In this document: piece after piece, positions 1 through 64,000 of the stretch
Layout: each line of letters opens with the position of its first letter
Numbering within the stretch: position 1 is the first letter of the stretch
Source: Octopus vulgaris
Lineage: Eukaryota
Length of the DNA: 64,000 nucleotides
Reading direction: 5' to 3'
NCBI GenBank assembly: GCA_951406725.2
Contig: OX597838.1
Coordinates: 30,628,001 to 30,692,000, forward strand
Position numbers and translations under genes: made by a program
The notes under the pieces: generated by a model
Seen by the model: only the letters and a program-made list of their open reading frames with translations
Database searches by the model: none
Told to the model about the DNA's origin: nothing

Positions 1-246
1 TGAAAATTAAAAGACAGTTCAATATTTATTACGATCAATAATTACCAATAGAACAGGTCATTATAGTATTGACCCCTGAGGATACAGAATAGAAAGTGGA
101 CTGCAGCAAGATTCGAAATGCTAAGCTCTCCTTGTTAATGTAACCATTTTTGATACTCCACTGTGTTTTGAAAGCTAACTCTGCGTTAAAATCTGCACAA
201 AATACTTGTGTATGACAAAACAATATCTGATAGAAGGACAGCATCT

Positions 247-319
247 GGTTCCATGGTGTAGTGGTTATCACATCTGCTTAACACGCAGAAGGTCGTGAGT
301 TCGAAACTCGCTGGAACCT
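247..319 (+). tRNA. tRNA-Val(AAC)
   Basis: Cloverleaf: acceptor GGTTCCA/TGGAACC, anticodon arm TCTGC-TTAACAC-GCAGA, T arm GTGAG-TTCGAAA-CTCGC; A and B boxes; T-run downstream. Confidence 0.93.
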
Positions 320-399
320 AATTGTTTTATACATTATTTGCATTTAGTGCCACCACCCTCATTACTGTTGGTGAGGCAAGGGTTGCTTTTTCTCACCGA

Positions 400-692
400 C
401 TTGAACTTGGCATACCAATCACGAGCGGTTCTTTCAGCTATGGCATCCTCTCCATACACAGCACAAATGTCGCGAGCAGCTTTTGCAGCCTTAGAACCTT
501 GATTAAAGGTGTCGAAAATGCTCGTTTCTCTTAACTTGTCATTCCATTTTAATGATCTGGAAATAAACTAAAATTAACTAAAATTAACTAAAATTAACTA
601 GAAAAAAAAGATTCCAAAATGATTCAAAAATAGAATTCTTGAAAAAAATAAATTCCAAAATTTAATAAAACGGTGGGAAATTAGTTGCCAAC
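400..692 (-). mobile_element. Tc1/mariner transposon 5' fragment (degenerate)
   Basis: Homologous to the 7785-8091 fragment; partial TIR GTTGGCAACTAA and HTH-coding remnant. Confidence 0.7.
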
Positions 693-1083
693 TATTTTGA
701 CTCATTTGAAATATGGGGCGAAATATCAGAAACTTATTCGTGTATATCACTGGAACCTAACACTTTTAAAGTCATAAATTGCAATAGTAAAGCTGGACAT
801 ATGTCAAATAAGAAATTAGAGGGAAGTATTCAAATGGAGTGAGATAAATGATTTTCCCAAGATGACATTCAATGAAGTCGAAAATGGGATCTCATGATTG
901 CGAAGCCAACGATATAACTTATAGATTGGCTGAGCGTATAATAAGGGGTGTAAAGATCTAGACCCATCACAGCAATAACTGAGACAAAAGGTCGTGTACT
1001 ACAAGAACAACATCAACATTTCCAGTATCATGGGGTTGAATGCGGTAGAACCTTGTACAAGCAAAGAAAAAGAAAGTATAATT

Positions 1084-1156
1084 AGGTTCCAGTGAGTTTC
1101 GAACTCACGACCTTCTGCGTGTGAAGCAGATGTGATAACCACTACACCATGGAACC
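1084..1156 (-). tRNA. tRNA-Val(CAC)
   Basis: Reverse complement of the same body; loop TTCACAC. Confidence 0.92.
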
Positions 1157-1300
1157 AGTCGGTAACGAAACCCAAATGTTTCTTTAACAAATACAAATGG
1201 TAACTTATACACAGTTTACAGTTGATTTACTTATAAAAAGACAGTGGAATATAAGAAATGGTAATTTAAGAAGTATTTAGTTATATTTATTTATAGTGAG

Positions 1301-1312
1301 GGTTTCGAATCC
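1301..1312 (-). promoter_or_regulatory. Upstream B-box-like motif (GGATTCGAAACC) about 150 bp 5' of the minus-strand tRNA
   Basis: Motif recurs at a similar distance upstream of many tRNA copies on both strands; function inferred. Confidence 0.4.
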
Positions 1313-1567
1313 TGTTGGCGTTCACTGCACCTTCCATGTATTCAGATTATAAAATATTGGTCACTTCTTTTGGTGAAATGTACATAGAGTACATCCACTG
1401 GGCTCTCTTTAGAAATATCTGTCTGTGTGTCAATGCTAGAGAGAAGATATTGAGAGAAGATCAATATTCATTTTATCAATATTTATTGCAAAGATCAATA
1501 ATTATCAATAGATCAGGTCATTATTGTATAAACCCTCAATGCATAAAATGGAAAGTGAACACAACTA

Positions 1568-1579
1568 GGATTCGAAACC
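1568..1579 (+). promoter_or_regulatory. Upstream B-box-like motif (GGATTCGAAACC) 147 bp 5' of the tRNA at 1715
   Basis: Mirror of the 1301-1312 motif in the divergent spacer; function inferred. Confidence 0.4.
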
Positions 1580-1714
1580 CTATACAATTTTTGTTAATTC
1601 ACCGTTCCTGATACACCACTGTGCATTGAAAGCTGTGTACAAGATACAACTTAAATTGTGTGCAAGATACAACTTGTGTATGATAAAACAATATTTGAGA
1701 ACGGTGATGCATCC

Positions 1715-1787
1715 GGTTCCATGGTGTAGTGGTTATCACATCTGCTTAACACGCAGAAGGTCGTGAGTTCGAAACTCGCTGGAACCT
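1715..1787 (+). tRNA. tRNA-Val(AAC)
   Basis: Consensus body, loop TTAACAC. Confidence 0.93.
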
Positions 1788-2478
1788 GACTTTGGTCTAT
1801 ATATTTTGCTCGTACATTAACTCACCGATAGAATTACTGCTGGTACTGCAAGGTGTTCTGTTCCAGTGTTTGTGGCGCTCCACCACCCGGCCGCCACCAA
1901 TGAATATAATTAAACGCAGCCATGAATTAGAGTTTTCCACTTTGAAATTTCTCGTTCGAGACACTCAACATCGATTTCAGATTTTTGCACGAGTTCAGCA
2001 ATTTCGGGAAGGCGATAAATCGATGACATCGATCCCAGTGATTAGCAAGTGAGTATTTTATCGACCCCTAAAGGATAAACGGTAAAGCTGAACCTGGTGG
2101 CATTCGAACTCAGAACGTAAAGACAGACAAAATGCCGACAAGGATCTTGGTCCGGCGCAGGAACCATTGTGCGTCGGGTTATCACAGCCGCTTTGCTCAT
2201 AGAGAGTCACATGTTCGATACTCGCTTGAACATTTTTACATTATGATTTTGGTTTGGCTCCGTTAGGAATTATGTGGACAGCAGGTTACTACCTGTCAGG
2301 TATCCGTAAGTCTTCGGCAATCTTTCAAGTGCTTAAAACCCACCTGATAATCCTTGCTGTCTCTAAGAGACAAAGTTTCTTTAAGAACTCCGCAGCGCAT
2401 TCTATTCCAGTCTCCTTCATCCATTTGTCTACATTTTTGCTTACTGTTCTCAACGCACCATTATTATTATTATTATTA

Positions 2479-2540
2479 TTCCATGGTGTAGTGGTTATCA
2501 CATCTTCTTCACAAGCAGAGTTCGAAACTCGCTGGAATCT
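2479..2540 (+). pseudogene. tRNA-Val(CAC)-derived pseudogene
   Basis: 5' GG replaced by an (ATT)n run; variable-loop/T-stem deletion; disrupted anticodon stem. Confidence 0.8.
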
Positions 2541-2654
2541 CAAGATGTTTTTTATTAACATTGGGGGCTTCTAATTTCAGAAGAGTGGAGAAGCACTTTA
2601 TAAGACACAACTTATAATATAAATATAGTGATAATGGGTGACAGTACGGTATGT

Positions 2655-2693
2655 GATTCCATGGTGTAGTGGTTATCACATCTGCTTTACACG
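2655..2693 (+). pseudogene. tRNA-Val(TAC) 5' half fragment
   Basis: Matches the body only up to the anticodon loop. Confidence 0.75.
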
Positions 2694-3382
2694 AGAGTAG
2701 GGATTGATATATTTTGTTTGTTGTATTTTCTACAGTTGTTAGTGGCAATACTCGTGCAGTACTTGTCTTCATCGTCGGCTCTGAAGCTGGTGTTGTAACT
2801 GTTACAACTTCTGTGATCTCTTCTGTTGTATGGTGGTAGAGAAGACGGATCTTTTCTGTTGGGATGACATTTCTTTTTAATGTAAAATTGAGAGAAAATT
2901 TCCAGATTTGGTCCATTGATGTAATTTTTCACATTGAACCTGATGTTGTTATTCACTTATTCCAGAAAAATTTTAGAAAAATATTACATTTATAGGATGT
3001 TGCCAATTTTTTGTTGTCGACGAAATTTTGCAATGTCTCACTGAATGGATAAAAGGTGTTTAGTTATGTCCCTTTGTGTCATCCGTTGTTGATTTTGGCG
3101 GTGGTAGTGCTGGTGGTGGGGCGGCAGATCAATTACATCAACACTCGGCTTCCACCCACAGTACATATTTCATCGACCCCGAAGGGATGCATGGCAAAAT
3201 TCACGTCTTTGAAATTTGATCTGAGAACGCAAAGCGCCAAAATTAACGCCACTTTGCAGTTTCTTCGACACAGTAACAATTCGCTTTACAGTCCTATGTA
3301 ATAAAACTAACTACAACAAGAAGAAGAAGATAGAGAGGATGGTTGCGTCCAAAACAAGTAAACAAAGCCAAAAAGAAAACTT

Positions 3383-3455
3383 AGGTTCCAGTGAGTTTCG
3401 AACTCACGACCTTCTGCGTGTTAAGCAGATGTGATAACCACTACACCATGGAACC
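3383..3455 (-). tRNA. tRNA-Val(AAC)
   Basis: Consensus body, reverse strand. Confidence 0.92.
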
Positions 3456-3987
3456 AGTCGATAACCAAATATTGCTTTATATAAAGAAGTCGTGGGTTGT
3501 ACAGAGTTTAATGATGATTTACTTTAAGAAAAGACAATGGAATCTCAGAAATGGTAAATTAACAACAAAAAATTATTTATATTTATTTTCAATTCAGGTT
3601 TCGAATCCTTCTGGAGTTGACTTTAACCTCCACGTACTTAGGGTATCATGAAATATTGGTCGGTTGTTTTGGTCAAATGTACATCGAGTTTATCACCTGG
3701 GCTCTTTTTAGAAATATCTGTCTGTGTGTCAATGTGAGAGATTAAAATTAAAAGACAGTTCAATATTTATTAAGATCAATAATTACCAATAGAACAGGTC
3801 ATTATTGTATTGACCCCAGAGGATATAGAATGGAAAGTGAACTGCAGCAGGATTCGAGATGCTAAGCTCTCCTTGTTAACGTAACCATTTTTGATACTCC
3901 ACTGTGTTTTGAAAGCTAACTCTACATTAAACTCTGCACAAAATACTTGTGCATGACAAAACAATATCTGATTGAACAAAAGCATCT

Positions 3988-4060
3988 GGTTCCATGGTGT
4001 AGTGGTTATCACATCTGCTTAACACGCAGAAAGTCGTGAGTTCGAAACTCGCTGGAATCT
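3988..4060 (+). tRNA. tRNA-Val(AAC), variant
   Basis: Full length; substitutions in variable loop and 3' acceptor strand (TGGAATC). Confidence 0.8.
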
Positions 4061-4338
4061 AGCTGTTTTATATTTTAGTTTTATTTAGTGCCACCATCCT
4101 CATTACTGTTGGTGAGGCAAGGGTTGCTTTTTCTCTTGAACTTGGCATACCAATCACGAGCGGTTCTTTCGGCTATGGCACCCTCTCCATACACAGCACA
4201 AATGTCGCGAGCAGCTTTTGCGGCCTTAGAACCTTGACTAGAACCTGTTCTGTATAAATACTATAAATACCAGAAACTAATGACATCAATGCCTAACCCA
4301 ATAAAATCATTAACCTCAGGAGATGGAAAAAAAAAGCC

Positions 4339-4411
4339 AGGTTCCAGCGAGCTTCGAACTCACGACCTTCTGCGTGTAAAGCAGATTTGATAACCACTAC
4401 ACCATGGAACC
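4339..4411 (-). tRNA. tRNA-Val(TAC), variant
   Basis: Loop TTTACAC; substitutions in D stem and T loop. Confidence 0.78.
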
Positions 4412-4928
4412 ACCTGCTGCTCATGCCGCAAAAATTTTTCTTATCATATATAAGTGTTATCGATCTGGAGAACTAGCGATACAACAATGGACTCTTCTAT
4501 TATAGAATGAGGGGAGGAAAGCCCACGGAACGAAACCGCCGTTAGCCACAACATCATGAGCAACTATAAACCTTGTTTTCTTGCTTCCAGTGACGTTAAC
4601 ATATATACCAGTAATTATCTGTGACTAGAGTTTATCCACTGAACGCTCTTTAAAAATATCTGTCTGTGAGTCAAAGTTAGAGATAAAGAGTGAGAGAAGA
4701 CCAAATATCTATTGCAAAGACCAAAAAGTGCGAATGGAACTGGTCGTTATAAACTGGTCGTACATAAAATGGAAAGTGAACTTGAGCAGGATTCGAAAAC
4801 CTAAATACTTTTTGTTAATTCACCGTTCCTGATTCCCCGCAGTGTTTTGAAAGCTACCTCAACAGTAAACTCTGCGCAAGATACAACTAATCTACGATAA
4901 AACAATATTAGAGAATATTGAAGCATCT

Positions 4929-5001
4929 GGTTCCATGGTGTAGTGGTTATCACATCTGCTTAACACGCAGAAGGTCGTGAGTTCGAAACTCGCTGGAACC
5001 T
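4929..5001 (+). tRNA. tRNA-Val(AAC)
   Basis: Consensus body. Confidence 0.93.
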
Positions 5002-5030
5002 AATTGTTTTACATTTTGCTAGTATATAAT

Positions 5031-5652
5031 CATTTCTATTCTAGGCACAAGGCCCGAAATTTTGGTGGACGGGGGAAGTCAATTAGATCGACACCATTAT
5101 GCAACTGGTACTTAATTTATTGACCCCGAAAGGATGAAAGGCAAAGTCGACCTCGGCAAAATTTGAACTCAGAACGTAAAGACAGACAAAATATCTATTT
5201 CTTTACTACCCACAAGGGGCTAAACATAGAGAGGACAAACAAGGAGAGAAAAACGGATTAACCCTTCAGTGTTCACATTATTCTGCCAAAATTAATGTTT
5301 TTTTATCCACATTGCCTTGAACTAATCATGCATTATCTTGTAGCTATGAGATTTTGATGAGGTAGCTGTTAATTTTTAAAATGATATTGTAGGGTTGGTG
5401 TGAGAGACCAGATCTGGCCAGTTTGAACATAAAACAAGTTGAATACTTTTGGCCGGATATGGCCGGTTTAAATGCTAAAGGGTTAAGTCGATTATATTGA
5501 CCCAAGTGCGTAACTGGTACTTATTTAATCGACCCCGAAAGGATGAAAGGCAAAGTCGACCTCGGCAGAACTTGAACTCAGACCGTAGCGGCAGACGAAA
5601 TACCGCAAAACATTTCGCTCGGCATGCTAACGATTCCGCCAGCTCGCCGCCA
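5031..5652 (-). mobile_element. Tandem tRNA-derived SINE units (Nin/Deu-like core), interrupted by a MITE
   Basis: Repeated core GACCCCGAAAGGATGAAAGGCAAAGTCGACCTCGGC and B-box GAGTTCAAAT on the minus strand; boundaries approximate. Confidence 0.75.
5262..5482. mobile_element. piggyBac-like MITE
   Basis: TTAA on both sides (5258-5261, 5483-5486); imperfect TIRs CCCTTCAGTGTT / rc CCCTTTAGCATT; absent from paralogous SINEs near 19868 and 27009. Confidence 0.8.
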
Positions 5653-6090
5653 TATTTTGTTAGTACATAATACCACCACCCACATTACAGTTGGTATTGC
5701 AAATGTTGTTGTTGTTGGCAACGTTTGGTTCCAGTCGTTGTTGTTGTTACTGTTGTGTTGTAGAGTGGGCCCTCTCTGCCGTCACCACCGATGAGGACGG
5801 ACAGACTCAGCGATATATTAAAGCTCGACATTGGAAGATCTGCCAGTAGAGACAATTGGTTTCAAATTTGTGTACAAGGCCAGCAATTTCAGTGGGAGGA
5901 GATAAGTCGCTTACATCAAACCCAAAGCTCAACTGTTATGTATTTTATCGACCCCGGCGGAATTTGAACTCAGAACGTAAAGACTGACGAAATGCCGTGA
6001 AGCTTTTTACCCAGGGTGCTAACGAATCTGCGAAACTATCGCCTTACATCTTCTATATAATAAAACAATAATTAAGTACCGGTCGTGTCT

Positions 6091-6163
6091 GGTTCCATGG
6101 TGTAGTGGTTATCACATCTGCTTTACACGCAGAAGGTCGTGAGTTCGAAACTCGCTGGAACCT
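6091..6163 (+). tRNA. tRNA-Val(TAC)
   Basis: Consensus body, loop TTTACAC. Confidence 0.93.
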
Positions 6164-7014
6164 ACCATTTGTTTTCTGTTTTGTTTTGACCCTGGGGTTT
6201 CTAATACAATGGGAATGGAGGCTGATATATTTAGTTTCTTGTATTTGCTATAGTTATTGGTGCTAATACCCCACCTGCATTTCTCTTAATCGTCAACGCT
6301 TTTCTCTTAAGACGTAAATAGTAATATCAACCTCGGCCAGATTTTTAAAATAAGAAAGATCTTACTCAAAACAACACTCATTGAGGGCGACAGAGGACTT
6401 CATGATTGTGGAGCTAATTACGTAACTATGAACAGCTCTAATACATAATGAGTGGTTTAAAGATCCAGACCGCTGTATAACGGTTTCAATACTCTATTGA
6501 ATATTCTTTTCCCTTCATTGTGATATGAATATTCTCGAGAGATTGAAAAACTTAACAATCTCTGGTTTCTATTTCTGTCTCTTTTAAACCTCAGAGAGAA
6601 ACCTTTCTATGAAATGACGACGAAACCAATAGAAGTGAAGAGAGAGGGAAACTGTAGTGTTTCGGATTAAAGGTTTTCTAGTATTTACAATCCGTTAGAT
6701 TCTGCGTTGTTGTTTCTGATCAAACAGACATATAATTAAAGTATGTCAGCCATGACTCTCTCATCTTATTATCAAACAATCCATCCAAGACTTCAGTATC
6801 CAGTGGCCACCACTCTTATTTCTCTTCCAATTCATATTTAGTGAGTCTTAAAGTGTTTGATCCTAGATTTACGAACTGGTCACTGATATGTGACAACACG
6901 TGATAAGGCGGCATCTTCGATCAAAAATGTAGGGCGAGCTGCCGTTGTTTTTGAAGTTGATGCAAATATATCAACGTCTATTCCTATAAAAGTATAAGTC
7001 AAAAAGTAAACCTT

Positions 7015-7087
7015 AGGTTCCAGCGAGTTTCGAACTCACGACCTTCTGCGTGTTAAGCAGATGTGATAACCACTACACCATGGAACC
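7015..7087 (-). tRNA. tRNA-Val(AAC)
   Basis: Consensus body. Confidence 0.93.
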
Positions 7088-7631
7088 AGTTGATAGTCTG
7101 TTTTCAAATATTGCTTTATATAAAGAAGTTGTGGGTTATACAGTTTAATGATGATTTACTTTAAGAAAAGACATTGGAATCTCAGAAATGGTAAATTAAC
7201 AACAAAAAATTAGTTATATTTATTTTCAATTCAGGTTTCGAATCCTGCTGGAGTTGACTTTAACCTCCACGTACTCAGGGTATCATAAAATATTGGTAAA
7301 CTATTGGTTCTTTTGCTCAAATTTACATCGTGTTTAACACTTGGGCTCTTTTTAGAAATATCTGTCTGTGTGTTAATGTGAGAGATGAAAATTAAAAGAC
7401 AGTTCAATATTTATTAAGATCAATAATTACCAATAGAACAGGTCATTATTGTATTGACCCCTGAGGATACAGAATGGAAAGTGAACTGCAGCAGGATTCG
7501 AAATGCTAAGCTCTCCTTGTTAATGTAACCATTTTCGATACTCCACTGTGTTTTGAAAGCTAACTCTACATTAAACTCTGCACAAAATACTTGTGTATGA
7601 CAAAACAATATCTGATAGAGCGACAGCATCT

Positions 7632-7704
7632 GGTTCCATGGTGTAGTGGTTATCACATCTGCTTAACACGCAGAAGGTCGTGAGTTCGAAACTCGCTGGA
7701 ACCT
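7632..7704 (+). tRNA. tRNA-Val(AAC)
   Basis: Consensus body. Confidence 0.93.
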
Positions 7705-7784
7705 AAATGTTTTCTATTTTATTTGTATTTAGTACCACCACTCTCATTACTGTTGGTGAGGCAAGGGTTGCCTTTTCTCACCGA

Positions 7785-8091
7785 CTTGTACTTGGCATAC
7801 CAATCACGAGCGGTTCTTTCAGCCATGAAACCCTCTCCATACACAGCACAAATGTCGCTAGCAGCTTCTGCGGCCTTAGAACCTTGATTAATAGCAAAAA
7901 CAAGGAGGTGTTGAAAATGCTCGCTTTTCTTAACTTGACATTCCATTTTAATGATCTGGAAATAAACCAAAATTAACTAAAATTAACTAGAAAAATAAAA
8001 CAAGATTCCAAAATGATTCAAAAATAGAATTCTTGAAAAAAAAATTCTAAAATTTAAGAAAAACGGTGGGAAATTAGTTGCCAACCCAATA
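7785..8091 (-). mobile_element. Tc1/mariner transposon 5' fragment (left TIR plus N-terminal HTH)
   Basis: TA+TTGGGTTGGCAACTAA terminus; MECQVKK.EHF.HLL.FA...SKAAEAA.DIC.VYGE...AERTARDWYAK resembles the Mos1/SETMAR-type transposase HTH; no DDD domain. Confidence 0.82.
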
Positions 8092-8465
8092 TATGACTTA
8101 TTTGATATAAGGGGCGAAATATCAGTAACTTATTCACGTATATCACTGCAACCTAGCACTTTTAAAGTAAAAAATTGCAATATGTCAAATAAGAAATTAG
8201 AGAGAAGTATTCAAATGGCGTGAGGTAAATGATTTTCCCAAGGTGACATTCAGTGAAGACGAAAATGGGATCTCATGATTGCGAAGCCAACGATGTAACT
8301 TATAGACTGGCTGAGCGTACAACAAGGGGTGTAAAGATCTAGACCCATCACAGCAATAACTGAGACAAAAGGTCGTGTATTACAAGAACAACATCAGAAT
8401 TTCCAGTATCATGGGGTTGAATGCGGTAGAACCTTGTACAAGCAAAGGAAAAAAAAAGTATAATT

Positions 8466-8538
8466 AGGTTTCAGTGAGTTTCGAACTCACGACCTTCTGC
8501 GTGTGAAGCAGATATGATAACCACTACACCATAGAACC
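8466..8538 (-). tRNA. tRNA-Val(CAC), acceptor-stem variant
   Basis: GGTTCTA/TGAAACC acceptor with a mismatch; possibly non-functional. Confidence 0.7.
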
Positions 8539-9092
8539 AGGTGCTAACGAGACACAAATGTTTCTTTAACAAATACAAATGGTAACTTATACACAGTTTA
8601 CAGTTGATTTACCTATAAAAAGATAGTGGAATATAAGAAATGGTAATTTAAGAAGTATTTAGTTATATTTATTTATAGTGAGGGTTTCGAATCCTGTTGG
8701 AGTTCACTGCACCTTCCATGTATTCAGGAGATTATAAAATATTGGTCACTTCTTTTGGTCAAGTGTACATAGAGTACATCCACTGGGCTCTCTTTAGAAA
8801 TATCTGTCTGTGTGTCAATGCTAGAGAGAAGATATTGAGAGAAGATCAATATTTATTTTATCAATATTTATTGCAAAGATCAATAATTATCAATAGATCA
8901 GGTCATTATTGTATAAACCCTCAATGCATAAAATGGAAAGTGAACACAACTAGGATTCGAAACTGTATACAATTGTTGTTGATTCACCCTTTCTGATACA
9001 CCACTGAGCATTGAAAGCTGCTCCAACAGTAAATTGTGTATAAGATACAACTTGTGTATGATAAAGCAATATTTGAGAATTTTCAAGCATCC

Positions 9093-9165
9093 GGTTCCAT
9101 GGTGTAGTGGTTATCACATCTGCTTAACACGCAGAAGGTCGTGAGTTCGAAACTCGCTGGAACCT
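9093..9165 (+). tRNA. tRNA-Val(AAC)
   Basis: Consensus body. Confidence 0.93.
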
Positions 9166-9714
9166 GACTTTGCTTTATATATTTTGCTCGTACATTAACT
9201 CACCGCTCGCATTACTGTTGGTACTGCAAGGTGCAGCTGTTTTGTTCCAGTTGTTGTGGCGCTCCACCACCCGGCAACCACCAATGAATATAATTAAACG
9301 CAACCATGAATTAAAGGTTTCCATTATAAAATTTCTCGTTCGAGACACACAACGTTGTTTTCAGATTTTTGCACAAATTCAGTAATTTCGACGATCCCAG
9401 TGACTTGCAGGTGATTATTTTATCGACTCCGAAAGGATAAACGGTAAAGATGCACTTACAGATCAATTACATCAACACCCGGCTTCCACCCACAGTATAA
9501 ATTTCATCAACCCCCAAGGGATGCATGGCGAAATTGACGTCATTGAAATTTGACCTCAGAACACAAAGCGCCAAGAGTAACGCCACTTTGCAGTTTCTTC
9601 GACACAGTAACAATTCGCTTTACAGTCCTATGTAATAAAACTATACAACAGGAAGAAGAAGAAAGAGAGGATGGTTGAGTCCAAAACAAGTAAACAAAGC
9701 CAAAAACAAATCAT

Positions 9715-9787
9715 AGGTTCCAGCGAGTTTCGAACTCACGACCTTCTGCGTGTTAAGCAGATGTGATAACCACTACACCATGGAACC
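9715..9787 (-). tRNA. tRNA-Val(AAC)
   Basis: Consensus body. Confidence 0.93.
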
Positions 9788-10201
9788 AGACAAAAAAAAT
9801 TGGTCAAAAATATTGCTTATCATACAAAAGTTGTTTCTAATACCGTGAGTTTAATGTCGTGTTACTGCCAAACTACAAAGGTGTATCAGAATCGATACGT
9901 TAACAAGAAGTGTTTCTTTCTCGCCAGGGTTTCGAATCCTACTAGATTCCCTCAAACATCTATTGTTTCAGAGGTTCATAAAATAATGACTAGTTCTATT
10001 GGTAATTATTGGTCTTCTCAATAGATATTGATCTCATCGCAGTATCTATCTCTAACCTTGACACAGACACTAATGTTCAATGGAGAAACTCAAGCCACCG
10101 TATATTACTGGTATATATTTTAACGTCACTTTATTATGAAAACTCCAGACCGATTTCACTTACGTATGACCAGAGAAATATTGAGCAGTATAGCAGCGGA
10201 T

Positions 10202-10274
10202 GGTTCCATGGTGTAGTGGCTATCACGTCTGCTTCACACGCAGAAGGTCGCGAGTTCGAAACTCGCTGGAACCT
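10202..10274 (+). tRNA. tRNA-Val(CAC)
   Basis: G26/C50 subtype with a fully paired T stem GCGAG/CTCGC. Confidence 0.92.
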
Positions 10275-10455
10275 GCACATGTGCTGATTTTTAAAAATTT
10301 CTTTTTCCCCGCCAACGATATCATTTATTTTCGAATCTTGCAGGAGTTCACTTCACCGTTCATGCGTTCAGGAATATAAAAATAACGCCAAGTTCTATTC
10401 ATAATTATTGACCATCTCATTAAATTTTGATCTTTTCTCAGTATCTATCTTTACC

Positions 10456-10496
10456 GTTGTTGCTGTTGTTGCTGCTGCTTCTGCTGTTGTTGTTGT

Positions 10497-10531
<35 letters not shown>

Positions 10532-10551
10532 TTTTTGTTGTTGCTGCTGCT
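10456..10551. repeat. (GTT/GCT)n compound microsatellite
   Basis: Direct reading. Confidence 0.9.
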
Positions 10552-11062
10552 AATCCTTTCGTTAAAAAATATTTACTTGTAGATATTACCACCACCATCA
10601 TAATTGATTCTATTGCTATTGTTGTTGTTTTCAGAACGTTTTATTGTCGTTGATTTTACTGAGGTAGGGCGTGTCTGGATTGGCAGCAATCTCAGCCAAA
10701 GGACATAATTAAACACAGGCAGGTATTTTATCTGTCACATTAAAATTTCTTGGCAGAGAAAGGCCATGAATTTCAGAGAGGACGGCCAGTCGATAACACC
10801 GACCCCACTGCTCAAAGGGTACTTATTTTATCGACCCCGAAAAGATGAAAGGCAAATCCATCCTCGGTGGGATTTGAACTCTGAACGGACAAAATTCCGC
10901 AAAGCATTTTGCCTGGCGCGCTTTTCAGTTTAATCTGTTGCTTGTGTCGATTCTGCTGTTTCTGTTGTTTTGTGTAAATACAATAAATACAATAAACTAA
11001 TTACATCAATGCCTAACCCAATAAAATCATTAACCTCAGGAGATGAAAAAAAAAAAAAAGCT

Positions 11063-11135
11063 AGGTTCCAGCGAGTTTCGAACTCACGACCTTCTGCGTG
11101 TAAAGCAGATGTGATAACCACTACACCATGGAACC
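11063..11135 (-). tRNA. tRNA-Val(TAC)
   Basis: Consensus body. Confidence 0.93.
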
Positions 11136-11602
11136 AACTGCTGCTCGTAGCGCAAAAAGTTTTCTTATCATATATAAGTGAAATCGATCCGGAGAACTAG
11201 CTATAAAACAATGGACTGTTTTATTATAGAATGAACAAAACCGGTTGGTGAGAAAGCTTTCAGTGATGTTAAAATATATACCAGTAATTATCTGTGACTA
11301 GAGCTTATCCACTAACGCTCTTTAGAAATATCTGTCTGTGAGTCAAAGTTAGAGATAAAGAGTGGGAGAAGACGAAATATCTATTGCAAAGACCAAAAAG
11401 CGCGAATGGAACTGGTCCTTATAAACCCCTAAATACATAAAATGGAAAGTGAACTCGAGGAGGATTCGAAAACCTAAGTATTTTTTTGTTAATTCACCGT
11501 TCCTGATTCCCCGTAGTGTTTTGAAAGCTACCTCAACAGTAAACTCTGCGCAAGTTACATCTAATCTATGATAAAACAATATTTGAGAATACACAAGCAT
11601 CT

Positions 11603-11675
11603 GGTTCCATGGTGTAGTGGTTATCACATCTGCTTCACACGCAGAAGGTCATGAGTTCGAAACTCACTGGAACCT
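11603..11675 (+). tRNA. tRNA-Val(CAC)
   Basis: Full length; one T-stem substitution. Confidence 0.85.
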
Positions 11676-12520
11676 ACCATTTGTTTTGTTTTGTTTTGAC
11701 CCTCGGGGTTTCTAATACAATGGGAGTGGAGACTGATATATTTAGTTTTTTGTATTTGCTGTAGTTATTGGTGCTAATACCCCACCCGCATTTGTCTTCA
11801 TCGTCAACGCTTTTCTCTTAAGACATAAATATTCATATCGACCTAGGCCAGATCTAAAATAAGAAAGATCTTACTCAAAACAACACTCAGTGAGGGCAAA
11901 CAGAGGACTTCATGATTGTGGAGCTAATTACGTAACTATGAACAGCTCTAATACATAATGAGTGGTGTAAAGATCCAGACCGCTGTATAACGGTTTCAAT
12001 ACTCTATTGAATATTCTTTTCCCTTCATTGTGATATGAATATTCTTGAGAGATTGAAAAACTTAACAATCTCTGGTTTCTATTTTTCTCTCTTTTAAAAC
12101 TCAGAGAGAAACCTTCGCGTGAAATGGCGACGAAACTAAAAGAAGTAAAGAGAGGGAAACTGTAGTGTTCCGGATTAAAGGTTCTCTAGTATTTTCATTC
12201 CGTTAGATTCTGAGTTGTTGTTTCTGATCAAACAAACCTTTAAATAAAATATGTCAGCCATGATCATCTCATCTTATCAAACAATCCATCTTAGTCTTCA
12301 GTGTCCAGTTGCCTCCCGTCTTATTTCTCTTCCAATTCATATTTAGTGAGTCTTAAAGTGTTTGATCCTAGATTTACGAACTGGTCACTGATATGTGACA
12401 ACACGTGATAAGGCGGCATCTTCGATCAAAAATGTAGGGCGCGCTGCTGTTGTTTTTGAAGTTGATGCAAATATATCAACGTCTATTCATATAAAAAGTA
12501 TAACTCAAAATGTAAATCTT

Positions 12521-12593
12521 AGGTTCCAGCGAGTTTCGAACTCACGACCTTCTGCGTGTTAAGCAGATGTGATAACCACTACACCATGGAACC
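12521..12593 (-). tRNA. tRNA-Val(AAC)
   Basis: Consensus body. Confidence 0.93.
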
Positions 12594-13114
12594 TATTGAT
12601 AGTAGTTTATCAAATATTGCTTTATATAAAAAAGTTGTGGGTTGTACAGAGTTTAATAGTTATTTACTTTAAGACAGTGGAATTAACTAGAAAAAAAAGA
12701 AGTATTTAGTTATATTTATTTATAGTGAGGGTTTCGAATCCTGTTGAAGTTCACTGCACCTTCCATGTATTCAGGAGATTATAAAATACTGGTCACTTCT
12801 TTTGGTCAAGTGTACATAGAGTACATCCACTGGGCTCTCTTTAGAAATATCTGTCTGTGTGTCAATGCTAGAGAGAAGATATTGAGAGAAGATCAATATC
12901 AATTTTATCAATATTTATTGCAAAGATCAATAATTATCAATAGATCAGGTCATTATTGTATAAACCCTCAATGCATAAAATGGAAAGTGAACACAACTAG
13001 GATTCGAAACCCTATATAATATTTGTTAATTCACCGTTGCTGCTCTAACATTAAATTGTGTATAAGATACAACTTGTGTACGATAAAACAATATTTGAGA
13101 ATTTTGAAGCATCC

Positions 13115-13187
13115 GGTTCCATGGTGTAGTGGTTATCACATCTGCTTAACACGCAGAAGATCGTGAGTTCGAAACTCGCTGGAACCT
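13115..13187 (+). tRNA. tRNA-Val(AAC)
   Basis: Full length; variable-loop substitution. Confidence 0.88.
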
Positions 13188-13819
13188 GACTTTGGTCTAT
13201 ATATTTTGCTCGTACATTAACTCACTGCTTGCATTACTATTGGTACTACAAGGTGCTGCTGTTTTGTTCCAGTTGTTGTGGCGCTCCACCACCCGACCGC
13301 CACCAATGAATATAATTAAACGCACCCATGAATTAGAGTTTTCCACTTTGAAATTTCTCGTTCGAGACACTCAACATTGATTTCTGATTTTTGCACGAGT
13401 TCAGCAATTTGGGGAAGGCGATAAATCGATGACATCGATCCCAGTGATTATTTTATCGACCCCTAAAGGATAAACGGTAAAGCTGAACTTGGTGGCATTC
13501 GAACTCAGAACGTAAAGACAGACAAAATGCCGACAAGGATCTTGGTCCGGCGCAGGAACCATTGTGCATCGGGTTATCACAGCCGCTTTGCTCATATAGA
13601 GTCACGTGTTCGATACTCACTTGAACATTTTAACATTATTATTTTGGTTTGGTTCTGTTAGGAATTATGTGGACAGCAGGTTACTACCTGTCAGGTATCC
13701 GTAAGTCTTCGGCAATCTTTCAAGTGCTTAGAACCCACCTGATAATCGTTGCTGTCTCTAAGAGACAAAGTTTCTTTAAGAACACAAAAACGCATTCTAT
13801 TCCAGTCTCCTTCGTACGG

Positions 13820-13891
13820 GCTTCCATGGTGTAGTGGTTATCACATCTGCTTCACACGCAGAAGGTCGTGTGTTCGAAATCGCTGGAACCT
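13820..13891 (+). pseudogene. tRNA-Val(CAC), probable pseudogene
   Basis: G2C, broken T stem with a 1-nt deletion; usual upstream flank absent. Confidence 0.7.
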
Positions 13892-14622
13892 CCAGATGCT
13901 TTTTATTTACATTGGGGCTTCCAATTTTACGAGAGTGGGGATTGATAAATTTAGTTTGATGTATTTCCTACAGTTATTAGTGCCAATACCCCTCCAGTAT
14001 TTGACTTCATCGTCGGCTCTGAAGCTGGTGTTACTGATGGTGGTGTTGTAACTTTTACAACTTCTGTGATCTCTACTGTTGTATGGTGTTAGAGAAAACG
14101 GATCTTTTCTGTTGCCGTAACAGTTTTTTGAAATTTAAAATTGAGAGAAAATTTCCAGATTTGGTCCATTGATGTAATTTTTCACATAGAACCTGATGTT
14201 ATTATTCATTTATTCCAGAAAAATTTTAGAAAAATATTACATTAATAGGATGTTGCAAATTGTTTTGTTGTCGACGAAATTTTGCAATGTCTCTCTGAAT
14301 GGATAAAATGTGTTTAGTTATGTCCCTTTGTGTCATCCGTTGTTGGTTTTTGGCGGTGGTAGAGGGGCGGCAGATCAATTACATCAACACTCGGCTTCCA
14401 CCCACTGTACATATTTCATCGACCCCGAAGGGATGCATGGCAAAATTGACGTCTTTGAAATTTGATCCCAGAACGCAAAGCGCCAAGATTAACGTCACTT
14501 TGCAGTTTCTTCGACACAATAACAATTCGCTTTACAGTCCTATGTTATAAAACTAACAACAACAAGAAGAAAGAGAGGATGGTTGCGTCCAAAACAAGTA
14601 AACAAAGCCAAAAAGAAACCAC

Positions 14623-14695
14623 ATGTTCCAGCGAGTTTTGAACTCACGACCTTCTGCGTGTTAAGCAGATGTGATAACCACTACACCATGGAACC
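14623..14695 (-). tRNA. tRNA-Val(AAC), variant or pseudogene
   Basis: T loop TTCAAAA and C72A mismatch. Confidence 0.7.
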
Positions 14696-15241
14696 AGTTG
14701 ACGGCATTTTATCAGATCTTGTTTTATATAAAGAAGTTGTGGGTTGTACAGCGTTTAATGGTGATTTACTTTAAGAAAATACAATGGAATCTCAGAAATG
14801 GGAAATAAACAAGAAAAAATTAGTTATATTTATTTTCAATTCAGGGTTAGAATCCTGCTGGAGTTGACTTTAACCTCTACATACTCAGGGTATCACAAAA
14901 TATTGGTAAAATATTGGTTCTTTTGGTCAAATGTACATCCAGTTTATCACCTGGGCTCTTTTTAGAAATATCTTTCTGTGTGTCAATGTGAGAGATGAAA
15001 ATTAAAAGACAGTTCAATATTTATCAAGATCAATAATTACCAGTAGAACTGGTCATTATTGTACTGACTCCTGAGGATTCAGAATGGAAAGTGAACTGCA
15101 GCAGGATTCTAGATGCTAAGCTCTCCTTGTTAACGTAACCATTTTTGATACACCACCGTGTTTTGAAAGCTAACTCTACATTAAACTCTGCACAAAATAC
15201 TTGTGTATGACAAAACAATATCTGACAGAGCGACAGCATCT

Positions 15242-15314
15242 GGTTCCATGGTGTAGTGGTTATCACATCTGCTTAACACGCAGAAGGTCGTGAGTTCGAA
15301 ACTCGCTGGAACTT
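15242..15314 (+). tRNA. tRNA-Val(AAC)
   Basis: Full length; C72T. Confidence 0.85.
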
Positions 15315-15394
15315 AACTGTTTTATATTTTATTTGTATTTAGTGCCACCACCTTCATTACTGTTGGTGAGGCAAGGGTTGCTTTTTATCACCGA

Positions 15395-15730
15395 CTTGAA
15401 CTTGGCATACCAATCACGAGCGGTTCTTTCCGCTATGGCACCCTCTCCGTACACAGCACAAATGTCGCGAGCAGCTTTTGCGGCCTTAGAACCTTGACTA
15501 AAAGCAAAAAGAAGGAGGTGTCGAAAATGCTCGTTTTTCTTAACTTGACATTCCATTTTAATGATCTGGAAATAAATAAAAATTAAATAAAATTAACTAG
15601 AAAACATAAACAAGATTCCAAAATGATTCAAAAACAGAATTTTCGAAAAAAATTAACTCTAAACTTTAAAAACGCAATAAATTCCAAAATTAAAAGAACA
15701 AACGGCGGGAAATTAGTGCCAACCCAATAT
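15395..15730 (-). mobile_element. Tc1/mariner transposon 5' fragment
   Basis: ORF 15329-15556 encodes a mariner HTH; TIR remnant at about 15710-15730. Confidence 0.82.
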
Positions 15731-16120
15731 ATGACTCATTTGAAATATGGTGCGAAACATCCTTAACTTATTCGTGTATATCACTGGAACCTAACACTTT
15801 TAAAGTCATAAATTGCAATAGTAAAGCTGGACATATGTCAAATAAGAAAGTAGGGGAAATTATTCAAATGGCGTGAGATAAATGATTTTCCCAAGATGAC
15901 ATTCAGTGAAGTTGAAAATGGGATCTCATGATTGCGAAGCCAACGATATAACTTATAGACTGGCTGAGCGTACAATAAGGGGTGTAAAGATCTAGATCCA
16001 ATCACAGCAATAACTGAGACAAAAGGTCGTGTACTACAAGAACAACACCAGAATTTCCAGTATCATGGGGTTGAATGCGGTAGAACCTTGTACAAGCAAA
16101 GGAAAAAAAAAAGTATAATT

Positions 16121-16193
16121 AGGTTTCAGTGAGTTTCGAACTCACGACCTTCTGCGTGTGAAGCAGATATGATAACCACTACACCATAGAACC
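16121..16193 (-). tRNA. tRNA-Val(CAC), acceptor-stem variant
   Basis: Same variant as 8466-8538. Confidence 0.7.
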
Positions 16194-16739
16194 AGGTGCT
16201 AATGAGACACAAATGTTTCTTTAACAAATACAAATGGTAACTTATGCACAGTTTACAGTTGATTTACCTATAAAAAGACAGTGGAATATAAGAAATGGTA
16301 ATTTAAGAAGAAGTATTTAGTTATATTTATTTATAGTGAGGGTTTCGAATCCTGTTGGCGTTCACTGCACCTTCCATGTATTCAGGAGATTATAAAATAT
16401 TGGTCACTTCTTTTGGTCAAATGTATATAGAGTACATCCACTGGACTCTCTTTAGAAATATCTGTCTGTAGAGAGAAGATATTGAGAGAAGATCAATATT
16501 TATTTTATCAATATTTATTGCAAAGATCAATAATTCTCAATAGATCAGGTTATTATTGCATAAACTATCAATGCATAAAATGGAAAGTGAACACAACTAG
16601 GATTCGAAACCCTATGCAATTGTTGTTAATTCACCGTTTCTGATACACCACTGCGCATTGAAAGCTGCTCCAACAATAAATTGCGTATAAGATACAACCT
16701 GTGTATGATAAAGCAATATTTAAGAAAATTGAAGTTTCC

Positions 16740-16812
16740 GGTTCCATGGTGTAGTGGTTATCACATCTGCTTAACACGCAGAAGGTCGTGAGTTCGAAAC
16801 TCGCTGGAACCT
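16740..16812 (+). tRNA. tRNA-Val(AAC)
   Basis: Consensus body. Confidence 0.93.
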
Positions 16813-17383
16813 GACTTTACTTTATATATTTTGCTCGTACATTAACTCACCGCTCGCATTACTGTTGGTACTGCAAAGAGCGGCTGTTTTGTTCCAGTTG
16901 TTGTGGCGCTCCACCACCCGGCCGCCACCAAGGAATATAATTAAACGCAGCCCTGAAGTAAAGTTTTCCACTTTAAAATTTCTCGTTCGAGACACTCAAC
17001 GTTGGTTTCAGATTTTTGCACAAATTCAGCAATTTTGAGGAGGCGATAAATGGATGACATCGATCCCAGTGATTTGCAGGTGATTATTTTATCGACCCCG
17101 AAAGGATAAACGGTAAAGATGCACTTACAGATCAATTACATCAACACTCGGCTTCCACCCACTGTACATATTTCATCGACCCCAAAGGGATGCATGGCAA
17201 AATTCACGTCTTTGAAATTTGACCTCAGAATGCAAAGCGCCAAGAGTAACCCCACTTTGCAGTTTCTTCGACACAGTAACAATACGCTTTCCAGTCCTAT
17301 GTAATAAAATTATACAACAAGAACAAGAAGAAAGAGAGGAATGTTGAGTCCAAAACAAGTAAAGAAAGCCAAAAAGAAATCAT

Positions 17384-17456
17384 AGGTTTCAGCGAGTTTC
17401 GAACTCACGACCTTCTGCGTGTTAAGCAGATGTGATAACCACTACACCATGGAACC
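17384..17456 (-). tRNA. tRNA-Val(AAC)
   Basis: Full length; one acceptor mismatch (TGAAACC). Confidence 0.82.
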
Positions 17457-17865
17457 AGACCACAGAACGCTTTAATATTGCTTTATCATACAGAAGTTGT
17501 TTCTAATACAGAGTTTAATGTCGAGTTACTTTCAAACTACAGCGGAGTATCAGAATCGATACGTTAACAAGAAGTGTTTCTTTCTCGCCAGGGTTTCGAA
17601 TCCTACTAGATTTCCTGAAACGTCTATTGTTTCAGAGGTTCATAAAATAATGACTAGTTCTATTGGTAATTATTGGTCTTCTCAATAGATATCGATCTCA
17701 TCTCAGTATCTATCTCTAACATTGACGCAGACTGTAGTGTTCAATGGATAAACTCAAACCACCGTATATTACTGGTATATATTTTAACGTCACTAGATTA
17801 TGAAAACTCCAGACCGATTTCACTTACGTATGACCAGAAAAATATTGAGCGCTAAAGTAGCTGGT

Positions 17866-17938
17866 GGTTCCATGGTGTAGTGGTTATCACGTCTGCTTTA
17901 CACGCAGAAGGTCGCGAGTTCGAAACTCGCTGGAACCT
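17866..17938 (+). tRNA. tRNA-Val(TAC)
   Basis: G26/C50 subtype, loop TTTACAC. Confidence 0.92.
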
Positions 17939-18117
17939 GCGCATGTGCTGATTTTTTAAATTTCTTTTTCCCCGCCAACGATATCATTTAATTTCGAATC
18001 TTGCAGGAGTTCACTTCACCGTTCATGCGTTCAGGAATATAAAAATGACGCCAAGTTCTATTCATAATTGTTGACCATCTCAATAAATTTTGATCTTTTC
18101 TCAGTATTTATTTTTAC

Positions 18118-18232
18118 CGTTGTTGTTGCTGCTGCTGCTGCTGTTGTTGTTGTTGTTGTTGTTGTTGTTGCTTTTGCTGTTGTTGTTGTTGTAGTTGCTG
18201 CTGCTGCTGTTGTTGTTGTTGCTGCTGCTGCT

Positions 18233-18264
<32 letters not shown>

Positions 18265-18291
18265 TGCTGTTGTTGTTTTTGTTGTTGTTAT

Positions 18292-18323
<32 letters not shown>

Positions 18324-18424
18324 ATGTTGTTGCTGCTGCTGCTGCTTTTGTTATTGTTGTTGTTGTTGTTGTTGTTGCTGCTGCTGCTGCTGCGGCTGCC
18401 GCTGCTGCGGCTGCCGCTGCTGCT
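18118..18424. repeat. Expanded (GTT/GCT)n compound microsatellite
   Basis: About 300 bp; same site as the shorter tracts at 10456, 25570 and 31972. Confidence 0.92.
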
Positions 18425-18948
18425 AATTCTTTCATTAATAAAATTTTCCTTGTAGATATTACCCCCACCAGAAAAATCGTTTCTATTATAATTGCTGTTG
18501 GTTTCATAACGTTTCATTGTCGTTGTTTTTACTGAGGTAGGGCGTGTCTGGATTGGCAGCAATCTCAACAATGGACATAATTAAACACAAGCAGGTATTT
18601 AGTCTCTCACATTAACATTTCTTGGCAGAGAAAGGCCATGAATTTCAGAGAGGACGGCCAGTCGATTACACCGACCCCACGGCTCAAAGGGTATTTATTT
18701 TATCGACCCCGAAAAGATGAAAGGCAAAGTCATCCTCAGTGGGATTTGAACTCTGAACGTAAAGACGGACGAAATTCCGCAGAGCATTTTGCCTGGCGCG
18801 CTTTTCAGTTTAATCTGTTGCTTGTGTAGATGCTGCTGCTGCTGTTTCTGTTGTTTTGTGTAAATACAATAAATACAATAAACTAATGACATCAATGCCT
18901 AACCCAATAAAATCATTAACCTCAGGAGATGAAAAAAAAAAAAAAGCT

Positions 18949-19021
18949 AGGTTCCAGCGAGTTTCGAACTCACGACCTTCTGCGTGTAAAGCAGATATGA
19001 TAACCACAACACCATGGAACC
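18949..19021 (-). tRNA. tRNA-Val(TAC), variant
   Basis: Full length; D-arm substitutions. Confidence 0.75.
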
Positions 19022-19538
19022 ACCAGCTGCTTCTAGCACAAAAATTTTTCTTATCATATATAAGTGAAATCGATCCGGAGAACTAGCTATACAACAATGG
19101 ACTGTTCTATTATAGAATGAGGGGTGGAAAGCCCATGGAACAAAACCGCCGTTGACTACAACATCATGAGCAACTATAGAGCTTGCTTTCCTGCTTCCAG
19201 TGATGTTAAAATATATACCAGTAATTATCTGTGACTAGAGTTTATCCACTGAACGCTCTTTAGAAATATCTGTCTGTGAGTCAAAGTTAGAGATAAAGAG
19301 TGAGAGAAGATCAATATCTATTGCAAAGACCAAAAATTGCGAATGGAACTGGTCCTTATAAACCCCTAAATACATAAAATGGAAAGTGAACTCGAGCAGG
19401 ATTCGAAAACCTAAATACATTTCGTTAATTCCCCGTTCCTGATTCCCCGCAGTGTTTTGAAAGATACCTCAACTGTAAACTCTGCGCAAGTTACAACTAA
19501 TCTATGATAAAACAATATTTGAGAATATTCAAGCATCT

Positions 19539-19611
19539 GGTTCCATGGTGTAGTGGTTATCACATCTGCTTAACACGCAGAAGGTCGTGAGTTCGAAACT
19601 CACTAGAACCT
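19539..19611 (+). tRNA. tRNA-Val(AAC)
   Basis: Full length; one acceptor mismatch (TAGAACC). Confidence 0.82.
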
Positions 19612-19641
19612 AATTGCTTTACATTTTGCTAATATATAATC

Positions 19642-20040
19642 ATTTCTATTCTAAGCACAAGGCCTGAAATTTTGGTGGAAGTGGCGAGTCGATTAGATCG
19701 ACGCCAGTATGCAACTGGTACTTAATTTATCGACCCCGAAAGGATGAAAGGCAAAGTCGACCTCGGCGGAATTTGAACTCAAAACGTAAAGACAGACAAA
19801 ATATTTATTTCTTTACTACCCACAAGGAGCTAAACACAGAGAGGACAAACAAGGACAGACAAACGGATTACGTCGATTATATTGACCCCGTGAGTAACTG
19901 GTACTTATTTAGTCGCCCCCGAAAGGATGAAAGGCAAAGTCGGCCTCGGCGGAATTTGAACTCAGAACGTAAAGACATACGAAATACCACGAAGCATTTC
20001 GCCCGGCGTACTAATGTTTCTGCCAACTCGCCGCCATATT
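19642..20040 (-). mobile_element. Tandem tRNA-derived SINE units (Nin/Deu-like core)
   Basis: Paralog of 5031-5652 without the MITE. Confidence 0.75.
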
Positions 20041-20478
20041 TTGCTAGTACATAATACCACTACCCACATTACAGTTGGTATTGCAAATGCTGTTGTTGTC
20101 GGCGACGTTTGGTTCTAGTTGTTGTTGTTGTTGTTGTTACTATTGTGTTGTAGGGTGGGCCCTCTCTGCCGTCACCACCGATGTGGACGGACAGACTCAG
20201 CGATATATTAAAGTTGGACATTGGAAAATTTGTCAGTAGAGACAATTGGTTTCAAATTTGTGTACAAGGCCAGCAATTTCAGTGGGAGGAGATAAGTCGC
20301 TTACATCAAACCCAATGCTCAACTGGTATGTATTTTATCGGCCCCGGCAGAATTTGAACACTGAACGTAAAGACGGACGAATGCCGTGAAACTTTTTGCC
20401 CAGGGTGCTACGAATCTGCGAAAATGTCGCTTTACATCTTTTATATAATAAAACAATAATCAACCCCCGGTCGTGTTT

Positions 20479-20533
20479 GGTTCCATGGTGTAGTGGTTAT
20501 CACATCTGCTTCACACGCAGAAGGTCGTGAGTT
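20479..20533 (+). pseudogene. tRNA-Val(CAC), 3'-deleted
   Basis: Body stops at GAGTT in the T loop and joins the downstream T-rich flank. Confidence 0.85.
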
Positions 20534-21389
20534 GTTTTCTGTTTTGTTTTGACCCTGGGGTTTCTAAGACCCTGGGGTTTCTAATACAATGGGAATGGAG
20601 ACTGATATATTTAGTTTCTTGTATTTCCTATAGTTATTGGTGCTAATACCCCACCCGCATTTTTCTTCATCGTCAACGCTTTTCTCTTAAGACTTAAATA
20701 GTAATATCGACCTCGGCCAGATTTAAAATAAGAAAGATCTTACTCAAAACAGTACTCAGTGAGGGCGAACAGAGGACTTCATGATTGTGGAGATAATTAC
20801 GTAACTATGAACAGCTCTAATACATAATGAGTGGTGTAAAAATCAAGACCGCTGTATAACGGTTTCAATACTCTATAGAATATTCTTTTCCCTTCATTGT
20901 GATATGAATATTCTTGAGAGATTGAAAAACTTAACAATCTCTGGTTTCTATTTCTCTCTCTTTTAAAACTCAGAGAGAAACCTTCGCATGAAATGGCGAC
21001 GAAACTAAAAGAAGTGAAGAGAGGGAAACTGTAGTGTTTCGGATTAAAGGTTCTCTAGTATTTTCATTCCGTTAGATTCTTAGTTGTTGTTTCTGATCAA
21101 ACAAACCTTTAAATAAAATATGTCAGCCATGATCATCTCATCTTATCAAACAATCCATCCAAGACTTCAGTATCCAGTGGTCACCACTCTTATTTCTCTT
21201 CCGATTCATATTTAGTGAGTCTTAAAGTGTTTGATCCTAGATTTACGAACTGGTCGCTGATATGTGGCAACACGTAATAATGCGGCATCTTTGATCAAAA
21301 ATGTAGGGCGCGCTGCTCTTGTTTTTGAAGTTGATGCAAATATATCAACGCCTTTTTCCTATAAAAGTATAACTCAAAATGTAAAACCT

Positions 21390-21462
21390 AGGTTTCAGCG
21401 AGTTTCGAACTCACGACCTTCTGCGTGTTAAGCAGATGTGATAACCACTACACCATGGAACC
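21390..21462 (-). tRNA. tRNA-Val(AAC)
   Basis: Full length; one acceptor mismatch. Confidence 0.82.
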
Positions 21463-21998
21463 AGTCGATAGTGTTTTACCAAATATTGCTTTATATAAAG
21501 AAGTTGTGGGTTGTACAGAGTTTACTTTAAGAAAAGACAATGGAATCTCAGAAATGGTAAATTAACAAGAAAAAAATTAGTTATATTTATTTTCAATTCA
21601 GGTTTCGAATCCTGCTGGAGTTGACTTTAGCCTCCACGTACTCAGGGTATCATAAAATATTGGTAAAATATTGGTTCTTTTGGTCAAATGTACATTGAGT
21701 TTATCACCTGGGCTCTTTTTAGAAATATCTGTCTGTGTGTCAATGTGAGAGATGAAAATTAAAAGACAGTTCAATATTTATCAAGATCAATAATTACCAG
21801 TAGAACAGGTCATTATTGTACTGACCCCTGAGGATATAGAATGGAAAGTGAACTGCAGCAGGATTCGAGATGCTAAGCTCTCCTTGTTAACGTAACCATT
21901 TTTGATACTCTACTGTGTTTTGAAAGCTAACTCTACATTAAACTCTGCACAAAATACTTGTGTATGACAAAACAATATCTGATCGAGCGACAGCATCT

Positions 21999-22071
21999 GG
22001 TTCCATGGTGTAGTGGTTATCACATCTGCTTAACACGCAGAAGGTCGTGAGTTCGAAACTCGCTGGAACCT
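21999..22071 (+). tRNA. tRNA-Val(AAC)
   Basis: Consensus body. Confidence 0.93.
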
Positions 22072-22150
22072 AAATGCCTTATATTTTATTTGTATTCGTG
22101 CCACCATCCTCATTACTGCTGGTGAGGCAAGGGTTGCTTTTTCTCACCGA

Positions 22151-22350
22151 CTTGAACTTGGCATACCAATCACGAGCGGTTCTTTCAGCCATGCCATCCT
22201 CTCCGTACATAGCACAAATGTCGCGAGCAGCTTTTGCGGTCTTAGAACCTTGACTGAAAGCTAAATGGAGGTGTCGAAACTGCTCATTTTTCTTAACTTG
22301 ACATTCCATTTTAATGATCTGGAAATAAATAAAATTTAACTAAAATGAAC
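22151..22350 (-). mobile_element. Tc1/mariner fragment (TIR deleted)
   Basis: ORF 22079-22309 mariner HTH. Confidence 0.75.
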
Positions 22351-22801
22351 TAGAAAAAAAGAAGTATTTAGTTATATTTATTTATAGTGAGGGTTTCGAA
22401 TCCTGTTGAAGTTCACTGCACCTTCCATGTATTCAGGAGATTATAAAATATTGGTCACTTCTTTTGGTCAAATGTACATAGAGTACATCCACTGGGCTCT
22501 CTTTAGAAATATCTGTCTGTGTGTCAATGCTAGAGAGAAGATATTGAGAGAAGATCAATATTTATTTTATCAATATTTATTGCAAAGATGAATGATTATC
22601 AATAGATCAGGTCATTATTGTATAAACCCTCAATGCATAAAATGGAAAGTGAACACAACTAGGATTCGAAACTGTATACAATTTTTGTTAATTCACCGTT
22701 CCTGATGCACCACTTTGCATTGAAAGCTGCTCCAACATTAAGTTGTGTATAAGATACAACTTGTGTATGATAAAGCAATATTTGAGAAAACTTCAGCATC
22801 C

Positions 22802-22874
22802 GGTTCCATGGTGTAGTGGTTATCACATCTGCTTAACACGCAGAAGGTCGTGAGTTCGAAACTCGCTGGAACCT
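22802..22874 (+). tRNA. tRNA-Val(AAC)
   Basis: Consensus body. Confidence 0.93.
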
Positions 22875-23554
22875 GACTTCACTTTACTTTATATATTTGT
22901 ACTTTAATTCACCGTTCGCATTACTGTTGGTACTGCAAGGTTCAGCTGTTTTGTTCCAGTTCTTGTGGCGCTCCAACACCCGGCCGCCACCAATGATTAT
23001 AATTAAACGCAGCCATGATTTAAAGTTTTCCACTTAGAAATTTCTCGTTCGAGACACTCAACATTGATTTCTGATTTTTGCACGAGTTCAGCAATTTCGG
23101 GAAGGCGATAAATCGATGACATCGATCTCAGTGATTAGCAAGTGATTATTTTATCGACCCCGAAAGGATAAACGGTAAAGCTGAACTTGGTGGCTTTCGA
23201 ACTCAGAACGTAAAGACAGACAAAATGGCGACAAGGATCTTGGTCCGGCGCAGGAACCATTGTGCATCGGGTTATCACAGCCGCTTTGCGCCACAGAGAG
23301 TCACGTGTTCGATACTCGCTTGAACACTTTTACATTATGATTTTGGTTTGGATCCGTTAGGAATTATGTGGACAGCAGGTGACTACCTGTCAGGTATCCG
23401 TAAGTCTTCGGCAATCTTTCAAGTACTTAGAACCCACCTGATAATCCTTGCTGTCTCTAAGAGACAAAGTTTCTTTAAGAACTCCGCAGCGCATTCTATT
23501 CAAGTCTCCTTCATCCATTTGTCTATATTTTTGCTTACTGTTCTCAACGCACCG

Positions 23555-23809
<255 letters not shown>

Positions 23810-24034
23810 CAAGATGTTTTTTATTAACATTGGCGGCTTCTAATTTCACGAGAGTGGGGAAGCACTTTATAAGACACAACTTATAATATAAATAGAGTAA
23901 TAATGGGTGACAGGAGGGCGTGTGGTTCCATGGTGTAGTGGGTTTTTTTTTCATCTCCTGAGGTTTATGATTTTATTGGGTTAGGCATTGATGTCATTAG
24001 TTGATTGTATTTATTGTATTTACACAAAGCAGGT

Positions 24035-24107
24035 GGTTCCATGGTGTAGTGGTTATCACATCTGCTTCACACGCAGAAGGTCGTGAGTTCGAAACTCGCT
24101 GGAACCT
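24035..24107 (+). tRNA. tRNA-Val(CAC)
   Basis: Consensus body. Confidence 0.9.
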
Positions 24108-24828
24108 CAAGATGCTTTTTTTTTTTTATTAACATTGGGGGCTTCTAATTTCACGAGAGTGGGGATTGATATATTTAGTTTGTTGTATTTTCTACAGTTA
24201 TTAGTGCCAATACTCGTCCAGTATTTGTCTTCATCGTCGACTCCGAAGCTGGTGTTGTAACTGTTACAGCTTCTGTGATCTCTTCTGTTGTATGGTGGTA
24301 GAGAAGACGGATCTTTTCTGTTGGGGTGAAAGTTTTTTGAAATTTAAAATTGAGAGAAAATTTCCAGATTTGGTCCATAGATGTAATTTTTCACATTGAA
24401 CCTGATGTTGTTATTCACTTATTCCAGAAAAATTCTAGAAAAATATTACATTAATAGGATGTTGCAAATTTTTTGTTGTCGACGAAAATTTGAAATGTCT
24501 CACTGAATGGATAAAAGGTGTTTAGTTATGTCCCTTTGTGTCATCCGTTGTTGTTTTTGGCGGTGGTGAGGCGGCAGATCAATTACATCAACACTCGGCT
24601 TCCACCCACAGTACATATTTCATCGACCCCCAAGGGATGAATGGCAAAATTCACGTCTTTGAAGTTTGATATCAGAACGCAAAGCGCCAAAATTAACGCC
24701 ACTTTGCAGTTTCTTCGACACAGTAACAATTCACTTTATAATACTATGTAATAAACCTAACAACAACAAGAAGATAGAGACGATAGTTGCGTCCGAAACA
24801 AGTAAACAAAGCCCAAAAAAGAAGACTT

Positions 24829-24901
24829 AGGTTCCAGCGAGTTTCGAACTCACGACCTTCTGCGTGTTAAGCAGATGTGATAACCACTACACCATGGAAC
24901 C
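24829..24901 (-). tRNA. tRNA-Val(AAC)
   Basis: Consensus body. Confidence 0.93.
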
Positions 24902-25312
24902 AGACAACGGAACGCTTTAAAATATTGCTTTATCATACAAAAGTTGTTTCTAATACCGTGATTAATGTTAAGTTACCTCCAAACTACAAAGGTGCATCAG
25001 AATCGATACATTAACAAGAAGTGTTTCTTTCTCGCCAGGGTTTCGAATCCTACTAGATTTCCTGAAACGTCTATTGTTTCAGAGGTTCATAAAATAATGA
25101 CTAGTTCTATTGGTAATTATTAGTCTTTTCAATAGATATCGATCTCATCTCAGCATCTATCTCTAAGATTGACACAGACAGTAGTGTTAAATGGATAAAC
25201 TGAAGCCACCGTATATTACTGGTATATATTTTAACGTCACTAGATTATGAAAACTCCAGACCGATTTCACTTACGTATGACCAGAAAAATATTGAGTGGT
25301 GAAGCAGCCGGT

Positions 25313-25385
25313 GGTTCCATGGTGTAGTGGCTATCACGTCTGCTTCACACGCAGAAGGTCGCGAGTTCGAAACTCGCTGGAACCT
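25313..25385 (+). tRNA. tRNA-Val(CAC)
   Basis: G26/C50 subtype. Confidence 0.92.
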
Positions 25386-26109
25386 GCACATGTGCTGATT
25401 TTTAAATTTCTTTTTCCCCGCCAAAGATATCATTTAATTTCGAATCTTGCAGGAGCTCACTTAACCGTTCATGCGTTGAGGAATATAAAAATAACGCCAA
25501 GTTCTATTCATAATTATTGACCATCTCATTAAATTTTGATCTTTTCTCAGTATCTATCTTTACCGTAATTGTTGCTGCTGCTGCTGCTGTTGTTGTTGTT
25601 GTTGCTGCTGCTAATCCTTTCATTAAAATAAAAATTTCCTTATAGATATTACCAATTGTTGTTGTTTTCATAACGTTTCATTGTCGTTGTTTTTACTGAG
25701 GTAGGGCGTGTTTGGATTGGCAACGAGCTCAGCCAATGGACATAATTAAACACAAGCAGGTATTTTGTCTGTCACATTAAAATTTATTGGCAGAGAAAGG
25801 CCATGAATTTCAGAGAGGACGGCCAGTCGATTACACCGACTCCACCGCTCAAAGGGTATTTATTTTATCGACCCCGAAAAGACGAAAGGCAAAGTCATCT
25901 TCAGTGGGATTTGAACTCTGAACGTAAAGACGGACGAACTTCCGCAGGGCATTTTTCCTGGCGAGCTTTTCAGTTTAATCAGTTGCTTGTGTAGATGCTG
26001 CTGCTGCTGTTTCTGTTGTTTTGCGTAAATACAATAAATACAATAAACTAATGACATCAATGCCTAACCCAATAAAATCATTAACCTCAAAAGATGAAAA
26101 AAAAAAGGT

Positions 26110-26182
26110 AGGTTCCAGGGAGTTTCGAACTCACAACCTTCTGCGTGTAAAGCAGGTGTGATAACCACTACACCATGGAACC
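26110..26182 (-). tRNA. tRNA-Val(TAC), variant or pseudogene
   Basis: Three substitutions including T-stem and anticodon-stem positions. Confidence 0.65.
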
Positions 26183-26680
26183 AACTGCTGCTCATGGTGC
26201 AAAAGGTTTTCTTATCATATATAAGTGAAATCGATCTGGAGAACTAGCTATACAACAATGGACTGTTCTATTATAGAATGAAGGTTGGAAAGCCCATGGA
26301 ACAAAAGCGTCGTTGGCTACAACATCATGAGCAACTATAGAACTTGTTTTCCTGCTTCCAGTGATGTTAAAATATATACCAGTAATTGTCTGTGACTAGA
26401 GTTTATCCACTGAACGCTCTTTAGAAATATCTGTCTGTGAGTCAAAGTTAGAAATAAAGAGTGAGAGAAGACCAAAAAGTGCGAATGGAACTGGTCCTAA
26501 TAAACCCCTAAATACATAAAATGGAAAGTGAACTCGAGCAGGATTCGAAAACCTAAATACTTTTCGTTAAGTCCCCGTTCCTGATTCCCCGCAGTGTTTT
26601 GAAAGCTACCTCGACATTAAACACTGCGCAAGTTACAACTAATCTATGATAACACAATATTTGAGGACAGTGAAGTATCT

Positions 26681-26753
26681 GGTTCGATGGTATAGTGGTT
26701 ATCACAACTGCTTAACACGCAGAAGGTCGTGAGTTCGAAACTCACTGGAACCT
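26681..26753 (+). tRNA. tRNA-Val(AAC), variant or pseudogene
   Basis: Mismatches in acceptor, D and anticodon stems. Confidence 0.6.
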
Positions 26754-26784
26754 AATTGCTTTACATTTTGCTAGTATATAACCA

Positions 26785-27180
26785 TTTCTATTCTAGGCAC
26801 AAGGCTCCAAATTTTGGAGGAAGGGGCAAGTCGATTAGATCGACACCAGTATGCAACTGGTACTTAATTTATCGACCCCAAAAGGATGAAAGGCAAAGTC
26901 GACCTCGGCGGAATTTGAACTCAGAACGTATAGACAGACCAAATATCTATTTCTTTACTACCCACAAGTGGCTAAACGTAGAGAGGACAAACAAGGACAG
27001 AAAAACGGATGAAGTCGATTATATTGACCCCTGTGCGTAACTGGTACTTAATTTATCGACCTCGAAAGGATGGAAGGCCAAGTCAACCTCGGCGGAATTT
27101 GAACTCAGAACGTAAAGACATACGAAATACCACGAAGCATTTCGCCCGGCGTACTAATGTTTCTGCCAACTCGCCGCCAT
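26785..27180 (-). mobile_element. Tandem tRNA-derived SINE units (Nin/Deu-like core)
   Basis: Paralog of 19642-20040. Confidence 0.75.
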
Positions 27181-27617
27181 ATTTTGCTAGTACATAATAC
27201 CACTATCCACATTACTGTTGGTATTGCAAATGCTGTTGTTGTCGGCGACGTTTAGTTCCAGTTGTTGTTGTTGTTACTATTGTGTTGTAGGGTGGGCCCT
27301 CTCTGCCGTCACCACCGATGAGGACGGACAGACTCAGCGATATATTAATGTTCGACATTGGAAAATTTGTCAGTAGAGACAATTGGTTTCAAATTTGTGT
27401 ACAAGGCCAGCAATTTCAGTGGGAGGAGATAAATCGCTTACATCAACTCCAATGCTCAACTGGTATGTATTTTATCGACCCCGGCGGAAGTTGAACTCAG
27501 AACGTAAAGACGGACGATATGCCGTGAAGCTTTTTACCCAGGGTGCTAACGAATCTACGAAACTGTCGCCTTACATCTTCTATATAATAAAACAATAATT
27601 AAGTGCTGGACGTGTCT

Positions 27618-27690
27618 GGTTCCATGGTGTAGTGGTTATCACATCTGCTTCACACGCAGAAGGTCGTGAGTTCGAAACTCGCTGGAACCT
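27618..27690 (+). tRNA. tRNA-Val(CAC)
   Basis: Consensus body. Confidence 0.93.
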
Positions 27691-28543
27691 CCCGTTTGTT
27701 TTCTATTTTGTTTTGACCCTGGAGTTTCTAATACAATAGGAGTGGAGACTGATATATTTAGTTTCTTGTATTTGCTGTAGTTATTGGTGCTAATACCCCA
27801 CCCGCATTTGTCTTCATCGTCAACGCTTTTCTCTTAAGACATAAATATTCATATCGACCTCGGCCAGATCTAAAATAAGAAAGATCTTACTCAAAACAAC
27901 ACTCAGTGAGGGCGAACAGAGGACTTCATGATTGTGGAGCTAATTACGTAACTATGAACAGCTCTAATACATAATGAGTGGTGTAAAGATCCAGACCGCT
28001 GTATAACGGTTTCACTACTCTATTGAATATTCTTTTCCCTTCATTGTGATATGAATATTCTTAAGAGATTGAAAAACTTAGAAATCTCTGGTTTCTATTT
28101 CCCTCTCTTTTAAAACTCAGAGAGAAACATTTTGTATGAAATGACGACGAAACCAAAAGAAGTGAAGAGAGAGAAACTGTAGTGTTCCGGATTAAAGGTT
28201 CTCTAGTATTTACAATCCGTTAGATTCTTAGTTGTTGTTTCTGATCAAACAGACATGGCTGACATTAAAGTATGTCAGCCATGACCATCTCATCTTATTA
28301 TCAAACAATCCATACAAGACCTCAGCATCCAGTGGCCACCACTCTTATTTCTCTTCCAATTCATATTTAGTGACTCTTAAAGTGTTTGATCCAAGATTTA
28401 CGAACTGGTCACTGATATATGACAACACGTGATAAGGCGGCATCTTTGATCAAAAATGTAGGGCGCGCTGTTGTTATTTATGAAGTTGATGCAAATATAT
28501 CAACGTCTATTCCTATAAAAGTATAACACAAAAAGTAAAGCTT

Positions 28544-28616
28544 AGGTTCCAGCGAGTTTCGAACTCACGACCTTCTGCGTGTTAAGCAGATGTGATAACC
28601 ACTACACCATGGAACC
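28544..28616 (-). tRNA. tRNA-Val(AAC)
   Basis: Consensus body. Confidence 0.93.
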
Positions 28617-29154
28617 AGTCGATTGTGTTTTATCAAATATTGCTTTATATAATGAGGTTGTGGGTTGTACAGAATTTATTGGTGATTTACTTTAAGAAAA
28701 GTCAATGGAATCTCAGAAATGGTAAATTAACAACAAAAAATTAGTTATATTTATTTTCAATTCAGGTTTCGAATCCTGCTGGAGTTGACTTTAACCTCCA
28801 CGTACTCAGGGTATCATAAAATATTGGTCGGTTCTTTTGGTCAAATGTACATCGAGTTAATCAACTGGGCTCTTTTTAGAAATATGTGTCTGTGTGTCAA
28901 TGTGAGAGATGAAAATTTAAAGACAGTTCAATATTTATTAAGATCAATAATTACCAGTAGAACAGGTCATTATTGTACTGACCCCTGAGGATACAGAATA
29001 GAAAGTGAACTGCAGCAAGATTCGAAATGCTAAGCTCTCCTTGTTAAGGTACCATTTTTGATACTCCACTGTGTTTTGAAAGCTAACTCTACATTAAACT
29101 ATGCACAAAATACTTGTGTATGACAAAACAATATCTGACAAAGCGACAGCATCT

Positions 29155-29227
29155 GGTTCCATGGTGTAGTGGTTATCACATCTGCTTAACACGCAGAAGG
29201 TCGTGAGTTCGAAACTCGCTGGAACCT
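29155..29227 (+). tRNA. tRNA-Val(AAC)
   Basis: Consensus body. Confidence 0.93.
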
Positions 29228-29306
29228 AAATGCCTTATATTTTATTTGTATTCGTGCCACCATCCTCATTACTGTTGGTGAGGCAAGGGTTGCTTTTTCT
29301 CACCGA

Positions 29307-29610
29307 CTTGAACTTGGCATACCAATCACGAGCGGTTCTTTCAGCCATGCCATCCTCTCCGTACATAGCACAAATGTCGCGAGCAGCTTTTGCGGTCTTA
29401 GAACCTTGACTGAAAGCAAAAAGGAGGTGTCGAAACTGCTCATTTTTCTTAACTTGACATTCCATTTTAATGATCTGGAAATAAACCAAAATTAACTAAA
29501 ATTAACTAGAAAAATAAAACAAGATTCCAAAATGATTCAAAAATAGAATTCTTGAAAAAAAAATTCTAAAATTTAAGAAAAACGGTGGGAAATTAGTTGC
29601 CAACCCAATA
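29307..29610 (-). mobile_element. Tc1/mariner transposon 5' fragment
   Basis: HTH ORF 29235-29489 plus TIR TTGGGTTGGCAACTAA. Confidence 0.82.
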
Positions 29611-29984
29611 TAATACTTATTTGAAATAAGGGGCGAAATATCAGTAACTTATTCACGTATATCACTGCAACCTAGCACTTTTAAAGTAAAAAATTGCAAT
29701 ATGTCAAATAAGAAATTAGAGAGAAGTATTCAAATGGCGTGAGGTAAATGATTTTCCCAAGGTGACATTCAGTGAAGACGAAAATTGGATCTCATGATTG
29801 CGGAGCCAACGATGTGACTTATAGACTGGCTGAGCGTACAACAAGGGGTGTAAAGATCTAGACCCATCACAGCAATAACTGAGACAAAAGGTCGTGTATT
29901 ACAAGAACAACATCAGAATTTCCAGTATCATGGGGTTGAATGCGGTAGAAACTTGTACAAGCAAAGGAAAAAAAAAGTATAATT

Positions 29985-30057
29985 GGGTTTCAGTGAGTTT
30001 CGAACTCACGACCTTCTGCGTGTTAAGCAGATATGATAACCACTACACCATAGAACC
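29985..30057 (-). tRNA. tRNA-Val(AAC), acceptor-stem variant
   Basis: Shares the GGTTCTA/TGAAACC variant with the CAC copies at 8466 and 16121 but has AAC. Confidence 0.7.
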
Positions 30058-30611
30058 AGGTGCTAATGAGACACAAATGTTTCTTTAACAAATACAAATG
30101 GTAACTTATACACAGTTTACAGTTGATTTACCTATAAAAAGATAGTGGAATATAAGAAATGGTAATTTAAGAAGTATTTAGTTATATTTATTTATAGTGA
30201 GGGTTTCGAATCCTGTTGGAGTTCACTGCACCTTCCATGTATTCAGGAGATTATAAAATATTGGTCACTTCTTTTGGTCAAGTGTACATAGAGTACATCC
30301 ACTGGGCTCTCTTTAGAAATATCTGTCTGTGTGTCAATGCTAGAGAGAAGATATTGAGAGAAGATCAATATTTATTTTATCAATATTTATTGCAAAGATC
30401 AATAATTTTCAATAGATCAGGTCATTATTGTATAAACCCTCAATGCATAAAATGGAAAGTGAACACAACTAGGATTCGAAACTGTATACAATTGTTGTTG
30501 ATTCACCCTATCTGATACACCACTGAGCATTGAAAGCTGCTCCAACAGTAAATTGTGTATAAGATACAACTTGTGTATGATAAAGCAATATTTGAGAGAA
30601 CTCAAGCATCC

Positions 30612-30684
30612 AGTTCCATGGTGTAGTGGTTATCACATCTGCTTAACACGCAGAAGGTCGTGAGTTCGAAACTCGCTGGAACCT
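30612..30684 (+). tRNA. tRNA-Val(AAC), G1A variant
   Basis: Full length; 1:72 mismatch. Confidence 0.78.
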
Positions 30685-31232
30685 GACTTTGCTTTATATA
30701 TTTTGCTCGTACATTAACTCACCGCTCGCATTACTGTTGGTACTGCAAGGTGCAGCTGTTTTGTTCCAGTTGTTGTGGCGCTCCACCACCCGGCAACCAC
30801 CAATGAATATAATTAAACGCAACCATGAATTAAAGGTTTCCATTATAAAATTTCTCGTTCGAGACACACAATTTGTTTTCAGATTTTTGCACAAATTCAG
30901 TAATTTCGACGATCCCAGTGACTTGCAGGTGATTATTTTATCGACTCCGAAAGGATAAACGGTAAAGATGCACTTACAGATCAATTACATCAACACCCGG
31001 CTTCCACCCACAGTATAAATTTCATCAACCCCCAAGGGATGCATGGCAAAATTGATGTCATTGAAATTTGATCTCAGAACACAAAACGCCAAGAGTAACG
31101 TCAATTTGCAGTTTCTTCGACACAGTAACAATTCGCTTTACTGTCCTATGTAATAAAACTATACAAGAAGAAGAAGAAGAAAGAGAGGATGGTTGAGTCC
31201 AAAACAAGTAAAGAAAGCCAAAAACAAATCAT

Positions 31233-31305
31233 AGGTTCCAGCGAGTTTCGAACTCACGACCTTCTGCGTGTTAAGCAGATGTGATAACCACTACACCATG
31301 GAACC
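31233..31305 (-). tRNA. tRNA-Val(AAC)
   Basis: Consensus body. Confidence 0.93.
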
Positions 31306-31717
31306 AGACAAAAAAAATTGGTCTAAAATATTGCTTATCATACAAAAGTTGTTTCTAATACCGTGATTAATGTTGAGTTACTGCCAAACTACAAAGGTGT
31401 ATCAGAATCGATACGTAAACAAGAAGTGTTTCTTTCTCGCCAGGGTTTCGAATCCTACTAGATTTCCTCAAACATCTATTGTTTCAGAGGTTCATAAAAT
31501 AATGACTAGTTCTATTGGTAATTATTGGTCTTCTCAATAGATATTGATCTCATCGCAGTATCTATCTCTAACCTTGACACAGACACTAATGTTCAATGGA
31601 GAAACTCAAACCACCGTATATTACTGGTATATATTTTAACGTCACTTTATTATGAAAACTCCAGACCGATTTCACTTACGTATGACCATAAAAATATTGA
31701 GTGGTGAAGCAGCGGAT

Positions 31718-31790
31718 GGTTCCATGGTGTAGTGGCTATCACGTCTGCTTCACACGCAGAAGGTCGCGAGTTCGAAACTCGCTGGAACCT
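31718..31790 (+). tRNA. tRNA-Val(CAC)
   Basis: G26/C50 subtype. Confidence 0.92.
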
Positions 31791-31971
31791 GCACATGTGC
31801 TGATTTTTAAAAATTTCTTTTTCCCCGCCAACGATATCATTTAATTTCGAATCTTGCAGGAGTTCACTTCACCGTTCATGCGTTCAGGAATATAAAAATA
31901 ACGCCAAGTTCTATTCATAATTATTGACCATCTCATTAAATTTTGATCTTTTCTCAGTATCTATCTTTACC

Positions 31972-32015
31972 GTTGTTGCTGTTGTTGCTGCTGCTTCTGC
32001 TGCTGTTGTTGTTGT

Positions 32016-32050
<35 letters not shown>

Positions 32051-32070
32051 TTGTTGTTGTTGCTGCTGCT
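31972..32070. repeat. (GTT/GCT)n compound microsatellite
   Basis: Direct reading. Confidence 0.9.
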
Positions 32071-32583
32071 AATCCTTTCGTTAAAAAATATTTACTTGTA
32101 GATATTACCACCACCATCATAATTCTTTCTATTGCTATTGTTGTTGTTTTCAGAACGTTTTATTGTCGTTGATTTTACTGAGGTAGGGCGTGTCTGGATT
32201 GGCAGCAATCTCAGCCAAAGGACATAATTAAACACAGGCAGGTATTTTGTCTGCCACATTAAAATTTCTTGGCAGAGAAAGGCCATGAATTTCAGAGAGG
32301 ACGGCCAGTCGATAACACCGACCCCACTGCTCAAAGGGTACTTATTTTATCGACCCCAAAAAGATGAAAGGCAAATCCATCCTCGGTGGGATTTGAACTC
32401 TGAACGGACAAAATTCCGCAAAGCATTTTGCCTGGCGCGCTTTTCAGTTTAATCTGTTGCTTGTGTAGATGCTGCTGCTGCTGTTTCTGTTGTTTTGTGT
32501 AAATACAATAAATACAATAAACTAATTACATCAATGCCTAACCCAATAAAATCATTAACCTCAGAAGATGAAAAAGAAAAGCT

Positions 32584-32656
32584 AGGTTCCAGCGAGTTTC
32601 GAACTCACGACCTTCTGCGTGTAAAGCAGATGTGATAACCACTACACCATGGAACC
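32584..32656 (-). tRNA. tRNA-Val(TAC)
   Basis: Consensus body. Confidence 0.93.
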
Positions 32657-33118
32657 AACTGCTGCTCGTAGCGCAAAAAGTTTTCTTATCATATATAAGT
32701 GAAATCGATCCGGAGAACTAGCTATAAAACAATGGACTGTTTTATTATAGAATGAGGGGTGGAAAGCTTTCAGTGATGTTAAAATATATACCAGTAATTA
32801 TCTGTGACTAGAGCTTATCCACTAACGCTCTTTAGAAATATCTGTCTGTGAGTCAAAGTTAGAGATAAAGAGTGGGAGAAGACGAAATATCTATTGCAAA
32901 GACCAAAAAGTCCGAATGGAACTGGTTCTTATAAACTGGTTCTTATAAATACATAAAATGGAAAGTGAACTCGAGGAGGATTCGAAAACCTAAATATTTT
33001 TTTGTTAATTCACCGTTCCTGATTCCCCGTAGTGTTTTGAAAGCTACCTCAACAGTAAACTCTGCGCAAGTTACAACTAATCTATGATAAAACAATAATT
33101 GAGAATACACAAGCATCT

Positions 33119-33191
33119 GGTTCCATGGTGTAGTGGTTATCACATCTGCTTCACACGCAGAAGGTCGTGAGTTCGAAACTCACTGGAACCT
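33119..33191 (+). tRNA. tRNA-Val(CAC)
   Basis: Consensus body. Confidence 0.93.
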
Positions 33192-34035
33192 ACCATTTGT
33201 TTTGTTTTGTTTTGACCCTGGGGGTTTCTAATACAATGGGAGTGGAGACTGATATATTTAGTTTTTTGTATTTGCTGTAGTTATTGGTGCTAATACCCCA
33301 CCCGCATTTGTCTTCTTCGTCAACGCTTTTATGTTAAGACATAAATATTCATATCGACCTAGGCCAGATCTAAAATAAGAAAGATCTTACTCAAAACAAC
33401 ACTCAGTGAGGGCAAACAGAGGACTTCATGATTGTGGAGCTAATTACGTAACTATGAACAGCTCTAATACATAATGAGTGGTGTAAAGATCCAGACCGCT
33501 GTATAACGGTTTCAATACTCTATTGAATATTCTTTTCCCTTCATTGTGATATGAATATTCTTGAGAGATTGAAAAACTTAACAATCTCTGGTTTCTATTT
33601 CTCTCTCTTTTAAAACTCAGAGAGAAACCTTCGCGTGAAATGGCGACGAAACTAAAAGAAGTAAAGAGAGGGAAACTGTAGTGTTCCGGATTAAAGGTTC
33701 TCTAGTATTTTCATTCCGTTAGATTCTGAGTTGTTGTTTCTGATCAAACAAACCTTTAAATAAAATATGTCAGCCATGATCATCTCATCTTATCAAACAA
33801 TCCATCTTAGTCTTCAGTGTCCAGTTGCCTCCCGTCTTATTTCTCTTCCAATTCATATTTAGTGAGTCTTAAAGTGTTTGATCCTAGATTTACGAACTGG
33901 TCACTGATATGTGACAACACGTGATAAGGCGGCATCTTCGATGAAAAATGTAAGGCGCGCTGCTGTTGTTTTTGAAGTTGATGCAAATATATCAACGTCT
34001 ATTCCTATAAAAGTATAACTCAAAATGTAAATCTT

Positions 34036-34108
34036 AGGTTCCAGCGAGTTTCGAACTCACGACCTTCTGCGTGTTAAGCAGATGTGATAACCACTACACC
34101 ATGGAACC
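34036..34108 (-). tRNA. tRNA-Val(AAC)
   Basis: Consensus body. Confidence 0.93.
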
Positions 34109-34629
34109 TATTGATAGTAGTTTATTAAATATTGCTTTATATAAAAAAAGTTGTGGGTTGTACAGAGTTTAATAGTTATTTACTTTAAGACAGTGGAATT
34201 AACTAGAAAAAAAAGAAGTATTTAGTTATATTTATTTATAGTGAGGGTTTCGAATCCTGTTGAAGTTCACTGCACCTTCCATGTATTCAGGAGATTATAA
34301 AATATTGGTCACTTCTTTTGGTCAAATGTAGATAGAGTACATCCACTGGGCTCTCTTTAGAAATATCTGTCTGTGTGTCAATGCTAGAGAGAAGATATTG
34401 AGAGAAGATCAATATCTATTTTATCAATATTTATTGCAAAGATCAATAATTATCAATAGATCAGGTCATTATTGTATAAACCCTCAATGCATAAAATGGA
34501 AAGTGAACACAACTAGGATTCGAAACCCTATACAATTTTGTTAATTCACCGTTGCTGCTCTAACATTAAATTGTGTATAAGATACAACTTGTGTACGATA
34601 AAACAATATTTGAGAATTTTGAAGCATCC

Positions 34630-34702
34630 GGTTCCATGGTGTAGTGGTTATCACATCTGCTTAACACGCAGAAGATCGTGAGTTCGAAACTCGCTGGAAC
34701 CT
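34630..34702 (+). tRNA. tRNA-Val(AAC)
   Basis: Full length; variable-loop substitution shared with 13115. Confidence 0.88.
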
Positions 34703-35334
34703 GACTTTGGTCTATATATTTTGCTCGTACATTAACTCACTGCTTGCATTACTATTGGTACTACAAGGTGCTGCTGTTTTGTTCCAGTTCTTGTGGCGCT
34801 CCACCACCCGACCGCCACCAATGAATATAATTAAACGCACCCATGAATTAAAGTTTTCCACTTTGAAATTTCTCGTTCGAGACACTCAACATTGATTTCT
34901 GATTTTTGCACGAGTTCAGCAATTTGGGGAAGGCGATAAATCGATGACATCGATCCCAGTGATTATTTTATCGACCCCTAAAGGATAAACGGTAAAGCTG
35001 AACTTGGTGGCATTCGAACTCAGAACGTAAAGAATGACAAAATGCCGACAAGGATCTTGGTCCGGCGCAGGAACCATTGTGCATCGGGTTATCACAGCCG
35101 CTTTGCTCATATAGAGTCACGTGTTCGATACTCACTTGAACATTTTAACATTATTATTTTGGTTTGGTTCTGTTAGGAATTATGTGGACAGCAGGTTACT
35201 ACCTGTCAGGTATCCGTAAGTCTTCGGCAATCTTTCAAGTGCTTAGAACCCACCTGATAATCGTTGCTGTCTCTAAGAGACAAAGTTTCTTTAAGAACAC
35301 AAAAACGCATTCTATTCCAGTCTCCTTTGTACGG

Positions 35335-35406
35335 GCTTCCATGGTGTAGTGGTTATCACATCTGCTTCACACGCAGAAGGTCGTGTGTTCGAAATCGCTG
35401 GAACCT
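35335..35406 (+). pseudogene. tRNA-Val(CAC), probable pseudogene
   Basis: Same lesions as 13820-13891. Confidence 0.7.
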
Positions 35407-36126
35407 GCAGATGCTTTTTATTTACATTGGGGCTTCCAATTTCACGAGAGTGGGGATTGATAAATTTAGTTTGATGTATTTCCTACAGTTATTAGTGCCA
35501 GTATTTGTCTTCATCGTCGGCTCTGAAGCTGGTGTTACTGATGGTGGTGTTGTAACTTTTACAACTTCTGTGATCTCTACTGTTGTATGGTGGTAGAGAA
35601 AACGGATCTTTTCTGTTGCCGTAACAGTTTTTTGAAATTTAAAATTGAGAGAAAATTTCCAGATTTGGTCCATTGATGTAATTTTTCACATAGAACCTGA
35701 TGTTATTATTCACTTATTCCAGAAAAATTTTAGAAAAATATTACATTAATAGGATGTTGCAAATTGTTTTGTTGTCGACGAAATTTTGCAATGTCTCTCT
35801 GAATGGATAAAATGTGTTTAGTTATGTCCCTTTGTGTCATCCATTGTTGGTTTTTGGCGGTGGTAGTGGGGCGGCAGATCAATTACATCAACACTCGGCT
35901 TCCACCCACTGTACATATTTCATCGACCCCGAAGGGATGCATGGCAAAATTGACGTCTTTGAAATTTGATCCCAGAACGCAAAGCGCCAAGATTAACGTC
36001 ACTTTGCAGTTTCTTCGACACAATAACAATTCGCTTTACAGTCCTATGTTATAAAACTAACAACAACAAGAAGAAAGAGAGGATGGTTGCGTCCAAAACA
36101 AGTAAACAAAGCCAAAAAGAAATCAC

Positions 36127-36199
36127 AGGTTCCAGCGAGTTTTGAACTCACGACCTTCTGCGTGTTAAGCAGATGTGATAACCACTACACCATGGAACC
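36127..36199 (-). tRNA. tRNA-Val(AAC)
   Basis: Full length; T loop TTCAAAA. Confidence 0.82.
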
Positions 36200-36747
36200 A
36201 GTTGACGGCATTTTATCAGATCTTGTTTTATATAAAGAAGTTGTGGGTTGTAGTACAGCGTTTAATGGTGATTTACTTTAAGAAAATACAATGGAATCTC
36301 AGAAATGGGAAATTAACAACAAAAAATTAGTTATATTTATTTTCAATTCAGGGTTAGAATCCTGCTGGAGTTGACTTTAACCTCCACGTACTCAGGGTAT
36401 CATAAAATATTGGTAAAATATTGGTTCTTTTGGTCAAATGTACATCCAGTTTATCACCTGGGCTCTTTTTAGAAATATCTTTCTGTGTGTCAATGTGAGA
36501 GATGAAAATTAAAAGACAGTTCAATATTTATCAAGATCAATAATTACCAGTAGAACAGGTCATTATTATACTGACCCCTGAGGATTCAGAATGGAAAGTG
36601 AACTGCAGCAGGATTCGAAATGCTAAGCTCTCCTTGTTAAGGTACCATTTTTGATACTACACTGTGTTTTGAAAGCTAACTCTACATTAAACTCTGCACA
36701 AAATACTTGTGTATGACAAAACAATATCTGATAGGGCGACAGCATCT

Positions 36748-36820
36748 GGTTCCATGGTGTAGTGGTTATCACATCTGCTTAACACGCAGAAGGTCGTGAG
36801 TTCGAAACTCGCTGGAACCT
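36748..36820 (+). tRNA. tRNA-Val(AAC)
   Basis: Consensus body. Confidence 0.93.
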
Positions 36821-36899
36821 AATTGTTTCATATTTTATTTGTATTCGTGCCACCACCCTCATTACTGTTGGTGAGGCAAGGTTTGCTTTTTCTCACCGA

Positions 36900-37138
36900 C
36901 TTGAACTTGGCATACCAATCACGAGAGGTTCTTTCGGCTATGGCACCCTCTCCATACACGGCACAAATGTCGCGAGCAGCTTTTGCGGCCTTAGAACCTT
37001 GACTAAAAGCAAAAAGAAGGAGGTGTCGAAAATGCTCGTTTTTCTTAACTTGGCATTTCATTTTAATGATCTGGAAATAAACAAAAATTAACTAATATTA
37101 ACTAGAAAAAAAATAATTCCAAAATGATTCCAAAATAG
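36900..37138 (-). mobile_element. Tc1/mariner fragment
   Basis: ORF 36828-37061 mariner HTH. Confidence 0.78.
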
Positions 37139-37252
37139 ACACAGTAACAATTCGCTTTACAGTCCTATGTAATAAACCTAACAACAACAAGAACAAGAAG
37201 AAAGAGAGGATGGTTGCGTCCAATACAAATAAACAAAGCCAAAAAAAAACTT

Positions 37253-37325
37253 AGGTTCCAGCGAGTTTCGAACTCACGACCTTCTGCGTGTTAAGCAGAT
37301 GTGATAACCGCTACACCATGGAACC
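37253..37325 (-). tRNA. tRNA-Val(AAC)
   Basis: Full length; one D-loop change. Confidence 0.9.
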
Positions 37326-37855
37326 AGTCGGTAACCAGCTCCAAATGTTGCTTTCACAAATACAAATGGTATCTTATGCATAGTTTGCAGTTGATTTACG
37401 TATAAAAAGACTGGAATATTAGAAATGGTAATTTAAGAAAAAGTATTTAGTTATATTTATTTATAGTGAGGGTTTCGAATGTCGTTGGCGTTCACTGCAC
37501 CTTCCATGTATTCAGGAGATTATAAAATATTGGTCACTTCTTTTGGTCAAGTGTACATAGAGTACATCCACTGGGCTCTCTTTAGAAATATATGTCTGTG
37601 TGTCACTGCTAGAGAGAAGATATTGAGAGAAGATCAATATTTATTTTATCAATATTTATTGCAAAAATCAATAATTATCAATAGATCAGGTCATTATTGT
37701 ATAAACCCGCAATGCATAAAATGGAAAGTGAACACAACTAGGATTCGAAACCCTATACAATTTTTGTTAATTCACCGTTGCTGCTCCAACATTAAATTGT
37801 GTATAAGATACAACTTGTGTTTGATAATGCAATATTTGAGAATGCTTAAGCATCC

Positions 37856-37928
37856 GGTTCCATGGTGTAGTGGTTATCACATCTGCTTAACACGGAGAAG
37901 GTCGTGAGTTCGAAACTCGCTGAAACCT
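37856..37928 (+). tRNA. tRNA-Val(AAC), variant or pseudogene
   Basis: Anticodon-stem and acceptor mismatches. Confidence 0.65.
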
Positions 37929-38300
37929 GACTTTGATTTATATATTTTGCTTGTAATTTAACTCACCGCTCGCATTACTGTTGGTACTGCAAGTTGCAGC
38001 TGTTTTGTTCCAGTTGTTGTGACGCTCCAACACCCGGCCACCACCAATGAATATAATTAAACGCAGCCATGAATTAAAGATTTCCACTTTAAAATCTCTC
38101 GTTCGAGACACTCAACGTTGGTTTCAGATTTTTGCACAAATTCAGCAATTTGGGGAAGGCGATAAATCGATGAGATCGATCTCAGTGATTAGCAAGTGAG
38201 GATCGTTTCGGTTTGAACGGCAGTTTCTTCTAGCGGTGTCATATGAAATTGTCACCGATAATTATGACCCTAGTATCAATCTATTGCATTTCAATCTGTT

Positions 38301-38324
38301 TTAGGGTTAGGGTTAGGGTTAAGG
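38301..38324 (+). repeat. (TTAGGG)3 interstitial telomere-like motif
   Basis: TTAGGGTTAGGGTTAGGGTTAAGG. Confidence 0.7.
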
Positions 38325-38583
38325 TTATACCGTATATGCTCTTTTGTCACTTCCATTATAGCTTTGAAAAGATAACTTTTAAAATCGACCTGCACTCCTC
38401 AAAGAATAAGGACAAGGTAAAATTACTACCTGCTTTCATAGAAAGTTGATGCAGGTAGTTTATCCCCACTCTGACTTTCAGTTCATGCAATTAAAAAATT
38501 CGCATTATTTATGGGATGACCCAATCGAACAAAAAAAAAATTCAATCTACACCCCCAACTCAGAGTTAAAAGGAAAACAACCT

Positions 38584-38656
38584 AGGTTCCAGTGAGATTC
38601 GAACTCACGACACTCTGCGTGTGAAGCAGATGTGATAACCACTACACCACTAAACC
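38584..38656 (-). pseudogene. tRNA-Val(CAC) with damaged 5' acceptor strand at the LINE junction
   Basis: Intact from T8 onward; 5' strand reads GGTTTAG; shares diagnostic variants with the intact copy at 63132. Confidence 0.75.
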
Positions 38657-38662
38657 ATTAAA

Positions 38663-39797
38663 CTGTCAACAACCGTTAAAGGGTGGGCTAGGGATGCCTT
38701 GGCTGATGATGCGCAGACATGCGCTGAGGTTAAGACATCTGTGGCTCTACCTGGATGGTGAACGGGTGTGGTCTTCGCTAGCAAAACTGATGTTTCCCAA
38801 GTTCACTAGTTTCGGTGGATGGGAAACCTGGCTGAATCGTAGATCGAAACTTGGTACTTGGTACACGGAGTGTCGCAAGGCTCTCCTGCTATTCCGTCGC
38901 TCGGGCAACGCCTGCGGTGGGGGTTCCACCACTTTCTTCTATAGAGGGTTGGTAGAGGCGGAATGTGAAGATACCTTGGGGGAAACCCTAGGTCTCGACG
39001 ATAATCAGCTGGCCAGTCTGTTCCGACGTACGTTCGAGCCAAGGACACTGGACAACTTCCAGAAGTCTCTGGCATGGCAATGCTACAGAGGAGCTCTACC
39101 TGTTCGGGATAAACTCGCAAGGCACGGTGGCCAAGACAGTCCGATATGTCCAAGATGCGGGCGGGATAGGGAAACCGTCCCGCACGCAATTGTTCATTGT
39201 CCGGACGTGTCTGAGGTGTGGGTTTATGCCGAACACCTGTTGTCAGGTACACGAAGAGTACAGCTGTCGACTGAGTCGATTACAAAAATTGACCCACCGG
39301 ATTTCCTCGTGAATGAAGGTAAGTTTCGTTTTCTTGTTGTAGTAGCAATCGCGAAAGAGGTGATATGGAAGACGAGAATGAAAGGTTTACAGTCAGGCAA
39401 GTTCATCTCCGGCCCTGGTTTGATGAATTATTTCATCTTTCACCTGAAAAGGAAGATAGGGCTGGAGAGAATATGCCTGACTAGGAGAGCGTATGAAGAA
39501 CGATGGAAGGATGTAGCACGGAAGTTGCGAATGAAAGTTACAACATAAATGTAATACCAAGTGCAACCAAAAGTATCAGTGGGGAGGCGGGGCTCGTGGG
39601 GTCCGAGCTAAACCCGCACCCACTCCACCCGTAATGTCTTCCGGTCTGTCCTATCACTCGATTTTTGTCCATTTATTGTTATTCATGAAAATTTTTAAAC
39701 CCGATTTATTGTAAAAACCCATTCGTTTGTCTGACCCCATCATCAGAATGTATTGTCCCATCTGTGTTCGCCCCTTGTGGGTAATAATAAAACAACA
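38663..39797 (+). mobile_element. 5'-truncated Tx1/L1-clade non-LTR retrotransposon (3' 1.1 kb)
   Basis: Near-identical to 43486-44620; encodes the C-terminal CPRC..H..HC zinc finger; 3' UTR ends AATAATAAAACAACA. Confidence 0.9.
38694..39548 (+). pseudogene. C-terminal ORF2 fragment (zf-RVT-like domain)
   Basis: 284-aa ORF identical to the C terminus of 43187-44371. Confidence 0.8.
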
Positions 39798-40089
39798 TGG
39801 CCCCGTGGTTAGAGCAGCGGACTCGTGGTCGAGGAATCGCGGATTCGAATCTCAGACCGGGTGATGTGTGTGTTTATGAGCGAAACACCTAAGCTCCACG
39901 CGGCTCCGGCAGAAGGTAATGGCGAACTTCTGCTGACTCTTTCGCCACAACTTTCTCTCACTCTTTCCTCCTGCATCTTGCAGCTCACCTGCGACGGACC
40001 GGCGTCCCGTCCAGGTGGGGAACCTATACGCCAAGGAAACCGGGAAACCGGCCCTTATGTGCCAGGGATGGCTCGAGAAGGAACAAACA
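39798..40089 (+). mobile_element. tRNA-derived SINE (a different family), head truncated at the A box
   Basis: A box TGGCCCCGTGG, B box GGATTCGAATC, GC-rich body, AACA tail. Confidence 0.75.
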
Positions 40090-40292
40090 GTATATATAAA
40101 CAGATTCAATCGAGTACTGAAATCGATAACGCTGGTGTGATGAGTCTAGAGCCTTCCACCCCTTATTATATAATAGATCCGTCCATTGTTATATAGTTCG
40201 ATCTCCAGTTATGAAGACTCCCGATCGAATTCACTTATGTATCAAACAACTTGATTATGATAAGAAAAATATTTGCTCTTATTTCAGTGTGT

Positions 40293-40365
40293 GGTTCCAT
40301 GGTGTAGTGGTTATCACATCTGCTTTACACGCAGAAGGTCGTGAGTTCGAAACTCGCTGGAACCT
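40293..40365 (+). tRNA. tRNA-Val(TAC)
   Basis: Consensus body. Confidence 0.93.
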
Positions 40366-41049
40366 AACTTTTATTTTTCACTTCTGGGTATTATAATTTT
40401 AGAAAGAATGGTCAAACATATTTCAAAGTAGAATTGAAACATCGTCAACAAAATGATCCAGCATGGCCATAGTCAAATGACTGAAACAAATAAGAGAATA
40501 AATAAGAATAATAATGAATCAATCGTACTTCGAACTCTTGATCTTCTCAGTATGAAGCAGATATGAGGGCCACGGGACCCCGATGCGCCAGCTGTGTATA
40601 TATCTTCAGTAGGAATTGTCTCTAACCAGAAATTTTAGAGTGACAGTCTAAATATATGTGTTTAGTTGTGTCCCTCGGTTGTTAAGTTAATATATAGTTT
40701 AACCCCTAGTCACCAAAGCAAAAAAATAACTGTCTAATAGGTGTAAAGAAAATGTGTAAAAAACGAATATGAAAACAAAAATTTGCGCAAACGAATGGGG
40801 AACGGGTGGGGAGAGGACTTTTGGAAAATTCACACGATCAGGTATTTTCCCTCATAACTTTCAGGAAAATGGATACCTTTTAGTGAAATTTTACAGAAGC
40901 ACCTCTCAAACACTACAGATTACGATTCCTTCTTCTTCTCTCTCGTTCTCGAGTATAAAAGAAATGAAGAAGAGAAAGCGGATGGAAAGCCACAGAGCAT
41001 TTTCTTCAACAAGCTAACGATTCTACCAGTTCACCGCTTTACAGTCCTG

Positions 41050-41775
41050 CATGATATCAGGTCGCGTAATTTAGATGTTATTGTTGCTACAGAAACCCGG
41101 CTAGAGGGGCCAAGAGGTCTACTCCCGCTGTTTGACGGCTACGAGAGTTTTTTCTCTCCTGGCAGTCCTACAGGCGGGAGTGGGGTGTTGGTCCTATTAA
41201 AAAGAAACCGGGTTTCTGAGAAAAAGTTAATTTTTGCAGATCCAGAAGGTAGGCTGGTCGTCATGGATTTGACGTTCAGTAATGGTAAAGTTATCAGACT
41301 GGTTGCAATTTACGCACCCAACCATACAGGGCAAAGTGATTATTTTCGTGAACTAGAAAACTTTCTTGGTACTTCGCATTCATTAGTGGTGCTAGGAGAC
41401 TTTAACACAATTTGCAAAGCGGATGTAGATTATGTTGGCTCGTGTCCAGATAGAAAAGGCAACAGTGGCTTCATGGAACTGCTAAGCCGCTTTGAGCTAG
41501 CAGATCCTTATAGGCTGGAATTTCCGAACGCTCCATTGTGGACATGGTCAAACAGCGACGGATCTTCCAGGTCGTATCTAGATAGAATACTAATTAGAAA
41601 AGTAGACAGTAAAATAGCTAAGTGTCCACAGTTTTACCCGATCAGCTACAGTGATCATAAAATGGTCACTTGTAAGCTTGACATAGATAAGGTTAAAAAT
41701 AGAGGATCCGGTTACTGGAAACTTAATACGTCCTTTTGGCGATTAAGGAGTACAAAGACCGGATTAGGAATATAA
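41050..41775 (+). CDS. ORF2 part 1: AP-like endonuclease (N terminus truncated; frameshift near 41735)
   Basis: Frame is open upstream of the listed start (HDIRSRNLDVIVATETR) and contains GDFN, YLDR and SDH motifs. Confidence 0.8.
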   Translation, partial: HDIRSRNLDVIVATETRLEGPRGLLPLFDGYESFFSPGSPTGGSGVLVLLKRNRVSEKKLIFADPEGRLVVMDLTFSNGKVIRLVAIYAPNHTGQSDYFRELENFLGTSHSLVVLGDFNTICKADVDYVGSCPDRKGNSGFMELLSRFELADPYRLEFPNAPLWTWSNSDGSSRSYLDRILIRKVDSKIAKCPQFYPISYSDHKMVTCKLDIDKVKNRGSGYWKLNTSFWRLRSTKTGLGI

Positions 41776-43223
41776 TTCAGAGGGCACTATCTGGTACCAT
41801 CATTAATAACAAATGGTGGTACGCCCTCAAACGAGCCATCAAGTTTGAGTCTATTAGATATAGCATAGGAGTAGTGGCTAGAGAGGCTAGAAGGGAAACT
41901 ACTCTAGTTAAGGAATTAGAGGAAGCCATGAAAACTGGCTCTGCGGCTCAGGTGGCGGCCAAGAGACTGGTGTTAAACCAGCACCTCGAGGCCAAACACA
42001 TGGGCTGCATTGTCAGGGCTAGAATCCGTCATATGGGATGTGAAGGAATCAACGCCGTGAGATGGGCCCGAGTGGTGGAAGCTCAGCATGGTAACGATGC
42101 CACGATTCGATCTTTGACGAACCAACAAGGTGAGTTGATAAACGAACCCGAGGAGATGTGTGAGGCCTTTCAGGAGCACTTCGCTCAGCTTTTCGGTGAG
42201 TGCGGCGGACTGGATAGGAGGAGGGCCTTTACGGACCTACTCGACGGTCTGCCGCGCTTATCGGGGCGAGATGCGGAGGGCTGTGAAGGGCCAATCACGC
42301 CTGAGGAGGTGGTTGAGGCAATGGCGGACTGCGGCGCGGGCAAGGCGCCGGGTTTGGATGGTCTACCCTATGAGTTATATAAGAGTATGCCAGACTTGTT
42401 CGGGCACCTACTGGCGGAGGTCTACGCGAACTGGCAGCAGAACGGGCTTATACCCAGATCTGTGCGCCGGGGAGTAGTGACTCTCGTCAGAAAGGACCCG
42501 AGCAAGGGGGAGTGCATTGATAATTTCAGGCCCATCACTCTGCTAAACACAGAGTTGAAGATTTTGGCCAAAGTGTTATCGAAAAGATTGGCGCGTGTCG
42601 CGGATGGTCTGATCGGAGGGGCACAGACATGTGCCGTTCCGGGCAGATCCATTCAGGATAATCTCCATCTAATGCGGTACACTATAGAGGGGTTTAATAG
42701 TGATTCTGGCAAGGGTGGGGCACTGGTCCATTTAGACCAATCTAAAGCTTTTGATAGGGTCGACCATCGTTACCTGGTATCTGCCCTGGCACAGTTCGGG
42801 CTGAGCCTTGGATTCCTCAGGTGGATTATCGAAATTTATGATAACATCGACTCGGTAGTTCGGGTGAACGGCTTCTTGTCGAAGCCGTTCAAAATCAAAC
42901 GCTCGGTTCGTCAAGGGTGTCCGCTCTCCCCGCTTTTGTACGTGATGGCTCTTGAGCCATTACTGCGAAAACTGAGCGGCATCCCGAGACAGCCAGGTAA
43001 TGGAAAATCAGTGTCAGCGTACGCGGATGACATCACCATCATCGTAACCGAAATGGACCACCTATGTAAAGTAGGCAAGGCCATAGAGGTGTACGAGACG
43101 GTGACAGGAGCAAAAGTTAATCGCGAAAAGTCAGTCGGCTTGCAACTCGGCACCTGGAGAGGCAAGTCGATGCCTCTGACAGCGTCGTGGGACGTTGGAC
43201 GGAGGGTCCGATTAAACTGCTAG
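41736..43223 (+). CDS. ORF2 part 2: reverse transcriptase (frameshift near 43175)
   Basis: KAPGLDG, FRPITLLN, GRSIQDN, LDQSKAFDRV, QGCPLSP, YADD. Confidence 0.9.
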   Translation: MAIKEYKDRIRNIIQRALSGTIINNKWWYALKRAIKFESIRYSIGVVAREARRETTLVKELEEAMKTGSAAQVAAKRLVLNQHLEAKHMGCIVRARIRHMGCEGINAVRWARVVEAQHGNDATIRSLTNQQGELINEPEEMCEAFQEHFAQLFGECGGLDRRRAFTDLLDGLPRLSGRDAEGCEGPITPEEVVEAMADCGAGKAPGLDGLPYELYKSMPDLFGHLLAEVYANWQQNGLIPRSVRRGVVTLVRKDPSKGECIDNFRPITLLNTELKILAKVLSKRLARVADGLIGGAQTCAVPGRSIQDNLHLMRYTIEGFNSDSGKGGALVHLDQSKAFDRVDHRYLVSALAQFGLSLGFLRWIIEIYDNIDSVVRVNGFLSKPFKIKRSVRQGCPLSPLLYVMALEPLLRKLSGIPRQPGNGKSVSAYADDITIIVTEMDHLCKVGKAIEVYETVTGAKVNREKSVGLQLGTWRGKSMPLTASWDVGRRVRLNC

Positions 43224-44371
43224 GGGTCTGGTTCGGTCCAGACCTCCAAATAGAGAAGAATTGGGGCGAGGTAACGAGCAAGGTGGCTGCAGTAGCCAAG
43301 ACCTGGTCTTGGCGGTGGCTATCCCTGAAAGGGAGGGCGGAGGTGGCCAATGTGTTTATCGCATCGGTTATCACCTACCGCCTTTCCGTCGTTCCTTGCC
43401 CTGATTCGTGGTTGATCAAGTTGGAAAGACAGCTCTTCTACTTCTTGTGGAAGGGCGGGAAACCACTTGTGAAACGCTCTACTTGCTGTCAACAACCGTT
43501 AAAGGGTGGGCTAGGGATGCCTTGGCTGATGATGCGCAGACATGCGCTGAGGTTAAGACATCTGTGGCTCTACCTGGATGGTGAACGGGTGTGGTCTTCG
43601 CTAGCAAAACTGATGTTTCCCAAGTTCACTAGTTTCGGTGGATGGGAAACCTGGCTGAATCGTAGATCGAAACTTGGTACTTGGTACACGGAGTGTCGCA
43701 AGGCTCTCCTGCTATTCCGTCGCTCGGGCAACGCCTGCGGTGGGGGTTCCACCACTTTCTTCTATAGAGGGTTGGTAGAGGCGGAATGTGAAGATACCTT
43801 GGGGGAAACCCTAGGTCTCGACGATAATCAGCTGGCCAGTCTGTTCCGACGTACGTTCGAGCCAAGGACACTGGACAACTTCCAGAAGTCTCTGGCATGG
43901 CAATGCTACAGAGGAGCTCTACCTGTTCGGGATAAACTCGCAAGGCACGGTGGCCAAGACAGTCCGATATGTCCAAGATGCGGGCGGGATAGGGAAACCG
44001 TCCCGCACGCGATTGTTCATTGTCCGGACGTGTCTGAGGTGTGGGTTTATGCCGAACACCTGTTGTCAGGTACACGAAGAGTACAGCTGTCGACTGAGTC
44101 GATTACAAAAATTGACCCACCGGATTTCCTCGTGAATGAAGGTAAGTTTCGTTTTCTCGTTGTAGTAGCAATCGCGAAAGAGGTGATATGGAAGACGAGA
44201 ATGAAAGGTTTACAGTCAGGCAAGTTCATCTCCGGCCCTGGTTTGATGAATTATTTCATCTTTCACCTGAAAAGGAAGATAGGGCTGGAGAGAATATGCC
44301 TGACTAGGAGAGCGTATGAAGAACGATGGAAGGATGTAGCACGGAAGTTGCGAATGAAAGTTACAACATAA
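43187..44371 (+). CDS. ORF2 part 3: RT thumb and C-terminal zinc finger
   Basis: KLLGV, LSLKGR, GGLG, CPRCGRDRETVPHAIVHC. Confidence 0.85.
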   Translation: MGRWTEGPIKLLGVWFGPDLQIEKNWGEVTSKVAAVAKTWSWRWLSLKGRAEVANVFIASVITYRLSVVPCPDSWLIKLERQLFYFLWKGGKPLVKRSTCCQQPLKGGLGMPWLMMRRHALRLRHLWLYLDGERVWSSLAKLMFPKFTSFGGWETWLNRRSKLGTWYTECRKALLLFRRSGNACGGGSTTFFYRGLVEAECEDTLGETLGLDDNQLASLFRRTFEPRTLDNFQKSLAWQCYRGALPVRDKLARHGGQDSPICPRCGRDRETVPHAIVHCPDVSEVWVYAEHLLSGTRRVQLSTESITKIDPPDFLVNEGKFRFLVVVAIAKEVIWKTRMKGLQSGKFISGPGLMNYFIFHLKRKIGLERICLTRRAYEERWKDVARKLRMKVTT

Positions 44372-44620
44372 ATGTAATACCAAGTGCAACCAAAAGTATC
44401 AGTGGGGAGGCGGGGCTCGTGGGGTCCGAGCTAAACCCGCACCCACTCCACCCGTAATGTCTTCCGGTCTGTCCTATCACTCGATTTTTGTCCATTTATT
44501 GTTATTCATGAAAATTTTTAAACCCGATTTATTGTAAAAACCCATTCGTTTGTCTGACCCCATCATCAGAATGTATTGTCCCATCTGTGTTCGCCCCTTG
44601 TGGGTAATAATAAAACAACA

Positions 44621-44912
44621 TGGCCCCGTGGTTAGAGCAGCGGACTCGTGGTCGAGGAATCGCGGATTCGAATCTCAGACCGGGTGATGTGTGTGTTTAT
44701 GAGCGAAACACCTAAGCTCCAAGCGGCTCCGGCAGAAGGTTATGGCGAACTTCTGCTGACTCTTTCGCCACAACTTTCTCTCACTCTTTCCTCCTGCATC
44801 TTGCAGCTCACCTGCGACGGACCGGCGTCCCGTCCAGGTGGGGAACCTATACGCCAAGGAAACCGGGAAACCGGCCCTTATGTGCCAGGGATGGCTCGAG
44901 AAGGAACAAACA
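44621..44912 (+). mobile_element. tRNA-derived SINE (copy of 39798-40089)
   Basis: Near-identical duplicate. Confidence 0.75.
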
Positions 44913-45115
44913 GTATATATAAACAGATTCAATCGAGTACTGAAATCGATAACGCTGGTGTGATGAGTCTAGAGCCTTCCACCCCTTATTATATAATAGA
45001 TCCGTCCATTGTTATATAGTTCGATCTCCAGTTATGAAGACTCCCGATCGAATTCACTTATGTATCATACAACTTGATTATGATAAGAAAAATATTTGCT
45101 CTTATTTCAGTGTGT

Positions 45116-45188
45116 GGTTCCATGGTGTAGTGGTTATCACATCTGCTTTACACGCAGAAGGTCGTGAGTTCGAAACTCGCTGGAACCT
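45116..45188 (+). tRNA. tRNA-Val(TAC)
   Basis: Consensus body. Confidence 0.93.
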
Positions 45189-45924
45189 AACTTTTATTTT
45201 TCACTTCAGGGTATTATAATTTTAGAAAGAATGGTCAAACATATTTCAAAGTAGAATTGAAACATCGTCAACAAAATGATCCAGCATGGCCATAGTCAAA
45301 TGACTGAAACAAATAAGAGAATAAATAAGAATAATAATGAATCAATCGTACTTCGAACTCTTGATCTTCTGAGTATGAAGCAGATATGAGGGCCACGGGA
45401 CCCCGATGCGCCAGCTGTGTATATATCTTCAGTAGGAATTGTCTCTAACCAGAAATTTTAGAGTGACAGTCTAAATATATGTGTTTAGTTGTGTCCCTCG
45501 GTTGTTAAGTTAATATATAGTTTAACCCCTAGTCACCAAAGCAAAAAAAGAAACTGTCTAATAGGTGTAAAGAAAATGTGTAAAAAACGAATATGAAAAC
45601 AAAAATTTGCGCAAACGAATGGGGAACGGGTGGGGAGAGGACTTTTGGAAAATTCACACGATCAGGTTTTTTCCCTCATAACTTTCAGGAAAATGGATAC
45701 CTTTTAGTGAAATTTTACAGAAGCACCTTTCAAACACTACAGATTACGATTCGTTCTTCTTCTCTCTCGTTCTCGAGTATAAAAGAAATGAAGAAGAGAA
45801 AGCGGATGGAAAGCCACAGAGCATTTTCTTCAACAAGCTAACGATTCTACCAGTTCACCGCTTTACAGTCCTACAGGATGGTTACGTTAAAAAAGAAGCA
45901 AACGAAGGCAAAAAAATAAAACTT

Positions 45925-45997
45925 AGGCTCCAGCGAGTTTCGAACTCACGACCTTCTGCGTGTTAAGCAGATGTGATAACCACTACACCATGGAACC
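45925..45997 (-). tRNA. tRNA-Val(AAC)
   Basis: Full length; A70G gives a U:G pair. Confidence 0.85.
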
Positions 45998-46520
45998 AGA
46001 CGACAGAACTTCCTAAAATATTGCTTTATCATACAGTTGTTTTTAATACAGAGATTAACGTTGAGTTACTTTCAAATTACAGCGGAGTATCAGAATCGAT
46101 ACGTTAACAAGAAATGTTTCTTTCTCGACAGGGTTTCGAATCCTACTAGATTCCCTCTTTCAAACGTCTATTGTTTCAGAGGTTCATAAAATTATGACTA
46201 GTTCTATTGGTAATTATTGGTTTTCTCAATAGATATTGATCTCGTCTCAGTATTTATCTCTAATATTGTGTCCCTGACAGATATTTCTGAAGAGCGTCCA
46301 ATGGGAAAACTCTGACCACAGTATATTACTGGTATGTATTTTAACATCACTAGAAGGGAAAGACAATCTATTGTTGACCACCAATCATTACTATGATGTT
46401 GCATATTCGGATGTTGTTGTTGTCAACAGAGTTTTTTTCCTTCCAATTGTTGAGGTGTCTAGTGCTTTTCACCCCTCATTATATAATAGAACAGTCCATT
46501 GTTATGTAGTCACCGTAAGT

Positions 46521-46594
46521 GGTTCCATAGTGTAGTGGTTATCACTTCGGTTTTACACACCGATATGGCGGAAGTTCGAAACTCGCCAGAGTCT
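46521..46594 (+). pseudogene. Divergent tRNA-Val(TAC)-like gene
   Basis: Anticodon stem TCGGT/ACCGA; 3' acceptor strand degenerate. Confidence 0.65.
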
Positions 46595-46778
46595 AGCTTC
46601 ATTTTTCTACTCCTGATATTAATAATTTTATAGGTCTAAGTTTTGGCATATTTAGCTTATTATATTTACAGCAGCAATTGTATTTAGAACAACAAAATCA
46701 AGTAAAATATCATTGACAAAAACAACGTCTACCTTTACACAAACAACAAAATAAACTCAGAATCAAAATAGTGAAAAT

Positions 46779-46851
46779 GGATCCAGCGTATTTCGAACTC
46801 GCGATCTTTTTAGTATGAAGCAGATATGGCAACCATTACACAACAGAAATC
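46779..46851 (-). pseudogene. Degenerate tRNA-Val derivative with CAT loop
   Basis: TCTGCTTCATAC, broken anticodon stem, B box retained. Confidence 0.6.
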
Positions 46852-46984
46852 CGATTCACCAGTCGTCTATACATTTTCAATCTTAACCATCTCTACCAAG
46901 AAATTTTAAATTGAAATACTGAATACATTGTTGCGTTTAACGGTGTTCATCGGTTCTTACTTTTGCCATTCTAATCCACTCACC

Positions 46985-47385
46985 TTCTTTTATTCTTTTA
47001 CTTGTTTCAGTCATTTGACTGCGGCCATGCTGCAGCACCACATTTAGTCGAGCAAATCGACCCCAGGACTTATTCTTTGTAAGCCTAGTACTTATTCTAT
47101 CGGTCTCTTTTGCCGCACCGCTAAGTTACGGGGACATAAACACACCAGCACCGGTTGTCAAGCGATGTTGGGGGGGGGACAAACACAGACATACAAACAT
47201 ATACACACATATACATATATACGACGGGCTTCTTTTAGTTTCCGTCAACCAAATCCACTGAAAAGGCTTTGGTCGGCCTGAGGCTATAGTAGAAGATACT
47301 TACCCAAGGTGTCACGCAGTGGGACTGAACCCGGAACCATGTGGTTGGTAAGCAAGCTACTTACCACACAGCCACTCCTACGCCT
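46985..47385 (-). mobile_element. tRNA-derived SINE (octopus-like family, about 400 bp)
   Basis: Reverse complement of 60908-61308. Confidence 0.8.
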
Positions 47386-47487
47386 GCAATAAAAACAACA
47401 ACAAAATGTTTTGAAAACAACAATAACAGTATTTGCAACACCAACAGTTATGGTGGTGGCGAAGAAGCACATAAAAAAATTAGAATT

Positions 47488-47526
47488 AGGTTCCAGCGAG
47501 TTTTGAACTCCAGACACCATGGAACC
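47488..47526 (-). pseudogene. Internally deleted tRNA-Val (acceptor plus T arm only)
   Basis: GGTTCCATGGTGT-CTG-GAGTTCAAAACTCGCTGGAACCT. Confidence 0.7.
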
Positions 47527-47735
47527 AATACAACGTCGAACCACTCGTACACACGTGAAAATATTTTTACAATTTATTTTCTGCTGCGAGAAGTTTTATA
47601 TTGTCAGACTAATTCATAAAATAAGAGCAGCGGTAGCCTCAGTAGCAGCAAAAGAAATAACAGTCATAACAACATCGACAACTTAGACGATACAGTTGGA
47701 AAAAAACAAAAAAAAAAAATGCGTCAAACGTGAAC

Positions 47736-47808
47736 AGGTTCCAGCGAGTTTCGAACTCGCGACCTTCTGCGTGTGAAGCAGACGTGATAACCACTACACC
47801 ATGGAACC
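47736..47808 (-). tRNA. tRNA-Val(CAC)
   Basis: G26/C50 subtype. Confidence 0.92.
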
Positions 47809-48680
47809 ATCTGACAGCCGCACGAATATTTTGCTTATTATATACGAGCTGTTTGTGAAACAGTTCGTTGTTGATTATCTTTAAAAAGGCAGTAATGTAT
47901 AAAAAATGGTAGATTAACAAGAAGTATTTAGTTATATATATTTATAATCGAGGTTTCGAATCCTGCTGGAGTTCACTTTACGTTTAGGGATATAAAAAAT
48001 AATGCCATGTTCTATTGGTTATTACTGATCTTCTCAATAAATATTAATCTTTCTTTTTTTTAATATTTATCTCAATCATTGACACAGGCAGATATTTCTA
48101 AAGAGAATCCCGTGGATAAACTCTAGCCATCGAACCAGATGCTTGAGCGATCTCAAATAATATTTCATCATCGTCAAGTTTTATCTTATACAGAGTTTAA
48201 TGTTTCGTTACATTTCAAAATACAATGGAAGATCAGAAATGGTACTTTAACAGGAAATATGTTTATGCAGGGTTTCGAATCCTACTGGAGTTACCTGTAG
48301 CTTCCATTGTTTCGGGTGTCTATAAAATAAGGACAAGTAAATATTGATCTTCTCTCACTATTACTCTCTAGCATTAACTCAGGAGACAGATATTTATAAA
48401 GAGAGTTCAATGGATAAACTGTAGCCACAGTATATTACTGGTATATATTTTAACATCATTAGAAGAAGAGCAACAAGATCTACAGTTGATCACCCCTCGT
48501 ATTTATGGTAGTTAACGACGTTTTGTGCCAGCTGTTGATATGTTTGGGGTTTTCCACCCTTCATTGTATAATAGAACAGTCCATTCTTATATAGTCAGCT
48601 CTCCCGTTATGAAATCTGTAGACCTGGGTCATAAAATTTGTACGTGATAAAGAAAAAATACTTCCTTAGGAACAGTAAGA

Positions 48681-48753
48681 GGTTCCATGGTGTAGTGGTT
48701 ATCACATCTGCTTTACACGCAGAAGGTCGTGAGTTCGAAACTCACTGGGACCT
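48681..48753 (+). tRNA. tRNA-Val(TAC)
   Basis: Full length; A69G. Confidence 0.88.
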
Positions 48754-49229
48754 AGCTTTCTTTTTTTTTCTCCTGAGGTTTATGATTTTATTGGGTTAGG
48801 CATAGATGTCACACAAAGCAAGTGAAACACTGTCAACAAAAACAGCAGCAGCAGCATCTACACAAGCAACAAATTAAACAGAAAAGTGCGCCAGGCAAAA
48901 TGCTTCGCGACATTTCGTACGTTCAGAGTTCAAATCCCACCGATGTTGACTTTGCCTTTCATCTGTTCGAGGTCGATAAAATAAGTACCGTTTGAGCAGT
49001 GGGGTCGATGTGATCGACTGACAGCCCTCACTGAAATTCATGGCCTTTGGCCAGTAATTTGAAACCAATATTAACTTTCTCTGCCAATATATTTTAAAGT
49101 GACAGACTAAATACCATGTTGTTTTAATTACGTCCATTGACTGGGATCATTGTCAATCCAGACATGCCCTACCGCAGTGAAAACAACAACACAACGTTCT
49201 GAAAACGGCAACAGTAATTGCAATACAAA

Positions 49230-49641
49230 CAGAGCTGGCAGAAACGTTAGCACGCCGGGCGAAATGCTTAGCGGTATTTCGTCTGCCGTTACGTAGTGAG
49301 TTCAAATTCCGCCGAGGTCGACTTTGCCTTTCATCTTTGCGGGATCGATAAATTAAGTACCAGTTACGCACTGGGGTCGATGTAATCGACTTGATCTGTT
49401 TGTCTGTCCTCGTTTATCCACTCTGTGTTTAGCCCCTTGTGGGTAATAAAGAAATAGGTCTTTCGTCTGCTGTTGCGTTGTGAGTTCAAATTCCGCCAGG
49501 TCGACTTTGCCTTTCATCCTTTCGGGGTCGATAAATTAAGTACCAGTTACGAACTGGGATCGATGTAATCGACTTAATACCTATGTATGTCCTTGTTTGT
49601 TTTCTCTGTGTTTAGTCCCTTGTGGGTAGTAAAGAAATAGG
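49230..49641 (+). mobile_element. Tandem tRNA-derived SINE dimer (Nin/Deu-like core, LINE-like tail)
   Basis: GAGTTCAAATTCCGCCGAGGTCGACTTTGCCTTTCATC core twice; tails TGTGTTTAGCCCCTTGTGGGTAATAAAG. Confidence 0.8.
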
Positions 49642-49682
49642 TAATATCTACAAGTAAAAAAAAACAAAAAAAAAACAGAATT

Positions 49683-49736
49683 AGGCTCCAACGAGATTTG
49701 AACTGACAACAATCGGAACCACTACACATGGGAACG
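49683..49736 (-). pseudogene. Degenerate tRNA remnant lacking the anticodon arm
   Basis: A-box and B-box remnants; mirrored at 58209-58262. Confidence 0.55.
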
Positions 49737-49819
49737 ACTGGTTTACACTAATAAAAATATCTTTACAATTGATTTTTCTGCAATGAGAAATTTCGCATTT
49801 CAGGTTAAATCAAAGGATT

Positions 49820-49850
<31 letters not shown>

Positions 49851-50050
49851 ACAACAACAACAATGCTAGAGATAAATATTGAAAAGAGTTCAACATTTAT
49901 TGAAAAGATCAGTCGTTACGAAGAGAACGTGGAATTATTTTTCATATTCCTGAAGGAATGAACGGTAAAGGGAAAGCCAGCAGGATTCGAAATTGGGCGA
50001 TACAGATGGGGTGGGGGAATGAAAAAAAGAGATAAGATAATGACACGAAC

Positions 50051-50123
50051 AGGTTCCAGCGAGTTTCGAACTCGCGACCTTCTGCGTGTGAAGCAGACGT
50101 GATAACCTCTACACCATGGAACC
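50051..50123 (-). tRNA. tRNA-Val(CAC)
   Basis: G26/C50 subtype, T16A. Confidence 0.88.
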
Positions 50124-50283
50124 ACCTGTCAGCGGATTGGCTATTTTGCTTATCTTATATGAGATATAAAACACAGTTCGATGTTGATTTGTCTTTAAAA
50201 GGATCAAAAACGGTAGATTAAGAAAAGGTATTTGGTTATATCTATTTCTATCCATTTCTATCTGTTTCTATCTATTATATCTA

Positions 50284-50676
50284 CTAGCAGTATCGCCCAG
50301 CGTTGCTCGGGTCTGTTTCGACCCTTTAGAATTGGAATTTTTGAAAAGTAAAAATTTAGCATTATGTAGCTTGTTATTCTCTTTAAGTGAACATTTTTCT
50401 AGTTGAAATACACCGAAAAATGGCGACACAGCAGTCAAAAAAATTGTAAAAAATAGGGATTTTCATAGAAAAAAAGCACCTTTTTGATGTAAATAATTTT
50501 TGGTGTTAACATGGTCCGATTTGAATTTTATCTCCTACGGAATGAAGAGCAAGCCTTCTTCTATCAAACTCTCAATTTTGGTCAACTTGTGCCGCAGGGT
50601 CTCGGAGGAGATAGTGTTAGTTGAAGGCTACCAAACCTGCCACACACAGACAAGTTTAGCTTTATATATAGAGAGA
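50284..50676 (-). mobile_element. Non-autonomous Helitron (393 bp)
   Basis: 5' TC, 3' CTAG, subterminal hairpin, A|T target, no TSD. Confidence 0.8.
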
Positions 50677-51252
50677 TTATATCTATTATATATATTATAT
50701 ATATTATATTATGTCTATTATATCTATTTCTATCCATTTCGATCTATTTCTATGTTTCGAATCCTGTTGGCGTCCACTTTCCATTTTATACCTTCCGGGA
50801 TATAAAATATAATGGCCTGTTCTATCGGTAATTATTGATCTTTAATATCTGTCTCTAACATTGACACGGACAGATATTTCTAAAGAGAATCCAATGGATA
50901 AACACTGACCACAGTATATTACTGGTATATATTTTAACGTCATGGAATCGCTTGGCTTGGTGGTCAGTGTGTTGCATTAATGATCGCAGGATTGTGGTGG
51001 TGATGGTGGTGGCAGTGCAATTACTTCAATACCAGGTTTCCACCCACTGTATTTATTTCGTCGACCCCGAAAAGATGCATGGCATTGTTGACGTCCGCGA
51101 AATTTGAACTCAGAAAACAAAGCACCAGAAGCAACGTCATTTAACATTTTCTTCGACACACTAACAATTCTACCAGCAAACACCGCTGTGCAATTCAATG
51201 TAATAAAACTAACAACAACAACAAAAACAAGCAAATGAAAAAAAATGAAGCG

Positions 51253-51325
51253 AGGCTCCAGTGAGTTTCGAACTCACGACCTTCTGCGTGTAAAGCAGAC
51301 GTGATAACCACTACACCATGGAACC
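51253..51325 (-). tRNA. tRNA-Val(TAC)
   Basis: Full length; A70G. Confidence 0.85.
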
Positions 51326-51736
51326 ATTCGCTGCTAAAGCATTCAATATTTTTTCTGGTCATACGTAAGTGAAATCGGTCTGGAGTTTTCATAATGAAGT
51401 GACGTTAAAATATATACCTGTAATATACGGTGGCTTGAGTTTCTCCATTGAACACTAGTGTCGGTGTCAACGTTAGAGATAGATACTGCGATGAGATCAA
51501 TATCTATTGAGAAGACTAATAATTACCAATAGAACTAGTCATTATTTTATGAACCTCTGAAACAATAGACGTTTGAGGGTATCTAGTAGGATTCGAAACC
51601 CTGGCGAGAAAGAAACATTTCTTGTTTACGTATCGATTCTGATACACCTTTGTAGTTTGGCAGTAACTCAACGTTAATCTCGGTATTAGAAACAACTTTT
51701 GTATGATAAAGCAATATTTTAGGCGGTGTGTTGTCT

Positions 51737-51809
51737 GGTTCCATGGTGTAGTGGTTATCACATCTGCTTAACACGCAGAAGGTCGTGAGTTCGAAACTCG
51801 CTGGAACCT
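51737..51809 (+). tRNA. tRNA-Val(AAC)
   Basis: Consensus body. Confidence 0.93.
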
Positions 51810-52256
51810 AAGTCTCTTTTTTTTTTGCTTTGTTTATTTGTTTTGGATGCAACCATCTTCTTTCTTATTGTTGTTGTTGTTGTTTTTAGTTTTATTACAC
51901 AGGACTGTAAAGCGAATTGTTACTGTGTCGAAGAAACTGCTAAGTGGCGTTAATCTTGGCTCTTTGCGATCTGAGGTCAAATTTCAAAGACGTCAATTTT
52001 GCCATGCATCCCTTCGGGGTCGATGAAATATATACATGTCATTATTAAGATCAATAATTACCAGTAGAACAGATCATTATTGTACTGACCCCTGAGGATA
52101 TAGAATGGAAAGTGAACTGGAGCAAGATTCGAAATGCTAAGATCTTGTTAAGGTACCATTTTTGATACTCCAGTGTTTTGAAAGCTAACTCTACATTAAA
52201 CTCTGCTCAAAATACTTGTGTATGACAAAACAATATCTGATAGAGCGACAGCATCT

Positions 52257-52329
52257 GGTTCCATGGTGTAGTGGTTATCACATCTGCTTAACACGCAGAA
52301 GGTCGTGAGTTCGAAACTCGCTGGAACCT
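52257..52329 (+). tRNA. tRNA-Val(AAC)
   Basis: Consensus body. Confidence 0.93.
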
Positions 52330-52407
52330 ATCTGTTTTATATTTTATTTGTATTTAGTGCCACTACCCTCATTAATGTTGATGAGGCAAGGGTTGCTTTT
52401 CTCACCG

Positions 52408-52744
52408 ACTTGAACTTGGCATACCAATCACGAGCGGTTCTTTCAGCTATGGCACCCTCTCCATACACAGCACAAATGTCGCGAGCAGCATTTGCGGCCT
52501 TAGAACCTTGACTAATAGCAAAAAGAAGGTGCTGTCGAAAATGCTCGTTTTTCTTAACTTGACATTCCAGTTTAATGATCTGGAAATAAACAAAAATTAA
52601 CTAAAATTAACTAGAAAAAAAAAAAGATTCCAAAATGATTCAAAAATAGAATTCTCGAAAAAAAATGAATTCTAAAATTTAAAAACGCAATAAATTCCAA
52701 AATTAAAGGAAAAACACGTCGGGAAATAAGTTGTTAACCCAATA
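52408..52744 (-). mobile_element. Tc1/mariner transposon 5' fragment
   Basis: Homologous to 15395-15730. Confidence 0.78.
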
Positions 52745-53124
52745 TATGACTCATTTGAAATAAGGGGCGAAATATCAGTAACTTATTCGTGTATTTCACT
52801 GGAACCTAACACATTTAAAGTCATAAATTGCAATAGTAAAGCTGGACATATGTCAAATAAGAAGGAAGTATTCAAATGGCGTGAGATAAATGATTTTCCC
52901 AAGATGACATTCAGTGAAGTCGAAAATGGGATCTCATGATTGCGAAGCCAACGATATAACTTATAGACTGGCTGAGCGTACAACAAGGGGTGTAAAGATC
53001 TAGACCCATCACAGCAATAACTGAAACAAAAGTTCGTGTACTACAAGAACAACATCAGAATTTCCAGTATCATGGGGTTGAATGCGGTAGAACCTTGTAC
53101 AAAGCAAAGAAAAAAAATTTAATT

Positions 53125-53197
53125 AGGTTCCAGTGAGTTTCGAACTCACGACCTTCTGCGTGTTAAGCAGATGTGACAACCACTACACCATGGAACC
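53125..53197 (-). tRNA. tRNA-Val(AAC)
   Basis: Full length; one D-loop change. Confidence 0.85.
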
Positions 53198-53206
53198 AAG
53201 CGGTAA

Positions 53207-53217
53207 TATTATCATCA

Positions 53218-53248
<31 letters not shown>

Positions 53249-53437
53249 TATTGTTATTGTTATTATTATTATTATTATTATTTAATTATTGTTATTGTTA
53301 TTATTATTATTATTATTTAATTATTATTATTATTATTATTATTATTATTTTATTATTATCACCATCATCATCATCATCATTATTATTTTTATTATTATTA
53401 TTATTATTAATAGTAGTAGTAGTAGTAGTAGTAGTAG
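53207..53437. repeat. (ATC/GTC/ATT/AGT)n compound microsatellite
   Basis: Direct reading; starts at the inner end of the left palindrome arm. Confidence 0.9.
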
Positions 53438-54064
53438 ATTATTTTGCTTTAAGTCCAAGCGCTGCTGTTGTTCTCGATGACGACGCCTTATTGTTGTTTC
53501 GTTGCTGGTGATGCTGGTACGGTTCCTGTTTCATCCTTTACTTTGGTGTCTCTCAGAAACTCAGAACTCTTCATACCTCACGGTATTTGGAAGAGAACTC
53601 CTTGTATTATATACTTGTCTGATATTAGCATTTATCTCTTCAAAACGCCTGGAAGACGAGTACCAGTGATTTCCTGGTGTCCACACAACAATTTATATGA
53701 ATAATTCACTGATATTTCTCTCTACATGTCTCTAAAACAACATTTAAAGCACTTTATAAGACACAACTTATCCTTTCGGGGTCAATAAAATAATCACCTG
53801 CAAATCACTGGGATCGATGTCATCGATTTATCGCCTTCCCGAAATTGCTGAATTTGTGCAAAAATATGAAACTAATGTTGAGTGTCTCGAACGAGAAATT
53901 TTAAAGTGGAAAACTTTAATTCATGGCTGCGTTTAATTATATTCAGTGGTGGCGGGCAGGTGTTGGAGCGCCACAACAACTGGAACAAAACAGCCGCACC
54001 TTGCAGTACCAACAATAATGCGAGAGGTGAGTTAATGTACGAGCAAAATATATAAACAAAAGTC

Positions 54065-54137
54065 AGGTTCCAGCGAGTTTCGAACTCACGACCTTCTGCG
54101 TGTTAAGCAGATGTGATAACCACTACACCATGGAACC
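54065..54137 (-). tRNA. tRNA-Val(AAC)
   Basis: Consensus body. Confidence 0.93.
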
Positions 54138-54691
54138 GGATGCATGACCGTTCTCAAATATTGTTTTATCGTACACAAGTTGTATCTTATACACAATTTA
54201 ATGTTGGAGCATCTTTCAATGCACAGTGGTGTATCATGAACGGTGAATTAACAAAAATTGTATAGGGTTTCGAATCCTAGTTGTGTTCACTTTCCATTTT
54301 ATGCATTGATAGTTTATGCAATAATAACCTGATCTATTGAGAATTATTGATCTTTGCAATAAATATTGATGAAATAAATATTGATCTTCTCTCAATATCT
54401 TCTCTCTAGCATTGACTCACAGACAGATATTTCTAAAGAGAGCCCAGTGGATGTACTCTATGTACATTTGACCAAAAGAAGTGACCAATATTTTATAATC
54501 TCCTGAATACATGGAAGGTGCAGTGAACCCCAACAGGATTCGAAACCCTCACTATAAATAAATATAACTAAATACTTCTTAAATTACCATTTCTTATATT
54601 CCACTGTCTTTTTATAGGTAAATCAACTGTAAACTGTGAATAAGTTACTATTTGCATTTGATAAAGAAACATTTGGGGCACTCTACCGCCT

Positions 54692-54764
54692 GGTTCCATG
54701 GTGTAGTGGTTATCACATCTGCTTAACACGCAGAAGGTCGTGAGTTCGAAACTCACTAGAACCT
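54692..54764 (+). tRNA. tRNA-Val(AAC)
   Basis: Full length; one acceptor mismatch. Confidence 0.82.
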
Positions 54765-55225
54765 AATTAAATTTTTTTTTCTTTGCTTGTACAAGGTTCT
54801 ACCGCATTCAACCCCATGATACTGGAAATTCTGATGTTGTTCTTGTAGTACACGACCTTTTGTCTCAGTTATTGCTGTGATGGGTCTAGATCTTTACACC
54901 CCTTATTGTATGCTCAGCCAATCTATAAGTTATATCGTTGGCTTCGCAATCATGAGATCACATTTTCGACTTCACTGAATGTCATCTTGGGAAAATGATT
55001 TACCTCACACCATTTGAATACTTCTCTCTAATTTCTTATTTGACATATGTCCAGCTTTACTATTGCAATTTATGACTTTATAAGTGTTAGGTTCCAGTGA
55101 TATACACGAATAAGTTACTGTCTGTGTCAAGGTTCATTATTTTATGAACCTCTGAAACAATAGACGTTTGAGGGAATCTAGTAAATGATTACTGATATTT
55201 CGCCCCATAATTCAAATAAGTCATA

Positions 55226-55535
55226 TATTGGGTTGGCAACTAATTTCCCACGGTTTTTTTTTTAATTTTGGAAATTATTTTTTTTCGAGAATCCTATTTT
55301 TGAATCATTTTGGACTCTTTTTTTTTTTTCTAGTTAATTATAGTTAAATTTTGTTTATTTCCAGATCATTAAAATGGAATGTCAAGTTAAGGAAAACGAG
55401 CATTTTCGACACCTCCTTCTTTTTGCTTTTAGTCAAGGTTCTAAGGCCGCAAAAGCAGCTCGCGACATTTGTGCTGTGTATTGAGAGGGTGCCATAGCTG
55501 AAAGAACCGCTCGTGATTGGTATGCCAAGTTCAAG
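55226..55535 (+). mobile_element. Tc1/mariner transposon 5' fragment
   Basis: TATTGGGTTGGCAACTAA terminus, ATGGAATGTCAAGTT start, in-frame stop. Confidence 0.8.
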
Positions 55536-55615
55536 TCGGTGAGAAAAAGCAACCCTTGCCTCACCAACATTAATGAGGGTGGTGGCACTAAATACAAATA
55601 AGATATAAAACAATT

Positions 55616-55688
55616 AGGTTCCAGCGAGTTTCGAACTCACGACCTTCTGCGTGTTAAGCAGATGTGATAACCACTACACCATGGAACC
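55616..55688 (-). tRNA. tRNA-Val(AAC)
   Basis: Consensus body. Confidence 0.93.
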
Positions 55689-56133
55689 AGATACTGTCGC
55701 TCTATCAGATATTGTTTTGTCATACACAAATATTTTGAGCAGAGTTTAATGTAGAGTTAGCTTTCAAAACACAGTGGAGTATTAAAAATAGTACCTTAAC
55801 AAGGAGATCTTAGCATTTCGAATCTTGCTGCAGTTCCCTTTCTATTCTGTATCCTCAGGGGTCAGTACAATAATGATCTGTTCTACTGGTAATTATTGAT
55901 CTTAATAATGACATGTATATATTTCATCGACCCCGAAGGGATGCATGGCAAAATTGACGTCTTTGAAATTTGACCTCAGATCGCAAAGAGCCAAGATTAA
56001 CGCCACTTAGCAGTTCCTTCGACACAGTAACAATTCGCTTTACAGTCCTATGTATTAAAACTAACAACAACAACAACCAGAAAGAAGATGGTTGCGTTCA
56101 AAACAAATAAACAAAGCCACCCCAAAAAATCTT

Positions 56134-56206
56134 AGGTTCCAGCGAGTTTCGAACTCACGACCTTCTGCGTGTTAAGCAGATGTGATAACCACTACACCAT
56201 GGAACC
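56134..56206 (-). tRNA. tRNA-Val(AAC)
   Basis: Consensus body. Confidence 0.93.
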
Positions 56207-56617
56207 AGACAACGGAACGCTTTAAAATATTGCTTTATCATACAAAAGTTGTTTCTAATACCGAGATTAATGTTAAGTTACCTCCAAACTACAAAGGTGC
56301 ATCAGAATCGATACATTAACAAGAAATGTTTCTTTCTCGCCAGGGTTTCGAATCCTACTAGATTTCCTCAAACATCTATTGTTTCAGAGGTTCATAAAAT
56401 AATGACTAGTTCTATTGGTAATTATTGGTCTTCTCAATAGATATTGATCTCATCGCAGTATCTATCTCTAACGTTGACACAGACACTAGTGTTCAATGGA
56501 GAAGCTCAAGCCACCGTATATTACTGGTATATATTTTAACGTCATTAGATTATGAAAATCCAGACCGATTTCACTTACGTATGACAAGAAAAAATATTGA
56601 ATGCATACGCAGCGAAT

Positions 56618-56690
56618 GGTTCCATGGTGTAGTGGTTATCACGTCTGCTTTACACGCAGAAGGTCGTGAGTTCGAAACTCACTGGAGCCT
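56618..56690 (+). tRNA. tRNA-Val(TAC)
   Basis: Mirror of 51253-51325. Confidence 0.85.
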
Positions 56691-57257
56691 AGCGTCATTT
56701 TTCTTCATTTGCTTGTTTTTGTTGTTGTTGTTAGTTTTATCACATTGAATTGCACAGCGGTGTTTGCTGGTAGAATTGTTAGTGTATCGAACAAAATGCT
56801 AAATGGCGTTGCTTCTGGCACTTTGTGTTCTGAGTTCAAATTTCGAGGACGTCAACAATGCCATGCATCTTTTCGGGGTCGACGAAATAAATACAGTGGG
56901 TGGAAACCTGGTATTGAAGTAATTGCCCTGCCACTACCACCGCCACCACAATCCTACGATCATTAATGCAGCACACTGACCACCAAGCCAAGCGATTCCA
57001 TGACGTTAAAATATATACCAGTAATATACTGTGGTCAGTGTTTATCCAATAGATTCTCTTCAGAAATATCTGTTCGTGTCAATGTTAGAGACAGATACTA
57101 AAGATCAATAATTACCGATAGAACAGGCCATTATTTTTTATATTCCGGAAGGTATAAAATGCAAAGTGAACGCCAACAGGATTTGAAACATAGAAATAGA
57201 TAGAAATGGATAGAAATAGATATAATAGACATAATATAATATATATGATATATATAA

Positions 57258-57650
57258 TCTCTCCATATATAAAGCTGAAGTTGTCTGTGTGTGGCAGGTT
57301 TGGTAGCCTTCAACTAACACTATCTCCTCCGAGACCCTGCGGCACAAGTTGACCAAAATTGAGAGTTTGATAGAAGAAGGCTTGCTCTTCATTCCGTAGA
57401 AGATAAAATTCAAATCGGACCATGTTAACACCAAAAATTATTTACATCAAAAAGGTGCTTTTTTTCTATGAAAATCCCTATTTTTTACAATATTTTGACT
57501 GCTGTGTTGGCCATTTTTCGGTGTATTTCGACCAGAAAAATGTTCACTTAAAGAGAATAACAAGCTACATAATGCAAAATTTTTACTTTTCAAAAATTCC
57601 AATTCTAAATGGTCGAAACAGACCCGAGCAACGCCGGGCGATACTGCTAG
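57258..57650 (+). mobile_element. Non-autonomous Helitron (393 bp)
   Basis: A|TCTCTCC...CCCGAGCAACGCCGGG(hairpin)CGATACTGCTAG|T. Confidence 0.82.
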
Positions 57651-57810
57651 TAGATATAATAGATAGAAACAGATAGAAATGGATAGAAATAGATATAACC
57701 AAATACTTTTTCTTAATCTACCGTTTCTGATCCTTTTAAAGACAAATCAACCATGAACTGTGTTTTACATCTCATATAAGATAAGCAAAATAGTTAATCC
57801 GCTGACAGGT

Positions 57811-57883
57811 GGTTCCATAGTGTAGAGGTTATCACGTCTGCTTCACACGCAGAAGGTCGCGAGTTCGAAACTCGCTGGAACCT
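57811..57883 (+). tRNA. tRNA-Val(CAC)
   Basis: Mirror of 50051-50123. Confidence 0.86.
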
Positions 57884-58208
57884 GTTCGTGTCGTTATCGT
57901 AATTTTTTTTTCATTCCCCCACCCCAACTGTATCGTCCGATTTCGAATCCTGCTGGCTTTCCCTTTACCGTTCATTCCTTCAGGAATATGAAAAATAATT
58001 CCACGTTCTCTTCGTAACGACTGATCTTTTCAATAAATCTTGAACTCTTTTCAATAAATCTTGAACTCTTTTCAATATTTATCTCTAGCATTGTTGTTGT
58101 TGCTGCTGTAGCTGCTGCTGCTGCTAATCCTCTGATTTAACCTGAAATGTAAAATTTCTCATTGCAGAAAAATCAGTTGTAAAGATATTTTTATAAGTGT
58201 GAACCAGT

Positions 58209-58262
58209 CGTTCCCATGTGTAGTGGTTCCGATTGTTGTCAGTTCAAATCTCGTTGGAGCCT
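58209..58262 (+). pseudogene. Degenerate tRNA remnant lacking the anticodon arm
   Basis: Mirror of 49683-49736. Confidence 0.55.
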
Positions 58263-58301
58263 AATTCTGTTTTTTATTTCTGTTTTTACTTGTAGATATT
58301 A

Positions 58302-58714
58302 CCTATTTCTTTACTACCCACAAGGGGCTAAACACAGAGTAGACAAACAAGGACATACATAGGTATTAAGTCGATTACATCGACCCCAGTGCGTAACTTG
58401 TACTTAATTTATCGACACCCGCAAGGATGAAAGGCAAAGTCGACATCGGCGGAATTAGAACTCACAACGTAACGGCAGACGAAATACCTATTTCTTTATT
58501 ACCCACAAGGGGCTAAACACAGAGGGGACAAACAAGGACAGACATAGGTATTAAGTCGATTACATCGACCCCAGTGCGTAACTTGTACTTAATTTATCGA
58601 CCCCCGAAAGGATGAAAGGCAAAGTTGACCTCGGTGGAATTTGAACTCAGAACGTAACAGCAGACGAAATACCGCTAAACATTTCGCCCGGCGTGCTAAC
58701 GTTTTTGCCAGCTC
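58302..58714 (-). mobile_element. Tandem tRNA-derived SINE dimer
   Basis: Mirror of 49230-49641. Confidence 0.8.
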
Positions 58715-59191
58715 TGTTTGTATTGCAATTACTGTTGCTACTTTCAGAACGTTGTGTTGTTGTTTTCACTGCGGTAGGGCGTGTCTGGATTGGCAATGAT
58801 CCCAGTCAATGGACGTAATTAAAACAACATGGTATTTAGTCTGTCACATTAAAATATATTGGCAGAGAAAGTTAATATTGGTTTCAAATTCTGGCCAAAG
58901 GCCATGAATTTCAGTGAGGGCTGTCAGTCGATCACATCGACCCCACTGCTCAAACGGTACTTATTTTATCGACCTCGAACAGATGAAAGGCAAAGTCAAC
59001 ATCGGTGGGATTTGAACTCTGAACGTACGAAATGTCGCGAAGCATTTTGCCTGGCGCGTTTTTCAGTTTGATTTGTTGCTTGTGTAGATGCTGCTGCTGC
59101 TGTTTTTGTTGACGATGTTTGACTTGCTTTGTGTGACATCTATGCCTAACCCAATAAAATCATTAACCTCAGGAGAAAAAAAAAGAAAGCT

Positions 59192-59264
59192 AGGTCCCAG
59201 TGAGTTTCGAACTCACGACCTTCTGCGTGTAAAGCAGATGTGATAACCACTACACCATGGAACC
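59192..59264 (-). tRNA. tRNA-Val(TAC)
   Basis: Mirror of 48681-48753. Confidence 0.88.
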
Positions 59265-59778
59265 TCTTACTGTTCCTAAGAAAGTATTTTTTCTTTATCA
59301 TGTATAAATTTTATGACCCAGGTCTACAGAGAGAGCTCTAACGGGAGAGCTGACTATATAAGAATGGACTGTTCTATCATACAATGAAGGGTGGAAAGCC
59401 CCAAACATATCAACAACTGGCACCGGGGTGATCAACTGTAGATCTTGTTGCCCTTCTTCTAATGGTGTTAAAATATATACCAAGAGTTTATTCACTGAAC
59501 TCTTTGAAATATCTGTCTGTGAGTCAATGTTAGAGACAAATTGTGAGAGAAGATCAATATTTACCAATAGAACTCGTCCCTATTTTATAGACACCCGAAA
59601 TAATGGAAGTTACAGGTAACTCCAGCAGTATTCGAAACCCTGCATAAACATATTTCTGACCTAACATTGTATTTTGAAATGTAACGAAGCATTAAATTCT
59701 GTATAAGATGAAACTTGACGATGATGAAATATTATTTGAGATCGCTCAAGCATCTGGTTCCGTGGCTAGAGTTTATCC

Positions 59779-60170
59779 TCTTTTACTCTCTTTTACTCTT
59801 TTACTCTCTTTTACTCTTTTACTTGTTTCAGCAACTCGACCCTGGGACTTATTCTTTTGTAAGCCCAGTACCTATTCTATCGGTCTCTTTTGCCGAACCG
59901 CTAAGTAACGGCGACATAAACACACCAGCATCGGTTGTCAAGCAATGCTAGGGGGACAAACACAGACACACAAAACACACACACGCATATATATATATAC
60001 ATATATACGACGGGCTTCTTTCAGTTTCCGTCTACCAAATCCACTCACAAGGCATTGGTCGGCCCGAGGCTATAGTAGAAGACACTTGCCCAAAGTGCCA
60101 CACAGTGGGACTGAACCCGGAACTATGTGGTTTGTAAACAAGCTACTTACCACACAGCCACTCCTGCGCC
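59779..60170 (-). mobile_element. tRNA-derived SINE, right-arm-specific insertion
   Basis: Flanked by TATCC duplication (59774-59778, 60171-60175); (TTTTACTCTC)n tail; empty site in left arm near 48115. Confidence 0.88.
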
Positions 60171-60482
60171 TATCCACGGGATTCTCTTTAGGAATATCTG
60201 TCTGTGTCAATGATTGAGATAAATATATATAAAAAAAGAAAGATTAATATTTATTGGGAAGATCAGTAATAACCAATAGAACTGGGCATTATTTTTTATA
60301 TCCCTAAACGTAAAGCGAACTCCAGCAGGATTCGAAACCCCGATTATAAATAAATATAACTAAATACTTCTTGTTAATCTACCATTTATGATACATTACC
60401 GTCTTTTTAAAGATAATCAACAACGAACTGTTTTACAAACAGCTCCTATATAATAAGCAAAATATTCATGTGGCTGTCAGAT

Positions 60483-60555
60483 GGTTCCATGGTGTAGTGG
60501 TTATCACGTCTGCTTCACACGCAGAAGGTCGCGAGTTCGAAACTCGCTGGAACCT
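60483..60555 (+). tRNA. tRNA-Val(CAC)
   Basis: Mirror of 47736-47808. Confidence 0.92.
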
Positions 60556-60765
60556 GTTCACGTTTGACGCTTTTTTTTTTTTTTGTTTTTTTCCAACAGT
60601 ATCGTCTAAGTTGTCGATGTTGTTATTACTGTTATTTCTTTTGCTGCTACTGAGGCTACCGCTGCTCTTATTTTATGAATTAGTCTGACAATATAAAACT
60701 TCTCGCAGCAGAAAATAAATTGTAAAAATATTTTCACGTGTGTACGAGTGGTTCGACGTTGTATT

Positions 60766-60804
60766 GGTTCCATGGTGTCTGGAGTTCAAAACTCGCCGGA
60801 ACCT
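60766..60804 (+). pseudogene. Internally deleted tRNA-Val (acceptor plus T arm only)
   Basis: Mirror of 47488-47526. Confidence 0.7.
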
Positions 60805-60907
60805 AATTCTAATTTTTTTATGTGCTTCTTCGCCACCACCATAACTGTTGGTGTTGCAAATACTGTTATTGTTGTTTTCAAAACAATTTGTTGTTGTTTT
60901 TGTTGCA

Positions 60908-61308
60908 GGCGTAGGAGTGGCTGTGTGGTAAGTAGCTTGCTTACCAACCACATGGTTCCGACTTCAGTCCCACTGCGTGACACCTTGGGCAAATGTCTTC
61001 TACTATAGCCTCAGGCCGACCAAAGCCTTTTCAGTGGATTTGGTAGACGGAAACTAAAAGAATCCCATCGTATATATGTATATGTGTGTATATGTTTGTA
61101 TGTCTGTGTTTGTCCCCCCCCCCCAACATCGCTTGACAACCGGTGCTGGTGTGTTTATGTCCCCGTAACTTAGCGGTTCGGCAAAAGAGACCGATAGAAT
61201 AAGTACTAGACTTACAAAGAATAAGTCCCGGGGTCGATTTGCTCGACTAAAGGCGGTACTCCAGTATGGCCGCAGTCAAATGACTGAAACAAGTAAAAGA
61301 ATAAAAGA
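60908..61308 (+). mobile_element. tRNA-derived SINE (octopus-like family, about 400 bp)
   Basis: Head GGCGTAGGAGTGGCTGTGTGG (A box), B-box-like TTCAGTCCC, internal TA/TG microsatellite, A-rich tail. Confidence 0.8.
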
Positions 61309-61441
61309 AGGTGAGTGGATTAGAATGGCAAAAGTAAGAACCGATGAACACCGTTAAACGCAACAATGTATTCAGTATTTCAATTTAAAATTTCTTGTTA
61401 GAGATGGTTAAGATTGAAAATGTATAGACGCCTGGTGAATC

Positions 61442-61515
61442 GGATTTCTGTTGTGTAATGGTTGCCATATCTGCTTCATACTAAAAAGATCGCGAGTTCG
61501 AAATACGCTGGTTCC
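61442..61515 (+). pseudogene. Degenerate tRNA-Val derivative with CAT loop
   Basis: Mirror of 46779-46851. Confidence 0.6.
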
Positions 61516-61697
61516 ATTTTCACTATTTTGATTCTGAGTTTTTTTTGTTGTTTGTGTAAAGGCAGACGTTGTTTTTGTCAATGATATTTTACTTGATTTT
61601 GTTGTTCTAAATACAATTGCTGCTGTAAATATAATATAAGCTAAATATGCCAAAACTTAGACCTATAAATTATTATCAGGAGTAGAAAAATGAAGCT

Positions 61698-61771
61698 AGA
61701 CTCTGGCGAGTTTCGAACTTCCGCCATATCGGTGTGTAAAGCCGAATTGATAACCACTACACAATGGAACC
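61698..61771 (-). pseudogene. Divergent tRNA-Val(TAC)-like gene
   Basis: Mirror of 46521-46594. Confidence 0.62.
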
Positions 61772-62372
61772 ACTTACGATTGGTCGTGCAAATATTTTTC
61801 TTGTATATGAATTTTATGAAATGTAAGTGAATCGATCCGGAGTTTTCATAACTGGAGAGCTGACTATGTAACATTGGACTGTTCTATTATATAATGAGGG
61901 GTGGAAAGTACTAGATTTATCAACAACTAGAACAAAACGTTATTGACTACAACAACAACAACAACAACAGAATATCCAACATCATAGTAAGATTGGTGGT
62001 CAACAATAGATCGTCTTTCCCTTCTAGTGATGTTAAAATATATACCAGTAATATACTGAGGTCAGAGTTTTCCCATTGGACGCTCTTCAGAAATATCTGT
62101 CAGGGACACAATATTAGAGATAAATACTGAGACGAGATCAATATCTATTGAGAAGACCAATAATTACCAATAGAACTAGTCATTATTTTATGAACCTCTG
62201 AAACAATAGACGTTTTAAAGAGGGAATCTTGTAGGATTCGAAACCCTGGCGAGAAAGAAACACTTCTTGTTAACGTATCGAGTTTGATACTCCGCTGTAG
62301 TTTGGCAGTAACTCTCTGTATTAGAAACAACTTTTGTATGATAAAGCAATATTTTAGGGCTTTCCATTATCT

Positions 62373-62445
62373 GGTTCCATGGTGTAGTGGTTATCACATC
62401 TGCTTAACACGCAGAAGGTCGTGAGTTCGAAACTCGCTGGAACCT
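62373..62445 (+). tRNA. tRNA-Val(AAC)
   Basis: Consensus body. Confidence 0.93.
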
Positions 62446-63131
62446 AGGCTTTCTTTTTTGCCTTCGTTTGCTTCTTTTTAACGTAACCATCCTGCAGGAC
62501 TGTAAAGCGGTGAGTTGGTAGAATCGTTAGCTTGTTGAAGAAAATGCTCTGTGTCTTTCCCTCCGCTTTCTCTTCTTCATTTCTTTTCTACTTGAGAACG
62601 AGAGACAAGAAGAACGAATCGTAATCTATGCTGTTTGAAAGGTGTTTCTGTAAAATTTCATTAAAAGGTATCCATTTTCCTGAAAGTTATGAGGGAAAAA
62701 ACCTGATCGTGTGAATTTTCCGAAAATCCTCTTCCTAACCGCTCCCCATTCGCTTGCGCAAATTTTTGTTTTCATATTCGTTTTTTACACATTTTCTTTA
62801 CACCTATTAGACAGTTTTTTTGTTGCTTTGGTGACTGGGGGTTATTGTACATAGGACCAGTCCCTAGTCATGTAGTCAGTGATAAGTTTCTGGGTTCAAT
62901 CTCATTGAATGTCATCTTGAGCAAGTAACTTACCTAAAGATATTCTTTACTGGTCCCTGTGTTTTTTCTTGTTTGTCTGACGTCCATATTACCATTTATC
63001 TCTTCTAAAGTTGTTTGACAAAAATATCAGTGATTTCAAATGATCCATAAATATCTCGAATCGAAAATGAAATACTATAAAAGTCAGAGCTGGTATATAA
63101 TAAAATAATGTTTTACTCACGGATACCAAGT

Positions 63132-63204
63132 GGTTCCATGGTGTAGTGGTTATCACATCTGCTTCACACGCAGAGTGTCGTGAGTTCGAATCTCACTGGA
63201 ACCC
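63132..63204 (+). tRNA. tRNA-Val(CAC)
   Basis: Full length; variable loop GTGTC, T loop TTCGAAT, C73. Confidence 0.85.
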
Positions 63205-63634
63205 AGCTTGTTCTCCTTTTAACTCTGAGTTGGGGGTGTAGATTGAATTTTGTTTTGGGTTGTTCGATACATACATCAATGATGAATTCCAAATGCTGGA
63301 GCAGTTTGAAAGGGAAACGATGTCCCTGTCACTATAATCACCGGACATTGCCCCATCTTATTATCTGTCTGTGAATCAATGTTAGAAATAAATATTGAGA
63401 TGTTTATTGAGAAGACCAATAATTACCAATAGAACTAGTTATTATTTTATGGACTCCTGAAATAACAGAAGTTAGAGGGCATCCAGCAGGATTCGAAACC
63501 CTGGCGAGAAAGAAACACTTCTTGTTAACGTATTGATTCTGATATTCCGCTGTAGTCTGAAAGTAACTCAACGTTAATCTCTGTATTAAAAACAGCTGTA
63601 TGATATAGCAATATTTTATGAGGTTCTGTCGTCT

Positions 63635-63707
63635 GGTTCCATGGTGTAGTGGTTATCACATCTGCTTAACACGCAGAAGGTCGTGAGTTCGAAACTCGCT
63701 GGAACCT
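63635..63707 (+). tRNA. tRNA-Val(AAC)
   Basis: Consensus body. Confidence 0.93.
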
Positions 63708-64000
63708 AAGTTTCTTTTTTGCCTTCGTTTGCTTCTTTTTAACGTAACCATCCTGCAGGACTGTAAAGCGGTGAGCTGGTAGAATCGTTAGCTTGTTGAA
63801 GAAAATGCTCTGTGGCTTTCCCTCCGATTTCTCTTCTTCATTTCTTTTCTACTCGAGAAGAAGAGAGAAGAAGTTCGAATCGTAATCTATGCTGTTTGAA
63901 AGGTGTTTCTGTAAAATTTCATTAAAAGGTATCCATTTTCCTGAAAGTTATGAGGGAAAAAACCTGATCATGCGAATTTTCCGAAAATCCTCTCCCCACC

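Follow-up and report, generated by a model that had tools for sequence, protein, structure and literature searches.

The window analyzed here is a stretch of 64,000 nucleotides of Octopus vulgaris DNA (contig OX597838.1, positions 30,628,001–30,692,000). ARAGORN called 75 tRNA genes between positions 247 and 63707, every one of them tRNA-Val, with the anticodons AAC (42), CAC (19), TAC (14) and GAC (0); 43 lie on the plus strand and 32 on the minus strand. This confirms the original prediction of about 73 full-length valine genes (42 AAC, 18 CAC, 13 TAC, 0 GAC). The gathering score of RF00005 (Rfam) was reached by 74 of the 75, as expected of nuclear tRNA genes; the Rfam genome search scored 63 candidates only and is not a census. 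All consensus stem pairs are intact in 56 genes and at least one is broken in 19, and indels occur in three (13820, 35335, 46521). The genes comprise 37 distinct 73-mers, 24 copies being identical, and together with eight partial matches they represent one tRNA body for three anticodons, as had been proposed. The Val pattern gave 147 matches in the genome and the reversed-pattern control none, which is far above chance.

The cluster exceeds the window by ~47 kb to the left and 18 kb to the right (264 kb scanned). As a whole it spans ~130 kb (C25:~30,580,900–30,710,400 of G000) and contains 149 Val-body genes: 66 read AAC, 49 TAC and 33 CAC, and the last is a CAA copy in decay. Approximately 70% of the Val pattern matches of the genome fall within it. 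Neighboring genes in the window form 29 head-to-head, 29 tail-to-tail and 16 tandem pairs, so that 58 of 74 are antiparallel; head-to-head spacers are mostly 410–560 bp, and median gene spacing is 511–918 bp depending on orientation, in keeping with a homogeneous tDNA cluster (one amino acid, mostly <1 kb apart). Just left of the window lie ~17 TAC copies at a 168-bp period, most with altered acceptor stems. The features of the window are as follows (U and D denote upstream and downstream flank families).

247–63707: the 75 tRNA-Val genes of the cluster that lie in the window
247–319, plus strand: type copy, Val-AAC consensus body of 73 nt with U32/C38 loop and U73
231–241, plus strand: inner 5' flank, illustrating the hypervariable stretch at ~−16 to −7 that 13 of 14 families show
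324–328, plus strand: example of a T-run Pol III terminator
3988, 7632, 15242, 21999, 29155, 36748, 52257 (plus), 55616–55688 (minus): flank family U25D9, that of type copy 247
1715–1787, 9093, 13115, 16740, 22802, 30612, 34630, 37856 (plus), 54065–54137 (minus): AAC family U25D10
4929–5001 (plus), also 19539, 26681: AAC family U25D3
7015–7087 (minus), also 12521–12593, 21390–21462, 28544–28616, 34036–34108: AAC family U22D1
9715–9787, 17384, 24829, 31233, 45925, 56134 (minus), 51737, 62373, 63635 (plus): AAC families with U24 flank
1084–1156 (minus), 8466, 16121 (CAC), 29985 (minus), 54692 (plus) (AAC): mixed family U23D14
10202–10274 (plus), 25313, 31718 (CAC), 17866 (TAC): mixed family U18D24, G26 and C50 around the anticodon
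51253 (minus), 56618 (plus): TAC copies related to U18D24
6091–6163 (plus, TAC), 27618 (CAC): mixed family U16D7
4339–4411 (minus), also 11063, 18949, 26110, 32584: TAC family U19D6, AAC sub-body
40293, 45116, 48681 (plus), 59192 (minus): TAC genes with U20 flank
47736–47808, 50051 (minus), 57811, 60483 (plus): CAC genes with U21 flank (G26 and C50), upstream homologous to AAC families
63132: CAC family U9D4
11603–11675, plus strand, duplicate at 33119: chimeric CAC gene
3383–3455 (minus), also 14623, 36127: chimeric AAC gene, U22 upstream and D19 downstream
37253–37325: additional chimera
13820–13891 (plus), 35335, 46521, 23737, 38584–38656: damaged copies (indel or 5' end lost)
2479–2537, 2657–2693, 20479–20533, 23924, 47488, 60782, 61748: tRNA-Val fragments
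5485–15638: duplicated 10.2-kb segment, second copy at 27012–37139 (96.4%)

Older duplications and inversions of 2–4.6 kb with 90–96% identity were also found in the window. The upstream flank of gene 11603 is 93% like that of AAC gene 4929 and its downstream flank 94% like that of gene 6091, suggesting that this chimera arose by recombination inside the tRNA body. AAC gene 29985 has four private body variants in common with the CAC copies 8466 and 16121 of its family. The recurrent change G64A was rejected as proof of conversion, as it falls at a CpG site.

When body and flanks were compared, 56 of 936 family-sites (0.060) had changed in the body vs 718 of 2835 (0.253) in the far flanks, i.e. 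approximately four-fold fewer. Body diversity was lower than far-flank diversity in 14 of 14 families, a sign of purifying selection to which conversion could contribute, and bodies were identical although their flanks were only 50–75% alike. The 5' flank showed 0.68 changes per site at −20 to −1, with a peak of 1.2–1.9 at −14 to −11 that recurred in 13 of 14 families (in a window picked after the profile was seen) and was weak in the 168-bp TAC array; an AT-rich, slower-changing block lay at ~−35 to −18, and the first 10 nt downstream showed 0.64 changes per site. Transcription-associated mutagenesis at active tRNA genes, as described in the consulted part of PMC6130373, likewise combines a conserved body with a 5' divergence peak, there 12–15 nt and here 11–14 nt upstream, and a smaller downstream peak. 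That pattern was seen between species, whereas ours is between paralogues of one genome, and no clear strand asymmetry is visible here at the few sites available (0.46 for C>T and 0.50 for G>A). At least four T within 30 nt followed 147 of the 149 cluster genes, a count made in AT-rich flanks with no shuffle control, and at least five T within 40 nt followed 103. In a search of sequencing runs with the 73-nt AAC gene, none of the listed matching entries was recorded as RNA; eight runs under three organism labels matched all four sampled words of the gene, too few words for the result to count as evidence of expression. The marks of a SINE or satellite, a shared non-tRNA tail and decay at flank speed, were not seen, as there are 29 downstream flank families and the bodies change more slowly than the flanks; the 168-bp sub-array departs from this in part. 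The body and flank rates, the 5' peak and the terminators thus support the earlier suggestion of selection on working tRNAs, and the cluster genes are likely working tRNA genes rather than satellite DNA.

The ancestry of the body was examined with dispersed Val genes (41 of 54 matches retrieved). Nine of the 21 dispersed AAC genes equal the window consensus exactly, and the mean distance of the cluster consensus was 1.3 to dispersed AAC vs 6.6 to dispersed TAC genes. Among dispersed genes, at least three of G7, G26, C50, C60 and C66 were present in 16 of 20 with CAC/TAC and in 2 of 21 with AAC; of the 79 CAC/TAC genes in the cluster no gene reached three, and 60 had none of the five. The sites were picked from the dispersed genes themselves and the cluster copies are related, so that the Fisher P is overstated. 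On these comparisons the cluster shares the body that is normal for Val-AAC in this genome. The original prediction had named such a body, if normal for Val-AAC/CAC across molluscs, as evidence against itself; within this genome it exists for AAC, and the dispersed CAC/TAC genes differ. Their sub-body was also found in the metagenome loci L029 and L033, which makes it the likely older CAC/TAC form; outgroup AAC genes are mixed, those of L030 and L115 carrying G26. A pattern left free at the anticodon stem gave 147 genome matches; the 100 listed all shared one stem, and the remaining 47 lay, with one exception, in the cluster. A pattern with a free D arm, aimed at other T stems, gave five matches, one of them called as a tRNA. 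Val bodies with other letters at the fixed positions may escape such patterns.

In three flank families two anticodons occur, i.e. homologous flanks with a different first anticodon base, by which isoacceptor shifts are recognized; the predicted anticodon switching on a shared body is thereby borne out. The CAC families U21 and U23 have their upstream flank in common with AAC families, and the AAC/CAC label needs at least three changes on the upstream-flank tree. The TAC families U18, U19 and U20 lack homology to the AAC profile in their flanks and may go back to a gene that was seeded separately and later overwritten in its body; with such TAC flanks, one founder for the entire cluster is unsupported. 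The U18 and U21 genes are mosaics, with G26 and C50 flanking the anticodon and AAC-type ends.

On the trees of 13 families, four changes fell at position 34, which is close to the rate of the far flanks, and none at positions 35 and 36. A35 and C36 are present in 148 of the 149 cluster genes, the exception being the decayed CAA copy. The statement that GAC never occurs holds with one qualification: at the left edge of the cluster lies one decayed GAC remnant, not called as a tRNA. The reading of this absence as proof of selection was rejected: 0.8–3.8 G34 events were expected, and the probability of no G was 0.44, 0.34 or 0.023 depending on the assumed mutation rate. The lack of GAC is the known G34 exclusion of eukaryotes and a weak test of selection here. 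From what the available parts of PMC7293025 and PMC8007984 say of four-codon boxes, the cluster shows no departure, there being no intact Val-GAC, and its loop with non-pairing U32/C38 is the context in which G34 is toxic in human cells; the tRNAs transfected in the work as given there were Ala, Pro, Thr, Ser and Leu, Val not being among them.

In the same genome, clustered and dispersed alanine tRNA genes differ in the same way. The AGC arm was found with a non-A wobble base in 72 genes, and 70 of these lie in one C5 cluster, where the TGC/CGC genes carry the AGC arm; 15 dispersed TGC/CGC genes are built on another body. Some 20 aligned positions distinguish the two bodies, and the cluster TGC/CGC genes match the AGC body gene-wide; ~40 Ala-TGC copies stand at a 183-bp period. 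Threonine did not provide a third example, as its AGT and TGT/CGT arms are distinct and in separate clusters; among 82 matches, a single AGT had the arm of the other group.

The canonical identity elements of tRNA-Val are A35, C36 and A73, according to the portion of PMC9976931 consulted. The genes described here share A35, C36 and C38 and differ at the discriminator, with U73 instead of A73 in 131 of 146 cluster genes and 41 of 41 dispersed genes. U73 is likely tolerated in this genome, because the pattern searches found no other Val body in it. In our literature search we found no report of U73 tRNA-Val in animals; if the valine tRNAs carry U73 throughout the genome, they would depart from an identity element described as universal in a 2023 review.

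Taken together, the cluster is probably a set of ~149 tRNA-Val genes, mostly on the ordinary AAC body and likely transcribed by Pol III, that likely grew by local duplication, and CAC and TAC copies likely joined this body through changes of the wobble base together with recombination among the 73-bp genes. Since A, C or T at position 34 keeps valine identity while 35 and 36 never change, such changes would be tolerated and then multiplied by duplication. Transcription would be directed by internal A/B boxes, followed by CCA addition, A34-to-inosine editing of the AAC copies and valylation despite U73, and G34 variants would be removed by selection. Points against this account are the broken stem pairs of 19 window genes, the altered 168-bp TAC array, the mixed outgroup AAC genes, the unmatched TAC flanks and U73; moreover, the part of PMC4981973 consulted describes the majority of remoldings as shallow, and as probable pseudogenes. 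A rather unlikely alternative, partly compatible with it, is homogenization only: three separate seed genes (AAC, CAC and TAC), with conversion from the abundant AAC copies overwriting the CAC and TAC bodies but sparing position 34, so that no anticodon arose anew. The separate flank group of the TAC families, the U18/U21 mosaics and the observed recombination inside bodies agree with this, and conversion among tRNA genes is described in the passages seen of PMC4981973 and PMC13169703. However, it leaves unexplained the CAC families with AAC-family upstream flanks and the two-anticodon families, and for the alanine genes one wobble change is the simpler account.

We give very little credence to the proposal of the original prediction that a TAC-type body was amplified and gained AAC and CAC. 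It started from the resemblance of the body to vertebrate Val-TAC, and the exact acceptor stem occurs in only 2 of 119 metagenome AAC matches; since the pattern searches of the genome gave no second family of Val bodies, TAC may have been replaced by AAC in this lineage at a much earlier time. For the cluster itself the proposal is contradicted by the distances to the dispersed genes, which reverse its direction, the consensus being a dispersed AAC gene and not a TAC gene. Moreover, the ‘TAC-type’ anticodon arm was found on those 119 AAC genes among 131 metagenome matches in other eukaryotes, on many unrelated bodies; the arm being common on AAC genes elsewhere, the vertebrate yardstick is not transferable. 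It is also very unlikely that the cluster is largely silent, satellite-like DNA whose identity reflects recent amplification or conversion and not function. The 168-bp and 183-bp sub-arrays do behave in this way, and in the giant squid Val-like loci number in the thousands, which the authors of PMC6962438, in the part available, take for likely SINEs. Identical bodies within divergent flanks, the flank mutation peak and terminators as in transcribed genes, the invariance of positions 35 and 36 and the concentration of the genome's Val matches in the cluster argue against it.

Single-isotype clusters and isoacceptor shifts are each known, and three anticodons without GAC are ordinary. More tentatively, one-amino-acid megaclusters on an inosine-34 (ANN) body may have given rise again and again to U34 and C34 readers, which by now provide most such tRNAs in this animal (Val on C25, Ala on C5), with its ValRS accepting U73. 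If so, such megaclusters would be natural mutation-selection experiments on the wobble base. The contrast between clustered and dispersed isoacceptors for two amino acids shows how tRNA bodies become common to several anticodons, and with hundreds of paralogues whose flanks are traceable, wobble selection, including G34 exclusion, could be measured with population data. We found no literature report of this cluster, its scale, the difference between clustered and dispersed genes or a repeated cluster-confined spread of ANN bodies, and tRNA tables of genome papers or GtRNAdb may already hold the genes. The homogeneous tDNA clusters treated in the relevant part of PMC2888827 similarly consist of one-amino-acid neighbors <1 kb apart ascribed to local duplication, but most are small and mostly parallel, unlike the large, mainly antiparallel cluster described here. 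Isoacceptor shifts and tRNA remolding, as covered in the sections used of PMC3923123 and PMC4981973, share the first-position change that keeps the amino acid, is favored by redundancy and is traced via flanks; those studies count scattered events between species, whereas in this genome the shifted forms have multiplied among paralogues, and alanine shows the pattern again. For valine, 82 CAC/TAC genes lie in the cluster vs 20 retrieved outside it.

ARAGORN predicted 75 tRNA genes across the window, every one of them for valine (42 AAC, 19 CAC, 14 TAC, and 0 GAC), showing that the predicted single-isotype cluster is real. The Rfam gathering score was passed by 74 of the 75, and an anticodon-anchored alignment gave a single 73-nt consensus with 24 identical copies and position 34 as the most variable site. 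Scanning of 100 kb on each side of the window placed the cluster at about 30.581–30.710 Mb of contig C25, with 66 AAC, 49 TAC, and 33 CAC genes and one decayed CAA copy. When the genome (2.8 Gb, 227 contigs) was searched, 125 of 179 matches to the Val anticodon-arm pattern fell inside the cluster region. The decayed CAA gene (C25:30,701,866, in the L011/L012 region) has a Val body but a Leu call, and dispersed CAC genes in loci L198 and L182 share its upstream flank.

A pattern left free at the anticodon stem gave 147 genome matches. One stem was common to all 100 listed matches, among which were 40 dispersed genes (21 AAC, 8 CAC, 11 TAC) from 13 contigs, and 46 of the remaining 47 lay in the cluster. 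No further Val body family was found with a second genome pattern for other T stems. We compared the cluster with 41 dispersed genes, fetched from 54 dispersed arm-pattern matches. The results showed that 9 of 21 dispersed AAC genes matched the window consensus exactly. The mean distance from the consensus was 1.3 for dispersed AAC, 7.9 for dispersed CAC, and 6.6 for dispersed TAC genes. At least three of the variants G7, G26, C50, C60, and C66, sites picked from the dispersed set itself, were present in 16 of 20 dispersed CAC/TAC versus 2 of 21 dispersed AAC genes. Among 79 cluster CAC/TAC genes (after removal of three indel copies and the CAA copy), none had three or more and 60 had none. 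Because of the choice of sites and the kinship of the cluster copies, P values for this contrast are overstated. Since the consensus is that of a dispersed AAC gene and the dispersed CAC/TAC sub-body is absent in its full form from the cluster CAC/TAC genes, CAC and TAC are, to judge from the sequences, carried there on the AAC body. The original prediction, amplification of a TAC-type body that acquired AAC and CAC, had the direction reversed.

The sub-body was also present in metagenome loci L029 and L033, and this recurrence suggests that it may be the older CAC/TAC form. Among the listed metagenome matches to the D and anticodon arms (A, C, or G at position 34), 131 were full-length, comprising 119 AAC, 12 CAC, and 0 GAC genes. 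Because AAC is found on this arm with many different acceptor stems, the arm is not TAC-specific. Near-shared Val bodies evidently also occur in other eukaryotes: TAC and CAC in L029 were identical except at position 34, and AAC and CAC within a locus differed at one site in L115 and three in L030. Same-locus Val genes of other metagenome loci showed 5–15 differences.

Anticodon switching on the shared body, also part of the original prediction, was borne out. The upstream flanks of the CAC families U21 and U23 matched the AAC-flank profile in 7/7 and 8/8 cases, compared with 1/41 dispersed Val and 0/30 Cys control flanks. On a 16-row upstream tree, in which the U25D7 row is a chimera, the AAC/CAC label required at least three changes. 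Three families contained two anticodons each, and position 34 changed four times in 13 families, near the far-flank rate.

The main rival explanation is homogenisation alone, which leaves the homology of the U21/U23 CAC flanks to AAC families and the two-anticodon families unexplained. It is favored by the TAC families U18, U19, and U20, which did not match the AAC-flank profile and form a separate flank group, and by the retention of G26 and C50 in U18/U21 genes; these two findings suggest that conversion, or a gene seeded separately, played a part. Taken together, these observations make a combination of wobble change and body-to-body recombination, with duplication multiplying the products, our preferred and probable explanation. 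A base change at position 34 would create CAC or TAC copies on the AAC body, recombination between the 73-bp bodies would share that body among anticodons, and duplication would multiply the switched copies.

A pattern search found no intact GAC anticodon arm anywhere in the genome; the only match was a decayed remnant at the left cluster edge (C25:30,581,326–30,581,370). From the family trees, the expected number of changes to G at position 34 was 0.83, 1.09, or 3.76 at the far-flank, all-flank, or inner-flank rate, with probabilities of 0.44, 0.34, and 0.023, respectively, of observing none. Thus, the absence of GAC, previously read as a sign of selection, is compatible with selection but does not demonstrate it, and it follows a general rule, as eukaryotes are described as lacking GNN tRNAs in inosine-read boxes (PMC8007984). 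G34 versions are toxic in human cells if positions 32 and 38 are unable to pair, in a tested set described without valine (PMC7293025). The loop of the window consensus has U32/C38.

Position 73 was U in 131/146 cluster and 41/41 dispersed Val genes, in contrast with A73, reported as a universal valine determinant (PMC9976931). As no A73 Val family was found in the genome, the valyl-tRNA synthetase likely tolerates U73; the same source describes wheat-germ ValRS as indifferent to A73 on a viral tRNA-like structure. U73 was also tied to a G1–G2 acceptor stem in other eukaryotes (metagenome loci L027–L158): among the listed matches, 29 of 30 bodies starting with GG had U73 and all 101 others A73.

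The cluster genes are likely functional, as originally proposed, judging indirectly from slowly changing bodies, the flank mutation profile, T-runs, and fixed positions 35 and 36. Trees built from the flanks of 13 families with at least three members each (89 genes in all, not counting the 168-bp array) gave 56 changes in 936 body family-sites (0.060) versus 718 in 2835 far-flank sites (0.253). The 20 nt upstream had 170 changes in 249 sites (0.68), with a peak of 1.2–1.9 at −14 to −11; on the downstream side, the 10 nt next to the gene had 79 in 124 (0.64). Positions 35 and 36 never changed. Pairwise diversity was lower in the body than in the far flank in 14/14 families and higher at −17 to −7, a zone chosen after the profile was seen, in 13/14. 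The conserved body and upstream peak resemble those of active human tRNA genes, where divergence peaks 12–15 nt upstream, approximately five times more strongly at active than inactive genes (PMC6130373). A T-run lay within 30 nt downstream in 147/149 cluster genes, and all stem pairs were intact in 56/75 window genes.

Neighboring genes in the window formed 29 head-to-head (26 spaced 410–559 bp), 29 tail-to-tail, and 16 tandem pairs. The 27 upstream and 29 downstream flank families recur as a unit of about nine genes. Duplications are nested, with one of 10.2 kb at 96.4% (5485–15638 and 27012–37139) and many of 2–4.6 kb at 90–96% identity, some inverted. Several genes combine the upstream flank of one family with the downstream flank of another, pointing to recombination within the 73-bp bodies; the flanks of chimeric genes 11603 and 33119 are 93% and 94% identical to two different parents. 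Other features of the window were:

41056–44620, + strand: non-LTR retrotransposon inside the cluster, 5′-truncated and frameshifted (endonuclease, reverse transcriptase, zf-RVT)
38663–41055 and 43486–45879: 2.4-kb duplicate of the retrotransposon 3′ part and a TAC gene, 99.4% identity
10456–10546, 18119–18424, 31972–32070, 23609–23740, 53212–53437; 49273–49643, 58300–58673: GTT/GCT and ATT microsatellites, two-copy 183–185-bp repeats in spacers

The left copy of the 2.4-kb duplicate takes the place of the initial bases of CAC gene 38584–38656 and of the flank upstream of it. Interspersed repeats in several spacers are presumably SINE-like. Left of the window (C25:30,615,000–30,617,800) lies a tandem array with a 168-bp period, made up of about 17 TAC copies and likely young and partly silent; most copies have altered acceptor stems (T5 and T7), and some have A73. 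Val genes also recur about 170 bp apart in metagenome contigs L115 and L029, a spacing similar to that of this array, with no clear flank homology.

Homogeneous tDNA clusters (PMC2888827), isoacceptor shifts (PMC3923123, PMC4981973), gene conversion between tRNA genes (PMC13169703), and rare explosive increases in copy number (PMC11960461, PMC6962438) have been described, and the cluster is a large example of an already known kind. We found no published report of it or of the contrast between clustered and dispersed genes; the genes may be listed in supplements or tRNA databases, which lay outside our search.

Isotype clusters are a habit of the O. vulgaris genome. This renders the Val cluster less exceptional, and the placing of other anticodons on the body of an inosine-34 tRNA gene becomes a more general pattern. 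In an alanine cluster (C5:51.55–52.06 Mb) lay 70 of 72 genes combining the AGC-type arm with a non-A wobble base, namely 67 TGC, of which about 40 make up a 183-bp tandem array, and 3 CGC; the other two were a GGC gene 5 Mb away (C5:57,128,734) and a TGC gene on C18. Fifteen dispersed Ala genes, selected by their other arm, were all TGC or CGC, and roughly 20 aligned positions set them apart from the AGC body. Since 13 sampled stretches of this cluster also contained three Gln calls and one Ile call, it is not purely single-isotype. A cysteine cluster (C12:25.25–25.29 Mb) has 28 GCA genes, spread over three of five adjacent 10-kb stretches, with ACA and ACT derivatives. Threonine AGT and TGT genes form separate clusters and keep their arms separate. 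At C2:183.06 Mb, a gene with a Lys-TTT body received a Glu-TTC call, an apparent alloacceptor shift.

Follow-up and report, generated by a model that had tools for sequence, protein, structure and literature searches.

Can a cytosolic valine tRNA dispense with A at the discriminator position N73? The question was raised by the window analysed here, the whole stretch of 64,000 bases at C25:30628001-30692000 of the 2.8-Gb Octopus vulgaris genome, which carries an array of valine tRNA genes ending in U73. According to a review of 2023, A73 is a strong, conserved and universal identity determinant of tRNA-Val, and A35, C36 and C38 are valine determinants as well (PMC9976931). In bacteria, A73 is reported for 187,250 of 187,270 tRNA-Val genes, or >99.9% (PMC6097841), and the same base is listed for the reference tRNA-Val of both Drosophila and Arabidopsis (supplement of PMC7827920) and for the planarian tRNA-Val genes (Table S1 of PMC7962491). 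A73 is described as crucial for editing by bacterial ValRS (PMC11295145). No obvious contact of ValRS with the discriminator was suggested by the ValRS-tRNA structure, and A was regarded as a weak element (PMC7749636); when wheat-germ ValRS was given a viral tRNA-like structure, valylation was unaffected by A73 (PMC9976931). No report of U73 in an animal cytosolic tRNA-Val was found in a literature search that had most subscription journals and supplements outside its scope, and U73 sequences may stand unremarked in tRNA databases. The accessible parts of the supplements of PMC2770079 and PMC8824774 contain no tRNA-Val sequences.

Valine tRNA genes of the window

By ARAGORN, 75 tRNA-Val genes were detected in the window, with 42 AAC, 19 CAC and 14 TAC anticodons, and the Rfam scan gave 74 RF00005 matches over the gathering score and no other family. 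The cluster extends beyond the window, covering 130 kb of C25 from 30.581 to 30.710 Mb. The gene studied in detail represents the commonest sequence of the array, as 22 of the 75 ARAGORN calls are identical at the same length and two more were called one base longer; its predicted fold is cloverleaf-like (z -2.91). Its features are listed in the table below, together with the two copies of the window that end in C73. Two further intact C73 CAC copies, similar to that at 63132, are located just past the window edge.

Features of the tRNA-Val array in the window (positions count from the first base of the window)
Feature	Position	Strand	Basis
tRNA-Val(AAC) gene, 73 nt	247..319	+	ARAGORN; Rfam RF00005 62.2 bits
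Acceptor stem 5' strand GGTTCCA, pairs with 312-318	247..253	+	sequence; fold
Anticodon AAC at 280-282 plus A35, C36, C38	280..284	+	ARAGORN; positions 35-38 invariant, 72/72 genes
T arm, stem GTGAG/CTCGC, A52-U62 pair common to tRNA-Gln	295..311	+	sequence; comparison
B box	299-307	+	inside T arm of the 247-319 gene
Discriminator N73 = T (U73)	319..319	+	sequence; column counts
T4 run, likely RNA polymerase III terminator	325..328	+	sequence; function inferred
Array of 75 tRNA-Val genes, both strands	247..63707	.	ARAGORN
AAC copy with C73, one acceptor mismatch (G68-to-A)	29985..30057	-	sequence
CAC copy with C73, intact stems	63132..63204	+	sequence

Among the 72 window genes of standard geometry, all stems are paired in 56, and both the NAC anticodon of tRNA-Val and the determinants A35, C36 and C38 are present in every one. 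The positions of A box and B box are conserved, and a run of four or more T is located within 30 bases downstream of 74 of the 75 genes, so that the context of a Pol III gene is present and activity may be expected. An AT-rich motif (TATGATAAA...CAATATTT-like) was observed about 20-40 bases upstream of most window genes, the remaining flank being diverged; this shared motif is a possible TATA-like Pol III element.

At N73, the 72 standard genes carry T in 70 cases and C in two (29985 on the minus strand and 63132 on the plus strand). Three non-standard genes, 13819 and 35334 (each with a one-base T-arm deletion) and 46521 (diverged), were also found by eye to end in T. In total, U73 is present in 73 of 75 genes and C73 in two, and the A73 of cytosolic tRNA-Val in none. 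The preliminary description of this DNA had noted that nearly every copy ends in TGGAACC-T, with C at 29985 and 63132. Both the U73 and the two exceptions were confirmed, but the exact ending is shared by only 56 of the 75 genes.

Variation at N73 (0.18 bit) is comparable to that of the gene body, while the next base varies by 1.13 bit; N73 is thus as invariant as the gene with the following base free, indicating that U73 is more than chance. In 2174 gene pairs with upstream flanks more than 35% different, which are not independent of one another, gene sites differ by 4.7% and N73 differs in 6.2% of the pairs, whereas the next two bases differ in 48.9% and 67.4%. Gene conversion inside the cluster could also hold N73 uniform.

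As to growth of the cluster, a segmental duplication of 10 kb (96.4% identity) was recognized between 5485-15638 and 27012-37139 of the window, nested in older duplications of 87-93%, indicating that the cluster grew stepwise. Copies with near-identical flanks may differ in the wobble base, as for 8466/16121/29985 (CAC/CAC/AAC) and 6091/27618 (TAC/CAC). These differences point to recent anticodon switching on one body, and position 34 is the most variable site among the window genes. The window also contains a LINE-type retroelement, with endonuclease, reverse transcriptase and zf-RVT in three overlapping frames, at 40858-44371 (plus strand) and 38625-39548. Its 3' part was duplicated together with a tRNA gene (38663-41055 and 43486-45879, 99.4% over 2394 bases), and the start of the duplicate is 7 bases away from the tRNA gene 38584-38656, at the altered 5' end of that gene. 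This arrangement could be due to tRNA-adjacent insertion, recent duplication or an assembly join.

Valine decoding in the octopus genome

A pattern of D arm plus anticodon arm gave 168 exact matches in the genome; of the 68 beyond the first 100, all but one (67) fall in the window or directly behind it. The census, with patterns that presuppose a D arm or variable loop of the animal type, comprises 198 Val-like genes from the window, the cluster flanks and dispersed places. Counting all copies, N73 of the AAC genes is T in 87, C in two and A in one decayed copy; that of the TAC genes is T in 52 and A in nine; and that of the CAC genes is T in 40, C in four, G in two and A in one, although both G73 copies and one C73 copy are deleted or truncated and were read out of register. 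Stems are broken or other defects are present in 70 of the 198. All stems are paired in the other 128, which include 123 U73, three C73 and two A73 genes: 66 U73 and no A73 for AAC, 35 U73 and one A73 for TAC, and 22 U73, three C73 and one A73 for CAC.

The intact A73 TAC gene, at C25:30586421, has the cluster body. The A73 tRNA-Val(CAC) gene, at C20:28615632 (L037 433-505, minus strand), is canonical, stands alone in 19 kb, and shows six differences from the A73 CAC gene of another contig (L126); the fact that one copy has been kept hints at a special role. It was also the only canonical tRNA-Val among 15 matches with Val-type loops and a different T stem. The other A73 cases are eight TAC copies with U-U at pair 7:66 in a tandem of 168-bp units. 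This tandem, at C25:30.6137-30.6178 Mb (L023), consists of about 19 head-to-tail Val(TAC) genes with a spacing of about 168 bp, of which 15 carry U7-U66 and eight of these A73. No intact A73 AAC gene was found among the 79 AAC pattern matches genome-wide, all of which were inspected, a search that a divergent or unassembled AAC or GAC gene could escape.

Dispersed Val copies were identified on C5, C11, C19, C20, C23 and C25. In these, acceptor pairs 5:68, 6:67 and 7:66 are changed on both sides with U73 kept, which points to selection on the folded tRNA. As a control, tRNA-Ile(AAT) gave 50 matches; the 10 loci that were read contain nine distinct genes, eight with A73 and one decayed. For five solitary Val copies (C2:47279539, C7:29287356, C7:116722753, C22:22456943 and C23:13572572), a common repeat starts right at the T run, as if repeat and tRNA copy had been inserted together.

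As judged from these sequences, the U73 genes would encode the regular, functional cytosolic valine tRNAs of Octopus, whose ValRS would depend on the anticodon and tolerate U73, a reading to which we assign a probability of about 0.8. The precursor would be made by Pol III, processing would leave U73 in place, and CCA would be added after it; ValRS would then recognize A35, C36 and C38 and tolerate U at position 73. Addition of CCA to U73 was about threefold slower than to A73 in a human test system (PMC4477674). We infer expression of the genes, charging with valine and tolerance by ValRS, and likewise an origin of the U73 family before the cephalopods, which would have been followed by cluster expansion and by anticodon switching that placed AAC, CAC and TAC on one body.

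Eukaryotes read the codons GUU and GUC with an AAC (I34) tRNA. As no intact A73 AAC gene was found, the U73 genes appear indispensable; unless edited, U73 would carry the bulk of valine decoding. Reading by a relaxed ValRS, one of the possibilities raised in the preliminary description, is therefore supported. In an alternative reading, the U73 array would be a repeat that is silent or does not serve translation, and valine would be delivered through a few A73 genes or through others that escaped the search. This would agree with the 70 defective copies among 198, with the enlargement of the cluster by segmental duplication, and with the presence of two A73 genes, a canonical CAC gene and an intact TAC gene. 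However, neither of these A73 genes reads GUU or GUC efficiently by the established decoding rules, and two ValRS exons contain 13 Val codons, nine of which are GUU or GUC. In addition, dispersed copies show paired stem changes and end in T runs, and near-identical genes (0-1 differences) occur in other animals. We give a silent array only a small chance.

Likewise, the universal A73 rule would be kept if U73 were swapped for A after transcription, by 3' trimming and refilling, so that ValRS sees A73. Repair of the discriminator is known in animal mitochondria, including that of squid tRNA-Tyr. U73, however, stays unedited in cytosolic tRNA-Gln, tRNA-Thr and tRNA-Cys, and the octopus genes have no overlapping element that would force editing. 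Moreover, conservation of the encoded T matches that of the gene body and extends across distant animals, which is unexpected for a base to be removed, and the chance left for such 3' editing is slim.

The genome contains a cytosolic ValRS exon with 94% identity over 93% of its length to an Octopus sinensis ValRS, which places the animal in Octopus; a second ValRS-like locus, on C1, probably encodes the mitochondrial enzyme. Alignment of 84 animal ValRS proteins revealed four cephalopod and four spiralian columns that differ from vertebrates and ecdysozoans, mostly by conservative changes, and none of these could be linked to the acceptor end. An old tolerance thus fits better than a remodelled enzyme, although this is not proof. 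From the sequences, it seems likely that the ValRS of octopus and of the other invertebrates with U73 does without the A73 identity base.

In comparison with canonical cytosolic tRNA-Val of human, silkworm, Drosophila, Arabidopsis and planarian, and with that of bacteria, the octopus genes share the 73-nt cloverleaf, the NAC anticodon with A35, C36 and C38, the U13-U22 combination, the five-base variable loop and G1-C72. They differ in carrying U instead of A at N73 and in having AAC, CAC and TAC all on one body. Two known systems resemble the proposed one. For the viral valine tRNA-like structures (TYMV, Virgaviridae; PMC7749636), eukaryotic ValRS uses the anticodon loop and tolerates a non-A discriminator, as charging of the octopus tRNAs would require; in them, the pseudoknotted end of a viral RNA carries A73 or C73, whereas the octopus genes are true cellular tRNA genes with U73. 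For tRNA-Thr (PMC6097841, PMC11295145), N73 is A or U by lineage in bacteria and eukaryotes and the synthetase is relaxed, as proposed here for octopus valine; that class II system, however, is already documented, whereas valine is listed as invariant.

Valine decoding that rests on U73 in octopus, within a family also present in other invertebrates, would represent a clean natural exception to the stated A73 rule, though the surprise is tempered by the weak N73 sensitivity already known for plant ValRS. The genome also offers matched pairs of A73 and U73 genes, for CAC and, on a shared body, for TAC. With these, one could ask what the discriminator does in charging and editing by eukaryotic ValRS, in the addition of CCA, and for deacylases that prefer pyrimidines, such as eukaryotic DTD. 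The octopus case also warns that invertebrate tRNAs may be mislabelled when identity rules derived from vertebrates, insects, yeast and plants are applied to them.

Relation to tRNA-Gln

The acceptor end had also been described as Gln-like, on the basis of human sequences. Vertebrate tRNA-Val(TAC) may also start with GGTTCCA, a point on which no argument here depends. For human and silkworm, PMC9023262 gives the acceptor as GGYYCCA for Gln and GUUUCCG for Val, and this listing accounts for the first impression of a Gln-like end. In the octopus genome, the Gln pattern gave 72 matches, corresponding to about 72 separate Gln-type genes. Those read from 30 of the 72 matches end in U and have mostly GGTTCTA or GGTCTCA as acceptor. 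The Val genes thus carry both U73 and an acceptor of the GGYYCCA type as in tRNA-Gln, with the octopus Gln genes mostly differing at pair 6:67 or pairs 4-5.

When the 247-319 gene was aligned with a Gln gene of the same genome, the acceptor/T half agreed at 27 of 34 sites and the D/anticodon half at 19 of 39; with the canonical A73 Val gene, the agreement was 23 of 34 and 30 of 39, respectively. At the 27 stem sites of acceptor and T arms, 20-22 agree with Gln, 18 with the A73 Val gene, up to 20 with Thr genes of other animals and up to 26 with U73 Val genes of other animals, so that the top half is nearer to some Val genes than to Gln (22/27). Animal cytosolic tRNA-Gln shares with the octopus Val genes U73, G9, A52-U62 and a similar acceptor stem, but D loop, anticodon stem and variable loop differ, pair 49:65 is reversed, and U35 and G36 are missing from octopus Val, which has A35 and C36 in 72 of 72 genes. 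The Gln likeness of the acceptor/T half is real but modest. It does not extend to the D/anticodon half, and the human-type Gln acceptor that had been named is not the usual one among the Gln genes read from this genome.

The resemblance of the acceptor end, including U73, might suggest that these tRNAs are charged with glutamine, which would then be inserted at valine codons. In E. coli, however, GlnRS needs U35 and G36 (PMC9976931), and the lack of both bases makes glutamine charging very unlikely on these E. coli data. Furthermore, the ValRS exons of the genome keep valine codons where the proteins of other animals have valine, and the Gln-type genes exist in their own right. We regard the chance of glutamine charging as close to nil. 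Poorly charged or mischarged tRNAs, as had been considered at first, are not supported either: the genes are conserved and are without U35, a main determinant for GlnRS in the same source (PMC9976931).

A Val/Gln chimera had been proposed as well. As an event in octopus it is not supported: the family is also present in DNA of rotifers and of other animals, and among the matches listed from other organisms, 15 of the 58 intact U73 genes show neither of two Gln-like marks. A chimera might instead be old, with the acceptor and T arms of a tRNA-Gln joined to the D/anticodon half of a tRNA-Val before the split of rotifers and molluscs, the product still being a valine tRNA today. For this it may be argued that in the acceptor/T half no other non-Val isotype comes nearer than Gln, which agrees at 22 of 27 stem sites where the A73 Val gene agrees at 18 of 27, that G9, A52-U62 and U73 are common to Gln and octopus Val, and that the Gln and Val acceptors differ in the survey (PMC9023262). 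Thr genes of other animals, however, reach 20 of 27, pair 49:65 is G-C in octopus Val and C-G in Gln, and the A73 gene of the same genome begins with GGTTCC, too. Among the matches listed, A52-U62 is present in only 20 of the 58 intact U73 Val genes elsewhere, and 15 of the 58 lack both A52-U62 and G9. These 58 genes have 25 different acceptor 5' strands. The T stems can be arranged in single steps (CCCGG, CCGGG, GCGGG, GCGAG), with U73 present at every one of them. As U73 is found on many stems that are not Gln-like, a chimera is not needed, and an old chimera is unlikely. The octopus U73 Val genes are probably not hybrids with glutamine tRNA. They represent a genuine and conserved departure, in an otherwise ordinary tRNA, from a rule stated to be universal, and are no chimera in any recent sense.

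U73 genes of other organisms and possible selection

A metagenome scan, in which a base other than A was required at position 73, gave at least 127 stretches, a number without an A73 denominator. Among the matches listed, at least 79 distinct genes were recognized on 125 loci: 70 with U73, one with C73, two with G73 (one out of register) and six A73 neighbours. The U73 genes, at least 70, include 32 TAC, 18 CAC, 17 AAC and three GAC genes, and the octopus T stem is common to many of them. Four types of dispersed octopus genes differ by 0-1 base, positions 34 and 73 aside, from genes on other contigs, and two of the latter recur on 15 and 16 loci among the matches listed. In an alignment of 32 genes, with hand-picked rows that favour the outcome, 99.8% of the cells pair, two-sided changes occur at 14 of the 20 pairs, and U73 is present in 31. 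In one locus (L124), a U73 Val(CAC) gene adjoins a BBS4 fragment with bdelloid rotifers, Rotaria and Adineta, as best named relatives (66-87% identity). By this similarity it is identified as bdelloid rotifer DNA, and it is the sole metagenome locus given a taxon.

Among invertebrates, U73 is by no means a rarity. The idea of U73 as an octopus-only novelty was ruled out by the metagenome U73 genes. That all Spiralia have U73 was also ruled out, the planarian Val genes ending in A in the Table S1 rows of PMC7962491. Since U73 is present in rotifer and other DNA and absent from planarian, Drosophila and Arabidopsis, its distribution appears old and patchy, with either one early gain and reversals or several gains behind it.

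The non-A discriminators are nearly all U (70 U, one C and two G of at least 73 non-A genes among the matches listed). We tentatively consider, as a doubtful proposal, that several animal lineages rewrote the acceptor-end code for valine and that U73 was selected because it shields tRNA-Val(IAC) and tRNA-Val(UAC) from IleRS. Both share positions 34-35 with isoleucine tRNAs, and IleRS reads A73 and hydrolyses Val-tRNA; the CAC isoacceptor, having no Ile twin, would be free to keep A73. The A73 of octopus tRNA-Ile(AAT) is a hint in this direction. Where both kinds co-occur, A73 is on CAC in octopus, in L120, L132, L133 and L134, in L126 and in L148; in L217, A73 is on a CAC-like gene and on a damaged TAC gene. 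Against shielding, at least 18 distinct CAC genes carry U73 among the matches listed, the pattern is reversed in L211, the cases of co-occurrence are related by descent, and the 84 animal ValRS proteins revealed no matching change.

Some of the contigs deserve mention for their gene content. L120, L132, L133 and L134, of eukaryote origin, carry about 20 different tRNA genes in 3-4 kb, with U73 on AAC and A73 on CAC. G34 in the valine box is rare in eukaryotes; four GC-rich, eukaryote-like contigs (L119, L122, L150 and L208) carry U73 tRNA-Val(GAC). The bacterial pattern scan gave four stretches, again without a denominator, and that of the viral collection gave two non-A and no A73 matches. 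Six giant-virus-like contigs (L149, L156, L165, L166, L245 and L246) carry U73 Val(TAC), with intronless eIF5, kinase and SfsA-like open reading frames beside tRNA clusters.
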